Source: Methanobacteriota archaeon (GTDB lineage Archaea > Thermoplasmatota > Poseidoniia > Poseidoniales > Thalassarchaeaceae). Taken from it: a DNA stretch of 58,553 bases. The notes beneath the pieces are model-generated. The model saw nothing but the letters and a program-made list of their open reading frames with translations, had not been told where the DNA came from and ran no database searches. Where the stretch lies: contig JAPOKZ010000003.1 in NCBI GenBank assembly GCA_029977385.1, positions 1 through 58,553 on the forward strand, read 5' to 3'. The translations under genes and the position numbers were made by a program. Within the stretch, counting starts at the first letter, position 1. Each line of letters opens with the position of its first letter. Shown one piece after another: positions 1 to 58,553 of the stretch.

Positions 1-259
1 CCCCAATTGGGTTGTAGCATCATTATTTCTTATTGTACTCACTAATGTGAGGCCTCTGGTGTCCAGGCATATCAATTCTGGTTTCTCGGGCCACTACGTC
101 TCCCCGCAGGGCGCAGCAGCCTCAACCACTTACCCCGATAGGCAATCTATCAGAGCGCACAAAGCAGGCTTGCGACCAACCTATGGTATTTGAACAAGAC
201 GGGAGACTCTCCACATCTGATAATACAGAACAATGATGTAAACTAATCATATGTTGGCG

Positions 260-472
260 TTATGGTGCATGATTTATGCCATAAGGTATACGTATTATTT
301 TCTTATCATTGGGAGCATAATCAATCCCATATGGGAGATCGAAATCTATCTTGCTGATGTCCCCTTCATGGTTCTCAAAGACAGTTTGATTATGTCCACA
401 GGCCGGGCATATTCCGATTTGACGAAGCCCCATCCCGCAGACACTACATGAAGTGTTGACTGGCTCTACCAC
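260..472 (-). CDS. small zinc-ribbon protein (hypothetical)
   Basis: This is a 70-codon ORF with a GTG start 7 nt downstream of the permease stop. It contains a CxxC...CxxC signature (CSVCG...CPACG). No family was recognised. The overlapping plus-strand ORF 251-451 looks non-protein-like. Confidence 0.35.
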   Translation of the reverse strand: MVEPVNTSCSVCGMGLRQIGICPACGHNQTVFENHEGDISKIDFDLPYGIDYAPNDKKIIRIPYGINHAP

Positions 473-479
473 TAGTTAC

Positions 480-2090
480 TCACTCCAACTCATAATCAAT
501 TTTCGACTCTCTGGGCGGAGGTCCATAGATCATTGGAGTTAGCGATAAAGATGCTATCATCATAGCCCCAATGATAGCCGCTGGAATAATTCCATTATCC
601 CATTGTATTGCATATCTGACTACACAGTAAACTGTAGCCAGTGCTACGCTCAGAAGCATGATTGGGTATCCTGTTTTGAAGAATCTATTGAATGATATGT
701 CATAACCTGATTCCTCGGCGAGTCCGGCAGCGACCACGTTGGCAGATGCACCGATTATGGTGCCATTCCCGCCCAAGCAAGCCCCTAGTGCCAATGCCCA
801 TGCTAGAGGGGCAAGTTCCAATCCCAATTCTGGATCTTCTGCCAGTTTGATTACGACCGGAACCATGGTAGCAGTGTATGGTATGTTGTCAATAAACGCA
901 GAGGCGATAGCGGATACCCATAGTAGTAGAAGTACCGATACCATGAGTCGGTTTTGCTCTGAGGCCCCCTTTATCGTATCCGAAATTCCGTCGGCTATGG
1001 TGTCAATCATTCCCATGTTCTCAAGGCCATGAATCATAATAAACAAGCCTGCAAAGAAAATTATTGTTGTCCATTCAACCGCATCCAGTTGTTCCTCTAC
1101 GTGATGTGGCGATGTGACCAAGAGCATTAGAACGGCACCACCGATCGCTATTGTGGCGACTGTGAGAAGAGGGTGGTGAAATGCAGAGTGAGCGAAGAAT
1201 GCGATGATTACCAATGCCAATATCGCACCTGATTTCTTTAGTAATTGGATATCCTTGATGCCATATCTAAGCCTCAGTAAATCGACGTTTCGATGTTTCT
1301 CCCCCGATAGACCAGTAGATTCCAATTTGGATAACAGCCAGAAGGAAGGTGCCATTGCAATTACCACTGCAGGTCCTACATGGATGATGAAATCTATGAA
1401 CGTGATTCCCTGATTTGCTATGCCTGTATCGGATAGAGCCTGTGAAGATAGTTGGGCGCCGATGATAATATTCGGAGGGTCCCCGATTTGTGTTGCTGCC
1501 CCCCCGATATTGGAAAACATCACTTCTGCGATAATTAATGGGACTGGTTCCAAGTCTAGGACCTTGGCTATCTGAATAGTTACTGGGACGATCAGTAAAA
1601 TTGTTGTTACATTGTCAAGGAATGCTGAAAATACAGCTGTTATCGTACAGAGTATGACTGAAAGTCTCCAAACAGATCCCCCACTAAGGGCATAGGCCTG
1701 TACGGCAGCCCACTCGAAAATCCCTGTTTTTCCGAGTATGTCAACTATTACCATCATACCGATCAATAGTCCAATTGTTTCCTCGTCTATCCATGTCACT
1801 ACTGTTCCGAGGTCCGGCCCATCGCCGATGAAGTGTAGAGTCACAACAGCCGCGACTCCACCTAGAGCAGCAGCAAGAGCCCTGTGTACGACTTCGAAAA
1901 TAATTAGCGTGTATACGGCTATTAGAATGGCGAAAGATGCAGGGACTGCCCAACTCGGCATCTCTGGAGGTTCCCATATTCCAGAGTTAGATGAAGCGGC
2001 TATTACCGATGGCATCAAGATAGTTAGTAGTAAAAAGATGTAGGCTGCCAAAGTAATCGGACCTCGGACTGCCCCCCTGAAGATGTTCAT
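480..2090 (-). CDS. ArsB/NhaD-superfamily (citrate-transporter/YbiR-like) ion permease
   Basis: Polytopic membrane protein. Motifs DNVTTILLIVPV and GGAATQIGDPPNIIIG are typical of this permease superfamily. The ORF track extends to an ATG at 2156, but the ATG at 2090 (MNIFRG...) has a G-rich SD-like stretch upstream and avoids a 35-nt overlap with the upstream gene. Confidence 0.8.
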   Translation of the reverse strand: MNIFRGAVRGPITLAAYIFLLLTILMPSVIAASSNSGIWEPPEMPSWAVPASFAILIAVYTLIIFEVVHRALAAALGGVAAVVTLHFIGDGPDLGTVVTWIDEETIGLLIGMMVIVDILGKTGIFEWAAVQAYALSGGSVWRLSVILCTITAVFSAFLDNVTTILLIVPVTIQIAKVLDLEPVPLIIAEVMFSNIGGAATQIGDPPNIIIGAQLSSQALSDTGIANQGITFIDFIIHVGPAVVIAMAPSFWLLSKLESTGLSGEKHRNVDLLRLRYGIKDIQLLKKSGAILALVIIAFFAHSAFHHPLLTVATIAIGGAVLMLLVTSPHHVEEQLDAVEWTTIIFFAGLFIMIHGLENMGMIDTIADGISDTIKGASEQNRLMVSVLLLLWVSAIASAFIDNIPYTATMVPVVIKLAEDPELGLELAPLAWALALGACLGGNGTIIGASANVVAAGLAEESGYDISFNRFFKTGYPIMLLSVALATVYCVVRYAIQWDNGIIPAAIIGAMMIASLSLTPMIYGPPPRESKIDYELE

Positions 2091-2121
2091 AATGGGCCCC
2101 CCGATTGAATGAATATGAAGA

Positions 2122-2403
2122 CTACTGGCCGGGAGTCCTCCAAAAGACTGCAACATTACCTCTTTGAAAGATTACAGAAGAGTTAGATTCTTCCGCAATA
2201 CTTGAGAAAATCTGCGTCCTATTCTCCTTATTCGATGCGAGTCCTTTGTTTATTTTGAGTTTGACAACTGTCCTTTTTTGTAATTGGCTCTCCAATTCAG
2301 AAATCAAACGTTCATTCACTCCATCTTTACCGATTCTAATGGAGACTTCTAATGAGTCACTTTTTGCTAATTTAATCATATGCGAAGGTGGTTCTTTCTT
2401 CAT
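2122..2403 (-). CDS. YhbY/CRM-domain RNA-binding protein
   Basis: The 93-aa product contains IGKDGVNERLISELESQLQKRTVVKLKI and a ...GNVAVFWR tail. These align with the YhbY pattern (IGKnGlt...E...L..h.liKvKi ... G..lvlyR). Confidence 0.8.
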   Translation of the reverse strand: MKKEPPSHMIKLAKSDSLEVSIRIGKDGVNERLISELESQLQKRTVVKLKINKGLASNKENRTQIFSSIAEESNSSVIFQRGNVAVFWRTPGQ

Positions 2404-2416
2404 CAGTAATCACCAT

Positions 2417-2728
2417 CTAAACATAGACCTCACGACTTACCCTACCGCACCTAAGGCACGTCCTGAAAATAACTTTTGACGTAACCCTAATCCTAGATGA
2501 TTGTCCCGGAATTAGCGATTTCTTACAGGACCGACAAATCATTCTCTTCACATTCCTGCTAGACCTTTTTCCGTGCTTTTTTCCTATCGCCAAAATGTGC
2601 CTAGCTGCAGTATCAGAGATTAGTGAATTTCTAGCCATGGATTTTTCGAAAATTTTCTCAAGAAAATCTATCGATTCCTGGGCATGTTCGGTTTTATTAG
2701 ACCTTATTCGCCTGCTCCGTCTAACCAT
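2417..2728 (-). CDS. rnp4: RNase P protein component 4 (Rpp21/Rpr2 family)
   Basis: The 103-aa basic protein has the zinc-ribbon signature RMICRSCKKSLIPGQSSRIRV...RTCLRCG. This is characteristic of archaeal Rpp21 (C..C...LIPG.n.RvR...TCl.CG). Confidence 0.85.
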   Translation of the reverse strand: MVRRSRRIRSNKTEHAQESIDFLEKIFEKSMARNSLISDTAARHILAIGKKHGKRSSRNVKRMICRSCKKSLIPGQSSRIRVTSKVIFRTCLRCGRVSREVYV

Positions 2729-2738
2729 TTTATCAACC

Positions 2739-3362
2739 TCAAAGGTGAGACAATATCTTAGAAATCGATTTCCCTACTTCTTCGATAGTCCCAGTTCCTT
2801 CGACTGTGTGTAGTATGCCCTTTTCCATGTACCAATCACCAAGTGGCTTTGTTTGCTCATGATAAGCGGATAGCCTCATCCTAACTGTTTCCTCGTTATC
2901 GTCCTTCCTCTGGATAAGGCGATGCTCGATATCCGGATGAGGAGGTTTGAAACTGACATGATAGATTTCACCGGTTTCAGGATCCATCCTCCTACCTACG
3001 ATCCTGTTTATTATGTGTTCATCGGGAACCTCAATGGATATGACGGCCGAGATTTCAGTTATTGACTCAAGAGCGTCTGCTTGAGGAATTGTTCTGGGAA
3101 ATCCATCGAATAAGACACCATGACTGGCGTCTGATTCTTTCAGCCTGTCCCTGATTAGTCCTATAATCACATTATCTGGAACTAGTTGACCGGCCTCCAT
3201 GTATTTCTTGGCCTCCAAACCGAGTTCTGTTCCTTGAGATAAGGCTGATCTAAGCATATCTCCAGTTGAAATCTGTGGCTTGGAAGTCAATTCTACGATC
3301 TTGTCAGCCTGGGTTCCCTTTCCTGCTCCTGGGGGTCCGAATAGCACTATTGAGCCTGTCAT
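2739..3362 (-). CDS. adk: adenylate kinase
   Basis: P-loop GPPGAGKGTQ, then ISTGDMLR, LFDGFPRT and a long LID segment lacking Cys (GRRMDPETGEIYH). Length is 207 aa. Confidence 0.95.
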   Translation of the reverse strand: MTGSIVLFGPPGAGKGTQADKIVELTSKPQISTGDMLRSALSQGTELGLEAKKYMEAGQLVPDNVIIGLIRDRLKESDASHGVLFDGFPRTIPQADALESITEISAVISIEVPDEHIINRIVGRRMDPETGEIYHVSFKPPHPDIEHRLIQRKDDNEETVRMRLSAYHEQTKPLGDWYMEKGILHTVEGTGTIEEVGKSISKILSHL

Positions 3363-3401
3363 TGATTTGTGGCACGAGGAGTTACAGAAAAATGAACCGG
3401 C

Positions 3402-6400
3402 TTAGGGGCCGTTCTGTTCCCACCATAGGTGGCCATATGCGACCCATTGTTCCATTGACCAGCCGTCGGGAAGCCCAGTTATTGGCAGGGGCATCGCTCC
3501 CTCGGGAACTTGATGGGTGGGCAGAGTTGGAGCAGTTGCCTGGAGCGTATCAATAATCTCTGACTCTGAGACCTCACCGGTTACGACATCCCCTGTGGTA
3601 GATGTGTCGAGGGCGGCCGCTCGTCTTTCCTCCTTAGTCCCTGCCTGTAGAGCGGATCCTCGTGGAATCAGTTCTTCATCGGAGCCGATTGGAGAGAGCT
3701 CCTGTCTGGCCCTAATTCCAAGTGAGACCAGAGCAGCCAATGCAAATACGAACATTATCGCTAGAGTCCAAGTTGGTAGGCCTAAAGTTTCGAATAATCC
3801 AGAAATGCCACCTTGATTAGAGGATTGGGATTTACTAATATCGACAACAAAAGATGAATTAGTCAAAGTTACCAAATTGTCTTGAGCTGTCGAGTTGGCG
3901 TAGAAACGCAACTGAGTAAGACCGTCCTCGGATGATTTTCTAGGACTTATTGAAACTATGATTTCATAATGATTGCCAGATTCTAATTCCTCTGCAGGCC
4001 ACTGATAGTTCACCGTCCAACCATCAAGATCTTCATGGCTGATATATATCGGAGATTTCGTATTACCCTTGTTTTGCACTTGCAAAACAAGAGAGGCGCC
4101 CTCTCCTTCTGCTATTCCCTGAATACTGGAGGTTTCGGATTGAATTTCCAACCAAACTGAGGGTAGGACCATTACATCCATCTCCAGTGTGATTGTTTCT
4201 GTAGAGAGGCTGGGCGATGTCGATTCAATGATTACTGGAACCTTCTCCACTAGAATCCCTGAAGGAGTTCCGCTTGGCAGCTGCAGAGCGATATTAACTA
4301 AAGAGTCCCGGTTCATATCCATGGAGAAAGTACTGCCCGTCAAGAACCCGCCAGACCAACCGTCAGGAAGAGTTCCCAGGGTGAGTTCAATCAACAGAGG
4401 TACGTTTCCCGAATTATGGAGGAAAATATTGGCATTCCCGTCACGTCCCAGTGAGATTTGGAATCCTTCGTCTGCCTGCACATCTAGAGTTGTGACCTCT
4501 TTAACTTCCAGAACTGTAGCATTAGTGACGATATTATCATCCAAGGTAGTCTTGATAGTCACGGTATTCTTGTCCCCTCTTTCAGAAGCTAAGGGAACAA
4601 TAGTCCTGATTATTATTCTAGATTCGGAACCAGGATCGATGGTGGTTTCGATGTTTGTGACCTCTCCTAAGGGGGGTTCTTCGTCGTACAAATAAACCTG
4701 AATTGGCCAAGTATTGCTGGATGACAATGCCCTTACGTCAAAATTTAGGGGAACGTTTCCCCTATTGGAAATTATTAGTATTGTAGAAATTGTATCCCCG
4801 TTTTGTACTGCGCGTGATTCAGTAATAGCAGCAGGCCCAAATTGGTTTCCTTCCATATCTGAAATCTGTGTAGAGAATGCCCTGCTCTCCAGAACTTCAA
4901 CTGTGGCAGTCTCGATGGTTTGTAGAGTGGGGTCATTAACTGAAGTTGTGATGCAAGTTACAAGATTTGTATCTCCTGAAAGTATGCCGGATGAGGATGG
5001 GGGGACCTTTACACGAATCGGCACTGGTACGAATTGTAGTCTACTAAGCGGACCTATTGTTACTTCGGGAGCCTGACTACTTCCGACGTTGACTATCCAT
5101 CTATCTTCAGTTTCACATGAAATACTGTATTCTGTAGGGCCATTGCCAATGTTCCTGACCGAGAGAGTGAATAGTGCGAATTTGTTTGGTTCTGCCCCTA
5201 GGTCTTCTGTCCCTGCAGGAACTGTGAATAGGCCCTCGACCCTATCTATATCCACAGAAAGTCGGACAGAATGAGAAATTGTTGGTGCCATCTTATCGTA
5301 TAGAATAAGGTCAGTCACGAAATGGCCAGGAAGGGCGAATCTGCTCTCTACATCAGCATCTTCGTCTGTGAGGTTAAGGGAAATTAGGACTCTGTCCCCG
5401 GACTCTCCCGATGGAGACAGGACCCATGGCCCTGAGTCACTCAGTGTCTCGGACCACTCATCCTGAGGAGATGACATGATTCCTGAATCGCCAATTTGCT
5501 GAACTGCTGAAATTGAAAGTTCTACTGTAGTCTCCGAAGTTCCCTCGTTAAGTAGCTCCAACTGGAAGTTTGCCCAGCTCTCAGTGCTTGGATTTATTTC
5601 TCGATTCCTAGCATCCTGAGTCTCCGCGAAATCTGTTGGCGTAGATCCATCTTCCATAAGTGGAATGATTCTGACTCCAATCTCTGTAACATTGAATTCT
5701 AAATCGAAGATGTTATTATTTGTCCCTATTGATTCATCGTTCAATTCATCCACTTGCGAAAGGTAATCAAGAGTGAGTCTGACCAAGTGAGTTCCTGTAG
5801 ACTGGAATGAGTGGTATATGGAGAATGTCTCGATCCCCCCTCCGGATAGTGAGGTCATTGAGTATGTCCCTATTTCATTTCCATCGGTCACATCCTCTAG
5901 TGATATCGAGTACTCGCCAGTTGGTGCTGTAGCCTGATTAATCCATGAAAGTTGCATGGAAATTGTATCCCCCTTCAGAGGGCTGGTTTCGGAGCTGAAA
6001 ATGGAGTTAGGAACTACTGTTAAGTCGGCCTCTTGTATTTCTATGGCGTTTGAAGAAACTACCAATGAGAAATCCTGAGAGAATCCTCCGGAATGTCCTA
6101 TCTTGACTGTCCAAATTCCTGATTCAGCAGAAGCGATTCTAACTCTCTCTAGGTTATTCAAATGGTCTATATTTCCACTAGACTGACTAAATCCGTTAGC
6201 GAAGTCGTTACCATTGAACTGCTCGCCCGAGGGTGATGTAACCACTAAGTCCAAATCGTTGACTAATCGACTTATATTCTGGTCTGCTGATGCGGAACCT
6301 TCCCTATCGTTCCAGGATAGTGTCGCATCAAGTCCGTTGTCCCCAGAGACTTCGAATGTGTAGATGAAACTATGACCCGGCAGAAGTTGTCGGTCTTGAT

Positions 6401-8165
6401 CCAAAAATAAGGATTGGTTGATTCCGTTACTTTGAGGAAATATGCTATTCGAGATGTTTAGTTGTCCCCAACCCTCCGTGGGGTTTGGTACATCCAATTC
6501 CCCAATATCTTCTGCTCCGTTTACGAGTAGTGCTCTGATTAGATTAGAGCTTGGGGACGTGATGCCGACTTCCTCTCTAAGGAATTGTCTTGCCATTGCT
6601 GAAGCACCAGCCACCACCGGAGCGGCCATTGAGCTTCCACTCAGAGTCATGTAGAGCGGGGTTGATCCATCCGAGTGAGTTGCCTGGGAGCAAGTCCCCC
6701 CTGTTGTAAGGCCTGCTTCTTGGGCCCTAGCAGAGCAGATCATTACTCCCGGCGCAACTAATTCAGGCTTTATTCGGCCATCAGAAGTAGGCCCTACCGA
6801 GGATTCGTTAGAGACATGTCCTGCTGTTTCAGAACCAAATGCACCTGTCGTAGAAGCACCGACTGTCAGAGAATTCTTTGCAGTACTCGGGGAAGTCACA
6901 CCTGAGTTTGCCATGTCTCCTGATGAGAATACTACTAACATCTCAGGATAGTCGTTTGCGAACAAATCAATTGACCTGGCATCTGAAGTATAGTCTCCGA
7001 CCAGACTCTCGCTTCCCCAACTATTTGTGTGAATATTGGCATCATTTAGGAAAGAGTGTTCGAACATATCGTAAAGGGAGCCCCAGCGAGCGAGAATGCC
7101 AGAACTATCGACTTCTAGCTGGTAGAAATGAAATGTCGCTTCAGGTACGATTCCCGTAGAATTTGAGTCCCCCGAGCCGTCTCCTAGTAGAGTTGCGGTG
7201 ACATGAGTCCCATGGCCACTATTGGAGTCAGCTCCAGAACTATCTGGACCAAACAAGTTGTAAATCGGATTTCTGAGACGGTTTCCGAAGTCCCCATGAT
7301 CGACATCAAGACCGGTGTCTGAAATTCCTATTACTTCCCCATCTCCTAGTAAATCTAATTGCGATATTGAACGTGCGTAATTGACCCCCGAGATGATACT
7401 AGCGTTTGAGTTATGAATTGTTAGAATGGGGCCCATCTCCACCTTTAGGACCCGATGATCTGTGGCAAGAAATGGTATTAGGGATGTTTTAGCAGATTTT
7501 ACCTTGCAAAGATGTTCGTCACATTGAGACTGCAAATATGATTCTCCCGATTTCTCATAAATATCCCTTTCAAGATTGGATAGTTCTTCTGGAGTGTTGG
7601 AAGAAGAAGGAGTGATGTCGAGATCAATTAGAGTTCCATCAAGTACCATCAACGGGAACAGTGACTGAGATATCTTCCACATTGCTGGAAGCTGTCCGAC
7701 CCACCTGACCTGGTCCAATTCTTGGATAATAGAAATTTGGGCGCTTTCTCTTTCTGGGGTAATGCTAATCACTACAGAATCATCTGGAAAATGATCAATG
7801 ATCTGAATGCCAAGAGAAATTAGCAAGTCTTCTAATTCCTGTAAGTCTGAACTACTAGACTGTACGATGAATAGTCTTCCGTCATTAGGTTCGGAGAGTC
7901 CGGTCCTTTCCCATGGCCCTAGGGGCAAGGATTCAGTTAGAGGATCGAATTTCCCGAATGGTGAATGTATCAATCCGGTTGTATTACTAACTGGATAATC
8001 ACTAATCGATGGGTTCTGAAGGACTATCCAGTTATTTTCGGATATATTTGCTGAGGGCATTGATATTACTCTTTCTTCATCAATTCTGTCCAAAGAAATT
8101 GTAGATGAAACGGGTAAAAATAAAATCAATGAAATTGCGAAGTAAACTGCTTTTACAGAAGTCAT
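3402..8165 (-). CDS. giant secreted subtilisin-like serine protease (peptidase S8) with long beta-sandwich stalk, C-terminal TM anchor and cytoplasmic tail
   Basis: - N-terminal signal peptide, followed by an I9-like propeptide.
- Catalytic triad motifs: ISDTGLDVDH (Asp codon 7317-7319), GHGTHV (His codon 7212-7214) and SGSSMAAP (Ser codon 6630-6632).
- About 1000 aa of repeated CARDB/Ig-like beta-sandwich sequence.
- TM helix PTWTLAIMFVFALAALVSLGI (3712-3777), then a tail of about 100 aa. Confidence 0.9.
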   Translation of the reverse strand: MTSVKAVYFAISLILFLPVSSTISLDRIDEERVISMPSANISENNWIVLQNPSISDYPVSNTTGLIHSPFGKFDPLTESLPLGPWERTGLSEPNDGRLFIVQSSSSDLQELEDLLISLGIQIIDHFPDDSVVISITPERESAQISIIQELDQVRWVGQLPAMWKISQSLFPLMVLDGTLIDLDITPSSSNTPEELSNLERDIYEKSGESYLQSQCDEHLCKVKSAKTSLIPFLATDHRVLKVEMGPILTIHNSNASIISGVNYARSISQLDLLGDGEVIGISDTGLDVDHGDFGNRLRNPIYNLFGPDSSGADSNSGHGTHVTATLLGDGSGDSNSTGIVPEATFHFYQLEVDSSGILARWGSLYDMFEHSFLNDANIHTNSWGSESLVGDYTSDARSIDLFANDYPEMLVVFSSGDMANSGVTSPSTAKNSLTVGASTTGAFGSETAGHVSNESSVGPTSDGRIKPELVAPGVMICSARAQEAGLTTGGTCSQATHSDGSTPLYMTLSGSSMAAPVVAGASAMARQFLREEVGITSPSSNLIRALLVNGAEDIGELDVPNPTEGWGQLNISNSIFPQSNGINQSLFLDQDRQLLPGHSFIYTFEVSGDNGLDATLSWNDREGSASADQNISRLVNDLDLVVTSPSGEQFNGNDFANGFSQSSGNIDHLNNLERVRIASAESGIWTVKIGHSGGFSQDFSLVVSSNAIEIQEADLTVVPNSIFSSETSPLKGDTISMQLSWINQATAPTGEYSISLEDVTDGNEIGTYSMTSLSGGGIETFSIYHSFQSTGTHLVRLTLDYLSQVDELNDESIGTNNNIFDLEFNVTEIGVRIIPLMEDGSTPTDFAETQDARNREINPSTESWANFQLELLNEGTSETTVELSISAVQQIGDSGIMSSPQDEWSETLSDSGPWVLSPSGESGDRVLISLNLTDEDADVESRFALPGHFVTDLILYDKMAPTISHSVRLSVDIDRVEGLFTVPAGTEDLGAEPNKFALFTLSVRNIGNGPTEYSISCETEDRWIVNVGSSQAPEVTIGPLSRLQFVPVPIRVKVPPSSSGILSGDTNLVTCITTSVNDPTLQTIETATVEVLESRAFSTQISDMEGNQFGPAAITESRAVQNGDTISTILIISNRGNVPLNFDVRALSSSNTWPIQVYLYDEEPPLGEVTNIETTIDPGSESRIIIRTIVPLASERGDKNTVTIKTTLDDNIVTNATVLEVKEVTTLDVQADEGFQISLGRDGNANIFLHNSGNVPLLIELTLGTLPDGWSGGFLTGSTFSMDMNRDSLVNIALQLPSGTPSGILVEKVPVIIESTSPSLSTETITLEMDVMVLPSVWLEIQSETSSIQGIAEGEGASLVLQVQNKGNTKSPIYISHEDLDGWTVNYQWPAEELESGNHYEIIVSISPRKSSEDGLTQLRFYANSTAQDNLVTLTNSSFVVDISKSQSSNQGGISGLFETLGLPTWTLAIMFVFALAALVSLGIRARQELSPIGSDEELIPRGSALQAGTKEERRAAALDTSTTGDVVTGEVSESEIIDTLQATAPTLPTHQVPEGAMPLPITGLPDGWSMEQWVAYGHLWWEQNGP

Positions 8166-8225
8166 TCGCTTTTCGGAGGCTAGGGCCTCTTTTGACTATT
8201 GACTATTTCCGGGCCACTCTGAATA

Positions 8226-9266
8226 TCATGTTGAGTAGTAAGTACTGATGGCTGAGTCTGTCTTTTCTACGGATTTTCTCCAGTCTTCTTCAACCCCCAT
8301 TAATGCCCTGATACAGTCTACGTTCTCAGGTATAACGTCGCTCTCTTGATGTATGGCTTGAAAGTAGTAAAGACGGTCTCCTACAAGTTTCACACCATCC
8401 TCCCAGACGAAAATTTCGTGCAAGTCTCCCCACTTCCTACCGATGTCCCTAGCCATCTCCATGACTTCTGCCGTAGTGGGAATTCTATCATCAGAACCAT
8501 TCATTATTATCACCCTGGGTGTATTTGACCACATGTCGATTATTGACTCAGTAGATAGGCCGTGCCCCTCTGGTAAATCAGCAATTATACAGTGAACGTG
8601 CATGATTGTAGTTGGGACTGCCACAGCCAGACTGTTGATCTCAATCTCGGGTTTTACAGTCATTACATCTGGGCCGTGATGACTGGGGACCTTGAGCACG
8701 GGCTTGATCGCATTTATGGGGCCCTTGCCGGAGTCTCCTGGATCGGCTGCTCTCCTAACCATTGTACACTCAACCTTCAATGATCCACAGTGCTCGAAAA
8801 GCGGGACAAGTGTCCGAGATAGGCCAGTAGTATTACAAGAAACAACCCTGGTTCCTTCTGCATTCATATTCTCCTTGTGATTTGCGGAAGAAGTGTAAGA
8901 TAGGCCTGTAAGGTCATGTTTTTCTCCTCCTTGGAAAATATGCTTTATCCCTACAGAGCGATATTTATCTAGATTCTCTGCACCCAATTTTCCAGGGGCG
9001 CAATCCACAACCACATCTGCGATAGAAAGTAAATCGGATATGCCTCCAAAGCACTCGTACCCCTTTTTCTCAAAGCGGTCTATTCTCTCCTGATCATCGA
9101 ATGTGCAGTATAGGGGGAAGCCTTTCTTTATTGCAAGTTCACAGCCGAAACTCGGACCAGTCTTGGTTACACCAATAACTTCCATGTCATCTTGTGCATC
9201 AACTGCATCGGCCACTCTCTTTCCTATAGTTCCAAATCCATTAATTGCCACTTTTATGGTTCCCAT
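8226..9266 (-). CDS. gap: archaeal type II glyceraldehyde-3-phosphate dehydrogenase
   Basis: N-terminal Rossmann motif KVAINGFGTIGKRVADAV and active-site VSCNTTGL. The length (346 aa) and overall pattern match archaeal phosphorylating GAPDH. Confidence 0.9.
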   Translation of the reverse strand: MGTIKVAINGFGTIGKRVADAVDAQDDMEVIGVTKTGPSFGCELAIKKGFPLYCTFDDQERIDRFEKKGYECFGGISDLLSIADVVVDCAPGKLGAENLDKYRSVGIKHIFQGGEKHDLTGLSYTSSANHKENMNAEGTRVVSCNTTGLSRTLVPLFEHCGSLKVECTMVRRAADPGDSGKGPINAIKPVLKVPSHHGPDVMTVKPEIEINSLAVAVPTTIMHVHCIIADLPEGHGLSTESIIDMWSNTPRVIIMNGSDDRIPTTAEVMEMARDIGRKWGDLHEIFVWEDGVKLVGDRLYYFQAIHQESDVIPENVDCIRALMGVEEDWRKSVEKTDSAISTYYST

Positions 9267-9398
9267 TATCGAATCCCCATGTTCTTGCCTATGGAGTTCC
9301 TACGTCTGAAGGATGCCTATGAACATAGCGAATTCGGGAAGAGTCAATAATGAGTCGCCTCCTTCTGATTACAGAGTATTACAAAGGGGAGGACCAAA

Positions 9399-10940
9399 GT
9401 GAAGGAGTTGGCAATAAAGAGTTTGAAACTCAACAGAGACCTTGACAGATACGTTGAACAGGCTCTCGAGCAAGGTAGGCCAGTGAAAATTGGATGGGGC
9501 AGGGCAGGAGACGAGAGGCCCAAAGATGGAGAGTTCGGAGTACTTACACACTTGCCTGAAGGTGCCAAGGTCCTATGTCTTGGCAATCTAGGACCTTTTG
9601 TGGGAGCAGCAAACAGAGGAGGCACCCTTACTCTTCGAGGAAGTGCAGGGTCAATGATGGCAGCATTCCATGTCAATGGCAAGACAGTGGTTGAGAAGGA
9701 TGTGGGAGATAAGGCTGGATTTGGTATGCAAGGGGGAGAGATAACAATCCAAGGTTCTTCTGGGAATGAAACAGGTTCAGCTATGAGCGGAGGAGTTTTG
9801 TTAGTAAGGGGGCATGCCGGGGATTATTTGGGTTCTAGAATGTCAGGAGGGGCGATTATTGTAATGGGTTCAGTAGGTTCTGATCCAGGAACTGGAATGA
9901 TCGGAGGAAGGATTGTTGTCTCAGGGAGTTGCCCTCCCCCTCCCGACGGCGTGGAGATGAGGTCTGTAAAGAAGTCGGAAATCAAAGAGTTCTCGAAAAT
10001 GCTGGAGCCAATGGGGCTTGAGCTAAATGAGGATGCATTGGTTCTAGAGCCGGGAAAAACGATTAACCAGGGGGAAGAGAGCCCCAAGTGCTCCATCATG
10101 GAAGGATTTGACAATATTTCTCTGTATCCTAACGAAGACTCCCTGGCGGAAAATGCTGTTCTTGACCACTACACTCTTCTTGCACAAGATGATCCGGACT
10201 CGGAGGGTGCTTTGCTAGAAATTCCCTGGCTAATTAGCTGTCAGACTACATTAGGTTCAGAAGAATGGGACGAAGTCACAGTGCCAGCAATTGTTCGCTC
10301 CGAGACCAGGAATAATGACCTACTACTCGTAGGGAAAGGAGGATTCGCAAACTCAATCGACTATGTCAGAAATTGTTCTGGTCTAATTTTAGATATTACT
10401 GATTTTCCCGGACTTGATGACTCTGAAATTGAAGCTTTAGTAATTTCTTTGAGAAGTCGAATGGATAATAATTCGATAATTCTGCTTCGAGGTAGGATTG
10501 ACAGAATTGGGAGGTTATTCAGATTAGTAATGGACTTGGAACTAGATGGAGCAGTAGTGGTATGCTCGACTCCTAGCGGTTCCAGACTTGCATCTTCACT
10601 CCCAAAGATCGGCCTTGCATCGAAGGCAATGGGCATCGTTGAGACAGGGAAGTTCGTAATGTTGGAGATCGATTTTGAGCCGACTGCCAAGGATCTGTTG
10701 ATAGCCGTCGCATCTGGTTGCACGGCTATAGTATCTCCATACAAAGGAGGAGATGTTCATTCAAAGATTGAGAATCTAGGAAAGGAAATACGAGGTTGGA
10801 TGAGAGATATCGGAGTAGACAGGATAGAGAGGATTGGCAGGAGGAATCTAAGAGCCGACGACTTCGACACTGCAGCGATATCCGGACTAAGGCTTGTGGG
10901 TTATGAAAGGCCTCTGAAAATGTGGTTAGAACTAGGGTGA
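9399..10940 (+). CDS. GXGXG-motif protein (glutamate synthase domain 3 / FwdC-like beta-helix) fused to an uncharacterised C-terminal domain
   Basis: GTG start preceded by GGGGAGG. Residues ~40-180 carry repeated G-x-G-x-G units (GSAGSMMA, GDKAGFGMQGGEI, GNETGSAMSGGVL, GDYLGSRMSGGAI, GSDPGTGMIGGRI). The C-terminal ~300 aa has no motif I recognise and no GGTGA FMN-domain signature. Confidence 0.6.
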   Translation: MKELAIKSLKLNRDLDRYVEQALEQGRPVKIGWGRAGDERPKDGEFGVLTHLPEGAKVLCLGNLGPFVGAANRGGTLTLRGSAGSMMAAFHVNGKTVVEKDVGDKAGFGMQGGEITIQGSSGNETGSAMSGGVLLVRGHAGDYLGSRMSGGAIIVMGSVGSDPGTGMIGGRIVVSGSCPPPPDGVEMRSVKKSEIKEFSKMLEPMGLELNEDALVLEPGKTINQGEESPKCSIMEGFDNISLYPNEDSLAENAVLDHYTLLAQDDPDSEGALLEIPWLISCQTTLGSEEWDEVTVPAIVRSETRNNDLLLVGKGGFANSIDYVRNCSGLILDITDFPGLDDSEIEALVISLRSRMDNNSIILLRGRIDRIGRLFRLVMDLELDGAVVVCSTPSGSRLASSLPKIGLASKAMGIVETGKFVMLEIDFEPTAKDLLIAVASGCTAIVSPYKGGDVHSKIENLGKEIRGWMRDIGVDRIERIGRRNLRADDFDTAAISGLRLVGYERPLKMWLELG

Positions 10941-10944
10941 GTTA

Positions 10945-12699
10945 ATGCCTACTTTGGACTTCAAACACTCGATACTAGAATTTGTGCAGAGGTTGAATGG
11001 GATTGAGCATAAATGGGAAGAGTGGTCAGAATGGCTCCCCGACATTGGATGCCCGGTTGATGGGAATGACCAAGAGTCAGTTGAAGTAGAGGTATTTCCA
11101 GATCGTCCAGACCTACTAAGTCATGAGACAATTAGCAGGGCATACAGGTCATTCCTTGAACTTACAGAAGAAGATTCGGATTTATCTGTTAAAGCCGGTG
11201 ATATTTCTCTTACAGTTGATCCTGAATTGGGAAGAGTGAGGCCTGTTGTAATGGGAGCGGTAGTAAGATCCGTAGATACCGGCTCCGATTTTGAACAAAA
11301 TGAAGATTTCATCCAGAGTTTAATGGATCATCAAGAAAAGTTGCATATGACACTAGGGAGGAAACGAAAGTTTGCTTCAATAGGGGTACATGACCTAAAT
11401 ACCCTAAAACCACCATTTCGAGTAACCACGGTGTCGTCGGATTTTTCCTTCACCCCTCTAGCTAGTGAGAAGGAGATGAGTATTGAGAAAATACTAGCAG
11501 AACACCCAAAGGGCATAGAATATTCCCATCTAATGGAGAATCTGAATGAATACCCGATAATTCTCGACTCTGCGGATAAAGTATTGTCATTCCCCCCAAT
11601 TATTAACGGAAGTCACACCACAGTAAGTGAAGAAACTAGAGACTTTTTCATTGATGTAACAGGATGGGACAAAAGAGCGTGTGAGGCTTGTCTACTCCTC
11701 GTGTGCCTATCTATGTCTGAAAGGGGAGGAAAGGTTGAGAGCATCCAACTAAATGGTACTGACGGGGAACAGTATCTATCCCCTAATGGAGAAGGCATAG
11801 TTCATCGAATTCCCGACAGTCTAATCGAGAAAATTCTTGGGATTAAATTGGACGCAGATGAGTTGTCATCTTCTATCAGAAAAATGGGTGGGACACTGCA
11901 AGAAAGCCGTACAGTAACAGATGGTCCTAACGATAGAGGGAGGTGGTCCGACTGTGTAGTTGGAGAGGTAGAGCATCTAATCAAAATGCCACGGTGGAGG
12001 AGCGATGTAATGCACCCGGTTGATATCGTAGAAGACATCGCAATAGGTTTCGGTTTCCAGAATCTACCGCAGAAGCTTTCTACGACACATCTGGATGCCA
12101 TACCATTGAAGGGATCTGACCTAAAGAGAAGATTTGGTGAAAGTATGAGGGCTTGCGGCCTACAAGAAGTTCAGAGTCTGACCCTTTCAAACGAAAGGGA
12201 CCAATTCGAAAATATGAGATGGCCGGATGAAGGTTATGTCACGGAGATATCAAATCCGATTACTTCTGATCATACCCTTCTCAGACAATACATACTGCCC
12301 TCGCTACTAAGACTGCTAGCAGCGAATCGTCATCACGAGCTCCCTCAGAGGGTTTACGAGCAAGGAGACGTGATAAGGGACTCGAAGAACTACCCTCGGG
12401 GGGCATGGGCATGTGCAGAAGTAGGTAGTGGATTCACGGCTTCAAAGGGCATTGCTCAGGCTCTTCTTCGAGATATGGGGGCGAATCAAGATGAGGTCGA
12501 ATTCAGGCCGATAGACCACAAGCATGGGCCTTGGATAAATGGTAGAGGTAGCCATATTTTTATTCGAGACGAGAAAATTGGGGAATTCGGTGAGATCGAC
12601 CCGGAAGTAAGCAGTATTTTTGGAATTAAATCTCCAATTCAAGCAGGAGAGATTGACTTAGAGGCAATCTACAGAATAGTGCCTGACCCAATTTCCTAG
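10945..12699 (+). CDS. pheT: phenylalanine--tRNA ligase beta subunit (archaeal/eukaryotic type)
   Basis: 584 aa. B3/4-like segment (GVHDLNTLKPPFRVTT...SFPPIINGSHT), B5-like segment and a C-terminal class-II-like core. SD-like GGGTGAG lies upstream of the ATG. Confidence 0.9.
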   Translation: MPTLDFKHSILEFVQRLNGIEHKWEEWSEWLPDIGCPVDGNDQESVEVEVFPDRPDLLSHETISRAYRSFLELTEEDSDLSVKAGDISLTVDPELGRVRPVVMGAVVRSVDTGSDFEQNEDFIQSLMDHQEKLHMTLGRKRKFASIGVHDLNTLKPPFRVTTVSSDFSFTPLASEKEMSIEKILAEHPKGIEYSHLMENLNEYPIILDSADKVLSFPPIINGSHTTVSEETRDFFIDVTGWDKRACEACLLLVCLSMSERGGKVESIQLNGTDGEQYLSPNGEGIVHRIPDSLIEKILGIKLDADELSSSIRKMGGTLQESRTVTDGPNDRGRWSDCVVGEVEHLIKMPRWRSDVMHPVDIVEDIAIGFGFQNLPQKLSTTHLDAIPLKGSDLKRRFGESMRACGLQEVQSLTLSNERDQFENMRWPDEGYVTEISNPITSDHTLLRQYILPSLLRLLAANRHHELPQRVYEQGDVIRDSKNYPRGAWACAEVGSGFTASKGIAQALLRDMGANQDEVEFRPIDHKHGPWINGRGSHIFIRDEKIGEFGEIDPEVSSIFGIKSPIQAGEIDLEAIYRIVPDPIS

Positions 12700-12893
12700 T
12701 CCTTATCTCCGTCTTTAGATAGGAGTTTCATTGCGTCCAGGAACTTCTTATTTTCCAGATGGCTTTTGTCATCTTTTTTTTCTTCGTTCTTTCCAGATTT
12801 TTTTTCGTACTCAACCACATTTCTCATGTAATTGGTACGAGATACTTTCGATTTCGAGGGTTTCTTCTTCTTGAATGGCCATATGGGACCCAT
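12696..12893 (-). CDS. Lys-rich small hypothetical protein (doubtful)
   Basis: The 65-codon ORF (MGPIWPFKKKKPSKSK...) overlaps the pheT stop by 4 nt. Its Lys runs are the complement of plus-strand T8 tracts that could instead be pheT terminators. Confidence 0.25.
   Translation of the reverse strand: MGPIWPFKKKKPSKSKVSRTNYMRNVVEYEKKSGKNEEKKDDKSHLENKKFLDAMKLLSKDGDKD
12774..12805 (+). terminator. two T8 tracts downstream of pheT (candidate archaeal oligo-T terminators)
   Basis: T8 runs at 12774-12781 and 12798-12805 lie 75-105 nt after the pheT stop. Archaeal RNAP terminates at oligo-T runs. The same bases encode Lys runs of the doubtful minus-strand ORF. Confidence 0.25.
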
Positions 12894-12984
12894 GTGTGGT
12901 GAGCGGGGAGTGAAGACATGATATTTTCCCTATTTTGACTCATAAAATAGTAGTTTTCATTGAATTAGTTGTATTGGGACTTGC

Positions 12985-13722
12985 ATGCTTGCACGGCAAA
13001 TAGGGGTGGATGAGGCCGGCAGGGGCCCTGCGATTGGACCACTAGTTGTTTCAGCACTAAATATTCCTGAAAAGGATAGGCCCATTCTAAGGGATTTGGG
13101 AGTCGATGATTCGAAGATTCTTACTAAAAAGAATAGAGAGCGTTTGTATAAGGAAATTTTATCCTGCTCTGATTCATTGGGATGGACCATCGGTTTGGTA
13201 CGATGCAATGCAAGGAGAATAGATGAGTGGATGGAAAACGGGAGTCTTAATTCATTGGAGGTTCTCCTCTTTTCTGAAGCTATATGCGATGCTGCTGAAC
13301 CTGGAGATGGTTTCGAGATATTTCTCGACGCCTGTGACGTTAATGCGGGGAGATTCGGCAGAAATGTGTCAAAGACTCTCGGAAATAGTTGGCAGCGTTG
13401 TAATATTTATTCAGAACATAAGATGGATAAGAAGAATGAATTAGTGGCAGCAGCGAGTATCATTGCCAAAGTAAATCGAGACTCGGCAATAGAAGAGTTA
13501 TCACAGGAATTGAGTATTGACCTGGGGTCCGGGTACCCATCAGACCCCAAAACCAAGGATGCACTGGAGATACTTTGTATGCAAGACGATCTGGCGGATT
13601 GTATTAGAAGAAAATGGACCAATGTTCAGAGAGCCTGGGAGAAGAGTCACAACAGACCAATTCAGGCTAGAGCGAATGAAAGAAACGGGGCGTTCCAATC
13701 GGCCCTAGATGAATGGGAATAG
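12985..13722 (+). CDS. rnhB: ribonuclease HII
   Basis: N-terminal GVDEAGRGPAIGPLVV, then DDSKILT, ASIIAKVNRD and GSGYPSD motifs of type 2 RNase H. Confidence 0.9.
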   Translation: MLARQIGVDEAGRGPAIGPLVVSALNIPEKDRPILRDLGVDDSKILTKKNRERLYKEILSCSDSLGWTIGLVRCNARRIDEWMENGSLNSLEVLLFSEAICDAAEPGDGFEIFLDACDVNAGRFGRNVSKTLGNSWQRCNIYSEHKMDKKNELVAAASIIAKVNRDSAIEELSQELSIDLGSGYPSDPKTKDALEILCMQDDLADCIRRKWTNVQRAWEKSHNRPIQARANERNGAFQSALDEWE

Positions 13723-13744
13723 TAAGAATGGTGAAATGTAACCG

Positions 13745-15475
13745 GTGTCTGGTTCAGATGTAAATATGAGTGAGGAGGAAGTTTTCGATCTGGAAGATCG
13801 GGAAGCAGTCCGCAAGTATGCCCTACAGAATGCCATAGAGTACAGTGGCAAAGGACAGTCCGGAAGCGTTCTTGGGAGGCTGCTTGCTGAAAGAGAACAG
13901 TTGAGGTCTCGTGTACAGGACCTACTGACATTGGTAGATAAAGAAGTGATTAGGGCTAATTCTATTGCTAGTAAAGATGGAATAGAAGAGGTTCGGAAGG
14001 AGTTGGAAAGTTTAGCCCCAGAGGCTCTAGACAGGGAGAGGCATAAGAAAAATGAGGGTTTGAGAGATCTTCCAGGAAATACCTCAGAAGTCATCCTAAG
14101 ATTCGCTCCGAATCCAAATGGCCCTTTATCCATTGGGCATTCAAGAGGCGTGGTTATCAATTCCTTATATGCACAAAAATACCAAGGTAAAATAGTACTG
14201 AGATTTGATGATACTGACACTAGAGTAAAACCTCCATTGATTGAAGCCTATAGTTGGATAGAAGAGGAATTCGAATGGTTATCCGGAAAGGCGGCGGATG
14301 TGATAATCAGAGCAAGCGAACGGATGCCAGTATATCTCCAATACGCCGAGGAGATGTTAGCTGGAGGTTTTGGTTACGTCTGCAAATGTAAGGCCGAGGA
14401 CTTTCGTGAATTCAGAGTTTCGAAGACTGAATGCCCGTGTAGAAATGGATCAGTTCAGGGGAATATGGATGATTGGGGTAAAATGCTCTCCGGAGATGTT
14501 AGCGAAGGAGGAGCGGTTGTTAGGGTGAAGACGGAAATGGACCTACCAAACCCTGCTTTGAGAGACTGGCCTGCATTAAGGATTCAGCATTCCCCGCACC
14601 CTACAGTAGGAGACAGGTACAAGGTCTGGCCCCTATTAGACTTCCAAAGTGCCATTGAAGACCACGAGCAAGGAGTTACTCACATCATCAGGGGAAAGGA
14701 TCTGATGGACAGTACGAGAAAGCAGACGATTCTTTACGATCACTTTGGTTGGGAATATCCAGAGCCGTTGTATTGGGGAAGGGTGAAGATACACGAATTT
14801 GGTGGATTCTCAACATCTGGAATGTCTTCTTCCATCGATTCGGGAGAGTTCACGGGATGGGACGATCCCAGACTCCCCACACTTAGGGCACTTCGACGTA
14901 GAGGATTTGAGCCTAGTTCTCTTGTCGATCTTTGGGAAGAAGTTGGGCTGACTCAGAAGGATATCTCCATTTCACTACAGACATTGGAGTCATTTAATTC
15001 TAGGATCATAGACGGTTCTTGTGAAAGAAGAGTTTTTGTCTCGAATCCAAAAAGCCTGGAAATTAGTTCGAAAGATCCTCTCTCGAGAGTCAGAATGTCC
15101 AGGCATCCAGATGGTGAAATAGATGGTTTCAGAGAGTGGGAAATCGGGGCGAAAGTGTCGATTCAAGATGAGGACTTTGTCGAAGGAAAGATCAGACTGA
15201 AAGACTTCGCAGACGTCTTTATTTCAGGTCAATCTGCGACTGTAGAGTCGGAAGATAGGAGCGATGAGCGGAAGATAGTACATTGGATTCCGGATAATTT
15301 GGCAGTAGAAGCGATATTGTCAGTTCCCGAAGGCGAAGAGATTGTCCACGTTAAGGGACTCTTAGAGGACTTTGAACTGAGAAATGGAGAAGTGTACCAA
15401 CTTGAGAGGGTCGGTTTCGCTAGGTTTGAAGGCATTGAAGAAGGAATTGCTAGGCTACTATGGTTACATAATTAG
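13745..15475 (+). CDS. gltX: glutamate--tRNA ligase (archaeal type)
   Basis: Class I HIGH region RFAPNPNGPLSIGHSRG, then LRFDDTD and HIIRGKDL. The track start is a GTG at 13745; an ATG at 13766 is an alternative. Confidence 0.9.
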   Translation: MSGSDVNMSEEEVFDLEDREAVRKYALQNAIEYSGKGQSGSVLGRLLAEREQLRSRVQDLLTLVDKEVIRANSIASKDGIEEVRKELESLAPEALDRERHKKNEGLRDLPGNTSEVILRFAPNPNGPLSIGHSRGVVINSLYAQKYQGKIVLRFDDTDTRVKPPLIEAYSWIEEEFEWLSGKAADVIIRASERMPVYLQYAEEMLAGGFGYVCKCKAEDFREFRVSKTECPCRNGSVQGNMDDWGKMLSGDVSEGGAVVRVKTEMDLPNPALRDWPALRIQHSPHPTVGDRYKVWPLLDFQSAIEDHEQGVTHIIRGKDLMDSTRKQTILYDHFGWEYPEPLYWGRVKIHEFGGFSTSGMSSSIDSGEFTGWDDPRLPTLRALRRRGFEPSSLVDLWEEVGLTQKDISISLQTLESFNSRIIDGSCERRVFVSNPKSLEISSKDPLSRVRMSRHPDGEIDGFREWEIGAKVSIQDEDFVEGKIRLKDFADVFISGQSATVESEDRSDERKIVHWIPDNLAVEAILSVPEGEEIVHVKGLLEDFELRNGEVYQLERVGFARFEGIEEGIARLLWLHN

Positions 15476-15518
15476 TGAAATTATAATTTCGCTTAAACCT
15501 GTATATTTCGCCTGAAGC

Positions 15519-17567
15519 TTGCGTGGCATTGAAGGGGCCAGTCCGAATCAGAGTGACGTGGAAGGCGCCAAATCACGATTCGCAGTCACCTTTTCGTTGA
15601 TGATGATAGCAGTAGTTTATGCCCCTATGATGGCCTATGCCCAAGAGAGCCAAAGTTGCTGTGAGTCCCCTGATGAGTTCGATCTTTTCCTGATTGGGGA
15701 TGCAGACAGTGGGCAATTGACTCCATTCTCTTCCGAGTTAGAGGAAGAGAAAACTATGGAAGTTACTTCATCGGTATTTGGTGAAGTGGAAATCGGCTCC
15801 TGGATGATTTTGTGGGGGGAATCTGGAGACTATTCTTCAGGGACGTGGACATTCACCATCCCATATGAGGTGAAGGACTCAGCAGGAGTATCTGCGAACG
15901 CAACGGTTGTAGTAAAAGTCGGCGGAAATACGTACGAAAGTTCTGGACAGTTGCCGGCTGTTTACCTAAGCGAATCTGGGGAGCTTTCTATTCCAATAGA
16001 AGTACAAGACGGCCAGTTCTCAAAGAATGACAAGATCGAAATCACCTTCTCAGTCAGGAGTATGATTTTTTCAAATCCAGGTAGCGAATCGGGAATAAAC
16101 TTCTACTGGGGTTCGGAAGAGTATGCGGCTGCTATGTCAATGTCATTTCCACTAGTGAATGTGGAAATTCGTGATGCGAGTGTCAAGGGGAGTCTAGTAT
16201 TCTTTCCAATTAGACTGAGTTCTGGCTTCGGAGACAGAATATGGACTTCTTCACTAGGTGGCCTGATGGTTCAGAATGTAGAAATTACCGAAAGTCCGAT
16301 TGTTAACTCCAATGAAGACTGGGTAGATGTCACATTTGTTTGGGATCCAAGTGATTCTAACGGTGGCTCGGTCAGGACTGATTTCCACATTTCATTACAG
16401 GGCTCTCAAGTAATTGAGGCCAATAAAATCCATGATATCACTCTCGGTCAGGATACGGGGGACAATAGCTGGTACCCGGAGGAAGAGCCCCCACGTACTG
16501 GAGGTTCGGCCCTTGATGTTGAAGTCAACTGCAAATATGATGGCAAATCAATCGAAAGAAAGACGACCATTTCATTTGACGGTGCTATGTCTCAGTGGAT
16601 GAGATGGGGCTTAGATAATATTGGAAACAAGAGTCTTGGATCTAACAGTTGGTGGAGGAATCTTAATACATTTTCAGACCAGGTTAGCTCTTCTGAGAAG
16701 CAGAACGGGAGAGTGGATAACTCAGAACTCTCTGCCCTAGAAACTCATCTTAGGGGCTCAAAGACGGATATGAAGTCATTCCTTTCTAGTGGATTGATGG
16801 TTGATCCGGAATCTGTATTTGGCGTGGATCCGGTCAACTTCGGACCTTTGGAAATCAGTATTGACTTGGGGGCTTCGAGAGCTTTCAATTCTGATGCAAT
16901 TTCACTAAGGGTTTCGTCGACATACTACGTCTCCGATAGTGGATCTAGACAAGCACTGATTGAGGATTTTGTAAGACCCGGGGGGTATGATTTCTGGGAT
17001 AGTGTGGGGCTCTCATTCGAAATCAGGACTGGAATGCTTTCTGGTTTGGGAGGGGTTTACCTAGATAATGACGAGATAGACTACACTCACAGGAGGTGGA
17101 TTGTGATGGAAATAATCACAATGGAGAGTTCCGATATCGAATCCGATACTGACTTTAGACTGGAGTTTGGTTCTGAAAATGCGCTCCTCTTCAGTCCGTT
17201 GATTTCTGCGGTTATCTCCGTATTTGCTCTCTGCTTGGCGCTGGGAATTGGGATGGCCTTAACCCGGAGGAGAACAAGAGTTCCGAGCATGATCATGATT
17301 GGAGTTTTGGGTATTCTGTCTCTATCCATTTACTGGTTCGGTTTACCTATGCCAATAGTTCTGGGAGTTGTTAGTTCGAGTGTTCTATTGGTTTTCCCTG
17401 CTTCTGTAATTTCTCCCGTTATTGAAGAAGCGGGAGTTCAGAGAAATTCGAACAAGGGAGGAATGGTTAGGTGCCCTTCGTGTGGTAAGAAGAATCCTGT
17501 AGAGTCGGACATCAGGCCACTTAGGATTGATTGCCATGGCTGCGGAAGTACTCTCAGGATTGAGTAG
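15519..17567 (+). CDS. hypothetical surface protein with three C-terminal TM helices and a cytoplasmic zinc ribbon
   Basis: Signal-like segment FAVTFSLMMIAVVYAPMMAYA, then a ~530-aa ectodomain of unknown family and three hydrophobic helices. The C-terminus is CPSCGKK...CHGCG. The track start is TTG; an in-frame GTG at 15558 would give a canonical signal peptide. Confidence 0.7.
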   Translation: MRGIEGASPNQSDVEGAKSRFAVTFSLMMIAVVYAPMMAYAQESQSCCESPDEFDLFLIGDADSGQLTPFSSELEEEKTMEVTSSVFGEVEIGSWMILWGESGDYSSGTWTFTIPYEVKDSAGVSANATVVVKVGGNTYESSGQLPAVYLSESGELSIPIEVQDGQFSKNDKIEITFSVRSMIFSNPGSESGINFYWGSEEYAAAMSMSFPLVNVEIRDASVKGSLVFFPIRLSSGFGDRIWTSSLGGLMVQNVEITESPIVNSNEDWVDVTFVWDPSDSNGGSVRTDFHISLQGSQVIEANKIHDITLGQDTGDNSWYPEEEPPRTGGSALDVEVNCKYDGKSIERKTTISFDGAMSQWMRWGLDNIGNKSLGSNSWWRNLNTFSDQVSSSEKQNGRVDNSELSALETHLRGSKTDMKSFLSSGLMVDPESVFGVDPVNFGPLEISIDLGASRAFNSDAISLRVSSTYYVSDSGSRQALIEDFVRPGGYDFWDSVGLSFEIRTGMLSGLGGVYLDNDEIDYTHRRWIVMEIITMESSDIESDTDFRLEFGSENALLFSPLISAVISVFALCLALGIGMALTRRRTRVPSMIMIGVLGILSLSIYWFGLPMPIVLGVVSSSVLLVFPASVISPVIEEAGVQRNSNKGGMVRCPSCGKKNPVESDIRPLRIDCHGCGSTLRIE

Positions 17568-18428
17568 TCATATCTGCCCTTTCGAAACAAGCCTGTCTGT
17601 TATGTCGGTTGCTGCTTCTAGAGGAGTTTTATTCTCCCAAAATGAGTTAGCAACAAAAATCTGAGATGATAGGTCTGAGTCCCAATTAGGGGCAATAATA
17701 CAATGCCAAAGAAGCTCCTCTAACCTAGTTGTTGAAGGAGCCTTTGAGTGTAAAATTGGTTTAACCAAGTCGCCCATTATTTGTTCTCTTTTCTCTAAGT
17801 CAGAAGTATGCCAAACATCGGATGCACCCCGTAATTGAGTGCCTTCAATCCAAGATAGAATACCCAATTCGGGAGATTTTACCTCGGTTACTGGGATTAC
17901 TCTGATTACACCTTGTTCAGAAAGATGGTCTCGAAGAAACGAGTAAACGGGATCATACGTCCTATCGAGGGAGTCGCCAATCCAATTTCCTGACAAAATC
18001 CAAGGCCTCATCATCCTAAGTCTTTCACTGCTGGAGTTGATTTCCGAGGCAAGATAATGGGCTTGTGCAACGGTAGAAAGTGGACCCTTCCTAGAGTCGC
18101 CAGAGCTACCTTTTAGACCTTCAACGATAAACTCAGATATTACAATCCCATTATTCGAGGCTGTCCCTTTCCCTATGTCTCCAACGACATTAACGAATGG
18201 CTCTGAATCTGGTCTTCGATCGGTAAATCTCCGACGATAAGGAATACCCGAATCAAGAAGTGCTGCCTCAATAGGGGCTAGGGCCAATGCACCTCTGATG
18301 TTTGGTTTCGAGATCAGGAGTATCTTCTTCTTGCTGTTACGGACGTAACTAGCAAAGTTTCGAAAGGGCTCACGAATGGAAGAGAAAATCTCCTTGTCTG
18401 CCAGAGTCTCCACGATGCCACGAAACAA
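17568..18428 (-). CDS. hypothetical protein, possible catalytically degenerate DHH (RecJ/GAN/Cdc45-like) domain
   Basis: TTG start 22 nt downstream of rps15. The segment KKILLISKPNIRGALALAPIEAALLDSGIPY mimics DHH motif I context (hhhhhgH.D.DGhhSahhL...L...G), but the acidic residues are replaced. No DHH or GGGH motifs were seen. The functional call rests partly on the known rps15-recJ linkage in archaea. Confidence 0.5.
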   Translation of the reverse strand: MFRGIVETLADKEIFSSIREPFRNFASYVRNSKKKILLISKPNIRGALALAPIEAALLDSGIPYRRRFTDRRPDSEPFVNVVGDIGKGTASNNGIVISEFIVEGLKGSSGDSRKGPLSTVAQAHYLASEINSSSERLRMMRPWILSGNWIGDSLDRTYDPVYSFLRDHLSEQGVIRVIPVTEVKSPELGILSWIEGTQLRGASDVWHTSDLEKREQIMGDLVKPILHSKAPSTTRLEELLWHCIIAPNWDSDLSSQIFVANSFWENKTPLEAATDITDRLVSKGQI

Positions 18429-18450
18429 AAGAGGTACAAATCAATAGTGA

Positions 18451-18906
18451 TTACTCGACCATCAGCCTTAGCTGGTCCCTCTTATACGTCCAATCCGAGT
18501 CAATCTGATTGTTCTCTCTATAGTATCTAGAAAGGCGCCGAATCTTGGACTCACATAGTTCTAGTTGCCTTCTATTGTGGATATCCTTAGAATTCTGAGA
18601 TAGATGGTCGATCAATCTTAGTGCTCGTCTCATTAGGCTCATTAGGTCCTCGGGGAGTTTAGCTGACTTTCCTAGTCTATCTAGAGTCTGGGAAATTCTT
18701 TCCCCAGTAACCAACTTTACGTTAGGAACCCCATGTTTATCTCTTAGGATTGTGCCGATTGATGAGTTTGAGTGGCCTTCTTCAGAGAGTTGCAGAATTA
18801 ACTCCTCCACTTCCTTCTTATCAGAGTTTGACCACTCCGGAGGAGTCTTAGAATGGGGTTTACTGGAGCCGCTTGCCCCCTTTCCCTTACTATGCATCCT
18901 AGACAT
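18451..18906 (-). CDS. rps15: 30S ribosomal protein uS15 (S15P/S13e)
   Basis: 151 aa, with the S13e-type N-terminus MSRMHSKGKGASGSSKP...PPEW and a C-terminal S15 helix bundle (LMSLMRRALRLIDHL...KDIHNRRQLELCESKIRRLSRYY). SD-like TGAGGT lies upstream. Confidence 0.95.
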   Translation of the reverse strand: MSRMHSKGKGASGSSKPHSKTPPEWSNSDKKEVEELILQLSEEGHSNSSIGTILRDKHGVPNVKLVTGERISQTLDRLGKSAKLPEDLMSLMRRALRLIDHLSQNSKDIHNRRQLELCESKIRRLSRYYRENNQIDSDWTYKRDQLRLMVE

Positions 18907-18979
18907 CTGTATACCTCAGGAGCCGGGCGACCTGCTGTCCCTCTTTAACCGCTACGCAGCAAATGTTGTTGACATTAGT

Positions 18980-20758
18980 TCAAAATCTATGTCTTGACTT
19001 TGCCAGTTTTCCGGGCCCGGAGGGCCATTCCCAACCTGGTGCAACTGCTCTAGCAGAACCCAGAAGTTTACCTTCCTGAATTACAGCCAATTCGTCACTC
19101 ATTAGAATAGATGGATCATAATTCTTAATCATACTAGGGAAGATATCCCCGGTCCACTCAATTCCAGGCATAATTTCTACTTCCCTAATTATTCCTAAAT
19201 CCCACAGCTCTTCAAGACTAGACTTGGAAAATAGGAACCTCCCTCTTCGGGGATCCCATTTTGCCATTTGTTCCCCATCTCTCGAGATGGTGAATATAGG
19301 AGGCCTACCTCTTATCTGGCACCCAAATAGCCATTCATCCGAGCCCAACTGGAATCTAGATATCGATTTCAACTTCTCCTCCCTTGGGCTGAAATCTAAT
19401 TCTCCGGAGTCGATTTCGAATGAGGAAGATATGGCATCCTTTAGTCTGGCCAGGGAGTTCTTTGTACCTGCAGATTCTCCCTTCCTAGTATCAATTTCAT
19501 TGATCCCGTCTAATCCTGTGGCAATGCCAGAATGATTTACAATACAAGAGTAGCCGACCCTTTCAACAAGCCTTTGAATCATTTTTCTGATTATTGATAA
19601 TTCATCTTCGTCCCATTCCCCTGTTACTGGAATGTCGTAGTGTGCTGCGGGCCAAATGTCCTCTAAATCCCTAGGAACTAGTCCCAGAGGTGACGTGACC
19701 ATGACCTCGTGCACTCTACGATTTCCAATTGATTTCCTAAATCTGGAGTGACTTTTTGAGAGTCTGTAGGGCTTCTTTGCAGAGCAAGGAAGAAGGACCA
19801 ATACGTCTCTCATTCTCTCAGGAGGCTCATATTTCTCAGCGATTTTTTCTCTCCAAAGACGAAGCGCTACATCGTTCCTACTCTCGAATGAGTGACACCT
19901 CAATTGTGTTCCAAACGGAACTGAGCTTTTCGTCATACCTAATGTTCCTGATTTGTCTAGAGAAAGTTGATCATGCCGCCTTAGGTGCTCTACTGACCTC
20001 GGACTAGATTTACTCTGAATTTCAGCTAACTCCCTCAATGATCCTGCCCTTATTGCGGATCTAGTAGAAGAAATTGCATTCACCCACATTTCACATTGAG
20101 TAACCATAGAAGGGTCCTCCTTTGTGGAAGGCTCTGGAAGTCTTGGACCGGATTCTGTTAGAAGTACGCCAAGTGATGAGGCTTGTCTAGATCTAGCCAA
20201 ATCAAAAATATCTACCCCCATCCATGAAAGCAGTGCGCAATTGTCAGGCCCCGATATGCCAGGTGCCCAAATCAATGAGGAGGGGAAGCTAGTTCGAATG
20301 GTAAAGAGTGCCGTTTCAATCATACCGATACTATTCGAAAGCTGTGGAGCGTCCATTAACGCGATTATTGAGGGTTGAAACTCCATATTTAGTAAGGAAG
20401 AGTCATGGTGCAATGAACTCCAAGTTACTGGTAAAAACTCAGATCCAGAAGGAAATTCTCCGGAGTTCGACTCAATTAGACTGGGCGGAAGAGATAAGCC
20501 CTGAGAAGACACCCATGTGTCTTTTTTATCGAATGGATAGCATAGTTTTGCACGCGTAGATATTTGCATCGATGAAGGAATTTCAGAGTTATCCAATTTA
20601 AGATACAAAGGGGCGATAGAAATTGGCAGTTCTGGATCGTCATCGCCGACAATAAGACAGGGAGAGAATGATTCTGGAGAATTCCTATCTCCGATAGAAA
20701 ATAGTCTGGAGAACCTATCTCTAGAGACAGTAGTCCTAGCTAACGGCCGCTCTTCCAT
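18980..20758 (-). CDS. arcS: archaeosine synthase (ArcS / TgtA2-type)
   Basis: An exact PC-X3-KPY-X2-S-X2-H motif (LLPCSAKKPYRLSKSH, 19749-19793) sits between an N-terminal TGT-like domain and a C-terminal PUA-like domain. I chose the start at ATG 20758 (MEERPL...). The 696-codon track ORF extends to 21070 and would overlap the divergent gene. Confidence 0.85.
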   Translation of the reverse strand: MEERPLARTTVSRDRFSRLFSIGDRNSPESFSPCLIVGDDDPELPISIAPLYLKLDNSEIPSSMQISTRAKLCYPFDKKDTWVSSQGLSLPPSLIESNSGEFPSGSEFLPVTWSSLHHDSSLLNMEFQPSIIALMDAPQLSNSIGMIETALFTIRTSFPSSLIWAPGISGPDNCALLSWMGVDIFDLARSRQASSLGVLLTESGPRLPEPSTKEDPSMVTQCEMWVNAISSTRSAIRAGSLRELAEIQSKSSPRSVEHLRRHDQLSLDKSGTLGMTKSSVPFGTQLRCHSFESRNDVALRLWREKIAEKYEPPERMRDVLVLLPCSAKKPYRLSKSHSRFRKSIGNRRVHEVMVTSPLGLVPRDLEDIWPAAHYDIPVTGEWDEDELSIIRKMIQRLVERVGYSCIVNHSGIATGLDGINEIDTRKGESAGTKNSLARLKDAISSSFEIDSGELDFSPREEKLKSISRFQLGSDEWLFGCQIRGRPPIFTISRDGEQMAKWDPRRGRFLFSKSSLEELWDLGIIREVEIMPGIEWTGDIFPSMIKNYDPSILMSDELAVIQEGKLLGSARAVAPGWEWPSGPGKLAKSRHRF

Positions 20759-20820
20759 CGGCTGTCGATGGAAGCATTTCGCTTGAAGGATTCTAAGGCA
20801 TAGTGGTACTCGCGAGTACG

Positions 20821-21921
20821 ATGAGGAGACAGTATTTCGCGATATCAATGGCAATATTGACATCGATTTCTTTAGCAAAAGGTGCTGTTGCTGACTCAGA
20901 GTTTCTAATTGAAGAGGACTTAGACGCGCCTGCGACAATTTGGGATTCCGATGGATTTGGAGAGGGTTGGATAGTAGTAACGGAAAACAATTCAACAGTT
21001 CTTGGAACCTTCGAACTAAATGACTCTGTTGACTTGTATGCGATACAAATTTCATCTTCAAACTGGACAATTATTAGTTTCTCATTATCTGGAAACGATT
21101 CAGTAAGTATTGGCTTACAAAGACTCAATCAAAGTACTTGGTCAATAGAAGAGTATGCCAACGAGGATAGTGGCGAGATTTCACTAGACCAAGGATTCCA
21201 TCTAATAAGACTGGAGAGACTAGGTAGTTACGATGGAGAGATAGATTATCGATTTACGATAAGGAACATGGGTACTTTCGATGAATCTGAAGAATACGTC
21301 AATTTGGCTTGGATGTTCACTCCTTTCTATGTATTCGCGGGAATATTCCTAATTTTTCCTATGCTGGTGGTTATCTGGTGGAATAGAGGAAATATTCTAA
21401 CTTCGAAAAACAGAAGTATCGAATTGGGAGAGGGTGAGGCGCAGGTTTTGAGTTTACTGAGGGAAAGATTCTCCAAGATTAGTGGGGATTTGGATATTGA
21501 AGAAGTTAATTCGGCACTTTCAACTCTCGGCAGAGGATCCTGGGGCGCAATATCAGAAGAGTTTGGCAAACCTGAGATAAGGCATTTCACAGAAAATATA
21601 GATATCTCTGTATGGCGAGTAGAGGGAGATTCAGGATCATTTCTTATCGGAATTGAAACAGATTGTTCCGAGTGGGAAATGGCTGCAATTAGAATCAACA
21701 CACCGCTTGGCGAACCGATAAAAATTGAAGCTGTCGTTCCTAAAATGATGTTTCAGGAAGACGAAATATATCTTGGGAACCTCAAAGATGGATTGACAAC
21801 ATTCATTCGATTAGAGGTGGTTGGAAATGCCCCAGCAGTAGAAATACATATCTCAGGAATTGTTGATGGAAAACCTGTTGCAGCAGTACCAGCAAAGACC
21901 ATAGCAATTGGAGAAGAATGA
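20821..21921 (+). CDS. hypothetical single-pass membrane protein (PPC-like ectodomain plus cytoplasmic domain)
   Basis: The ATG at 20821 gives signal peptide MRRQYFAISMAILTSISLAKG. The ectodomain has a pre-peptidase-C-terminal-like pattern (DSVDLYAIQIS...YRFTIRN). A TM helix (FTPFYVFAGIFLIFPMLVVIWW) is followed by ~170 aa of unknown domain. Confidence 0.65.
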   Translation: MRRQYFAISMAILTSISLAKGAVADSEFLIEEDLDAPATIWDSDGFGEGWIVVTENNSTVLGTFELNDSVDLYAIQISSSNWTIISFSLSGNDSVSIGLQRLNQSTWSIEEYANEDSGEISLDQGFHLIRLERLGSYDGEIDYRFTIRNMGTFDESEEYVNLAWMFTPFYVFAGIFLIFPMLVVIWWNRGNILTSKNRSIELGEGEAQVLSLLRERFSKISGDLDIEEVNSALSTLGRGSWGAISEEFGKPEIRHFTENIDISVWRVEGDSGSFLIGIETDCSEWEMAAIRINTPLGEPIKIEAVVPKMMFQEDEIYLGNLKDGLTTFIRLEVVGNAPAVEIHISGIVDGKPVAAVPAKTIAIGEE

Positions 21922-21923
21922 TT

Positions 21924-23066
21924 CTAGCGAGACCTTCTAGAGTTGGCTTCTTCCCTAATTCTATCTTCTATAGGGGGAATTGATTCTTCCAGTTCGGCTC
22001 TAATTTCTTTGATCTTTTTCTTGAGGGAGCGACTCGTCTTTTTTGGAGATTGAAGTCTGAGTACTACAGTGACTGAACCCCTTCTAGAAGTATTGCTATT
22101 GATTGGCAAACCCCTCCCACGAATGGTGATTGTTTCTCCGGGGTTGGAGCTAGGAGGGACCTTTATTGTCAAATCTTCAGAATCGATGTGCGGGATATCT
22201 ACGGTCGTACCCAGTGTAAGGTCGACGAAACTCAATGGAAGTGCCATGAGGAGATCCGCGCCGTCTCTTTCGAACCAAGGATGTTTTTCAACCTCAATCT
22301 CGATGTATAAATCTCCTGGATATCCGTTTATTGAGTTTGGAGCTTCTCCCTGTCCACGCATTCTAAGTCGATTACCCGTCATGATTCCCGGGCTAACAGA
22401 GAATTTTACTCGTATTGATTGTAAAGAGCGCCCTTCCCCGTTACATTCAGAGCACGGATCCGTGACAATTCGTCCAGAACCCCTGCATGTGGCACAGTCC
22501 TTCCTTACTCGTTGTCTGAAAGGGCCGATCATTGAGATTTCATCTATCCTCCCCCTGCCCTCGCAAGAGGGGCATGTCCTCGTACCACCTTCGATTTTAG
22601 ATCCAGAGCCGTCGCACGAAGAGCAATTCTTCAGAACTTCGATTTCAATATCATCATCCATGCCATCCATCGCAGCTTGAAATGGTACTGAGTGCCTAAC
22701 TAGGAGGTCGGAACCATGCGATCTGTCTTGCTGATGACTACCGAAGAATTGACTGAAAATTGATTCAAAACCGCCTCCGAATAAATCATCGAAATTGATA
22801 TCAACTCCTTGAAAGCCACGAGAACCGAAAGGAGAACCCCCGGGCCTTTCGTGTCCGAATACGTCGTACTTTCTCCTTTCTTCTGGATTAGAAAGGATTG
22901 CATACGCCTCTTGAATTTCCTTGAACATAGATTCTGCCTCTGGGTCATCGGGATTCTTATCCGGATGGTATTTTCTTGCCAGTGAACGAAACGACTGTTT
23001 TATTTGGTCCTCAGAAGCATCCCTGGCAATGCCAAGAACTTCGTAATAGTCTCGCTTACCAGACAT
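21924..23066 (-). CDS. dnaJ: chaperone DnaJ (type I Hsp40)
   Basis: J domain DYYEVLGI...YHPDKN, a G/F-rich linker, four CxxCxGxG zinc-finger repeats and a C-terminal substrate-binding domain. Confidence 0.95.
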   Translation of the reverse strand: MSGKRDYYEVLGIARDASEDQIKQSFRSLARKYHPDKNPDDPEAESMFKEIQEAYAILSNPEERRKYDVFGHERPGGSPFGSRGFQGVDINFDDLFGGGFESIFSQFFGSHQQDRSHGSDLLVRHSVPFQAAMDGMDDDIEIEVLKNCSSCDGSGSKIEGGTRTCPSCEGRGRIDEISMIGPFRQRVRKDCATCRGSGRIVTDPCSECNGEGRSLQSIRVKFSVSPGIMTGNRLRMRGQGEAPNSINGYPGDLYIEIEVEKHPWFERDGADLLMALPLSFVDLTLGTTVDIPHIDSEDLTIKVPPSSNPGETITIRGRGLPINSNTSRRGSVTVVLRLQSPKKTSRSLKKKIKEIRAELEESIPPIEDRIREEANSRRSR

Positions 23067-23111
23067 AGTCCTGACTTAGGCCCCGAAAGGAGTCATATCA
23101 ACCGTTCCCCA

Positions 23112-23870
23112 TCATTTCATGAAGGAGCCACATGATGTGCAATAATCTGAAACCGCGTCATTGTATGTAGAGCATGAGTTACAGAGTCTTGCTTTCTTCT
23201 GTGTGCCTTCGGGAATCGCCCATCGGGAGTCTTCAGCGGTTCTAAAAGATTGAATATCTTCGACTATCTCTTTCCCAATAGATTGTTTTTTCTTTATTTC
23301 TTGGTTCTTCTTTTCTGATCTCTTGTTTGCTGATTTCTCAACCAAGGATGAGAAGAAATGCACCATTTTCTCCGAAAATTTTCTATCTGGCAGTTTTTGT
23401 TCGTCTTTCCTTTCTTTGACTATTTCTATTCCGTTAACAGAAACAGAATATTCGGAGTTCTCTTCTTCGTGCTCTGCTTCTCCCAATTCTCTATTTATTT
23501 GCCCTATACTACCTTGCATCCTCTTTCTGGAGAATGAAGCCTTTCGCCCCCTAAAGTCAGAATGAGCCCTGGCCTCTAGTCTCTGAATTGCTACTTCTCC
23601 CTTTTCCCACAACCCCTTGTCTTCCATTTTGTATGTCTTAGATAAAGCATCTATGGCCTTTGAGCGGCGATATTCATGATCGTGAACTCGAGAGTACCGA
23701 AAGGCCAGAATTATTCCAATTATCGAAGCAAATATATGCGTCACAATTTGACCCATATCGTCATTCGAAAGTGCTTCATCTAGTCCGGGTGATAGTATCC
23801 TGAATGCAATTACTATGATATTTGGAATCATAATTAGTGCAAGTGAGACTAGACCAGAACGTTTGACCAT
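23112..23870 (-). CDS. hypothetical membrane protein with C-terminal zinc ribbon
   Basis: The ATG at 23870 (MVKRSGLVSLALIM...) avoids overlap with the divergent gene. There are two N-terminal TM helices, a charged Lys/Glu-rich middle and a C-terminal CNSC...CTSCG. Confidence 0.6.
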   Translation of the reverse strand: MVKRSGLVSLALIMIPNIIVIAFRILSPGLDEALSNDDMGQIVTHIFASIIGIILAFRYSRVHDHEYRRSKAIDALSKTYKMEDKGLWEKGEVAIQRLEARAHSDFRGRKASFSRKRMQGSIGQINRELGEAEHEEENSEYSVSVNGIEIVKERKDEQKLPDRKFSEKMVHFFSSLVEKSANKRSEKKNQEIKKKQSIGKEIVEDIQSFRTAEDSRWAIPEGTQKKARLCNSCSTYNDAVSDYCTSCGSFMK

Positions 23871-23959
23871 GGCCAATCGAGAGTTGGAATTGGTTTGAAT
23901 TTTCGTGAAAATTGGACAGGTCTGGTTATCACTATTAATGCTCAGTAATTCGGGAAAGC

Positions 23960-24448
23960 ATGGACCCCAAAGTGCGCGTGTCGACATTGGTGAGTAGTCA
24001 TGATGATCCCGACAAGGTCAAAGACTCTGTTAGGTTTATTTTTCCTGATTGGGAACCTGATAATTACCCGGAGAAATCTTCATTTCCTGTAGCGAGGAAA
24101 TCTGAGATGATTTCAGCTGAAATACCATCTATTGACGGACTTCTATCAATCCTAAAGGAAAATAGGGTCCTAGACACGGCACTAGATGCTATGGCAATGA
24201 AAGCCCATGAAGACGGGACAGTATTCCATCTCTCGAGGCAGTCTGCATCTATTGGGAAGGTGTCCTTTGTATTGGATGGAAATACCCTCGGAGGGTTGAT
24301 TGAAGTCTCATTGGACGGAACAGACATTGAGATATGGCTGGAGCAGCAGACTTGGCATGTTGGAAGAGAGAGTGTACCTAGGGAGGTAGGTGACGAGTTT
24401 GCCATGGACCCATCTGGCGATGCGTCGGAGTGGTTCCAAACATCGTAA
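23960..24448 (+). CDS. possible UPF0201 (COG1931-like) RNA-binding protein
   Basis: N-terminus VRVSTLVSSHDDPDKVKDSVRFIFP resembles the UPF0201 pattern (v.v.a.v.pTEDeeKV..ai.nlFp). HLSRQSASIGKVSF resembles the conserved l.KQAA..G.v.f segment. This is recognition by memory only. Confidence 0.45.
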   Translation: MDPKVRVSTLVSSHDDPDKVKDSVRFIFPDWEPDNYPEKSSFPVARKSEMISAEIPSIDGLLSILKENRVLDTALDAMAMKAHEDGTVFHLSRQSASIGKVSFVLDGNTLGGLIEVSLDGTDIEIWLEQQTWHVGRESVPREVGDEFAMDPSGDASEWFQTS

Positions 24449-24468
24449 TGATTTGGAGTAATCACAAA

Positions 24469-25056
24469 TCATACTTCTGCCTCTAATGCCTTACAAATCG
24501 AAATAACGAAATCAGTCTGTTGGATTAATGGAATAACATCCTCATCTGGGAGGTGCAAAAAAAGGACCTTGGGGGAGTCATTTTCTGAAGCGGCACATAG
24601 GCTTCTGTAATATGTCTCATTGCAAACATAGCCGCCTGCATCGTCGCTCAGTCTGATTCTATCTGATTGAGTAAGAATATGATCTATTAGATAACTCGGA
24701 AAATTTGTTTCTATGATCTCGGTCCCTCCTTCGATAACGAGGCCGTCTTCCACATGCCTTCCAGAATTATCGGGAGTAGTCATCATTATTCTGTTTCTTG
24801 CAAATCTTTCTATTCGTATTTCTTCAGATTTGGCTGAAAGGCCCAGATGTAAAACTGCCCGAATTTCTGGCTCATTTCTGATCCTGAGAGAAGTATGCCT
24901 AGATCCTTCTTCATCTACGCTTAGGACGCATGTTTCAATGATTTCATCATAATCAGAATTAATCGAAATTTGTTCAATTATCTGCTGCGAGATATTTTTC
25001 TCATGCTCTGAGAATGGGACGAATCCGGTAACTAGTATTGTTCCACTCACGGTCAT
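24469..25056 (-). CDS. pcp: pyrrolidone-carboxylate peptidase (peptidase C15)
   Basis: ILVTGFVPF N-terminus, Glu in IRIERFARN, Cys in GGYVCNETYY and His in FLHLP. These match the Glu-Cys-His triad contexts of pyroglutamyl peptidase I. Confidence 0.85.
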   Translation of the reverse strand: MTVSGTILVTGFVPFSEHEKNISQQIIEQISINSDYDEIIETCVLSVDEEGSRHTSLRIRNEPEIRAVLHLGLSAKSEEIRIERFARNRIMMTTPDNSGRHVEDGLVIEGGTEIIETNFPSYLIDHILTQSDRIRLSDDAGGYVCNETYYRSLCAASENDSPKVLFLHLPDEDVIPLIQQTDFVISICKALEAEV

Positions 25057-25074
25057 CCGACAACTTGTCCATAG

Positions 25075-25467
25075 TTGTCATTTTCCGTTTATATTAGTCG
25101 GCAAATTCATGCCCTCGCAATATTCGCAGGCATCGTGGCGGAAGAGTACGTGGTCCAAATCGAGGCCTCTGAAAAACAAGGTTTCAGGCCTCTAGGGGTC
25201 GTATCTGCAATCTGGAGTGAGCTTAGTGGCGGAATCGGCCCATGGGGAGCAGTGAGGCCGCTGTTTGCAGTCGCACTCTCACTAGTTCCTTTCTTATTCC
25301 TCGGGCAGCATTTCAACAGACAGCACAGAAAGGCTGGAGAATGGTTCTTGATCCAGTTTCCATTGATACCTGCATTCCTCTGGCCCTTCTTGTTCGTTTG
25401 GTCCATTGCTGATGCGTGGTGGGCCTCAAGTGGGATTGTTGCTTCATCTGAAAATAGACTTAATTAG
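25075..25467 (+). CDS. small hypothetical membrane protein
   Basis: The 130-codon ORF has a TTG start and three hydrophobic, Trp/Phe-rich segments (FPLIPAFLWPFLFVWSIADAWW). It looks more protein-like than the overlapping minus-strand ORF 25107-25406. Confidence 0.4.
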   Translation: MSFSVYISRQIHALAIFAGIVAEEYVVQIEASEKQGFRPLGVVSAIWSELSGGIGPWGAVRPLFAVALSLVPFLFLGQHFNRQHRKAGEWFLIQFPLIPAFLWPFLFVWSIADAWWASSGIVASSENRLN

Positions 25468-26003
25468 AAATCTTCTCCTAAAGAAAGAGGGCTGAACATC
25501 CCCCCAGGACTAGAAACACTGGTGAGTTGTTTCCGTATTTCGAATTCCCAATCCCTAAGTTCCTGTAATGCGGCAACGAATTCCATTTGACTCTCATTCA
25601 GAATTGTCCTAACCAGAGTATCTAGAATGTCCATTCTGTCGTTATCTACCCTATCGATCAGCTTCTCTATAGGAAATGACTCAATGCCGGGCAGTTCGAT
25701 ATTTTCTTTCTCGGTGTTCAAAGGCAATGGATTCAATATAGCCGCAGGGAGCTCCTCCCCGGCTACTTCCGCAGCGTTCTCCAGTGACTCCAGTACGATT
25801 CTGATATATTTTGAGATAACAAGCGCGACTTCGATAATTGGCATACTTAGCTGATTAGTCAAATGGACCATATTTTCTCTAAGGAAAAGCAACTTCTCGT
25901 TAACATCGGAGTTTGGAGTGGGGACGCTTCTCCCGCCATCGGCCATGACATTGTGAGGACTAGGCGGCAAATGAAATGTAGAGTTATGAAGTTCTGTCAT
26001 CAT
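25464..26003 (-). CDS. hypothetical acidic protein
   Basis: The 179-codon ORF lies immediately downstream of the TSP3 giant. The track start overlaps that gene by 20 nt; an alternative ATG at 25946 gives a 37-nt gap. No family was recognised. Confidence 0.5.
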   Translation of the reverse strand: MMTELHNSTFHLPPSPHNVMADGGRSVPTPNSDVNEKLLFLRENMVHLTNQLSMPIIEVALVISKYIRIVLESLENAAEVAGEELPAAILNPLPLNTEKENIELPGIESFPIEKLIDRVDNDRMDILDTLVRTILNESQMEFVAALQELRDWEFEIRKQLTSVSSPGGMFSPLSLGEDF

Positions 26004-29000
26004 AGCGAATTGGAGATCCGCTATTTCCCCTTATTCCATCCAATAGGTCATCATCTATCTCGAAAAAGTCGTTCAACCAGTCTCCATCTGTATCCCAATT
26101 AGTTGGATCTGTGCCATCTGCAATAGAATCCCCGTCTATATCCAGGGCCCACCACCCATAGGAATACTCGCCCAGACCAATATTTGGGAGATGAAATCTA
26201 TCTCCTGCTATCCTGTTGTACTCGTCGGTCCATGCGCCGTTAACCATGATGAGATCATTACTTGAGTTGACATCTTGGTATGAAATATCATTATCATCGA
26301 TTATCAAGGCATATAGCATGTCTTCATCGTTTATCCGGTTAACTCTAAGATAATTTGAATCAGCTGAGTTCGATCCAGAACATGTCCCAAGTAGAGTCTC
26401 TCGAAGTTGCCACCATTCCTCCACATCATCTCCTGAGCAGTCAAAAAGAGCCGTCGCCCTAACTATTGAAGGAGATGAAAGGGTGGCGTTTACTACTGCG
26501 TAGTATTCCTGGAAGTTGTTGTATGGCACGTAATCGCAGATACTCCCGGAGCAATCCCATTCTCCGTCGTTATCTGCATCCTGAGTGGCATCGCTAGGAT
26601 CTGTTGCATCGTGCGTGAACCATGTCCACTCTAATTGGGGCCTAGTGATCTGTCCATCGGAGAACTGGATAGGTTTCCAATTCTGAGGAGTAACTTCAAT
26701 CCACTGAACCTGAATTTTGAGGAAAGAAGACCAATTGTCGTTAGTCTCGTTCCAACCCCTGTGGAACTCATAGAAATCTGGCATCATGTCTCCATCTGTG
26801 TCATTATCCAAAGGATTTGTTCCATACTTGAAGATCTCCCTACCATCTGAGAGACTCATGTCCTGACGATAGTCGACAACTACTCCATCGACAAAAACTG
26901 GAGTCATCAGGACAGAGTCTGAGTCGGAGTCTGGATCCAATGGCCCTGTACCATTTCTGTACTCCATAATATTGGTGAAATATAGGGAGTTCGCCCCATT
27001 GCTAAACTGCTGATCATCTGAGAATGGAGAAAATACCCTATCCTCCCAAACGCCCTGAATTGCCGGAGTATCAAGAATGTCCCTATCCAACCAACCGTCT
27101 GCATCGGGATCATAATCCACATCCAAGGGATTCAATGGATTTAGCGACCATCTTAACGAGTTTACAGGTAGAATCTCTGAATACACCGAATAGCAGTATT
27201 CCCAACCGTCTGGCATCCCATCACCATCAGAGTCACTGTCTGTAGGGTCACTTATTCCAATCATAGATCTGTTGAAGTTATCTGGATCTTCCTGGTTAAT
27301 TAGCCCCATTTTCTCCGACGACTTCAAGCTCTTTGTTGAGAAAATGGAGTAAAGCCTATCCCATGCTGATGAATTAGAAAGTCCCTCCTCCTCGATAAAC
27401 GCATTTACGGCATCCCTGCCGTATGATACGGTATTTGTTCCATTTGGAACGTTCCCTATCTCTAACCTCTTTCCATACCATCTTGAGTCGAACTCGGCTA
27501 GATTATCGAATGACTCGGAGTCTGAAATCTCCCCATCCCCATTACAGTCGAATGAGTCATCATCGGAGTCAAAATCCACGTCAGTATCAGTTAGTGGGTT
27601 CATTGACCACTTGTTCTCCTCCAGATCCCATTCTGAGAACCAATACTCGTATCCATCAACCATTCCGTCTCTGTCTGTATCGGGGTCTTTAGGGTCAGTT
27701 ATTCCAAAAATAGCCTGTAGCATCGGTTTTGCTGGCATCCCTGACTTCCATTCGAAGTACTGATCCATTCCAAGCTCGGCCCTCCCCTCTTTGCTGAATA
27801 AAATTCTAAAAACTCTATTTTCAAATGCTAGATTGTCGATTTCTCGCGCTTCATCCCCAAAGGTCGGAACGCCTAATGGGTAGGTCTCCCCGTTTATCGG
27901 GAGATTTGAGGTCAGGTTCAATTCCACCAAGTCTCCGACCCCATCACCATCCGAATCATATCCGCCCTGATTTGGAACAAGGGGGTTTAGAGTCCATACC
28001 GAATCGGTAGAGTTCCATGTAGTGAATACCACTTCTATTCCATCCAATAGTCCGTCACCATCGGTATCGGGATTATTTGGATCCGATGAAGTACCAGTTA
28101 ATCTGGACTGTTCCTCCGTCAAAAAATGACCAAACGATTGGGAGGATTCTGCCCCAATCCAAGGAGTCTCAACGAGAGCTCCAGCCGCATCGGTCAGGTA
28201 GAACTGGGGAGAAGAGATAGTAGGGTCTGACTCACTAATTTCACTATCAATTGAGTTGTACTCTTCCCAGTTTGACATGCCATCCAAATCAGGATCTCCT
28301 AGTCCGTCACCACCATTAACCGGATTTAGGGTCCAGTCATCATCGAACAGGCCCCACCTAGCATGGTATATCTCCCAACCATCAGGCATCCCGTCATTGT
28401 CCGAATCTGAATTTAGAGGATCGGCCGAACCTATATCCTCTGTCGGCAACCCTACCCAGAGTGACAAGTAGTATTCGCCGGTTCTTTCTCCGAATGCCTC
28501 ATTTGCGAGGCCTTGCCATGAATGATGGGGTAGAGAAGAAGTGAAATTCTCCGGATATTCCAATCCGGAATGAGTTGAGTCATGCAGCAATATTTCTGAT
28601 TTCATGTGATACTCTAACCAGTTAACAAATGCCTCATCTGCATCAATGACTCCGTTTTTATTTACGTCAAATCCATCACCGTCTGGATTCTTTAGTGCAT
28701 CGGAGCCATTCATTGGATTGATTCCCGAACTAGAAGAAGGCCAATTGCAGGAGTATCTTGCCTCCCAACCATCTGGAAGTGAGTCGCCGTCTGAATCAAC
28801 TTGGTTAGGATTGGTTGGAGTCCAATTAGAAACTGATTCTGGAGACTCTCCATGGGATTGTATCCCTGTTAGTAGCGATCTTTCCCTCAGCCTCTCCCAT
28901 TCATATTCACAAAGATTAGTCAGGCCGTCCCCATCAGCATCCTCGTTTGCGTCATCTGGATTATTAGGGTCCAAAGTCCAGTCATTTCCTCCGGTATATA

Positions 29001-31698
29001 CATCCCCGATCCATCTCCTATGCTTAATCTCCCAACCATCCGGCATCCCATCGCCATCCGAATCTGGATTGGTAGGGTCTGTAGGCAAATCGCTCCCCCC
29101 GCTGGATCCTGTGCCGGTCCATCCCCCTCTGTGGACATCTGATGCAGATTGTCCCAGGACAGGGTCGCAGAGATACTGTTGATTTAGGTAATGACATTCG
29201 AAATTAGTTGGTTCTAGGAACCACCCCCAGTATTCCTCGCCATCGGTTAGGCCGTCTCCATCGGTATCAGAAACTCTTGGATCGGTACCATTGTGTCCGT
29301 ATTCAGAGGGAGAAGTAAAGCGATACTCTTCCAAATTGCTCCAGTATCGGTCAAACCCAAAACCGGTTCCGGTTCCAATAGAAACTCCATCTGCGTCATT
29401 ATCTCTTAAGCCATCGAATGGGTCTGTTGGATCAAGTCCGTAAGCAAATTCCCATCCATCAGGCATCCCATCCAGATCGGAGTCGTGAGAGTGGGGGTCC
29501 ATGGGGGCTATATTCATGAATCTGCCAGGAGATATTCCCGCGAATATCCACATCTCCCCATCCCTCTGAAGTGATGCAATAGTGGTTACAAGGCCCGGGA
29601 TATCAGTTTGATTCTGCATAATTCCAAGTATTCCGTCCGAATCGCCCTCTAAGCACCAAGTCCCATCCATTGAACCGAGCACTAACATGCCATCGATGGG
29701 CAATATAGCTCTAACATCGTTTGATCCCGATAGTAGACCGTCCAGATTGAGCATCCTCTGATTACTAATTGACTCTCTTGGTTGAGAGATGAATAGGTCC
29801 ATTGTAATCTGATGAAGTCCTCCGCCCATACCTAGCCAAACGTCATCTGAGCCACTGCTTGACTCTTCTACAAGTATTGTGTTCACGACTGCAGTCTTTC
29901 TTGAATCGAGTATGTCGGGATTAACGAATTCATCGGCATTGTTGGAAGTAAATACCCACCATGGGCTGCCAACATCTTCTGAGGCATCTGTTGAATTCCA
30001 GCCAATTAATCCAAAGTCGGTACCGACTAGGAGAATGGGCGTCCTACCAAAGATCTTAGCCTGGGCGACTGATTTTACAGTTGCCTTAGCATCTTCAAGA
30101 AGGGAAAAGAGAGGCTCTACTTCCGAGATCTCGGATTGAAAAAGTGTCGATTGTTCATCAGAGAATGTAACCTTCCAAACTCCTTTTCCTATCAGTAGAA
30201 TGCCCAAATCGATAGCCTCCGATTCTAATGGGAAAATTACTGATACCTCCCCAATCTCGTTTGTAATCATTGACTCCATGACGGGAATTCCATTTTCCAT
30301 GATTATTGAGTGGAAGCCTATGTTTGAACCGAGTAATAGGAAATCGAGACCACCTACTGAATTTCTCTCCATGACATTAATCTCAACTCCAGAGGGAATT
30401 TCGAATGATGAGGAGATTCCCCTGAACGGATCAAGGACTGTGATGCCATATTTACTCCCAATTATCAGCCTCTCTCTGGGTTGATCTGGTATAATACTGT
30501 GAACAGAAGAGTCGGTTAGTCTTATTGCAGTAGAGTGATCGAAACTAAGCGTGTTACCATTATCCGCAAATATCTCGAATCCCCTCACACCGGGAACTAC
30601 ACTTGCCCTATCATCGAAGTCCACCATGTACTCTTCGTAGTTGCTAAATGACTCCCCCCACCGAGAGGTATCGATTGTAACATCCTGAGTTACGAATCCG
30701 TCTCCATCAACGTCCCAACCATCAAAGTCTGAGTCGATAGTAGCATCACTAGCATTCAATGGATCTAGGCCATATTGGGCCTCCCATCCATCAGGAATAC
30801 CATCGCCTATTACCTCTAATTTGGACGGAGATAGTTCGTCCCAGAAGAAATAGTCGGAGTCTGAGAATCTGGGGTCGCTACCCATCCATCCGGATTCACC
30901 CGTTGGTCTCTCAATTTGGTCTTGGCAAGAGTCTGCAGTAAGGCCTTCTATTTGCCCCCAACACCACAATCCGTCTCTTTCAGTAATCCAGTCATCGGGC
31001 GTTCCAAACAAGTATTCCTCGACGTTGGTGAACATTTCGCCTACATCTATTACTCCATCACTATTGAAGTCGAATCCATCACCGCACCCCCAACTAAAGT
31101 CAGCTTCACATCTATCGAAATCGATGTTTATGTCACTTGGATCTAGAGGGTCAAAATAGCGACATTCCCAGAAATTGTTTGGATTCAGTGGATCGTTTGG
31201 GTCCTTTTTGTAGAGTCCTCCCAAAGTACACATGTGTACTTCATAGCCATCGGGAAGTCCATCTCCGTCGGTATCAGACAGTCTTGGATCCAAGTATTCC
31301 CTTAGTCCTGATTCGGTTTGTTCGGGTGGTTTTCCTGTTAGAGTGCTCCTCTCCTCGAAGCAATTGTCCAATGTGTAAGGCCAGCAGTATTCTTGCAATG
31401 CAGTCAGGCCGTCCCTATCATAATCGGTTGAGTTGTCTGTAGAGTCAGAAGGATTCAGACCAGATATGGACATCTTCGTTCCAGACAAATCAATCTCAAT
31501 CGATTCGCCGAAGATTACCTCATACAGATCTGGAACCAAGTCTCCATCTTGATCTGTAACCGGCGAATCTGTCCCATCAGCCTCATTGGGATCGGTGGAT
31601 GAAACCGGGGACTGTGGTCTTGTTTGAGAAACAAAAGCTAGGCTAGAAAAAATTAGCACGGAAATTAGCAATGCTGTCTGCTTCCTACGCATTCGCAC
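25984..31698 (-). CDS. giant secreted protein with ~20 thrombospondin-type-3 (DxDxDGxxDxxE) Ca-binding repeats flanking a propeller-like core
   Basis: Signal peptide MRRKQTALLISVLIFSSLAFVSQT (GTG at 31698 or ATG at 31692). Motifs such as DTDGDGLPDGYE, DSDGDGMPDGWE and DTDRDGMVDGYE are repeated along the protein. Residues ~370-725 lack them and show short repeated strands (GITVLDP, GFHSIIMENG, GVWKVTFSD, GLIGWNSTD, GGLHQITMD, GTWCLEGD). There is no C-terminal TM. Confidence 0.9.
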   Translation of the reverse strand: MRMRRKQTALLISVLIFSSLAFVSQTRPQSPVSSTDPNEADGTDSPVTDQDGDLVPDLYEVIFGESIEIDLSGTKMSISGLNPSDSTDNSTDYDRDGLTALQEYCWPYTLDNCFEERSTLTGKPPEQTESGLREYLDPRLSDTDGDGLPDGYEVHMCTLGGLYKKDPNDPLNPNNFWECRYFDPLDPSDINIDFDRCEADFSWGCGDGFDFNSDGVIDVGEMFTNVEEYLFGTPDDWITERDGLWCWGQIEGLTADSCQDQIERPTGESGWMGSDPRFSDSDYFFWDELSPSKLEVIGDGIPDGWEAQYGLDPLNASDATIDSDFDGWDVDGDGFVTQDVTIDTSRWGESFSNYEEYMVDFDDRASVVPGVRGFEIFADNGNTLSFDHSTAIRLTDSSVHSIIPDQPRERLIIGSKYGITVLDPFRGISSSFEIPSGVEINVMERNSVGGLDFLLLGSNIGFHSIIMENGIPVMESMITNEIGEVSVIFPLESEAIDLGILLIGKGVWKVTFSDEQSTLFQSEISEVEPLFSLLEDAKATVKSVAQAKIFGRTPILLVGTDFGLIGWNSTDASEDVGSPWWVFTSNNADEFVNPDILDSRKTAVVNTILVEESSSGSDDVWLGMGGGLHQITMDLFISQPRESISNQRMLNLDGLLSGSNDVRAILPIDGMLVLGSMDGTWCLEGDSDGILGIMQNQTDIPGLVTTIASLQRDGEMWIFAGISPGRFMNIAPMDPHSHDSDLDGMPDGWEFAYGLDPTDPFDGLRDNDADGVSIGTGTGFGFDRYWSNLEEYRFTSPSEYGHNGTDPRVSDTDGDGLTDGEEYWGWFLEPTNFECHYLNQQYLCDPVLGQSASDVHRGGWTGTGSSGGSDLPTDPTNPDSDGDGMPDGWEIKHRRWIGDVYTGGNDWTLDPNNPDDANEDADGDGLTNLCEYEWERLRERSLLTGIQSHGESPESVSNWTPTNPNQVDSDGDSLPDGWEARYSCNWPSSSSGINPMNGSDALKNPDGDGFDVNKNGVIDADEAFVNWLEYHMKSEILLHDSTHSGLEYPENFTSSLPHHSWQGLANEAFGERTGEYYLSLWVGLPTEDIGSADPLNSDSDNDGMPDGWEIYHARWGLFDDDWTLNPVNGGDGLGDPDLDGMSNWEEYNSIDSEISESDPTISSPQFYLTDAAGALVETPWIGAESSQSFGHFLTEEQSRLTGTSSDPNNPDTDGDGLLDGIEVVFTTWNSTDSVWTLNPLVPNQGGYDSDGDGVGDLVELNLTSNLPINGETYPLGVPTFGDEAREIDNLAFENRVFRILFSKEGRAELGMDQYFEWKSGMPAKPMLQAIFGITDPKDPDTDRDGMVDGYEYWFSEWDLEENKWSMNPLTDTDVDFDSDDDSFDCNGDGEISDSESFDNLAEFDSRWYGKRLEIGNVPNGTNTVSYGRDAVNAFIEEEGLSNSSAWDRLYSIFSTKSLKSSEKMGLINQEDPDNFNRSMIGISDPTDSDSDGDGMPDGWEYCYSVYSEILPVNSLRWSLNPLNPLDVDYDPDADGWLDRDILDTPAIQGVWEDRVFSPFSDDQQFSNGANSLYFTNIMEYRNGTGPLDPDSDSDSVLMTPVFVDGVVVDYRQDMSLSDGREIFKYGTNPLDNDTDGDMMPDFYEFHRGWNETNDNWSSFLKIQVQWIEVTPQNWKPIQFSDGQITRPQLEWTWFTHDATDPSDATQDADNDGEWDCSGSICDYVPYNNFQEYYAVVNATLSSPSIVRATALFDCSGDDVEEWWQLRETLLGTCSGSNSADSNYLRVNRINDEDMLYALIIDDNDISYQDVNSSNDLIMVNGAWTDEYNRIAGDRFHLPNIGLGEYSYGWWALDIDGDSIADGTDPTNWDTDGDWLNDFFEIDDDLLDGIRGNSGSPIRYDDRTS

Positions 31699-31862
31699 AC
31701 CCTTGTGTAAATCCCGACTTCAGAGATTTATCATGGTGATGGAGCGTCGTTCGGACATATCATGATCCGAGACATGGAGAAATGTGCCATGTGAAGAAAC
31801 CATGAATATCCTGTGACTACGATGGATTTGTTCAAAGGGCGTCGCGAGGCAGGGGGTTAATT

Positions 31863-32666
31863 ATGGGCATTGGCATTACTCACCTCGGTTCTGGTAGTCG
31901 CGGAAATGCCACCTTAATTTCATCTGGAGAGCACAATGTACTAGTTGATTGTGGATTCAGTCTAAGACAGACTGAGAAAAGGCTCAAGATAGCAGGATTT
32001 AATCCAGATTCAATTGATTCGATAGTAGTGACTCACCATCATAAGGATCATTCAGCATCTGCACTAAATGCTTCGAAAAAATGGTCCTCAAATCTGTACT
32101 GCAACGGTGGAACCGCCTCTAGGATGGGGCTATTAGAAAGCGAATTCAGAGAATTCGGGATTCTGGAGAGGATTCAATTTTCCCCCGAACTAAGTATGCT
32201 AGCCATACCTGTGCCCCATGATGATGCGGATAATGTAGCATTGGTTGCTAGCGATGGAAATGGAGAGAGGGCCGCAATTGTAACTGATTTAGGAGAGGCT
32301 CCAGACGACCTAGTGAAGCACCTCTCGGGATGTAACCATATTTCCATAGAGGCTAACTACGATCATGCGAGGCTTATGTCAGGGCCTTATCCTGACTCTC
32401 TAAAGAGGAGAATCTCCGGAAGGGGGGGGCATCTTTCCAATAGCCAGGCTGGAGAGGTTCTTCTTCGATCTATGAGCAAGGGCCTGAGGAGCATTGTTCT
32501 TTGTCACCTCTCGGAGAGTAATAACGCACCTCACTTGGCAGAAAGTGAGGTGCTTCTAGCAATAGGAGACGAGTTTGAAGGAAATATCTCTATCTCAAAA
32601 CAACTAGGACCTGAATTCAGTTACTGGACAGGGCAGGCAGAGCCTAGTGAAATACTGGCTTCGTGA
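31863..32666 (+). CDS. metallo-beta-lactamase-fold hydrolase (YycJ/PhnP-like)
   Basis: HxHxDH motif (VVTHHHKDHS), then PVPHDD, TDLGE and GHLSN motifs. SD-like GGGGGT lies 7 nt upstream of the ATG. Confidence 0.85.
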   Translation: MGIGITHLGSGSRGNATLISSGEHNVLVDCGFSLRQTEKRLKIAGFNPDSIDSIVVTHHHKDHSASALNASKKWSSNLYCNGGTASRMGLLESEFREFGILERIQFSPELSMLAIPVPHDDADNVALVASDGNGERAAIVTDLGEAPDDLVKHLSGCNHISIEANYDHARLMSGPYPDSLKRRISGRGGHLSNSQAGEVLLRSMSKGLRSIVLCHLSESNNAPHLAESEVLLAIGDEFEGNISISKQLGPEFSYWTGQAEPSEILAS

Positions 32667-35195
32667 CTATCGCCCCATTACAGCTCTGTGGACTGAGTTC
32701 TGGACTTCCTTCATCCTTCCAACAGCCCCCAGCTCCCTGAATAGAGAGAGCGATCTCTGAAGATAATTCATCCTCTGTGAACGATCGGTTTCTACCTCAC
32801 CGAGTCTTGCTAGCAGCTCTCCCTGTAGCATCCTAAAGTCGTTTGATTCCGCTACAGCTAGACCGTTGAGGTAGTGCTCGGCCGCTTCCTCCCTTCTACC
32901 CGCATCAATCAAAACCTGACCAAGGAGCATCTCAACTTCCACCGTACTCTGAGGATCATTTTGATCGGAAAGGGTATCCAGTGCTCCAGAGTAGTGGAGG
33001 AGTGCTAGGTCATTGTCAGAAATTTTTGCGTAGTATCTACCGAGGACGGCTCTTGATCTGGCGTGTAGGAAATCCTGATTGGAGTCCTTAGTGTTCTCAT
33101 AGGCAAAAAGAGCGTGTTCCCTGGCCCTATCTAGTTCACCCATCTCAATAAATGCAGAGGCTAATCTAATTCTAGCCTCATTTAGTTCGGGATCTTCCTC
33201 CTTTTCCAGCAGATCTTCGACGTTCCCATAGACCTCGAGCGCTCTTCGGGAGTCCCTCCTCCTTCGGAAAATATGACCCATGTTGTTGTAAGTCCTAGCA
33301 GCACCTACGGCATCCCTAATCTCAATCTGAATCTTGAGGGCGTTTCGATGCAGCTCTAGAGCATCGTCCATTGCCCCTCTCTTTACTGCTATGTCTGCTC
33401 TGGCTGATAGAAGTCGAGCTAGTTCAGAGCTTGGCTTGGTAGTGCCGATATGCTTCGTTGCAACGTCATATTGCTCTTCTGCTTCGTCCCATCTACCCTG
33501 AATAGTCAGTATGTCTCCCTTGAGTTCTCTGATTAGTCCTCTACTCTTTGAATCAAAATCGCTACTTTCCAGAGAGTTGAGGATTGAGAGAAGTTCGGTG
33601 TGTCCAGAACTTACTAGACCGTGCCCCTCTGTAATCAATACCTCTGCTAGTCCTTCTTCATCCCCTGTCTGGCTCAGGTGGTGAATGAACTCTATCCTGT
33701 CTGTAGCGTCGTCCATTTTCCCCCTATACCATTTCACTGCTGCAGTATGGAGGTCGGTTTTCATTTCATAGTCCATAGATCTTAGTAAGAACTCTCGTAC
33801 TAGGTCGTGAACATCGAAATTTTCTGCATCTGACTGCCTTGCCAGGCCCTTTTCGACTAATTCATCTATCAAATCGACGCTTCCCTCGATTTGATGGATC
33901 GCTTGTATGGGAACTGGTTCTCTAAAGACAGCAATCGCCCCAAGTAGACGTTTCTCAGTCCCAGAAAGTCTACTGAAAATCTCCTTTTCTACGAACGCCT
34001 CTAGTGTGGCGTGAAAGGTCTCTGCAACATTCCCCCTATTGATTAGTTCGAGAATTAGTGGATGCCCCCTGGAGAGAGAGTAAATGTGCATGAATTGGTC
34101 CGAATCCATCTTCGGCATAGCGGTGAGAATCTGTCTGCTGGACTCCTCATCTAGTCCCTGAAGAGGCATGACCAGAGTTACGATATTCCCGGCTTGATCA
34201 GATTCAGGGACTACCATCCTAAAAGACCTAGAGAACATCACGAGTCCCACGTCATTCAGAGTATGAATTCGAAGAGTCAGTTCCCTCAGAATCGAGTATA
34301 GCGTCTCATCGCCAACTTTGTGTAAGTCATCAATCACTATCAGTGAGGGAGATTCGGATAAACCATCAGAAATTAGATTCACTGCCAAACTAGTTTGGGG
34401 GACGGGAGTCGAAGACAGATAGTCTGAAAGATCGTTATTTCCAACTGCTGATAGCCATTCGGCACATGCTTCAAGAAATGCCCTAGAGCCCTCCCAGTCC
34501 TGACACCTATGGTAAAGGAGGTTTCTTCGGTGCGTAAATCGATCAAGAATCTTGGTTGATAGCGATGTCTTGCCGATCCCTGCAATCCCTGGAACCAAGA
34601 TTGACGCTGACTTAGCTTCGAGAAGATTTGCCATCACGTCCAATTCTTTCTCTCTACCGTAGAATCTCCTCGTCCTGGGTAAATCATTTAGATAGGAGAC
34701 AAGTTGCTTCTCGATATGCTTGGAAAGGTCCCTCTCAACCAAATCTGACGAAAGTCCCGAAAGGTCAATTGTTCCTGAATCGTCCATGTATCGAAGCATG
34801 TCTACATGTCTAAGTGGTAGTTCTGACGACTCAATAGCCTGTGCCAGAGTTGTTGATTCAGAGCGGCCATCTGAATGAATGACCATGACGTTGTTCTCAG
34901 AAATCCTAGACCAGATTTCATCTGCAACCTTGGCACCCTCGTCCGTTAGGAAGTAGGCTTTCCTCTTCCTGGAGACGCCAGTGACATGGGCCTGCCGTTC
35001 CACCAGATGACCGGCCTCTTTCATTCCAGATATCGCCCTCGGAACATTTGATCTGGCGATTGAGACAGCGTTTGCAATACCCATCTGAGAAAGAGCGAAT
35101 GGGACCTCGACTTTATCGGTGTGATCCACATAGTCACTTAGGTGTAGGAATATCCTTTCCTGCACCCCGGGTCGTGAAGAAGTGCCACCTGTCAT
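32667..35195 (-). CDS. wHTH - P-loop NTPase - TPR regulator (STAND/AAA_16-like)
   Basis: N-terminal winged-helix-like segment (LSQMGIANAVSIARSNVPRAISGMKEAGHLVERQ). Walker A VPGIAGIGKTSL (GKT at 34566-34574) and Walker B LIVIDDLH. The C-terminal ~280 aa consists of TPR-like repeats (...AARTYNNMGHIF..., ...ALFAYENT..., ...ALLHYSGAL..., ...AAEHYLNGL...). Confidence 0.85.
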   Translation of the reverse strand: MTGGTSSRPGVQERIFLHLSDYVDHTDKVEVPFALSQMGIANAVSIARSNVPRAISGMKEAGHLVERQAHVTGVSRKRKAYFLTDEGAKVADEIWSRISENNVMVIHSDGRSESTTLAQAIESSELPLRHVDMLRYMDDSGTIDLSGLSSDLVERDLSKHIEKQLVSYLNDLPRTRRFYGREKELDVMANLLEAKSASILVPGIAGIGKTSLSTKILDRFTHRRNLLYHRCQDWEGSRAFLEACAEWLSAVGNNDLSDYLSSTPVPQTSLAVNLISDGLSESPSLIVIDDLHKVGDETLYSILRELTLRIHTLNDVGLVMFSRSFRMVVPESDQAGNIVTLVMPLQGLDEESSRQILTAMPKMDSDQFMHIYSLSRGHPLILELINRGNVAETFHATLEAFVEKEIFSRLSGTEKRLLGAIAVFREPVPIQAIHQIEGSVDLIDELVEKGLARQSDAENFDVHDLVREFLLRSMDYEMKTDLHTAAVKWYRGKMDDATDRIEFIHHLSQTGDEEGLAEVLITEGHGLVSSGHTELLSILNSLESSDFDSKSRGLIRELKGDILTIQGRWDEAEEQYDVATKHIGTTKPSSELARLLSARADIAVKRGAMDDALELHRNALKIQIEIRDAVGAARTYNNMGHIFRRRRDSRRALEVYGNVEDLLEKEEDPELNEARIRLASAFIEMGELDRAREHALFAYENTKDSNQDFLHARSRAVLGRYYAKISDNDLALLHYSGALDTLSDQNDPQSTVEVEMLLGQVLIDAGRREEAAEHYLNGLAVAESNDFRMLQGELLARLGEVETDRSQRMNYLQRSLSLFRELGAVGRMKEVQNSVHRAVMGR

Positions 35196-35249
35196 GGAAA
35201 CTCAACTCTTGGACTCACTCAATAATGTTCGGAGGACCTGTGAATCCAA

Positions 35250-38200
35250 TTATTCCTGGAAATCTGGATCGGGTATCCATTCCTCTGATTCGGAGTCCCA
35301 TAGCCAACCGGGGTGGTCTTCGTACCTTTCTAGTCCTGTTTCTTCCTCAGTAATTTCATTCGAATCTTCTCCTGACCACCATTCTTCACCTTCAGGAATT
35401 TGGGCTGGTTGCTTCACCCCCTCATCATCTTCTACCTCTATTCCGATGAATCCTGTGAAGAATGCCAGAACCAGGAGGGCCGCGAGAGTTAGCACGACTA
35501 TTCCTATGACTACGACCATGCTAGTGGAGTCTGATGTTGGTTCTCCCTTGGATATGGGGGTCACTTCTGTAGTTTGGCCGGCATATGAGAATTCAGGAAT
35601 GGAGGATTCGCCTTTGATTCTAGAGGCAGGGACTCCAAGTTCCCATGTTCCATCTTCCTGAACAACTGTGGTATTCACAGGATTTCCGCCGATTGATACT
35701 GAGACTTGCTTTCCCGGTAGTCCAATTCCAGAATATATTGCAATTCCTTCCGAATAGACCCAAGTCTGGTTGGGCTCTTGAATTGTGAATTCCAAAGGAA
35801 GTACCCGGAATGTGACTGGTAGGGAGTTAGCCTTCGAGTCCCAGGCATCTGTTGCGATGAAAATAACATTGTTTAGAGTCCATGCATCCATTTCCTCCAC
35901 ATAGAACAGCATATCTGCTGGGTCATATCGAGCTATCCCATCAGTTCCGACCCCCACAACTAGCGGATATATGTCGTCGGAGTCGATGGAGGGATCATTG
36001 TAAACTGACATGAACTGGATATCATTATCAATATCTGAGAAATATTCATTCAGATCTATCTCCACTGTTGTGCACTTATCAACCGAAATAGATTCGGTAT
36101 CACAATAGAGAACAATCTCGCTCTGCCAACCGGATTGGGAGAACTCTGGTTGATTGTTCCCGACGTTAGGGGGGTTGTCTGCGGTGATTATCACATCCAC
36201 CCAACTACTGTAGTCAATGCCATCATAAGAGCGGAATCTTAGTTGATACTCTGCATCGTGTCTAAGTTGGGTGGTATCCCAATTAATCTCCCACTCACCT
36301 TCTTCCGAAAACTCGCCTGTACTTGTTTCATGGACGGTGACGTAGTCGTTAGATACGTCTCTTACCTCTAAATCTACTCTGGTAACCCCTCCATCGAAGT
36401 CTCTGGCGACCCCACTGAGTGAAGTATCAGTTGATGAGGGAACGCGTGTCCCCGAGATAGGTTGGTTTACGCTAATCGTTGGCTGGCTGTTTCTGTTGTC
36501 AATTGTCAGAGTGAGAGTTACTGGCTGGCACTCATCTACTTCGCCTATGCAGAAGTCGGAGTCTGATGCCCAAATCGTGAATGTGTAGGTTGTCAGTTCT
36601 CTTGGCCTAGTACTGAAATCCCATTCCCAGCCCCAAGTTCCATCTTCATTTGTCTGGACTGGGCTAGTAACCTGGTAATTTGGGCCAGAAATATCCATGT
36701 ACACAAGGCCAATATCGCTATTGCAGTCTTCAGGGCAACCGTATGGGTCTTGGGCGAACCCATCGAAAATTACTGATCCCTCGTCATGTGATGAAAATGA
36801 ACTAGGGGATGTGACGAATACTGTGGGTGGTTGTGTGTTTAGTTTGATTGTCCTGGATACCACTGGGCTGTAATCTATCCCATCGAAGGCTCGGAATTCG
36901 AACGTGTAATCTCCCTCTCCCGCCATACCAGTCATGTCGATACTGTAGTACCATGAGCTGAAGGGCCTGTTGAATCGCGTTACTTTACCCTCATCTACAC
37001 CACTAGTGTCAATTGCATATTCGGCACTCTCCCATGATCCAGTAAATGGATTCCTGACCTGTACTTCGTGAACGTATCCGCCCTGGTCCCATTGTGCCCT
37101 CTCGTCTGTGGGATAGCTGTTGGCCAGAGTCCCATCGTATGCGCTTCCTGTGATATTGACTATTCTTCGGAATGAGTGGCCATCTTCCTGTGTAACTATT
37201 ACCGTCGGAGCCTGATTCTCAAGGTTAGCAGTCTCTTGTAGAGAGTTCTCTTCTAGTGTGAATTCTCCCGAGTAGTAGCCATAACCGAATCTATATGCGG
37301 TATATCTGTACAAGGAAAGTTCCCTTGTTCCTGCTGAGTAGTCGCAGCTAGGATCGGCTGTGTCCACAATCAGGTCGCCGTCATTGTCAATTCCGTCAGA
37401 GCAGGAGTCTTCGTACTCGTCATCGGCGAAGCCATCCGGATTGTCGCCGCCCCCTAGTCCTCTGAAATCAAGATGGAAGTTTGAAGGAAGTGCGATCCAG
37501 GGGGTGAATCCATCTCCTCCAGAGTTGACTCGGTACAAGTCGTTTCCGAGTGCATCCTCAACTATGACTAGGGCATCACTGACTTTTTCCCCCCCAATTA
37601 GAGTTTGGAATCTTACCAACTCGGCCCTACTCACTTGGACTGCAAAGTGTGTTGGCTGTGTAGCGATTTTCACCTTTGATAGGTCCAAGTTAGTCAGATC
37701 TGCGAAAGTGAAGACTGTGGAGTTATTATCCATGCTAACTCCCAGTGGGAAGTTCCTGGGAGTCATGTTCTGACAATTATTACAGTCCTTAACCGGAGTT
37801 GGGATAATGGCTCCTTGGAATTGATTGTCGGGCCATGCCTCCTGGTCTGGCCAAGATAGTTTTACTGGGTATTCTCCACTAGGAGGCGATGGGATATACT
37901 CGGACTGTGCTGTTACTGAGCTCTTCGTGACATTGTAAACAGATTCTGCTTGGTTCCAATCGTTCTCAGAGAAGTAGGCTAAGGAGCCGTATTGCTGTGA
38001 GTCAGCATATCCACTATCGTAATTTTTGATTACTGCTCCGGTCTTCTGGATGTCGAAAGAATTCCGTTGGATGTCCAAGAGCGAGCCCACGGCCCTAATT
38101 CCATCTGCTGTACCACTTGCGGTGATTATGTTGTCGTACATTGTCACCCCTGTCAAGTATGCATGTAAAACGGGACATGAGAACTGTCCGCCCCAATTGG

Positions 38201-39539
38201 TATCGCTGCTGCACGTACCGGCTCCATCGTATGAAATCGAGTTGTTTGCCAGGTAGAGTCTTGATGCTGCTTGAATAGAATAAGAGTACATTCCCGCAAC
38301 TACCGGGGTGAGGGAAGTTTCGAAGATTGAGTTGTTCTCAGCGATTACATCGTAAGAACCACCCAGCCATAGTCCGAAATATCCACCTATGGGCCCAATC
38401 TCATTCCCGTGGATATGGGCCTCGCTATTGTATACTGCTACCCCTGAACCTGATGCAGCCCCTCCGATTTCATTATCGGAAATGTCCACAAGTGCCCCTG
38501 CTGCTGAAAATATCCCTGCACCATCGACTGTTGTAATTTCGTTGTTGGAAATATCGAAGTTGAAAGATGTCCCTCCAACTGCCTTCTTCCCATTCAAGTC
38601 AATACCATTACAATTCACATTGATTGCAGAGTTTGTTACGCTACCGGCTGACGTCCATAGTCCAATTCCGAAGTCGCCGGATTGGATGTCAGCATTGTCG
38701 ATATCGATAAATGAGTTCTCGGCCCATATTGTATGCCTGCCATTATCTCTGTTCCCACAGCCGTTGTTAGTTCCAGTCAAGGAAATATCAGACAAGGAGA
38801 ATGGACTCACAGATGAGCCTGAAGAATAAATTTGGAGAGCGGCGCCAACTATTCCGGTGTTGGCATCTATTCCAACTGCAAAGTCTCCACCATTGAATGA
38901 GGGTTGGGCTAGGTTAGTAGTTAGTACACTGGAGGTATTAATTTGATTGAAGGACAGTTCTGTGAGAGTTGGGCTGGCACCATCTAGGACTAGGGCCCCA
39001 TATCGAAACTCCCCCACTGCAGAAACATATTGTGGAATTCCCCAAGCACTATCGAAATTAACGTATCTCAAACCTGTTTCGGCTAGATCGATAGAACTCC
39101 TCATCAGGACTCCCTCGCTGCAAGAAGGGTCATTTATCCAAATCTCTTGATTGCCATAGCTCATCCCGTAGCACTCCCCTGTTGCACTTGCATTGACTGG
39201 CTCACTCCACCTTAGGTTGATCCTCATTGCTGGGCCTGCATTGGAAGAAGCCCCGCATGATGCGACTCCGGCGCAAAGACTCCCCCTTACATCGAGATGC
39301 GTTCCGTTGGGAAATTCAATCGTTGCCCCGGGGTTGATTATGAGTTTAGCACCAGGGGCTATCGTTACATCGCCAGTGAGTGTGTGTACCCCTGCCCAAG
39401 TCTCAGTCCCAGTAATGGTGCCTGATGTCGTCTCATTAGAAGCTGAAACAGTACTGGCTGGCAATGAAAGAGAAAGTAGAATACTGAACAGAAACAATCC
39501 GGTCAGAGACAAAGACCGTAACTTTCTGTCCCGGGCCAT
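35250..39539 (-). CDS. giant surface protein: right-handed parallel beta-helix (PbH1/NosD-like) region plus Ig-like repeats, C-terminal TM anchor and acidic Trp-rich tail
   Basis: - Signal peptide ...LLSLSLPASTVSA.
- About 600 aa of G/N/S/I-rich beta-helix-type repeats (e.g. NNEITTVDGAGIFSAAGALVDISDNEIGG).
- A Cys/Asp-rich insert CSDGIDNDGDLIVDTADPSCD.
- At least four ~100-aa Ig-like repeats ending in F(R/D)..DGIDYS-type motifs.
- TM helix MVVVIGIVVLTLAALLVLAFFTGFIG (about 35445-35518), then a tail of about 64 aa. Confidence 0.9.
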   Translation of the reverse strand: MARDRKLRSLSLTGLFLFSILLSLSLPASTVSASNETTSGTITGTETWAGVHTLTGDVTIAPGAKLIINPGATIEFPNGTHLDVRGSLCAGVASCGASSNAGPAMRINLRWSEPVNASATGECYGMSYGNQEIWINDPSCSEGVLMRSSIDLAETGLRYVNFDSAWGIPQYVSAVGEFRYGALVLDGASPTLTELSFNQINTSSVLTTNLAQPSFNGGDFAVGIDANTGIVGAALQIYSSGSSVSPFSLSDISLTGTNNGCGNRDNGRHTIWAENSFIDIDNADIQSGDFGIGLWTSAGSVTNSAINVNCNGIDLNGKKAVGGTSFNFDISNNEITTVDGAGIFSAAGALVDISDNEIGGAASGSGVAVYNSEAHIHGNEIGPIGGYFGLWLGGSYDVIAENNSIFETSLTPVVAGMYSYSIQAASRLYLANNSISYDGAGTCSSDTNWGGQFSCPVLHAYLTGVTMYDNIITASGTADGIRAVGSLLDIQRNSFDIQKTGAVIKNYDSGYADSQQYGSLAYFSENDWNQAESVYNVTKSSVTAQSEYIPSPPSGEYPVKLSWPDQEAWPDNQFQGAIIPTPVKDCNNCQNMTPRNFPLGVSMDNNSTVFTFADLTNLDLSKVKIATQPTHFAVQVSRAELVRFQTLIGGEKVSDALVIVEDALGNDLYRVNSGGDGFTPWIALPSNFHLDFRGLGGGDNPDGFADDEYEDSCSDGIDNDGDLIVDTADPSCDYSAGTRELSLYRYTAYRFGYGYYSGEFTLEENSLQETANLENQAPTVIVTQEDGHSFRRIVNITGSAYDGTLANSYPTDERAQWDQGGYVHEVQVRNPFTGSWESAEYAIDTSGVDEGKVTRFNRPFSSWYYSIDMTGMAGEGDYTFEFRAFDGIDYSPVVSRTIKLNTQPPTVFVTSPSSFSSHDEGSVIFDGFAQDPYGCPEDCNSDIGLVYMDISGPNYQVTSPVQTNEDGTWGWEWDFSTRPRELTTYTFTIWASDSDFCIGEVDECQPVTLTLTIDNRNSQPTISVNQPISGTRVPSSTDTSLSGVARDFDGGVTRVDLEVRDVSNDYVTVHETSTGEFSEEGEWEINWDTTQLRHDAEYQLRFRSYDGIDYSSWVDVIITADNPPNVGNNQPEFSQSGWQSEIVLYCDTESISVDKCTTVEIDLNEYFSDIDNDIQFMSVYNDPSIDSDDIYPLVVGVGTDGIARYDPADMLFYVEEMDAWTLNNVIFIATDAWDSKANSLPVTFRVLPLEFTIQEPNQTWVYSEGIAIYSGIGLPGKQVSVSIGGNPVNTTVVQEDGTWELGVPASRIKGESSIPEFSYAGQTTEVTPISKGEPTSDSTSMVVVIGIVVLTLAALLVLAFFTGFIGIEVEDDEGVKQPAQIPEGEEWWSGEDSNEITEEETGLERYEDHPGWLWDSESEEWIPDPDFQE

Positions 39540-39587
39540 TGTCCTTCGGACGACAACATGCCAATATAACCATAGGTTATTCTGGCA

Positions 39588-40850
39588 TCAATTTGCATCA
39601 GGTGAATCGGGGGTCTCGCTGCCAATTCCGAACTCTTTCTGAACCTGATTTGACCACTCAACTGCATCTAGTAGGCCATATCCCCTCTTGTCATCGTGAG
39701 TCTGAGTATGCTCTTCTGTTTTGTCAGCCGAATTAGCCAGCGCAACCTTGACTAATCGCATCTCTTGCTCGTCAATTTCTCCATCATCTCCAGCAATTTG
39801 TTCACCGTGAATAGCCAGTATGAGAGCCAGTGCACCAGTAACCATCACAGTGGAGTCGCTAGTTCCTGTTGAGAAGGCGTAGGGAGGGTCCCTCTCACTG
39901 TCTATGCAGGACCAGAGGTCAACTCCGGGAGCTAGGATCTCGGGTTTCTGGTTCGGGAACGTCCGATTTTGACCTGTTTCTGGGTCAACTAATGACCCCA
40001 CGGCACTATCTTTCCAAGGATCTCCGGATTTTCCGTGGGCCCCAACAGCAATGACTCCCGGGAGGCTTGCAGGCGATGAAACGTCTGAAGAGTCCTGCTC
40101 TGGATCAAGATTTCCCGCGGCTGCGACTACGAAAATACCCTCTCCGAGAGCCTCTCTTACTGCTTCTATGGTATCAGAGGAAGAAGCGAAAATGGATCCT
40201 GGCTCAGAACCTAGACTGAGAGAAATTATGTCGGAATCCTGAGATATTCTGCACCATCTTATGGCTTGAGAGACCATTCTTTCATTGGCTGACTTGCCAT
40301 CTGGGCCTAGTGCAATAGCCACTGATAACGAAACTTCAGGGGCCGCCCCTACAAATGATCCGTTTGCAACTAGCAGCCCGGCCATCAGTGTTCCATGGCT
40401 AGCCAAGCCGATATCTCGGATTGGATCGTTCACCTCGGTGTAGAAGTCACGGAAGCCCTCCAAGGACAAGTCATAGAAGTCGGGATGGGAGATGTCTATC
40501 CCGGTGTCTACTATGCATACATTGACCCCGTCGCCCATTGTTCCAGAACGCTGAAGTTCTCTTATTCCAGAGTCTTCGAAGGCCCATTCTGAATCTAGAA
40601 CATTACCAAGTACAGAGTATATTGAAGGATAGACCAGCATTATTGAGACTACAATGGCCGAGAATCCTACCGCCCCCCATGGCCAAAGAAATTTGATTAG
40701 TGGGTCCATTGGCCATCTCAGTTTCCTTGCTTCCTGGTCTGTGAGGCCATATGCCTTTCCGGGATAACCCGGTGCGTCCGTGTCCACTGCAGTCAGTAGG
40801 CTTGAATCCTCAGGCTCTGGCATGAGTTCGAGATGCGAGATTCCGCGCAT
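39588..40850 (-). CDS. membrane-anchored subtilisin-like serine protease (peptidase S8)
   Basis: N-terminal TM helix (FLWPWGAVGFSAIVVSIMLVYPSI). Asp motif VCIVDTGIDISHPDF (Asp codon 40506-40508) and His motif SHGTLMAG (His codon 40395-40397). The Ser motif GTSDSTVMV (Ser codon 39858-39860) lacks the usual M-A-x-P context. Confidence 0.9.
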   Translation of the reverse strand: MRGISHLELMPEPEDSSLLTAVDTDAPGYPGKAYGLTDQEARKLRWPMDPLIKFLWPWGAVGFSAIVVSIMLVYPSIYSVLGNVLDSEWAFEDSGIRELQRSGTMGDGVNVCIVDTGIDISHPDFYDLSLEGFRDFYTEVNDPIRDIGLASHGTLMAGLLVANGSFVGAAPEVSLSVAIALGPDGKSANERMVSQAIRWCRISQDSDIISLSLGSEPGSIFASSSDTIEAVREALGEGIFVVAAAGNLDPEQDSSDVSSPASLPGVIAVGAHGKSGDPWKDSAVGSLVDPETGQNRTFPNQKPEILAPGVDLWSCIDSERDPPYAFSTGTSDSTVMVTGALALILAIHGEQIAGDDGEIDEQEMRLVKVALANSADKTEEHTQTHDDKRGYGLLDAVEWSNQVQKEFGIGSETPDSPDAN

Positions 40851-40881
40851 GTTTGTCCAACCCTGTCTCGAGGTCGTAGTA

Positions 40882-43800
40882 TTAGAACGGGGCGCTGACC
40901 CGTCTGCTCGGCCTTCTGGTGAAGTATAGTAGAGCAGCTAGTAGCATGGCTAGGAAAGCGTATGTTAGGTACTGAAGATTATCATTCTCTTCGGAGCTGG
41001 CCCAGAGTTGAGCTTCGAATACACAAGATGACTCTCCCTCGGGTAGATTTTCAGCGCATGGTTCCGATATCTCTGCAGTGAGTTCCCCCTCAATGTAGAA
41101 TTTGATGAAGTACTTCTTTGGCTCGTCAAACTGAGTGAAATCCATATTAATCAAGAATGTAGCCTCACTATTTGCTGGAACTGAACCGCTGGAAGTTGCA
41201 TTGACTCCGACGAAATTTTCACACCTAATGTCTGAGCATAGTGCTGCAGACAAGGTTACGCTGTCTGCGTCTACATTTCCAGTATTGGAGATACTCAAGG
41301 AATATGTCTCAATTTCCCCATAGGTTGCGAAATCGCTTCCAAGAAGATCGACAGAACCTCCATTTATGGAAAGGGATGGTGCGTCCATTACCAGTATTGT
41401 TTCTCCCTGGTATGAGTTGTTATTCTGATCAGTGACTGTGAAAGTGATTTCTTCTGTGTACTGGCTTGGGAGTTCTGTCTCGCTCGATCTGACGAAAGTG
41501 AAGGTTGCAGTACCATCCGAGAATGGCGATGCCGGTTGAGTACTCGGGCCGGCGACCTCCCACCAATCACTCTGTTCGAATTCGAAGAAGAATAGCTCAT
41601 CTGAGTTACCTATGTTCTTGAAGGGTATCTCCATCGTAACTGCTCTTTCATCTATATCGAAGTAGACGTTGTCTGGCTCATATACCTCTAATCCCCTGAC
41701 CGGGGGAACTTCTACTGTAAGTTCGAGTTGAGTCGAGTATCCCTGGTTTGTTGATAGTTTAACGAGGACCTTGTGACCCATAGGGAAGTGATGTGCCGAA
41801 CCTACGTTTGCAGGAACGACTCGAATTTTGATTATCTCCGATAGGTCAGAGTTTCCGAGTCCCAAGTCGAAAGAGTGCATGTTCGACCAAGATCCGGTAG
41901 AGTTCTGGAACTCCACACTCCACTGGGCTCCGTCAGCCCCTGGGACCGTACCGACCGCTGTGTACTCGTCTAAGGAGTTGTGACCTTGGTAATCCACTGT
42001 TACGTTGAAGTACGCGTCATTGTACTTGCAACCAGGGACCTGGTTCTCGAAGAGCCCCTGCCCAAGTGGGAAGTCATCATCAGAGTCTATAGTCCCATCT
42101 TCATCATCGTCTGGGTCTGCGTTGTCGCCTATTCCGTCTCCATCGTTGTCGTTCCACTCGCTTGAGTCAAGTGGGAATGCATCCTCACCGTTAATCACAC
42201 CGTCTCCATCAACGTCGTTTGTGCATGTTTGGTCTAACTCATTTACTAGTACCGTCTCTTCGCCCTGAACAGCTAGAGAGACATCTTGCTTGGAAACTCT
42301 CTCAATGCTGAGTGTGCTTAGGGGGCTTTCCTGTCCTGCCCTAATTGTCACTCCCTTACCTCCCGAGTAGGAGACGTTCCTGCCCTCTTCAACCAGTTCG
42401 AAGTCACTGGAAGTCTGAATAGTCCCAGGGAGAAGTAGTAGAGATAGTGTGCCGTCCTCATCCAGCTCCTCGACCCACGACATGGAGTTGAAATCAATTA
42501 CGAGTTCATAGCCTTCAATCTCGATTAGTTCGTGCTCTGCTCCTTCGAAGTCAAGCCAACTTGTATCGAGATTGAGAATTCCCCCTATAGTGAGTTCTGA
42601 GTCCACCGATCCTCCTTCCACACCAACATCGATAGGGTCGATTGATACCAATCCCTGGCAGTCAGGTGATGTGCCGGAGGTCGTTGAGTATGCCACCCAG
42701 CTACCTGGCTGAAGAAGTGTAGTCCAATCCCCTTCACTGTTTCCCGAGACCTGCACACGATCTCTGGCGATTCCATGAGAGGGGATAATGACAACAGACC
42801 AGTCACCATTGGAGACGCAATCCTGATCAAGATACGAGATGGTTCCGGAGACCTCTACCTCGCCTGCAGAAATCTCAATATCCTCATTGAGTGATGATTC
42901 GCCGAGTTCAACCGTTGTGTTCTGCGAGTCGAATCCTGCCTTCTCCACGGAAATGTTCCATGAGCTCAATGAGGGCAGGAAGGTGGACCATTCTCCGTCC
43001 TCGCTAGTGATGATTTGTAGGCTCTCATCGTTTCCTGCGAGGTTAACTGTTGCATTGGCAAGACCCTCTGAGAATCCTGGAGTGCCATCTGCATCAAGAT
43101 CCCAGAATACCTTGCCGCTAAGCCTAACTAGCTTCTGTACGGTCATGTAAATTTGGTGATCGGGCCCCACGGTAACGCCCGACTCAATCAGAGTTGAGTT
43201 CTCTAGGAGTATCCTCACCCCATTTTGGCTGGTCTGGTTAACCTGTACGTTCCACAATCCTGGAACAAGTCTGATTTCTACGGCTTGGTCAAGTCCATCA
43301 ACCGAAGTCTGGAAGGAGCCTAGTCCTTCTTGTGACGTGACTGTGATTTCTATTTCCTCTGCATTGGCTAATTCAGATGATGATTGAAGAGTCAGGGCAA
43401 CATGAGCTAACTCTTGTGTGTAGAAGTTGTATCTGGTCCCTGCTGAATCCTGATTCACAGATATGTCCATTCTAAGTCCCTCTAAGACTTCAGAGTCGGT
43501 CTCGAAATCGTCGACAATCACTATCCAATCGCCTTCGTGAAGGTACTCTACTAACATCCCCCCCTCGTCTGTTAAGAACGTCTGAACCCATCCACTGTCA
43601 ACTGACTCCAGTTTTATCTCATGATTGGAGAGAAGTTCTCCACTCTCATTTCTAAAGGTGATATTGGTCAACCATCTTGGTTCGAAACCCACGGAACGTA
43701 CTATCGTTGAAGCCTCAATTTCCACATCGAATATTTCGTTTGTGTCATACAGAGTATCGAATGGTTCGTCTGCAGAAGAGTTGGCCCTCTCGACTACTAT

Positions 43801-46800
43801 TCTGTATCTTCCGGGTTCCAGCGATACTTCGGCAGTCCCAGAGCCAATCCACTCTGGGCCATCAGATTCTACAGTGTAACCAGCCCCGTTGGGAGAGAGT
43901 GGCTTGATCTCGAAAGGATAGTTTACAGGCGTACCGTTTGATGCGTTGTTGTCCCCCTCGTGATCGATGAAGAAGTCGATTTGTACGGTACTGTTCTCAA
44001 GTGGTAAAGCGAGTAATTCTACTACTCCCTCCATCGAGGAATTGACTTCCTTGATCACTGAATTGGATGACATCCCTCCTGCATCAAGGGTAAATGACCA
44101 GTTGCCCATAGGCAGGAGCATGTCGAAGCGCCCCAGGTCATCAACCTCCTCTCTCCAAACGGCAGTAGTTTCGCCATCGAGGTTGTTTGCTAAGGCATGG
44201 ACAGGATACCATCCAGAGAATCCTTGATTGTACGTATTACCTTCACGGTTCAGGCTTACTTCGCCCAGGACCATCATCGAGTCCGTGAGTTCTATTGTTA
44301 TATTTTCCATCCCTTCTTCTACTTGGAAGCTGGTACCGTTTGAGTAGAATCCTCCGGCACCGACCATCCTCTCGACTGTTGCCTGGACAACTGCGCCACG
44401 AGGTAGGAGGACGCTGAACTCGCCGAATGAGTCTGTTGAGGATATTAGGGTGAACCCTTCCCATTGGAAAATAATCTGTTGGTTATTAACTCTGGATTCC
44501 AGCTGAGACGCTGATCCATCCTTATCTGGTTTGTTCAATACAATTCCGTTCACAGATTGACTGACGAGGAACTGGAATGATTCGGAGATATCTGATTCTG
44601 CGACCTTCACCCTTTGCCATAGTTGCTTGTCATCACCCAGAGTGTAGTTCAGAACCCAATCGCCGTGAAGTAATTCTGCATGGTAGGTTTTTGTGTCGTT
44701 ATCGAAAATTGCCGATACTGGTGCCAGATTCTGATCCTCAGGCAGGAATTGCAACTCTAGGTCGTCCACACTTGTTCCTTCGTCTGATAGTGTGAAGGCG
44801 ATATCGGATGTTCTAGGGATTTCCGATGGGAATGAAACCAAGGTTCCTTGATCGGATTCAAAGGTGAAAATCTGTGACAATTCTGGGAATCCGTCCTCGT
44901 CTATATCTATTTCAGCGATGTAGGTTCCTGGCACTATTGGACCCACTTCGAAAGATCCAGTTTCATCAGTGGTCGTGAAGCATGGCTGAGTTATTACCCC
45001 CCGGCATTGTATCTGAGAGTCCGCGCTTGATCCATTGATTGAGAATATTGAAATCCTTTCATCGGAAATTGGTTGACCCGAATACAACGACACTTGGCCC
45101 TTTATTGCGCCCCCGTATATCGAAACTGGGGATTGAACATCTGAGGAAGATAGAGGAATCCTGAATGGAGTTGTCAACTCCACGGGACTTCCTGTACCGA
45201 AATCGACCGATAATACGTATTCTCCCGGTAGGGCGTCTACAACGTGGAAAGATCCTGGGCTGACCATGGGGCCACTGAAAAGTGCGTGTCCCGAGAAGGT
45301 CCCAGTACCGTTTATTGTCCCATAGGATGATAGATTGTGATTTGCATCTGTGACGAATGTACCAGAGCCTATGAAAGTGGCTTGGAATAGGTCTCTAGTA
45401 AACTCGCTGATCTCAATCGAAGTGAACTTTCCAGAGCCGTTAATTGTCCCGTCAATAATGTAGTTGCCCTCGCTAACTAAGCACGCGTCCGAGCCATCCG
45501 GGACTGAATCTCCAGAACAATCAGGATAGGTGCCTGAGATTGAGCCATCGAATGTGCCCTTTCCGGAGAATTGTCCCTGCCCAGTTATGCTATGGTTGTC
45601 ATAGATGGTCTGGGTATGAGATCCGGTGAATTCCTGAACAGAAACTGAACCCATGCTCTCAACTGAACCCTCTCCAATGAAGGTCGCTTCTCCGGTTCCT
45701 GTGAACCTCAAATCCTCGCCCTCCATGCTTCCGTCGGAGGTCATGGCAACATAGGGATGGATGGTAACCTCATCCGAGGATGGAGTGAGTACGACTTGTG
45801 CCGAGATTACCGGCTCTCCGTCGAAGTCCAGTTCTCCTGACCACTCTAGGATTCCGGCAGCGGACGAGGGGGAAACTGAGATAGGGGCCTGAATAATTGA
45901 TTTGCCGTTACTATGACCGTCTATTCCAGAAATATTCACGACCGTTTCAGATAGCCATGTAGAGCCGTATACGTTTCCGAGAATCCCAGTTACTGCATTC
46001 ACATTCCTATTTTGGGAGCTCTCGACGAATAGTTCTTGCATGGAGGAGCCGGATCCCGTCATCAGCGAGGATCTGGCCGATTCTAAGTCTGGCTCGCCCG
46101 AGAAAGCGGATACTCGGATCTTTCCTGCTGGCACCTTGAATGAGAAAAATCCGTCTTCATTAGCCTGAGTGCTGCCGATAGGAATCCAGTATGTTCTGGA
46201 ATCTCTATCGACGACATGACTCTCATTGGCCTCTTCCCCACTGAATGCATCCCTCTCAATCAGAATCCTAGCATTCGGAACTGGGCCAATTCCATCGAGA
46301 GATACGGTGCCCTCCAGAGTAGCGCCGCTGTAGTACTTCAGAATCTTCACGTTTCTATTAGAGTCGTAGATTGAGCCGCAGTACTTGTCAGCCTTGCCGG
46401 TTAGAACGAAATCTGTCCCGTTGCTTGTGTTGGTAGCGGCATTGCTGATATCTATGCTCTTGGAATCGAATGAGATGGCGCTACTGTAGGTGGGAATGGA
46501 GGAACCTGTTGGAATAACTCCTTCTTCGAATTGTGTGACCTCCCATGGCCCTCCCGACTGAATGGCTGACCAGCCTGTTGAGAGGGTAGCGTCTGTTGAC
46601 AGGGTAACGTCTGTCAGCTTGGTTGAGTCTGTAACCGTAGAAGCCGATCCGGTAATCTGGATTTCTTGGCAATGGGATCCATTGGTCGGATCGTACCAAT
46701 TGGATAGTACGAAGTGATTCATCATTGCCCCGGGAAGAGCCATGGAACCCTGTAGATAGCTCCCTGGAGTCCCTGTTAGTGAGTTTGGTAGAATCCAAGT

Positions 46801-49800
46801 AGATGGGGTGTCGGCATCTCCAACCTGTCCGCTGATTGAGGGCAAACCAAGGGTCGATGTCCCATAACCCACATACGTCCTTGCTATCATTGTATCAAAG
46901 AAACCTGCCTGGTGCTGGTAATTCCTGTCCGTGAGTTGGATCATATCCTCGCCGGTGGAAGCGCCCGATGCCTGTGCCCTGAGGTCGGACATCTGTTGGT
47001 CCAAGAATTCCTGGAGGGTCTTTGGACCCTGATTAGTCTCATAGGTAGTGGTGATGTAAGTATCCATATCTAGACCAGAGAGTCCTGTTGGTGCGTGGAA
47101 AATGCCCGAATATGCCCCCCTGTGATATGACTGGAAGTCCCGATACGCACTTCCACCTAATGGATAGAGGCGGTTATCCACAGCGAAGTATCTGATTTCG
47201 TGATTCCTTGCTGTTGTACTTCCATGGGATTCCTCGAAGTCGGACACCTCGTAGTTGTCGATAGATGAAATCTTGTGGTATACGCTAACGAGTTGGTCCA
47301 AGTCCAATGCGGCTGTTAGGAAGGCTCTAGCCATTCCAAACTTCGCATTAGTGCGGTGAATTTCCGTGGAAACGTCGTAGTAGTCGTCAATTATGTCCCG
47401 AGTGTATAGATAGCCACCGACGTTGTAGTGCTCGGCGTCTTGGAAATCGAGGATTTCGTACTCTGAATTCAACCCTGATCCTCTTGCGTTGTTGAATAAG
47501 GTTCTAGCCTCAGATAGATTAGCAGTGGGTTCTTCGTACTGTTGCCCTTCCTTGATGACAATGAACATATGGCCAGCATCGATCATGGGCATCCCATTAT
47601 CATCCAAAGGATTACCCTTGAGCATCTGAACCTCATCGTACTCAGCGACTACTGCCATGGATCGTTTTTCCAGGAACTCCAGATCCCTGTTCGATAGGAT
47701 ATCTTGGAATTCATTAATCTGTTCCTCGGACAATTCTGGCCCCAGTGCGGCGAGGAAATCTGACCCAAGATTTGCACCGCCATTCAATTTCTTGTCACCG
47801 AAGGCGAGTGTTGAGATGAACAAAGAGATAGTATCTTCCTGTCCCGAAGATAGGAGCATTGCTCCGCTACTCGGGATTCCTGACTGGAAGTTATCTGCCA
47901 CGGTAGGGTGATCCCCCGATGCTAGGGCTTGGAAACCATAATCCCACCAAGATACAAAGGCTGGTCTTTCGCTGAAAGGATCGTTTTTGTCCTGCTCTGA
48001 AAGCCACTCATATGCCTCATTCCAGCCCTGTCCACCGAAGCTTGGCCCAAAGGTTCCCATATACCACAGGCCCGATTCGCTAGGATCGTATTGTTCGCTG
48101 TTCATAACGGAGAACAAACCCAGTAAATCCTGGCGTAGAATATCTGGAGCCAAGTCGTAGATGCTCTGGTCCACTTCATTTGCCGACTTGTCATTGCCTG
48201 GTATGCCAGAATCGATCCCATATGTGGCATGCTGAGAAGAGATCAACAGGATTACCATGATCATAGCAGGAATTCCTGGCCTTGCCTTCGTTGCCGGCCA
48301 TAGGGATCTGAAACGAGTCCTTGGAGTGCCTATTCCTGAGTTTCTCCAAACCTTGGAAAATGCTGGCATTCCTGCGGCCCCCCACAGCATTGAGATTCCG
48401 ATACCCCCTACAACCGCCATAGCTGGAGTCGCGTTGATGATGAATCGACCTGCAGACCAAGACATGTAAGATGCGATTAGGGTCCAGAGACCCAATAGCG
48501 TTAGTTCTGATTGATTCTTCCTGCTTCCCCTCCAAAGGAGAATTATGGCGCACCCTATAGCAATGACAGCTACTATTGGGCCATAGGATGCGAATAGTCT
48601 TCCTCGATCAGGAGCTTGGGCCTCTCCAATCGTCAGGAAGATCTTGTTCTTGGAAAAGTAGAATCCACCTGTGAAGAGGATATCCCAGCCGTTGTACAGC
48701 TGCGCTTCCTGAAGAATGAAGAGTATCGCAAGAATCGAACCGAAAAGTGCGCTACCGCCCATTACTATCAGAAGCCATGGCTTGTCTCTGAATGAGCTGG
48801 AAATCCAACCCATAGCGAAAGTGAATCCGATGATGTAGAACATAGGTTGCATACCACTGGGGGCGAAGAGCAGGTTCATTCCCGGCCAAGCGTAGAACGG
48901 TGCGGGGATTAACATGGAAGTGAACATCATCTGAAGAGATGCAGATGTAAATTGTAGACTGTCCCTTCCCTTGAAGATGTTTACCACAACTTGGAATGAA
49001 TATGCTAGGAAGAGAATTCCTGGACCATAAACGAAACCCTTCCAGCCTAGTGCCATAATAGAGAATGCTATTCCCGACATTGTTGCATTTGCCATTAGGG
49101 CTGGATTGCGCTTCCAAGTCTCCCTAATCCCTGCAATGACATAGAGTGGATTTGCGCTTGTCGACTTGAAGACCTTCTTGTATTGGATTTGTTCGAGGCC
49201 TTTAATCCAGAAATATAATGCAATCGCCAGGAAGAGCATGGCGAATGAGTCGTGGTCAGCATATGCGAAGGTAGAACGGCTCAGATGTCCGGGCATTAGT
49301 GCAATGAGCCATGCGGAAATTATTCCCGCATTCCTGCTGTGTGCACGCGAAGCGATTCCTGCGACTGGGACAACAATCAGAGCCCCATAGATTGCTGGAA
49401 GTGAAGACATTGCCCACCATACTGCTTGCTCTGAAGGAATCTCAAGTAACCAAGAGAGGGCTATTCCACCTAGAGCCAAGGACCATGAGAATAGAGGAGG
49501 TCTTGGATTAATCCCACCCAATGGGTAAGCCCTGTCATGATCGTAAATCAGGTGACTCCTCTCAGCGATTACGTAATCGACGACACGCTTCATGTACCAA
49601 GGGTCGGAACCACCAGACATGTCCCAAAGTCCGGTTCCACTAGCGTTCATCGCGGGTATTACATTCCACGCTACTCGAACGACAAGAGCGGTGATGAATG
49701 CTAAAGATACCATCAGAAAGTAAGAGTTCTCATTCCACCAGACTCTGAATGGGCTTTTCTCCCTTCTAGGAGCAACATCGCCGAATACCCCTCTTGATGA

Positions 49801-50862
49801 AAAGAAGAATGCGAAGAAGTTCAACCAGAAACCCAGGAAAAACCATGTGAATGACTCGATGAATCCTCCCTGTGAAAATAGGGAAGGGAGCTCGTTTCCT
49901 ATTTCGTGGATGTGCCCGATGGAGTAGAGAATCCAGTTTACAGCTAGAAGAGATGCTATTACGTGCCATCCCTCGGCCCTGAAGAAAGCATGAGTGAAGA
50001 TTACCAGTGCGGTGAAAGAAGCCCATGACACCCCTAGATGGCTTCCCTCGGAGTACTGGGACAGGTTGTCTAATTGGCCCAACCAAATAAGTGGAATCAT
50101 GAAAGCTGAGAATATCAATGCTGAATATGCTGCAGCATCTGGGCTCTCCTTGATTGATGGGAGCATTCTGAAGAAACGTCCAGAGCCCTTATTTTCCACC
50201 GTACCCCTGACAAGAATCATTACTAAGATTCCAAGAGAAATTGAAGCGAGCCAAAATGAGAAGAATGCGCTTCCTATCGACTCTCTGACCGGGTCCACCA
50301 CCGCCTCCGAGTCATTTTGTGCGATTGCAAGTCCAGATGCATAAACCGCGGCCAATCTCATCCCTAGAATAGAGCTGATGAAAATGGAGGATTCCTCAAG
50401 CCTCCCAGATTCATTCAGTAAAGCCGATACCAACCCTACTAAGAAAAAGGTAGTTGCGAACATGTGATTGAAGGAGTCCGGATCAATAAAGTTGGAGACA
50501 GCGCCCAATGCAAGAAGGACAACTGTAAGGGAGCCGATTCGTGAGACACCTGACTCAAGAGGAATCATTCTTGATGATCTTCCGATACATGCGGGTACCA
50601 AGACTGATAGCGTAACAAGAATAGAGGAGTCGAGTTCGTTACCAAAATCCCTGCCCTCTAGAAATGATGTAACCAGAAACAAAGATAGCAACGATAATGC
50701 AATTGCAACTGGAGTAATCAGGTTACCAAATTGGGCATCCTTGGAGCCCTCTTTCTTCGCTTCCATCCCATCCACCGGACCTATTTGCCAATAATTCAGC
50801 ATCGCGCCGACCTGAACGGTTGTTTTAACCGTTCGTAGAACGGTCGGAGATAAGGGACTCAA
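40882..50862 (-). CDS. aglB: giant oligosaccharyltransferase AglB/STT3 fusion protein (3326 aa)
   Basis: - STT3-family motifs occur in order: EL1 SDPWY (Asp codon 49603-49605), ADHD (49249-49257), TIxE motif FLTIGEAQAP (48622-48633), WWDYGF (47932-47949) and the following PTVADNFQ.
- The core is preceded by about 375 aa containing about 10 hydrophobic helices.
- It is followed by about 1900 aa of beta-sandwich repeats, a TSP3 block (42068-42219), CARDB-like domains and a terminal TM helix (about 40921-40971).
- The track start is TTG at 50862; ATGs at 50802 or 50766 are alternatives. Confidence 0.9.
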   Translation of the reverse strand: MSPLSPTVLRTVKTTVQVGAMLNYWQIGPVDGMEAKKEGSKDAQFGNLITPVAIALSLLSLFLVTSFLEGRDFGNELDSSILVTLSVLVPACIGRSSRMIPLESGVSRIGSLTVVLLALGAVSNFIDPDSFNHMFATTFFLVGLVSALLNESGRLEESSIFISSILGMRLAAVYASGLAIAQNDSEAVVDPVRESIGSAFFSFWLASISLGILVMILVRGTVENKGSGRFFRMLPSIKESPDAAAYSALIFSAFMIPLIWLGQLDNLSQYSEGSHLGVSWASFTALVIFTHAFFRAEGWHVIASLLAVNWILYSIGHIHEIGNELPSLFSQGGFIESFTWFFLGFWLNFFAFFFSSRGVFGDVAPRREKSPFRVWWNENSYFLMVSLAFITALVVRVAWNVIPAMNASGTGLWDMSGGSDPWYMKRVVDYVIAERSHLIYDHDRAYPLGGINPRPPLFSWSLALGGIALSWLLEIPSEQAVWWAMSSLPAIYGALIVVPVAGIASRAHSRNAGIISAWLIALMPGHLSRSTFAYADHDSFAMLFLAIALYFWIKGLEQIQYKKVFKSTSANPLYVIAGIRETWKRNPALMANATMSGIAFSIMALGWKGFVYGPGILFLAYSFQVVVNIFKGRDSLQFTSASLQMMFTSMLIPAPFYAWPGMNLLFAPSGMQPMFYIIGFTFAMGWISSSFRDKPWLLIVMGGSALFGSILAILFILQEAQLYNGWDILFTGGFYFSKNKIFLTIGEAQAPDRGRLFASYGPIVAVIAIGCAIILLWRGSRKNQSELTLLGLWTLIASYMSWSAGRFIINATPAMAVVGGIGISMLWGAAGMPAFSKVWRNSGIGTPRTRFRSLWPATKARPGIPAMIMVILLISSQHATYGIDSGIPGNDKSANEVDQSIYDLAPDILRQDLLGLFSVMNSEQYDPSESGLWYMGTFGPSFGGQGWNEAYEWLSEQDKNDPFSERPAFVSWWDYGFQALASGDHPTVADNFQSGIPSSGAMLLSSGQEDTISLFISTLAFGDKKLNGGANLGSDFLAALGPELSEEQINEFQDILSNRDLEFLEKRSMAVVAEYDEVQMLKGNPLDDNGMPMIDAGHMFIVIKEGQQYEEPTANLSEARTLFNNARGSGLNSEYEILDFQDAEHYNVGGYLYTRDIIDDYYDVSTEIHRTNAKFGMARAFLTAALDLDQLVSVYHKISSIDNYEVSDFEESHGSTTARNHEIRYFAVDNRLYPLGGSAYRDFQSYHRGAYSGIFHAPTGLSGLDMDTYITTTYETNQGPKTLQEFLDQQMSDLRAQASGASTGEDMIQLTDRNYQHQAGFFDTMIARTYVGYGTSTLGLPSISGQVGDADTPSTWILPNSLTGTPGSYLQGSMALPGAMMNHFVLSNWYDPTNGSHCQEIQITGSASTVTDSTKLTDVTLSTDATLSTGWSAIQSGGPWEVTQFEEGVIPTGSSIPTYSSAISFDSKSIDISNAATNTSNGTDFVLTGKADKYCGSIYDSNRNVKILKYYSGATLEGTVSLDGIGPVPNARILIERDAFSGEEANESHVVDRDSRTYWIPIGSTQANEDGFFSFKVPAGKIRVSAFSGEPDLESARSSLMTGSGSSMQELFVESSQNRNVNAVTGILGNVYGSTWLSETVVNISGIDGHSNGKSIIQAPISVSPSSAAGILEWSGELDFDGEPVISAQVVLTPSSDEVTIHPYVAMTSDGSMEGEDLRFTGTGEATFIGEGSVESMGSVSVQEFTGSHTQTIYDNHSITGQGQFSGKGTFDGSISGTYPDCSGDSVPDGSDACLVSEGNYIIDGTINGSGKFTSIEISEFTRDLFQATFIGSGTFVTDANHNLSSYGTINGTGTFSGHALFSGPMVSPGSFHVVDALPGEYVLSVDFGTGSPVELTTPFRIPLSSSDVQSPVSIYGGAIKGQVSLYSGQPISDERISIFSINGSSADSQIQCRGVITQPCFTTTDETGSFEVGPIVPGTYIAEIDIDEDGFPELSQIFTFESDQGTLVSFPSEIPRTSDIAFTLSDEGTSVDDLELQFLPEDQNLAPVSAIFDNDTKTYHAELLHGDWVLNYTLGDDKQLWQRVKVAESDISESFQFLVSQSVNGIVLNKPDKDGSASQLESRVNNQQIIFQWEGFTLISSTDSFGEFSVLLPRGAVVQATVERMVGAGGFYSNGTSFQVEEGMENITIELTDSMMVLGEVSLNREGNTYNQGFSGWYPVHALANNLDGETTAVWREEVDDLGRFDMLLPMGNWSFTLDAGGMSSNSVIKEVNSSMEGVVELLALPLENSTVQIDFFIDHEGDNNASNGTPVNYPFEIKPLSPNGAGYTVESDGPEWIGSGTAEVSLEPGRYRIVVERANSSADEPFDTLYDTNEIFDVEIEASTIVRSVGFEPRWLTNITFRNESGELLSNHEIKLESVDSGWVQTFLTDEGGMLVEYLHEGDWIVIVDDFETDSEVLEGLRMDISVNQDSAGTRYNFYTQELAHVALTLQSSSELANAEEIEITVTSQEGLGSFQTSVDGLDQAVEIRLVPGLWNVQVNQTSQNGVRILLENSTLIESGVTVGPDHQIYMTVQKLVRLSGKVFWDLDADGTPGFSEGLANATVNLAGNDESLQIITSEDGEWSTFLPSLSSWNISVEKAGFDSQNTTVELGESSLNEDIEISAGEVEVSGTISYLDQDCVSNGDWSVVIIPSHGIARDRVQVSGNSEGDWTTLLQPGSWVAYSTTSGTSPDCQGLVSIDPIDVGVEGGSVDSELTIGGILNLDTSWLDFEGAEHELIEIEGYELVIDFNSMSWVEELDEDGTLSLLLLPGTIQTSSDFELVEEGRNVSYSGGKGVTIRAGQESPLSTLSIERVSKQDVSLAVQGEETVLVNELDQTCTNDVDGDGVINGEDAFPLDSSEWNDNDGDGIGDNADPDDDEDGTIDSDDDFPLGQGLFENQVPGCKYNDAYFNVTVDYQGHNSLDEYTAVGTVPGADGAQWSVEFQNSTGSWSNMHSFDLGLGNSDLSEIIKIRVVPANVGSAHHFPMGHKVLVKLSTNQGYSTQLELTVEVPPVRGLEVYEPDNVYFDIDERAVTMEIPFKNIGNSDELFFFEFEQSDWWEVAGPSTQPASPFSDGTATFTFVRSSETELPSQYTEEITFTVTDQNNNSYQGETILVMDAPSLSINGGSVDLLGSDFATYGEIETYSLSISNTGNVDADSVTLSAALCSDIRCENFVGVNATSSGSVPANSEATFLINMDFTQFDEPKKYFIKFYIEGELTAEISEPCAENLPEGESSCVFEAQLWASSEENDNLQYLTYAFLAMLLAALLYFTRRPSRRVSAPF

Positions 50863-50877
50863 GAAGAATGAGTATTC

Positions 50878-52152
50878 CTAACCCGGAAGTGCCCTGAAAC
50901 CTATGTCTTCGCGGTAGTGAGAACCAGCTAGACTGATGCCCTCAATAATCTGGTAGGAGGCCTCCAATGACTCACCTAAAGTTGGGGCTAAACCAGTGGC
51001 TGAAAGAACTCTCCCTCCAGTGGAAGTTAGCTTCCCCGACTCATCCATTGATGCTCCTGCAAGATGAACAAAGCCCATCACTAAGCCCTCTTCTATCTCC
51101 GAATCCCACCCATCTATCTCTCTTCCAGTTACGACTGTTCCCGGATACCCCTCGGAAGCAAGGACAACAGTAGACGCATGTAGAGGCTTGAATTCTACTT
51201 TAGTTTCAGCGACCCTGCCCTCTGCAGCTGAAAGAAGCAGCTCTCCGAGATCCGACTGAATTAACGGAATAGTGACCTGGGCTTCTGGATCTCCAAGTCT
51301 GACGTTGAACTCGACGACGCTTGGAGATCCCTCGGAGTCAATCATCAGCCCCACATACAGGCATCCTCGATAAGGAGTGTTCGAGTTCCTCAGGTAATGG
51401 TGCATTGGTTCGATGATCTCCTCCCTCGCCCTTGCAAGCACAGAAGGTGAGACGAGGGGGGCAGGTGCATATGCCCCCATGCCTCCAGTATTTGGTCCAG
51501 TATCGTTGTTACCTACTCTCTTGTGGTCTTGACTTGGTGGCAACATAACATATCCAGACTCGTCCATAATGACCAGAATCGAAGCCTCCTCTCCAGAAAG
51601 GTGCTCCTCAATAAGAACGAATCCATCGATTTCTATCCCAGATTTTAGAGCCTCACGAGCATCCTCTTTGGATGAAGTAACAGTAACCCCCTTCCCCCCT
51701 GCTAGAACATCCCTCTTGATTACCCAGGGCGGTTCGAACGTTTCCAAGGAGTCCTCAATAGAATCCAGATTTTCTACCTTAAGGAATGAACCCGTAGGGA
51801 CGTCTAGTGATTGCATTACCATCTTTGAGTGTAACTTCGATCCTTCGAGGAGGGCCCCCTCAGAATGAGGTCCGAAACTGGGAATTGAGTTTTCTCTTAG
51901 TCTGTCAGAAAGACCGTTTACCAGCGGAGCTTCGGGACCGACCACAACTAGGGAGACAGAGAGTTCGACTGCAAGTTCCACTATACCTTCGATATCCGTA
52001 GAGGGAACTTGATGGTTCACTGCTACCATCGACGTGCCGGCGTTTCCTGGTGCACAGTGGACCTTGGAGATAGAGTCGCTCTTTGAAAGTCCCAGAGCTA
52101 GGGCGTGCTCTCTTCCTCCACTGCCTACCACTAACACCTCGATGCCGGCCAT
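50878..52152 (-). CDS. purD: phosphoribosylamine--glycine ligase
   Basis: The 424-aa product has N-terminus MAGIEVLVVGSGGREHALA and an ATP-grasp core (...GKGV.V..., ...EEHLSGEEAS...). The C-terminus reads ...GGRVLSATGLA, typical of PurD. Confidence 0.95.
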   Translation of the reverse strand: MAGIEVLVVGSGGREHALALGLSKSDSISKVHCAPGNAGTSMVAVNHQVPSTDIEGIVELAVELSVSLVVVGPEAPLVNGLSDRLRENSIPSFGPHSEGALLEGSKLHSKMVMQSLDVPTGSFLKVENLDSIEDSLETFEPPWVIKRDVLAGGKGVTVTSSKEDAREALKSGIEIDGFVLIEEHLSGEEASILVIMDESGYVMLPPSQDHKRVGNNDTGPNTGGMGAYAPAPLVSPSVLARAREEIIEPMHHYLRNSNTPYRGCLYVGLMIDSEGSPSVVEFNVRLGDPEAQVTIPLIQSDLGELLLSAAEGRVAETKVEFKPLHASTVVLASEGYPGTVVTGREIDGWDSEIEEGLVMGFVHLAGASMDESGKLTSTGGRVLSATGLAPTLGESLEASYQIIEGISLAGSHYREDIGFRALPG

Positions 52153-52201
52153 GCTTCGCGCTGGTCATTTCAGTGATAATGGATTGCACTACAAGGTATG
52201 G

Positions 52202-52924
52202 CTAGTATGGTACTGACTTCAGCCCAAGACGGAAACCTAGGATATTGAAAGACCTGTGAATAATTGGGGTGACCACCAGCAGTATGGCCATTCCCATCAG
52301 AAGTTCGGAGCTACCAATCAAAGAAGGAGAAAGTAAAAATTGCCCGAAAATGAATGTAGAGACTGCAAAAGGAAGTGTATCAAGGAGGGGTGCTTGTGAA
52401 CTAACATTTCCCTCTCTCTTGTGGCCCTTTCTTCTCTTCACGAATGATCCTACTGAGTCACCAACCATGCACCCTAGTCCCAAAACGCAACCCATTACGA
52501 ATGCTGTCATTGGTCCTTCGCCCATGTAGAACCATGCATCTGAAATATCAGTCGTGCTAGTCCCGTATGAAGAAAGTGAGTCTAGAAAGGGAGCAGAATC
52601 GACAAGATTTCCTTTAGCAATTGAGTGAGTCAAAATTCCAAGAATGCCCCCTCCAATAGTTCCCCCGAAAAGTCCATTCCAGGTTTTTCCATCACCTAGG
52701 ATACGATTTCCATCTGATAGAACTCTCCCTCCATCAATAGTGAAAATAGGCATACCCGTCAAATCTGGGATCCACTTACCACCAAGCATGGCAGCTGTGT
52801 TGGAAAGATACCCTGGAAGGTAGAGCCACAGAACGAGTAGTGGGGCGATAAAGGGGTCGTCCCATGGCAATGGATCGGAGGACATAGAGTCAGGCAGGAA
52901 AATTCGGAGGATGAACCTTCGCAC
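52202..52924 (-). CDS. carS: CDP-archaeol synthase (CDP-2,3-bis-O-geranylgeranyl-sn-glycerol synthase)
   Basis: Polytopic membrane protein with the CarS signature region IDGGRVLSDGNRILGDGKTWNGLFGGTIGG and C-terminal GDSVGSFVKRR. The track start is GTG at 52924; an ATG at 52885 is an alternative. Confidence 0.8.
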   Translation of the reverse strand: MRRFILRIFLPDSMSSDPLPWDDPFIAPLLVLWLYLPGYLSNTAAMLGGKWIPDLTGMPIFTIDGGRVLSDGNRILGDGKTWNGLFGGTIGGGILGILTHSIAKGNLVDSAPFLDSLSSYGTSTTDISDAWFYMGEGPMTAFVMGCVLGLGCMVGDSVGSFVKRRKGHKREGNVSSQAPLLDTLPFAVSTFIFGQFLLSPSLIGSSELLMGMAILLVVTPIIHRSFNILGFRLGLKSVPY

Positions 52925-52977
52925 TTATTTTTGGATAAACAAACAATAGATTGTTCGATCCGAAAGGGGTGATATTC

Positions 52978-54720
52978 ATGTCCCTATTTCGCAGCGGGAA
53001 GATAATGAGTAAGTTGGAAGCAACACTATTGACCATGGTCCTGATAATCTCAGTTTCTATGATTTCCATAAATGTGACAGCAGAGGGAGACGACATAATC
53101 ATCGAATCCGATATGACTTGGAATGACGAAATGTCCCTTTCACAGAACGTGAGAGTATTGAATGGGGGTTCTCTGAATTTGGTAGATTCGCAATTGACCA
53201 TTACCAATAATGTACAAATTTTCGTAGACTCTTCTTCTTCCTTGAGGATTGTTGATTCTGACATTTCTTCGGACAGCCCGCCAAGTGGGTTAGCAGGGTT
53301 TGGTTACTGCGATGAAACAAATATGTCAGCAGTTAGGGCAACCTCTTCCTCGGATCAAAATGTGCGAATGTACTTGCGTCCGATTCAAGGATTCTCTCTA
53401 GACGGTGCGACTGCACATTTCGGAGACGAGACTAAGGAGCTTTCCGGAGAGGAAGATTTCGTATCGTTAGGCAGTGGTCCTGTTGACATATGGGTTGGTT
53501 TGACCGGTCCACTATGTCACCCAGTTTCTCTGAGCGAGATTAGCATAGAGAAGAGTGGCCAGGATAGGATTTGGCGTGATGCAGCTGACTTTCAGAATCG
53601 GAACATGATGGCATATGGAGGAGCTGGCTTTACAATCGAAGTTGAGGGGCACATGGAGTCGAGTGGATCGTCTATTTTTGGAGGGACAATTACGGCATCG
53701 GGATCCCTGAGCATCAATGATACCTCCTTGGATAGGGTTGGCCCGATAATTTTGGAGGAAGACGATTCTTCTATCTTCCTCGGTGGAAATACTGAGTTCA
53801 ACAACAGCACAGACGATCACGACGTTAGAGCTAGGGGTTTCTCGACAATTGTGTGGGGGGACGATGTCATCGGCTCCGGAGAATTAACTGATAAGTGGGA
53901 AAGGAGGCTGGCTGGTCAGAGTCTTTCATTTGATTCGATGTATGTAACCTACGAGATTACAGGGATGCATAGGTTCCCGAGTTATTCCAACTTCAGCAAC
54001 GAAATGGGGGTCTCGTTCATTGACGGTGGAAGGGAGAGGGTAGTAGAGATATCATGGTCAGATGACAATTCTTGGGAGGTCGAAAGGGTTTGGAGCGAGC
54101 AAGCGATAGTAACGATCACAGAGTACAGGACTGCATGGAATCCTGAAGAGTCCGGGATTGGGGACTATGGAGGTGGGCAGTTCCAATTGGGTTGGGAAGA
54201 CGAAGTTTTCGTCAACAGTGCAACTCCGATGATTCGGTGGGTTTCTCTGGGCGCAGTTGACGATAACGGAGACCCGATTGGAAATGCCTCTGTCGGCGAT
54301 TCCGTGAAAATGGAGGCAGTGATAGAAAACACAGGATCTGCTGCTGCATCACTGGCAATAAATTGCGAGGATGTCAGCACCGGATCAACTGCGCAGATCT
54401 CACCTTCATTCCCTAATGCTATAATTGGCTCTGGTGAGAAGGTGACTATTCCATTCAGTTGGAGAGTGTCTACAGAAGGTGAAGACTCCCTTAGTTGTAG
54501 GATTCTAACCCCCACTCAACTAGTAGATGAGTTCTCTTTCGGAGGTGGTCAGATTTCTAGCATTAGCATAGAATGGTCTGAATCTATGGAAGAGGGTGGC
54601 TCGACAATTATCCCTGCCCTAATAGCCCTGGTAGTGGCGGCGGGCGTAGGTGGTTACTTCCTTCTCTCTATCTACACAAACACGGAAGAGGAAGACGATG
54701 ACTATCAGAGAACTCCCTGA
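52978..54720 (+). CDS. hypothetical surface protein (beta-helix-like N-terminal region, CARDB-like domain, C-terminal TM anchor)
   Basis: The ATG at 52978 is preceded by AGGGGTGA; the track TTG is at 52951. Signal/anchor segment LLTMVLIISVSMISINVTAEG. CARDB-like segment GDSVKMEAVIENTGSAAASL...IPFSWRV. TM helix IIPALIALVVAAGVGGYFLL, then the acidic tail EEEDDDYQRTP. The gene overlaps the gdhA 3' end by 16 nt. Confidence 0.7.
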   Translation: MSLFRSGKIMSKLEATLLTMVLIISVSMISINVTAEGDDIIIESDMTWNDEMSLSQNVRVLNGGSLNLVDSQLTITNNVQIFVDSSSSLRIVDSDISSDSPPSGLAGFGYCDETNMSAVRATSSSDQNVRMYLRPIQGFSLDGATAHFGDETKELSGEEDFVSLGSGPVDIWVGLTGPLCHPVSLSEISIEKSGQDRIWRDAADFQNRNMMAYGGAGFTIEVEGHMESSGSSIFGGTITASGSLSINDTSLDRVGPIILEEDDSSIFLGGNTEFNNSTDDHDVRARGFSTIVWGDDVIGSGELTDKWERRLAGQSLSFDSMYVTYEITGMHRFPSYSNFSNEMGVSFIDGGRERVVEISWSDDNSWEVERVWSEQAIVTITEYRTAWNPEESGIGDYGGGQFQLGWEDEVFVNSATPMIRWVSLGAVDDNGDPIGNASVGDSVKMEAVIENTGSAAASLAINCEDVSTGSTAQISPSFPNAIIGSGEKVTIPFSWRVSTEGEDSLSCRILTPTQLVDEFSFGGGQISSISIEWSESMEEGGSTIIPALIALVVAAGVGGYFLLSIYTNTEEEDDDYQRTP

Positions 54721-56063
54721 GCCATGGTTGCCTCTGCTACCTTTAGGAATCCTGCGATATTAGCTCCAGCGACGTAGTTTCCTGGCATCCCATACCTCTC
54801 AGCAGTCTCATAGGCGTTCTTGTGAATGTTGACCATGATGCTCTCTAGTTTCTGATCAACCTCTTCCCTGGTCCAACTCATCCTCAGGCTATTCTGACTC
54901 ATCTCAAGACCAGATGTTGCCACCCCTCCTGCATTGCTGGCCTTGCCTGGTCCGAATAGAATGCCATTATCGTGGAATACCTCGATTGCTTCAGGAGTAC
55001 AAGGCATATTGGCACCTTCTGCTACAGCAATGACTCCACCGTCTACTAGCATTTTTGCTTCTGACTCATTAACCTCATTCTGAGTAGCGCAAGGAAGTGC
55101 AACGTCCACCTCAGTGGCCCAAAGTTCGTTGTGATTCGGCTCCGGCTTTGATTCGGTGTATTCAACGCCATCGAAATTCTCAGCATATTCCTTGATCCTC
55201 CCTCTCCGGTTGTTCTTTAGATCCATGACCCATGCTAGCTTCTCTCTGTCTATTCCCGATTCGTCGTAAATATAGCCACCACTATCGGACATTGTTACAG
55301 GCTTACCTCCGAGATCTAAGACCTTTTCACAGGCGAACTGAGCAACATTTCCGGAACCGCTAATCGCGACTCTGGCTCCCTCGAATGACTTGCCCTTGGT
55401 GGATAGCATTTCTCTGGCGAAGTATACCAAACCATACCCTGTAGCTTCCGGCCTTATTAGAGAGCCTCCGTAGGAGAGCCCTTTCCCCGTAAGTACCCCT
55501 GCAGTGAACTCATTTGCCAATTTCCGGAACATTCCGAACATATATCCAATCTCCCTTCCTCCGACTCCTATGTCTCCTGCTGGTACATCGAGATCGGCCC
55601 CTATATGCCTCCAAAGTTCGCTCATATACGACTGACAGAACCTCTTGACCTCAGAGTCAGACCTCCCCTTGGGGTTGAAGTCTGAACCACCCTTTCCACC
55701 TCCCATTGGGAGTCCAGTAAGACTATTCTTGAAGACCTGCTCAAACCCAAGAAACTTCAATATGGATAAATTAACGCTTGGGTGGAACCTTAGTCCTCCT
55801 TTGTAAGGCCCGATTGCACTGTTGAATTGGACCCGATAACCCCTGTTTACCTGCAGAGAACCCTCATCGTCATACCATGGTACTCTGAACTGAATTACTC
55901 TCTCGGCCTCAACCATACTCTGAACCACATCCAGATATTCTGGATTCTCAGATATTACTGGTCCAAGGCTTTCGAGGACTTCTTCCACTGCCTGATGGAA
56001 CTCAGGCTGGTTTGGGTCTCTTGCTATCACTGTCTCGTAAACTGTCTTTATCGCATTGTCCAT
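54705..56063 (-). CDS. gdhA: glutamate dehydrogenase (hexameric GdhA type, likely NADP-dependent)
   Basis: MDNAIKTVYETVIARDPNQPEFHQAVEEV aligns with the N-terminus of bacterial GdhA. The catalytic region is PMGGGKGGSDFNPKG. SD-like GGTGA lies just upstream of ATG 56063. The track ORF extends 25 codons further, to 56138. Confidence 0.95.
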   Translation of the reverse strand: MDNAIKTVYETVIARDPNQPEFHQAVEEVLESLGPVISENPEYLDVVQSMVEAERVIQFRVPWYDDEGSLQVNRGYRVQFNSAIGPYKGGLRFHPSVNLSILKFLGFEQVFKNSLTGLPMGGGKGGSDFNPKGRSDSEVKRFCQSYMSELWRHIGADLDVPAGDIGVGGREIGYMFGMFRKLANEFTAGVLTGKGLSYGGSLIRPEATGYGLVYFAREMLSTKGKSFEGARVAISGSGNVAQFACEKVLDLGGKPVTMSDSGGYIYDESGIDREKLAWVMDLKNNRRGRIKEYAENFDGVEYTESKPEPNHNELWATEVDVALPCATQNEVNESEAKMLVDGGVIAVAEGANMPCTPEAIEVFHDNGILFGPGKASNAGGVATSGLEMSQNSLRMSWTREEVDQKLESIMVNIHKNAYETAERYGMPGNYVAGANIAGFLKVAEATMAQGVL

Positions 56064-56161
56064 TTGGTCACCAACGATTATGTTGACCCTGATGTCGGGC
56101 GGACGCCCCTGCTTATGTTCCCCTTTTGAATGTTCCAAGTATCGAGACAGTATTGGAAAGG

Positions 56162-57478
56162 TTATTGGAACAGTATCTTTTCAGCGATTTCTGAGACTCT
56201 ACGCTCATTTCCTGATGTTGTCATCACATATACTGCCTCTTGGCTAACCTGCCTTCTCCTGAGAGCCTCGGCCATTGGAGTTACCTCCTTTAGCCATCTT
56301 GTTTTACCATCGTCACCTAGGACCTTAACGTCCACTTGAGCCATTCGTGGCTCCGAGAGTAACAGTTTCACGCTAGGCACATCAATGGCCACATATCCAG
56401 GCTCTAGACCGGCCCGATATGCAATATCGTCCTCCAACTCCCTCCTCTCATTCAAATTATTTGCCACTATTGCAAGCCTTTCTACCTGCTCTTGAGTCAG
56501 GTCGTCCTTTCTCCTACTTAGGCAAACTTTCAGGAGATTTCTGTACTTGAGTCTAGTAACCATGTCCCTTGAGAAACCTCCAACCTTGTCCAATTCCGCC
56601 CATATCTCTGCATCTACCCTCCTCTGCAAATCTAAAGAATTAGGTAGTGCTTCTCCTGCCCTCTCCACGGCTCTTGAAAGCATCACTTCAGTCACTCTTG
56701 TTACCCTGTGAAAGTAAACAGCACTGTACATCAGCCCCCTAGCTACTAGCATCCCCTCCAGAGAAGATAGTCCCCCTTGTTCTACAACTATGTCTCCGCT
56801 CTGACTTCTCAAGCACTCTATCAAACGATTATGATCCACAACTCCATGCTTGACTCCAGTAAAGTGAGAGTCCCTAAGAAGATAGTCTAACTGATCGCAA
56901 TCCACTGGTCCATGAACGAGTAGAGCAAGGGTCCTATCCTCTCCTGAAAAATCAGATTGTCCCTCTGACCAACTAAGCAATGACCTCTCAGTACCAGATG
57001 CATCTGGGCCGGTGATTAACGAAGAGACGAGTTTTGGGTCTAGGCCTCTGTCCTCCAATATCTCAGGAATGGACTTCCTATCATCCAAAGATTCCCCTTC
57101 GCCTTCTACTATGACGTCATATTCACCGAGGATTATTCCCTTGGTCACCTCCATGTGATCAAGTCCCCCTCTGTCTGCAAGGATGTGCTCAAGTGTATGG
57201 GAATAGGGGCCATGTCCCACATCGTGCAACATGGCCGCGACTTGCAGAGTATCCTTGTCTAAGTCCTCCATTTGAAGAGAATCGGCCATCCTTCCAGCGA
57301 TATGGGAGGCACCCAAAGAGTGTTCGAACCTAGTGTGATGCGCCCCCGGGAATACCAAGTGTGCGAGCCCCAGTTGCTTAATGTGACTGAGTTTATTCAT
57401 CTCGGGTGTTGAAAGAAGATCCTTTGTCACCCCGTCCAACTTGAATTGGCCGTGTATTGAATCATTGATGACTTTCAC
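56162..57478 (-). CDS. HD-domain phosphohydrolase (dNTP triphosphohydrolase / SAMHD1-like family)
   Basis: GTG start. The signature IHGQFKL...LSHIKQLGLAHLVFPGAHHTRFEHSLG...AAMLHDVGHGPYSH matches COG1078-type HD hydrolases. Confidence 0.85.
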   Translation of the reverse strand: MKVINDSIHGQFKLDGVTKDLLSTPEMNKLSHIKQLGLAHLVFPGAHHTRFEHSLGASHIAGRMADSLQMEDLDKDTLQVAAMLHDVGHGPYSHTLEHILADRGGLDHMEVTKGIILGEYDVIVEGEGESLDDRKSIPEILEDRGLDPKLVSSLITGPDASGTERSLLSWSEGQSDFSGEDRTLALLVHGPVDCDQLDYLLRDSHFTGVKHGVVDHNRLIECLRSQSGDIVVEQGGLSSLEGMLVARGLMYSAVYFHRVTRVTEVMLSRAVERAGEALPNSLDLQRRVDAEIWAELDKVGGFSRDMVTRLKYRNLLKVCLSRRKDDLTQEQVERLAIVANNLNERRELEDDIAYRAGLEPGYVAIDVPSVKLLLSEPRMAQVDVKVLGDDGKTRWLKEVTPMAEALRRRQVSQEAVYVMTTSGNERRVSEIAEKILFQ

Positions 57479-57558
57479 AGTATCACAGAGAATGCCGAGC
57501 AGTCATGTGCCTTGAATCGCTCGTTTCCATACGGAAACGGAGTATTCCAAAAAAGGCT

Positions 57559-57596
57559 AATTGTAATTCAATTGCATTTCAATTGCAATACAATTA
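57559..57596. promoter_or_regulatory. AATT(G) repeats with 11-bp periodicity plus TATA-like box upstream of the RHH regulator gene (candidate operator/promoter)
   Basis: AATT occurs at 57559, 57570, 57581 and 57592, exactly 11 bp apart. This includes a perfect direct repeat TTCAATTGCA at 57567-57576 and 57578-57587, each containing the palindrome CAATTG. The AT-rich ATTATAT follows at about 57594-57600, roughly 55-60 nt upstream of the ATG at 57657. Confidence 0.4.
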
Positions 57597-57656
57597 TATC
57601 CTACACGCTCCTCTCGCAGACTCAGGAGGGACAAGTAGGTGGCCGGCAACAGTCCA

Positions 57657-58004
57657 ATGGTCTCGCTAAGGATACCAGAGGATCACCTCCTGGAACTAGA
57701 CAGATTGGTCGGATTCGATGGTATGAGGAATCGATCTGATGTAATCCGGGAAGCTGTAAGGAGAATGCTAGCTACACCGCTTCCTGGCAAGGGAGACAGG
57801 GTAGAGGTCGACTTGGGTCCTGACCTTACTGTCAGGCTAAGGGACTATTGCAAGATAGTCGGAGAGCCCGCAGATGTTGTTCTAAGACAATCCGCTAGGG
57901 AAATGATCCGTAAGGAGATGATCGAGGGAGCCACAGTTGTGGACCTATTGAGGAGACGCATGGATGAGTTGCTCTCCAGACACGATGACGAGTCAAACAC
58001 TTAG
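57657..58004 (+). CDS. ribbon-helix-helix (CopG/Arc/MetJ-type) DNA-binding protein with two tandem RHH-like units
   Basis: Unit 1 is VSLRIPEDHLLELDRLV...RNRSDVIREAVRRML. Unit 2 is VEVDLGPDLTVRLRDYCKIVGEPADVVLRQSAREMIRKEM. The track start is GTG at 57639; I prefer the ATG at 57657. Confidence 0.7.
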   Translation: MVSLRIPEDHLLELDRLVGFDGMRNRSDVIREAVRRMLATPLPGKGDRVEVDLGPDLTVRLRDYCKIVGEPADVVLRQSAREMIRKEMIEGATVVDLLRRRMDELLSRHDDESNT

Positions 58005-58328
58005 GAGTGAGAGAGATATGGACGATGTTGGGATGCACGTACAGAAATCGGGGAGGCGGCATGTCCGCCTCCCCAACCACAAATCAAACGGGACCTCCGG
58101 GTTCGAGACTGGTCTTAGGAAGATCAGAGACAGAGCGAGGAAACTAAGCAACGCTGTAGGATATGACTCCAAAGACGCCCCCAGGGCACTTAGGAAAGCA
58201 GAACGAAGATAGCTCTCAACACACACACACCGTCCCGCACGCTTCGTGCGGGGCAACCCCACTCTACCTGAATGAAATGCTGAATTAGGATGCAAACTTA
58301 TGGACGGCCTATTATCCAGTAGGACTTC

Positions 58329-58553
58329 ATGCCATTAGGAAAAATGGAGAAAGGTGGGCTATTCTTTGCTCATGACTCTCCTAGAGAGTCGCAGATAGCG
58401 ATGATTTCTGATGGAGTCAAGGTTCTGAGGGATGGAGGTTTCCTTCTTGCTTCAGCCCCTACCGGGATAGGAAAGACCGCTGCAGCTCTAGCATCGGCAC
58501 TTAGTGTGGCCAATCTATACAGCACTAGTTCTGAGACTCCGAAGATTCTTTTC
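58329..58553 (+). CDS. XPD/Rad3(DinG)-family DNA helicase, 5' fragment running off the window
   Basis: The frame is open from ATG 58329 to the window end (75 codons). It encodes ...FAHDSPRESQIAMISDGVKVLRDGGFLLASAPTGIGKTAAALASAL..., matching the DEAD_2/Rad3 N-terminus (FP...R..Q......l..g....eAPTGtGKT). It is absent from the ORF track because it has no stop codon. Confidence 0.65.
   Translation, partial: MPLGKMEKGGLFFAHDSPRESQIAMISDGVKVLRDGGFLLASAPTGIGKTAAALASALSVANLYSTSSETPKILF

Follow-up and report, generated by a model that had tools for sequence, protein, structure and literature searches.

The genes for a giant oligosaccharyltransferase (aglB), a membrane-anchored subtilase (S8), a secreted beta-helix protein (PbH1) and a regulator of the STAND type form a fixed part of a gene string that extends across the order Ca. 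Poseidoniales. With moderate confidence, we interpret this locus as an envelope neighbourhood and not as a self-contained operon serving a single adhesin; functional coupling within the neighbourhood is plausible but unproven. The analysed DNA (58,553 nt in all, referred to below as the window) is chromosomal DNA of a Ca. Poseidoniales (Marine Group II) archaeon, probably of the MGIIb lineage.

Marine Group II ranks among the most abundant archaeal groups of surface oceans; its members are uncultured, and we know of no account of their cell envelope. An order-wide oligosaccharyltransferase of approximately 3,200-3,300 aa, fused to an adhesin-like stalk that could be glycosylated by the enzyme itself, is a highly unusual version of a central enzyme. 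Its fixed neighbours, i.e. the subtilase, the beta-helix glycoprotein and the PH0952-type regulator, are concrete candidates for roles in envelope biogenesis and its control. A literature search retrieved no description of a giant AglB or of this cluster in Marine Group II; the gene is listed as aglB, without comment, in PMC9723583.

Organization of the locus

The ORF list and Pfam searches bore out the positions of the four genes and the domain assignments proposed in the earlier note. All four ORFs are located on the minus strand, at 40882-50862 (aglB; Pfam STT3), 39588-40850 (S8; Peptidase_S8), 35250-39539 (PbH1, 1,429 aa; Beta_helix and Big_7) and 32667-35195 (STAND, with a wHTH-NOD-TPR architecture of the PH0952/MalT type; AAA_16 and TPR, plus a weak HTH at the N-terminus), separated by gaps of 31, 48 and 54 nt. 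On the same strand upstream lie purD (phosphoribosylamine-glycine ligase, 50878-52152; GARS_N/A/C) and carS (CDP-archaeol synthase, 52202-52885; CarS-like, 92 bits). The carS ORF is open as far as a GTG at 52924, and its start is probably the ATG at about 52885 (homologues have 204-229 aa).

The intergenic distances given previously were correct for the four-gene run and for purD-carS (49 nt), but not for purD-aglB. The 15-nt value resulted from an ORF extended to a TTG at 50862, from which aglB had initially been called. A database protein identical to AglB begins 20 codons after this TTG, and the sole start common to eight orthologues is M13 of the database form, i.e. the ATG at 50766, which is preceded by a Shine-Dalgarno-like motif (GGTGGA, 50771-50776). 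This conserved ATG sets the purD-aglB gap at 111 nt and places aglB (3,294 aa) at 40882-50766; across species the gap ranges from 78 to 122 nt (median 111).

On the upstream side, the invariant block is bounded by a divergent plus-strand gene (52951-54720). Hydropathy shows that its 589-aa product has a hydrophobic segment in the N-terminal part (residues 18-36) and a TM at the C-terminus (residues 556-574), and a domain search with this protein gave a weak CARDB match and nothing else. At the opposite side, a convergent plus-strand gene for an MBL-fold hydrolase (31863-32666; Lactamase_B/Lactamase_B_2) abuts the STAND stop codon. It is followed by the downstream member of the block, a minus-strand gene (25984-31698; TSP3_bac) for a secreted TSP3-repeat protein of 1,904 aa, whose position is conserved in relatives and which shares 20 nt with the next gene, an ORF of 179 aa.

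Conservation of gene order

The order aglB-S8-PbH1-STAND was found in all relatives with contigs that extend across it, such contigs being the informative loci counted here. It was retained, together with the strands, in 7/7 aglB-anchored metagenome contigs (AglB identity 40-72%), in GTDB species representatives (about 54 for S8, 53 for PbH1 and 47 for STAND) and in three more distant loci, which probably belong to MGIIa. A loss of adjacency in relatives, which by the earlier note's own standard would have refuted its proposal, was not observed: the four-gene order does not vary across both Poseidoniales families.

The invariant string comprises the 589-aa protein gene (oriented oppositely to the run), carS, purD, aglB, S8, PbH1, STAND, the MBL gene (also opposite) and the giant TSP3 gene. 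The 589-aa protein gene keeps its place and its strand wherever a locus includes upstream sequence, and the flank beyond it differs in three ways among the aglB contigs. The position of the MBL gene is shared by all informative loci. In the more distant loci L088 and L089, STAND is followed by two or three inserted genes that precede the usual MBL site; MBL is split from STAND by them in the former and is absent from this site in the latter. All breakpoints fall outside the run, none being detected within carS-to-STAND in about 60 genomes. In SIMO Bin 19-2 the string continues to pcp, dnaJ, arcS and rpS15, giving synteny of at least 34 kb (PMC9723583). Since the string holds purD (a gene of purine synthesis), carS and MBL and runs on to these further genes, adjacency by itself is no demonstration of functional coupling. 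The proposal of a self-contained unit is not upheld by this pattern: carS, purD, the MBL gene and the gene for another giant protein are retained as firmly as the four genes themselves.

Spacing, promoter-like boxes and expression

The short gaps of the block are not distinctive. The window is 91% coding, and a distance of 20-70 nt is normal there for genes without a functional link; unrelated co-directional pairs outside the block lie 4-73 nt apart (e.g. adk to S8-CARDB, 39 nt; S8-CARDB to gapdh, 60 nt; rnhB to gltX, 22 nt; gdh to HD, 23 nt). The four genes are co-directional and closely spaced, as in an operon, though this spacing corresponds to the genome background, and they never overlap across species.

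Conservation and spacing were used to identify promoter-like boxes. AT-rich boxes are placed 25-30 nt before the starts of purD, PbH1 and STAND and about 60 nt before that of aglB, and a weaker one precedes S8. The purD box, GCAATCCATTATCAC (52173-52187), lies in a spacer whose box is conserved in 65 species. The aglB 5' region (50767-50877, minus strand) contains a palindrome, CCGTTCtacGAACGG (50829-50843), and a TATA-like TTAAAA (50823-50828), followed by a conserved leader bearing the Shine-Dalgarno-like motif; about 75 nt of this region are conserved across 71 species. The S8-PbH1 spacer (39540-39587) carries the box CCTATGGTTATATTG at 39562-39576, conserved in 53 species and with a TATA-like core about 27 nt before the ATG, and the PbH1-STAND spacer (35196-35249) carries GAACATTATTGAGTGA at 35215-35230, conserved in 47 species. 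Oligo-T runs are rare in the spacers.

A search for a shared operator detected the aglB box GAACGGTTAWAACA once in the window and at no other site. When the aglB palindrome and the leader hairpin were tested for covariation, one covarying pair was obtained (GC 14/AU 11), which probably reflects a single event, so neither an RNA structure nor an operator can be called there. No Rfam family matched in the whole window, and a scan for bacterial-type promoters and terminators, which is uninformative for an archaeon, gave counts equal to those of shuffled sequences.

Published metatranscriptome values show a coverage of 0.16-0.38 for aglB, S8, PbH1 and STAND, 0-0.08 for purD and 0.01-0.05 for MBL, with log2FC values of +2.05 for aglB, +1.91 for PbH1 and -0.05 for STAND; these are low-coverage data, in which aglB alone approaches significance (PMC9723583). 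The suggestion that the genes form a single co-regulated unit gains no support from these observations: aglB and PbH1 rise while the regulator stays flat, and a separate conserved box precedes each gene.

The giant AglB

AglB, with its 3,294 aa, is the most unusual component of the locus. Its STT3 domain scored above the curated threshold (PF02516, 50 bits; cutoff 24.5), and the protein matched PDB 3waj (E = 1.8e-7). The WWDYG motif (47935-47949, minus strand) does not vary among 8 orthologues and hardly varies among 35, and the SDPWY, DHD and TIGE (TIXE-type) motifs are invariant in the 8-orthologue alignment; a DK or MI motif after WWDYG was not located. The acidic-loop motifs and the TIXE/SVSE-type motif of external loop 5 presumably have the catalytic roles that we assign to them by analogy with solved STT3/PglB/AglB structures. 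The NCBIfam model TIGR04154 (archaeosortase-A-associated STT3) gave 162 bits (E = 1.6e-47), far below its cutoff of 450 bits, and by this score AglB is a relative and not a member. An AglB orthologue is assigned to GT66 by dbCAN (E = 9.3e-75; PMC9723583). The predicted function is that of this enzyme class, the transfer of a lipid-linked glycan to the Asn of N-x-S/T sites, to which the conserved or enriched sequons of surface proteins in this neighbourhood lend indirect support.

AglB is about 3,150-3,340 aa long in more than 100 clusters. A crude hydropathy scan detected 10 hydrophobic segments in the N-terminal part (the family topology has 13 TM), which includes about 350 extra membrane residues at the N-terminus that have no Pfam match. 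The tail, of about 2,300 aa, contains Ig-like domains and ends in a second membrane anchor. Pfam searches with slices of the tail and the N-terminus yielded almost nothing, apart from weak CarboxypepD_reg matches in the tail. The extracellular extension (about residues 1361-3250; 41017-46686, minus strand) is all-beta, and an AF2 model of residues 1361-2500 (pLDDT 80) shows a stalk of tandem Ig-like/transthyretin-like domains with Foldseek matches to pilins, the stalks of adhesins and MG domains. The extension has 32 sequons where 18.3 are expected, the enrichment in 61 orthologues being 1.7-fold, and the tail makes AglB the most sequon-rich protein of the block. The C-terminal TM anchor is followed by a basic tail ending in SAPF (40885-40977, minus strand), with R..APF invariant across the orthologue alignments.

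The view that AglB is dedicated to the adjacent adhesin is contradicted by an excerpt of the gene table of a related MAG, which lists aglB/GT66 as the single oligosaccharyltransferase gene (PMC9723583). To the extent that this excerpt is representative, AglB must serve more than a single substrate.

The subtilase and the beta-helix protein

The subtilase matches PF00082 over the full length of the profile (positions 1-288 of 288; 122 bits) and is similar to subtilisin BPN' (E = 1e-22). Its triad D115/H152/S331 is at least 95% conserved in 61 orthologues, and the N-terminal tail shows conservation as well. According to hydropathy, this tail is cytoplasmic and precedes one TM at about residues 55-84, with the catalytic domain outside. 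No I9 propeptide was detected in the protein, and no secretion-system genes were found nearby.

PbH1 has a signal peptide and a C-terminal TM (by hydropathy), a right-handed beta-helix of about 550 aa (PF13229, 32.2 bits; cutoff 25.9) and Ig-like domains. The AF2 model of residues 1-760 (pLDDT 86) displays the strand pattern of a solenoid. Foldseek returned tailspike, lyase and adhesin matches, all with TM scores of 0.4 or less; since these are generic beta-helix matches, the protein is not assignable to an enzyme family. A sequence search of the PDB gave no match. PbH1 is conserved about as well as purD, and the acidic cytoplasmic tail of approximately 70 aa after the TM contains the conserved motif HPGWLWD..EW[IV]PDP. 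A count of N-x-S/T sites, proposed in the earlier note, revealed no enrichment (13 observed, 14.7 expected), though conserved sites are present: 10/13 keep their position in 80% or more of the 54 orthologues compared, as against 1/12 for the reversed motif.

The STAND regulator

STAND contains AAA_16 (37.3 bits; cutoff 32.6) and TPR_12 (58.6 bits) domains and a conserved Walker A motif (GIAGIGKT), and residues 172-479 match PDB 6mfv (PH0952; E = 1.4e-28). The N-terminal HTH_Crp_2 match is weak (18.9 bits, below the cutoff of 27); a homologue gave HTH_Crp_2, HTH_27 and MarR_2 matches, and relatives are annotated in their source records as MarR/PadR-type. PH0952 of Pyrococcus horikoshii and MalT are STAND transcription regulators whose sensor consists of TPRs (PMC6468293). 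The gene is the most conserved of the block, with 71-90% identity where purD shows 59-78%, and 57-97% across the order.

The proposed tie between this regulator and giant secreted proteins gained support from homologues in other lineages, which also flank such proteins. Homologues with 26-27% identity sit between secreted proteins of 2,100-3,900 aa, and shorter marine homologues are divergent from secreted WD40 proteins of approximately 1,150 aa. The link is not universal, since homologues from high-GC/soil metagenomes have ordinary neighbours.

Interpretation of the neighbourhood

In the interpretation that we favour, the genes would be separately initiated transcription units, possibly with read-through, and their products would meet at the cell envelope. 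AglB may act as the general N-glycosylating enzyme, with PbH1 and its own tail among the substrates, and the subtilase may trim or shed surface proteins. STAND could bind a ligand via its TPR domain, multimerise with ATP and then activate the promoters of the neighbouring giant-surface-protein genes.

The earlier model, in which one co-transcribed unit makes, glycosylates, processes and controls PbH1, now appears unlikely. It draws on the co-directional genes with short gaps, on an order that does not vary across Poseidoniales, on spacers with few oligo-T runs, where read-through is possible, on the conserved PbH1 sequons and on the parallel change of aglB and PbH1 in one dataset. The same gaps are typical of the genome and involve no overlaps, however, and each gene has a conserved promoter-like box of its own; the published statistics show no co-regulation of STAND with aglB, and the conservation of purD and carS is no looser. 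Also against the model, aglB is the sole oligosaccharyltransferase gene in the excerpted table of the related MAG, and the tail of AglB itself, not PbH1, is the most sequon-rich, PbH1 lacking enrichment. Rather more credit, though still well short of an even chance, is due to the simple persistence of an inherited order in a streamlined, slowly rearranging lineage, with no special link between the four products except that three of them are envelope proteins, a very common kind in this genome. The block of at least 34 kb includes unrelated housekeeping genes, the boxes point to independent promoters, and STAND expression is uncoupled from that of aglB; moreover, giant proteins make up 42% of the window, so one beside any given gene is expected fairly often. 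Against such inertia, the edges of the block have been rearranged, as has the stretch following STAND in L088/L089, with no such event within carS-to-STAND in the genomes compared (~60), wHTH-STAND homologues elsewhere again flank giant secreted proteins, and the transcript levels of S8, PbH1 and STAND are alike and unlike those of purD and MBL.

An anti-virus system, with STAND as an Avs-like NTPase and the protease as effector, is very improbable. STAND NTPases and subtilases do occur in defence systems, and a PADLOC subtilase model (E = 1.6e-16) and, weakly, PDC-S27 (for the NTPase) matched the proteins, but these matches reflect generic family similarity and PADLOC reported no credible system. 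The single-copy genes at a fixed position, with 57-97% identity of STAND, behave in the opposite way to a defence island; the regulator has a putative DNA-binding N-terminus like that of PH0952, and the subtilase faces outward. A bolder extension of the envelope reading, which we regard as speculative and improbable, is that the giant AglB, the subtilase and PbH1 join in a physical assembly of the envelope that would define the Marine Group II cell surface and be sensed by STAND. The oligosaccharyltransferase would then be part of an Ig-like stalk or canopy (approximately 2,300 aa) that it glycosylates itself and that is anchored at both ends, with PbH1 as a core envelope glycoprotein; the STAND TPR domain might follow the state of the envelope by binding conserved cytoplasmic tails, namely the PbH1 tail motif, the N-terminal tail of S8 and the AglB C-terminus (RRxSAPF).

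Comparison with known systems

The envelope neighbourhood that we favour shares components with several characterised systems. With archaeal AglB proteins (A. fulgidus AglB-L, 3WAJ; GT66/STT3) the window AglB has in common the STT3 membrane domain and the SDPWY, DHD, TIGE and WWDYG motifs, in addition to its sequence similarity to 3waj and TIGR04154. It differs in size (3,294 aa vs 875 aa for AfAglB-L), through the addition of the ~350 N-terminal residues and of the sequon-rich Ig-like stalk (~2,300 aa) with a second TM. In the agl clusters of Haloferax and Methanococcus, which serve N-glycosylation, aglB also has conserved neighbours, as it does here. Unlike in those clusters, no gene next to aglB in the present locus encodes a glycosyltransferase, flippase or sugar-nucleotide enzyme; the neighbours are the subtilase, PbH1 and STAND, together with purD and carS on the upstream side.

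PbH1 corresponds in concept to the Haloferax S-layer glycoprotein/archaeosortase ArtA/PGF-CTERM system, i.e. a large N-glycosylated surface protein with a C-terminal anchor. In contrast to that system, it has no PGF-CTERM motif and its C-terminus consists of a TM followed by the conserved acidic tail; no archaeosortase gene was found in the window. The subtilase shares an S8 domain with an intact triad and a membrane tether with the T7SS mycosins and haloarchaeal halolysins, and its best NCBIfam similarity was to a mycosin (106 bits, below the 278-bit cutoff), but its anchor is N-terminal, with a conserved cytoplasmic tail. Finally, STAND resembles PH0952 and MalT in combining a putative N-terminal domain of the DNA-binding type, a NOD ATPase and a TPR sensor; it differs from them in that its wHTH is weakly detectable, and its conservation and synteny are extraordinary.

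Gene layout of the region

The ORF listing confirmed the positions and minus-strand orientation assigned in the earlier note to the four genes of the putative module, i.e. those of the wHTH-NOD-TPR regulator STAND (32667–35195; 842 aa), the beta-helix surface protein PbH1 (35250–39539; 1,429 aa), the membrane-anchored subtilase S8 (39588–40850; 420 aa) and the giant AglB (40882–50862; 3,326 aa as first called), with purD and carS located upstream, as claimed. Pfam agreed with each product assignment, identifying STT3 and CarboxypepD_reg in AglB, a full-length Peptidase_S8 domain in S8, Beta_helix and Big_7 in PbH1, and AAA_16 with many TPR families (plus a weak N-terminal HTH) in STAND. The observation is real save for one gap: the spacers within the four-gene run are indeed 54, 48 and 31 nt long, but purD and aglB are separated by 111 nt instead of 15, because the only conserved aglB start is the ATG at 50766. 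This codon, preceded by a Shine-Dalgarno-like GGTGGA, corresponds to Met13 of the 3,306-aa database twin of the protein, which is the only start common to eight aligned orthologues. Homologue comparison and sequence reading placed the probable start of carS also downstream of its ORF start.

The remaining gaps are typical of this genome, in which co-directional unrelated pairs elsewhere in the window are spaced 4–73 nt apart and the coding density reaches 91%. The rest of the window carries archaeal housekeeping genes (adk, gapdh, pheT, gltX, rnhB, rpS15, arcS, dnaJ, gdh), and two additional giant secreted proteins are encoded besides the module; 42% of the window is taken up by four genes whose products reach 1,400 aa or more. 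The module is not alone in encoding an anchored or secreted S8 protease: a second, far larger subtilase (3402–8165, minus strand; 1,587 aa) has a signal peptide, S8, CARDB and Ig-like domains and a TM segment at its C-terminus. The gene of a 1,904-aa TSP3-repeat secreted protein (25984–31698) overlaps the next, 179-aa ORF (25464–26003) by 20 nt. This pair, found again in a homologous locus (L090) and in a published MAG annotation (genes 310/311), is more tightly coupled and more operon-like than any junction within the module.

Conservation of the gene string

Giant AglB homologues (approximately 3,150–3,340 aa) fill the match list, and the named ones belong to Ca. Poseidoniales/Marine Group II. 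All seven aglB-anchored contigs (AglB identity 40–72%) share one layout: a 570–630-aa gene (opposite strand), then carS, purD, aglB, S8, PbH1 and STAND, an MBL-fold hydrolase gene (opposite strand) and a giant protein of approximately 1,900 aa; the flank upstream of the 570–630-aa gene varies. A GTDB scan (one genome per species) found 337 relatives, and the layout was examined in 80 loci among the matches listed. Each contig extending beyond aglB continued through S8, PbH1, STAND, MBL (opposite strand) and the giant protein, and any missing gene coincided, without exception, with a contig end (the spacers aglB-S8, S8-PbH1 and PbH1-STAND were represented in about 53, 53 and 47 species, respectively). 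More distant PbH1 homologues (42–49% identity; STAND 57–58%), whose loci probably represent the MGIIa family, also retain the four genes. Two loci (L088 and L089) contain two or three genes inserted past STAND, before the usual place of MBL. In PMC9723583, the annotation of an MGIIb MAG shows the same order, which extends, as in the window, across pcp, dnaJ, arcS and rpS15. The eggNOG seeds assigned to these genes (MG2_1285 to MG2_1279) imply an equal order in the first MGII genome.

Loss of adjacency in relatives, which would have spoken most directly against the module, was thus not found, because the order is kept in all loci whose contigs reach far enough. The interpretation proposed in the earlier note is partly supported: the neighbourhood of the four genes is fixed in evolution, with three of their products predicted to act at the envelope. 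They are not a self-contained unit, since the conserved string is much longer and includes unrelated housekeeping genes.

At the borders of the block, the MBL gene (31863–32666, plus strand) converges on STAND with a 0-nt gap, a position kept in every MGIIb locus examined, and its homologues carry precomputed matches to the Anti-Pycsar Apyc1 MBL family. The opposite limit of the invariant block is a gene always divergent from carS (52951–54720, plus strand), encoding a 589-aa protein with hydrophobic segments at both termini and no family assignment; this is the fastest-evolving block member (30–58% identity).

Transcription signals and expression

Cross-species alignment of the spacers revealed strongly conserved AT-rich boxes 25–30 nt ahead of the starts of purD (CCATTATC), PbH1 (CCCTATGnTTAAATC) and STAND (AACATTCTTGAGTGA), and a weaker one ahead of S8, immediately past the aglB stop. 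Judged by the general layout of archaeal promoters, such spacing would suit TATA boxes giving leaderless mRNAs or, at aglB, a leadered one. T5+ runs are uncommon in the aligned spacers, so read-through between genes may occur.

The purD-aglB spacer is the longest of the run across species (median 111 nt, range 78–122), and approximately 75 nt upstream of aglB are conserved (window 50767–50877, minus strand). This region contains GAACGGTTAWAACA approximately 60 nt ahead of the start, a TATA-like GGTTAWAACA, the palindrome CCGTTCtacGAACGG (replaced in one clade by CCATTC..GAATGG), an SD-like GGTGAT, a segment rich in GC and a short inverted repeat (GAGCCTTnAGGCT) whose copy in this window is degenerate. 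When pairs were counted in the palindrome and hairpin, only one was found to covary. The region may be an aglB-specific operator or leader element.

Normalised coverage in the two best-covered samples of PMC9723583 was 0.45 and 0.19 for carS, 0 and 0.08 for purD, 0.35 and 0.38 for aglB, 0.18 and 0.16 for S8, 0.16 and 0.18 for PbH1, 0.19 and 0.18 for STAND, 0.01 and 0.05 for MBL, and 0.10 and 0.07 for the giant protein. In the DESeq2 comparison from the same paper, aglB (log2FC +2.05, adjusted p 0.06) and PbH1 (+1.91, not significant) were accompanied by a STAND value of −0.05 (not significant). Given the typical gaps, the putative boxes ahead of individual genes and the difference between STAND and aglB, the module is not demonstrably an operon.

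The giant AglB

What stands out most in the region is AglB, giant throughout the order, with a sequon-rich and doubly anchored tail that resembles adhesins; we found no description of it in the searchable literature. Its STT3 motifs are invariant in the translated orthologue alignment, and only one aglB/GT66 gene occurs among the listed entries of the MAG table (PMC9723583). The protein is almost certainly the general oligosaccharyltransferase. Residues 1 to approximately 350 form additional membrane segments with no family match, while residues 1361–2500 were modelled as all-beta tandem domains. Within the latter, a G-x-G-x-F repeat region (residues ~1680–1830; window 45277–45729) has AlphaFold2-predicted strands of up to ~40 residues, unlike the surrounding Ig-like domains. 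Sequons number 40 against 25 expected (32 against 18 in the tail), and the median observed/expected ratio over 61 orthologues is 1.7.

PbH1, S8 and STAND, and comparison with known systems

PbH1, which the earlier note regarded as a possible N-glycosylation substrate, is not enriched in sequons (13 versus 14.7 expected), but 10 of the 13 are positionally conserved, being kept in ≥80% of the 54 orthologues compared (reversed motif, 1/12; other control motifs, 0–36%). At 54–84% identity, its conservation resembles that of purD. S8, which the earlier note regarded as a hypothetical maturation protease, has a conserved catalytic triad, and its single TM segment follows a conserved cytoplasmic N-terminal tail of ~50 aa (40689–40850). 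PbH1 has a conserved, Trp-rich C-terminal cytoplasmic tail (35253–35459; HPGWLWD..EW[IV]PDP), and AglB ends with a TM segment followed by a tail (40885–40917) terminating in RRxSAPF, of which SAPF is invariant. A partner in the cytoplasm, e.g. the TPR of STAND, might dock onto these tails.

No gene of the block is better conserved than STAND (71–90% identity); in a 50%-identity clustered library, one orthologous cluster was found at 53%, the next matches being at most 32% identical. Its outgroup neighbours give a slight hint that regulators of this family may often act on large surface proteins. On a 171-kb contig (JGI Ga0366824_1000019; loci L091 and L092) from another lineage, likely Thermoplasmata-related, two wHTH-STAND-TPR paralogues (26–27% full-length identity; nearest named relative P0407 of a Thermoplasmata archaeon) alternate with the genes of four secreted giants (1,724–3,948 aa) carrying CARDB, Big, LTD and peptidase C11/M14 domains. 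Several low-GC marine contigs contain a shorter wHTH-AAA16 gene divergent from that of a ~1,150-aa secreted WD40 protein, and homologues on high-GC/soil contigs have ordinary neighbours.

Among known systems, AglB shows only weak similarity to the AglB of known structure and the archaeal STT3 model of NCBIfam, and structure searches related its residues 1361–2500 to Gram-positive pilins, adhesin stalks and macroglobulin domains. The confident AlphaFold2 model of PbH1 (pLDDT 86), a long right-handed beta-helix, has generic structural relatives only. Mycosin is the nearest curated family of S8, yet S8 scores below its cutoff, and STAND matches PH0952, a TPR-sensor STAND protein.

Follow-up and report, generated by a model that had tools for sequence, protein, structure and literature searches.

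A giant AglB/STT3-type protein of Poseidoniales joins a predicted oligosaccharyltransferase core to an N-terminal membrane module and a long sequon-rich ectodomain

Introduction

AglB-L of A. fulgidus (PDB 3WAJ, 3WAK, 5GMY and 7E9S) is a structurally characterised archaeal oligosaccharyltransferase (OST) with a chain of 875 residues; it is a single-subunit enzyme in which an outside-facing C-terminal domain follows a polytopic transmembrane (TM) domain. To our knowledge, every characterised AglB, PglB and STT3 has a length of ~600–1,050 aa. The eukaryotic OST additionally contains lumenal beta-sandwich domains that end in a single TM helix, plus small polytopic subunits, and its holo-complex comprises STT3, ribophorin I/II, OST48, Ost3/6 and DAD1. 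Longer archaeal proteins of this type are present in databases, for example in Cuniculiplasma sp. SKW4 (2111 aa), Aciduliprofundum sp. (2076 aa) and Methanomassiliicoccales (2180 aa) or as Thermoplasmata MAG proteins MEM3237739.1 and MCL4356568.1; we found no experimental study of these Thermoplasmatota long forms in the literature. JGI, UniRef and NCBI already list giant and long-form proteins under the names STT3 or 'dolichyl-phosphooligosaccharide-protein glycotransferase'. However, a full-text literature search yielded no description of a giant AglB/STT3, papers naming AglB in Thermoplasmatales or an OST in marine group II (MGII) do not comment on size, and no other protein with a CarboxypepD_reg-type array fused to an OST catalytic subunit was found in the literature searched. 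Coastal metatranscriptomes have been reported to show differential transcription of an MGII oligosaccharyltransferase gene (PMC9723583).

Here we characterize a gene for a protein, subsequently named giant STT3, in a 58,553-nt stretch of Poseidoniales DNA (the window). A. fulgidus AglB-L resembles it in the order of a polytopic and an outside-facing domain, but has only about a quarter of its size and is devoid of a 10-TM N-terminal module, of a beta-sandwich array and of a second TM anchor. With the eukaryotic OST the giant protein shares STT3 homology in its core and, beyond that, a functional analogy; it is a single polypeptide, and neither sequence nor profile comparison linked it to an accessory subunit.

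Results

Gene model and integrity

The open reading frame occupies positions 40882..50862 of the minus strand, on which all features described below are located as well. It starts with TTG and comprises 3326 codons plus a stop; this single stop is terminal and the window contains no N. The original prediction of one uninterrupted frame with catalytic signatures was confirmed, with every motif that it listed in place. Its length of 3326 aa holds for the frame, but TTG is probably not the real start, since the majority of homologues begin at the equivalent of Met33 and the 32 'codons' before it contain a conserved TATA-like element. The likelier start is the ATG of Met33 at position 50766, which gives a most likely CDS of 3294 aa plus stop (40882..50766), whereas gene calls in databases start at Met21 (3306 aa). 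A putative promoter/operator element, GACCGTTCTACGAACGGTTAAAACAACCGTTC (50814..50845), carries ACCGTTC three times around a TTAAAA box, and its core AACGGTTAWAACA is invariant across three divergent loci.

The gene is real and not an assembly chimera. Near-identical proteins of the same 3306 aa are encoded on several independent contigs from ENA, NCBI, Logan and MGnify, and at least 127 Poseidoniales homologues (3027–3338 aa) that keep the catalytic motifs are collinear with it down to ~40% identity. Among the matches listed, 120 homologues of 2944–3338 aa (identity 100% down to 39%) are all full length and align collinearly from end to end. GC content along the gene is uniform. A chimeric join or a missed frameshift could be suspected from one member of the 90% cluster, which has only 1526 aa and lies on a 643-kb contig. 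However, this contig is Pilon-polished (contig_22728_pilon), and purD and neighbouring genes on it are fragmented too, so that we attribute the short product to generic indel errors and reject it as a genuine short form; the probability of an artefact is negligible. Gene order around giant STT3 is conserved among Poseidoniales, unrelated housekeeping genes included. Directly downstream lies a gene for a signal-anchored S8 subtilase (39588..40850, minus strand), which is syntenic in 4/4 Poseidoniales loci read.

STT3 core and catalytic motifs

On profile evidence, the protein is an STT3/AglB oligosaccharyltransferase of the GT-C family. Pfam STT3 (PF02516) matches residues 418–685 (E 4e-13, 50 bits against a cutoff of 24.5). 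The best-scoring curated family, TIGR04154 archaeo_STT3 ('oligosaccharyl transferase, archaeosortase A system-associated'), covers residues 383–1006 with model positions 2–571 of 831 (E 5e-47); its score of 160.8 bits is far under the NCBI cutoff of 450, so that giant STT3 falls outside this family by the NCBI criterion. In a PDB profile search A. fulgidus AglB (3WAJ) was the top match (E 3.6e-12), and these results together uphold the STT3-like nature of the WWDYG-containing region. The PDB chains matched have 696–935 residues, and single-sequence matches to yeast and human STT3 span both halves of the core.

The STT3/AglB membrane domain (48223..49737, residues ~376–880) holds the motifs SDPWY (49594–49608, residues 419–423), DHD (49249–49257, residues 536–538) and TIGE (48622–48633, residues 744–747). 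WWDYG (47935–47949, residues 972–976) and PTVADNFQ (47884–47907, residues 986–993) lie inside the predicted extracytoplasmic AglB soluble domain (46663..48222, residues ~881–1400). Hydropathy of the core is compatible with ~13 helices. The motif regions can be aligned with those of A. fulgidus AglB-L: GGSDPWY (417–423), with the acidic residue of external loop 1, pairs with GGNDPWY of 3WAJ, in which the D of DPWY is presumably D47; D536-H-D538, the second metal-binding motif (DxD/DxH), pairs with NDHH ending at chain residue 163 of 3WAJ; and WWDYG pairs with WWDYG in 3WAJ, 3VGP and yeast STT3. Another DHD occurs at residue 441. DPW(Y/F), DHD, WWDYG and DNFQ are each found in 127/127 Poseidoniales homologues and TI(G/A)E in 126/127, and TI.EAQ (the TIXE/SVSE motif of external loop 5) is invariant at sequence level in distant relatives. 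The DK/MI motif of these enzymes (DxxKxxxM/I or MxxIxxxI/V/W) shapes the pocket for the +2 Ser/Thr. Unlike in A. fulgidus AglB-L, no canonical DK-type or MI motif was identified after WWDYG, a region that no PDB alignment reaches and for which phmmer with residues 1215–1400 gave only chance matches to PDB (E ~1); FFDTMIARTY and YHRGxxxGIF are conserved, non-canonical candidates.

An AF2 model of the core (residues 376–1400, 32-sequence alignment) was poor (pLDDT 51, pTM 0.36), so that a superposition on AglB or PglB was impossible and the Foldseek ranking is qualitative only: the top 15 matches were all STT3, AglB or PglB, with A. fulgidus AglB-L among them, at TM-scores of only 0.2–0.3, and the matches included the OST structures 6EZN and 6S7O. 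The core is the most conserved part of the protein, with a mean identity of 75–86% compared to 40–55% over much of the ectodomain. Giant STT3 is most likely catalytically competent and would transfer a dolichol-linked glycan to Asn of N-X-S/T.

Distribution in Thermoplasmatota

Relatives are encoded at 492 or more loci of the GTDB species representatives. The architecture had been considered unusual, but an ectodomain of CarboxypepD_reg type followed by a terminal TM anchor turned out to be the standard STT3 form of Thermoplasmatota, with 2,000–2,800 aa. A comparison of ortholog lengths confirmed giant proteins in Poseidoniales (3027–3338 aa), whereas the long form as such is phylum-wide. In seven loci checked, labelled Aciduliprofundum, Methanomassiliicoccales, Thermoplasmatales, Cuniculiplasma or uncultured archaeon, the STT3 frames encode 2,076–2,180 aa. 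The other long forms share with giant STT3 a homologous core (28–36% identity), soluble-domain motifs, the junction LKYYxGAxLxG even in distant representatives, a CarboxypepD_reg-type array, a terminal TM anchor and a sequon-rich ectodomain. They differ in that they are ~500–1,200 aa shorter and have no N-terminal module, the core beginning at residue ~20–170, and in that their C-terminus bears a basic cluster instead of APF. A C-terminal hydrophobic anchor is present in 81 of the 83 non-Poseidoniales long forms and a PGF-CTERM-like end in 7 of them. Among the sequences compared, only the N-terminal module, ~1,000 extra residues and the C-terminal RRxxAPF are Poseidoniales-specific. Of the genera named above, Cuniculiplasma is represented by cultured strains (PMC5155288).

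The N-terminal membrane module

An N-terminal polytopic module of ~375 aa had been proposed, and we found 10 predicted TM helices in residues 33–375 (49738..50766) with the N-terminus inside. An AF2 model of this module likewise shows 10 helices (pLDDT 84.8, pTM 0.82), and K/R residues are distributed with 15 in inside loops and 1 in outside loops. A predicted extracellular loop with the sequence GH(I/L)HEIGNELP (residues 316–326) is conserved, HEIGNELP being invariant or nearly so; in the modelled arrangement this acidic/His loop would lie on the same side as the active site. The module had no match in Pfam (E up to 1) or among PDB sequences (E up to 10), and Foldseek searches with the model gave best E values of 0.24 for PDB and 0.37 for BFVD. 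An internal duplication was rejected, as hhalign of the first against the second half gave no signal, and so was a duplicated partial STT3 (hhalign against the STT3 TM region, no signal).

The module was found in the divergent Poseidoniales representatives checked (4/8 by single-sequence phmmer), and its fusion with STT3 core and ectodomain is obligatory in all Poseidoniales sequences examined. It is absent from every non-Poseidoniales long-form STT3 protein compared, and no stand-alone homologue was seen beside the shorter long-form genes at two loci. The module appears to be an accessory membrane module gained in Poseidoniales. As an obligatory OST fusion partner without a known fold, it is a candidate for a missing membrane step of archaeal N-glycosylation.

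Soluble domain, ectodomain and C-terminal anchor

The soluble domain carries an inserted alpha/beta subdomain (residues ~1005–1205) as well as the conserved segments IRYFAVDNRLYPLGG...GIFHAPT and FFDTMIARTYVGYG, which are common to other Thermoplasmatota long forms. It is followed by a Ser/Thr-rich stretch (46363..46662, residues 1401–1500) that is gapped in 53–73% of 23 aligned homologues; in the gapped homologues two nearly invariant Cys are only ~17 consensus positions apart. The ectodomain then opens with the conserved junction LKYYSGATLEGTV, and its first segment (residues 1501–1600) is among the most conserved of the whole protein, with 77% mean identity.

The acidic, sequon-rich ectodomain extends over residues 1501–3290 (40993..46362). 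The original prediction of a long beta-rich C-terminal ectodomain was correct except for its length of ~1900 aa, which reduces to ~1,800 aa because STT3 core and soluble domain reach residue ~1400. CarboxypepD_reg units had been proposed as well and were recovered: one match at residues 2599–2655 exceeds the Pfam threshold (PF13620, 47 bits versus 32.3), the other units being weak, and an iterated HMM revealed eight CarboxypepD_reg-like beta-sandwich units at residues ~1561–1600, 1963–2000, 2113–2181, 2204–2273, 2400–2469, 2589–2653, 2704–2741 and 2770–2831. These repeats emerged only with the iterated HMM; a self-BLAST yielded no internal repeats at E up to 1. A conserved Gly-rich region with GxGxF motifs covers residues ~1600–1900. 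Of the CARDB-like sandwiches (PF07705) suggested before, a DUF11/CARDB-like region near residues 3179–3231 can be seen, although at sub-threshold scores (DUF11, PF01345, 21.2 bits versus 24.6; TIGR01451, 21.8 versus 24); some homologues have precomputed PF01345 or PF10633 matches. Similarly, the proposed TSP3 calcium-binding block (repeat families PF02412 and PF18884) is recognizable as an acidic DxDxDG block (42064..42231, residues 2878–2933) with three visible DxDxDG-like motifs, but its profile matches are weak (Pfam TSP_3, E 0.7; NF047638, E 5e-4 over 2878–2933) and the region aligns poorly, residues 2901–2950 being gapped in 66% of 23 homologues. Relatives show faint precomputed matches to NOMO1-like, SdrD_B, SpaA and CARDB models. 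CarboxypepD_reg/prealbumin-like arrays (PF13620) such as NOMO-type rods are generic structural modules and silent on function.

The second TM anchor expected at the C-terminus is present (TM ~3296–3314) and continues into a predicted cytoplasmic tail ending in ...TRRPSRRVSAPF-COOH (40885..40995). The tail is of RRxxAPF type: APF forms the end of 119/127 Poseidoniales homologues and F of 126/127. A PGF motif is absent from giant STT3, which ends in TM plus RRxxAPF and not, as would correspond to TIGR04154, in PGF-CTERM.

Sequon enrichment of the ectodomain

We report here as new that the ectodomain is enriched in N-X-S/T sequons, 1.5–3x across the family. In giant STT3 we counted 29 sequons versus 17 expected, and z ranged from 2.6 to 10.4 in all 21 Poseidoniales proteins sampled. 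Neither the STT3 core nor 12 further proteins encoded in the window, three of them large and with surface-type domains, showed such an enrichment. Among the 83 non-Poseidoniales long forms, enrichment reaches a median of 2.3x (median z 5.7). In an alignment of 24 divergent sequences 11 sequon columns are kept in at least 80%, a conservation that in part follows from the overall conservation of the sequences. This pattern suggests that glycosylation has a major substrate in the ectodomain of the enzyme itself. It agrees with the earlier suggestion of a surface or envelope component, whereas 'adhesin' found no specific support.

Discussion

In our preferred explanation, which we hold with somewhat better than even confidence, Thermoplasmatota as a whole have a long-form AglB as their standard version, and giant STT3 is its orthologue in Poseidoniales (marine group II): most likely a competent OST with an accessory N-terminal module and a glycosylated, doubly anchored ectodomain. 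The chain would begin with a cytoplasmic N-terminus, cross the membrane in the 10-TM module and the ~13-TM STT3 domain, expose the soluble catalytic domain with WWDYG and then ~1,800 aa of prealbumin/Ig-like beta-sandwiches outside, and return with its last TM helix to a short conserved cytoplasmic tail. With this topology the ectodomain would be membrane-tethered at both ends. Because its sequon enrichment is strong and specific and many positions are conserved, the ectodomain is most likely a surface structure with heavy N-glycosylation, which the OST itself would bear as a glycocalyx or envelope scaffold. The glycans could be attached during translocation by its own, already inserted catalytic domain or by neighbouring copies.

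Other readings of the same architecture have to be considered. The extensions might be working parts of the OST in cis, comparable to ribophorins, OST48 and Ost3/6: the beta-sandwich array and terminal TM would pack on or near STT3 and hold acceptors or the Sec translocon, while the N-terminal module would handle the lipid-linked oligosaccharide by flipping, delivery or dolichol-phosphate recycling. The domain logic indeed parallels the eukaryotic OST by analogy, the APF tail and the near-invariant HEIGNELP loop suggest specific contacts or chemistry, and the fusion is obligatory. However, a sequence relationship to ribophorin, OST48, Ost3/6, Wzx/MOP or another family was not detected, the fold of the module has no PDB neighbour, ~1,800 aa far exceed the needs of an accessory subunit, and a glycosylated surface structure explains the strong sequon enrichment better; we therefore regard accessory subunits in cis as unlikely, though still the best placed of these alternatives. 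A little less probable is a precursor that is cut, for example by the downstream S8 subtilase, into an ordinary-sized AglB (~1–1400) and a type I membrane glycoprotein at the cell surface (~1500–3326). The poorly conserved S/T-rich stretch is located exactly between soluble domain and ectodomain, the latter has a C-terminal anchor of its own, and in all Poseidoniales loci read the gene of the peptidase follows directly. This adjacency counts little because the whole neighbourhood is syntenic, and in two loci of distant long forms that share the junction motif no adjacent protease was present. Moreover, most aligned homologues lack the stretch and have the short spacing between the two Cys instead, and sequence conservation is high just past the junction.

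The large size and the many beta-sandwiches resemble bacterial adhesins, so that the STT3 part could be a mere membrane anchor of a giant adhesin, with another AglB performing glycosylation. This is very improbable, as the catalytic motifs are invariant in at least 127 homologues, the core is better conserved than the ectodomain and no adhesin-specific domain was found. A more far-reaching idea, to which we give about as little credit as to the cleaved precursor, is that one polypeptide forms a self-contained N-glycosylation machine and at the same time the main glycoprotein coat of the cell. Here the N-terminal module would supply lipid-linked oligosaccharide to the fused STT3, as the long-sought archaeal flippase/scramblase or in dolichol-phosphate recycling, and STT3 would glycosylate its own doubly anchored ectodomain as it emerges. 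If true, the most abundant heterotrophic archaea of the ocean would owe their envelope to such a protein, which would correspond functionally, in cis, to the multi-subunit OST of eukaryotes.

Our results show that the OST of a whole archaeal phylum has two to four times the size of the characterised enzymes; this phylum includes marine group II, which is uncultured and abundant worldwide. If the ectodomain is a major envelope glycoprotein, this bears on the appearance of the Poseidoniales cell surface, which matters for viruses, grazers and particle attachment. Cultured strains also exist for Aciduliprofundum and Methanomassiliicoccus. Both names, like Cuniculiplasma, occur among the loci with ~2,100 aa, so that experiments on the C-terminal part of the protein are feasible.

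An intact and conserved gene for the giant AglB

The gene of the giant AglB/STT3 protein runs from 50862 to 40882 on the minus strand and holds, counted from a TTG codon, 3326 sense codons followed by one terminal stop, as expected from the original prediction of an uninterrupted ORF; GC content stays level through the gene and its flanks. Residue numbers below are counted from the TTG. Most homologues start at the equivalent of Met33 (MExxKE...), and the apparent residue conservation found upstream of it is better accounted for by conserved DNA. This segment contains the element GACCGTTCTACGAACGGTTAAAACAACCGTTC (50814-50845, minus strand), in which three ACCGTTC copies (direct, inverted, direct) flank a TTAAAA box. 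The core AACGGTTAWAACA does not vary among three loci with proteins only ~40–64% identical: the intergenic element lies upstream of the gene in the window and in two loci of Poseidoniales relatives, L085 (~2990-3020) and L001 (~9925-9945). The element resembles a promoter combined with an operator palindrome. We infer that the ATG at 50766 is the start of the gene, which would give a protein of 3294 aa.

A large protein search yielded, among the matches listed, 120 homologues from ENA, JGI, NCBI, Logan and Tara assemblies, all of them 2944–3338 aa long and with identities ranging from 100% down to 39%; several independent contigs carry near-identical proteins of 3306 aa each. Twenty-four divergent members align collinearly from end to end, with mean identities of 75–86% in the catalytic core (the highest), 31–60% in the N-terminal module and ~40–77% in the ectodomain. 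Only two stretches are mostly missing from the other aligned sequences, namely a TSP3-like acidic block at ~2870-2950 and the S/T-rich residues 1401-1500, which are gapped in 53–73% of the homologues. The gene order CarS, purD, giant STT3, S8 peptidase, 1,400-aa beta-helix/Big_7 protein and AAA/TPR protein is held in relatives with proteins just ~40–64% identical. Full-length collinear homologues, independent contigs, synteny and motif conservation led us to reject a chimera or assembly artefact. One apparent exception is a cluster member of 1526 aa in the locus L086 (ENA ERZ28548082, a 643,630-bp contig). The record name denotes a Pilon-polished assembly, in which each of four genes (those for the giant, purD, the S8 peptidase and the beta-helix protein) is split into several ORFs; since purD and the neighbours are fragmented too, we attribute the short form to indel errors. 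The case cautions against judging ORF integrity from contigs of that kind.

The S8 subtilase gene (39588-40850, minus strand) lies directly downstream of the giant gene and encodes an N-terminal signal-anchor helix at its residues 63-81; the synteny of the two genes extends to the relatives' loci L001, L002, L085 and L086.

Catalytic signature and relation to known STT3 proteins

All five catalytic motifs are located exactly where they had been predicted: SDPWY at residue 419, DHD at 536, TIGE at 744, WWDYG at 972 and PTVADNFQ at 986. Pfam STT3 matches residues 418-685 with 50 bits (threshold 24.5), and the archaeal STT3 family of NCBIfam, TIGR04154, covers 383-1006 with an E-value of 5e-47, yet stays under its strict family cutoff of 450 bits. 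Single-sequence searches of the PDB returned fungal, yeast and human STT3 as well as the C-terminal domains of A. fulgidus AglB-S, and the best match of the family profile was A. fulgidus AglB-L (3WAJ, E 3.6e-12), with GGSDPWY paired with GGNDPWY, aDHD with NDHH and WWDYG with WWDYG in the profile alignment. The Pfam match above threshold and the PDB sequence and profile matches confirm the proposed STT3/AglB identity: at the level of sequence, the giant belongs to the STT3 family and preserves its active-site signature.

The core is composed of the STT3 membrane domain (residues ~376-880) and the soluble catalytic domain (~881-1400); an alpha/beta subdomain inserted into the latter at 1005-1205 is the sole confident part of the AF2 core model. 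In aligned homologues the connection between core and ectodomain comprises ~17 consensus positions bounded by two nearly invariant Cys.

Ectodomain, C-terminal anchor and distribution in Thermoplasmatota

The ectodomain (1501-3290) is acidic (16% D+E, 4% K+R) and opens with the conserved motif LKYYSGATLEGTV (residues 1505-1525, window 46288-46350), which is common to distant long forms, i.e. STT3 proteins of Thermoplasmatota with a long C-terminal ectodomain. Mean identity in the block 1501-1600 is 77%, on par with the catalytic core; together with the shared motif, this points to a structurally fixed interface between the block and the AglB soluble domain. A Gly-rich conserved region lies at ~1600-1900, and DUF11/CARDB-like signals near the end of the ectodomain are sub-threshold. 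The CarboxypepD_reg domains and the second, C-terminal membrane anchor that had been proposed are both present: one CarboxypepD_reg unit exceeds the Pfam threshold and an HMM iterated within the family detects eight, and a C-terminal TM helix precedes a short basic tail ...RRxxAPF. The cytoplasmic tail ...T(K/R)R..RR.(S/G)APF-COOH (window 40885-40920) is nearly invariant in 119 of 127 Poseidoniales homologues; APF ends 119 and F ends 126 of the 127 C-termini. This tail, missing from non-Poseidoniales long forms and from the window's further large proteins, could be a signal for sorting, docking or quality control.

Searched exhaustively with HMMER, 50%-identity representatives contain 856 relatives of the core (376-1400) at E-values up to 1e-3. 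The top ones are Poseidoniales proteins of 3,146–3,228 aa with the core starting at residue 336-407, followed by about a hundred clusters of 28–36% identity and 2,000–2,775 aa that have the STT3 core right at the N-terminus and whose named members bear the label Thermoplasmata or Thermoplasmatota. In GTDB species representatives, a scan turned up relatives at no fewer than 492 loci; the labels of the best 80 include DHVE2/Aciduliprofundum, Methanomassiliicoccales, Methanomethylophilaceae, Thermoplasmatales, Cuniculiplasma sp. SKW4, Halarchaeoplasma and Natronoplasma, among others. The seven loci checked carry ORFs of 2,076–2,180 aa, and both ORFs scanned with Pfam contain CarboxypepD_reg arrays, the Aciduliprofundum-labelled one also STT3. 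Like the giant, these long forms bear the soluble-domain motifs IRYFAVD.RL.P, GIF.AP and F..M..R.Y.GY and the junction LKYY.GA, and 81 of 83 non-Poseidoniales long forms have a C-terminal hydrophobic anchor. Because they share motifs and anchors, the long ectodomain with its terminal anchor is common to Thermoplasmatota and probably ancestral to them. Seven of the 83 (P0146, P0156, P0162, P0173, P0174, P0237 and P0242) have a PGF-CTERM-like C-terminus (PGF(E/G), TM helix, basic cluster), which suggests that in some Thermoplasmatota the oligosaccharyltransferase (OST) itself may be a substrate of archaeosortase A. The original prediction had described the architecture as unusual; most of it is the norm of the phylum, and the giant is thus less exceptional than first supposed. 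The additions of Poseidoniales are the N-terminal module, several hundred further residues and the APF end.

The N-terminal module

The AF2 model of the N-terminal module (residues 33-375) is confident and displays 10 TM helices (pLDDT 84.8, pTM 0.82). With 15 K/R residues in predicted cytoplasmic loops versus 1 outside, loop charges fit the positive-inside rule, which would place both ends in the cytoplasm and lead into STT3 TM1 in the canonical orientation. No match was found in Pfam at E up to 1 or among PDB sequences at E up to 10, Foldseek yielded no fold neighbours (best E 0.24 in PDB, 0.37 in BFVD), and we detected neither an internal repeat nor similarity to the STT3 TM domain. Among the eight most divergent Poseidoniales representatives checked, single-sequence phmmer found the module in four (E 1e-14 to 1e-59), and the core starts at residue 336-407 in all eight. 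The best-conserved feature is GH(I/L)HEIGNELP in a loop predicted to face outside. A role in donor handling would be a reasonable guess, as the fusion is obligatory and this outward-facing acidic/His loop is conserved.

Sequon enrichment and possible roles

The ectodomain of the window protein contains 29 N-X-S/T sequons versus ~17 expected from composition, and in all 21 Poseidoniales proteins sampled the ectodomain is enriched (z = 2.6–10.4); 11 sequon positions are retained in at least 80% of the 24 divergent sequences. Conserved sequons lie at residues 1643, 1756, 1808, 1851, 2175, 2306, 2309, 2405, 2542 and 2987. Enrichment is absent in the N-terminal module and the core, and in 12 other window proteins, including three large ones with surface-type domains: a 1429-aa beta-helix/Big_7 protein (35250-39539), a 1904-aa protein with bacterial TSP3 repeats (25984-31698) and a 1587-aa S8/CARDB protein (3402-8165), all on the minus strand. 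The 83 non-Poseidoniales ectodomains show a median enrichment of 2.3-fold (median z 5.7, z > 2 in 87%); their cores reach 1.4-fold with a median z of ~1.

The giant is probably the working AglB of Poseidoniales (marine group II, MGII), with an ectodomain that would loop out of the membrane and back, tethered at both ends, and that may itself be heavily N-glycosylated as part of a glycoprotein surface. The catalytic part would be made and inserted ahead of ectodomain translocation, and self-glycosylation in cis would therefore be topologically possible. It is unlikely that the extensions instead serve as accessory subunits in cis, by analogy with ribophorins and OST48, and somewhat less likely still that proteolysis parts core and ectodomain, with the neighbouring signal-anchored S8 subtilase as one candidate protease. 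The catalytic motifs are kept in 126–127 of 127 full-length Poseidoniales proteins, and a pseudoenzyme adhesin appears highly improbable.

The protein is already auto-annotated as STT3 and its sequences are public. Full-text literature searches found no description of a giant AglB, its N-terminal module or its sequon-rich ectodomain: an MGII OST gene is reported to be differentially transcribed, its size not being remarked on (PMC9723583), papers on Thermoplasmatales mention AglB and give no length there, and a 2024 review of archaeal N-glycosylation, searched on sequence sets, fusions and metagenomes, yielded no passage on such forms. The giant has real bearing on archaeal glycobiology and on the question of the marine group II envelope.

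Other ORFs in the window

A 179-aa ORF without a Pfam match (25464-26003, minus strand) shares 20 nt with the 3′ end of the 1904-aa gene, which is encoded on that strand too. The 589-aa ORF at 52951-54720 (plus strand), likewise without a Pfam match, ends in a hydrophobic stretch followed by the acidic tail ...TEEEDDDYQRTP; counterparts of similar size and position are encoded in L001 (631 aa) and L086 (573 aa).
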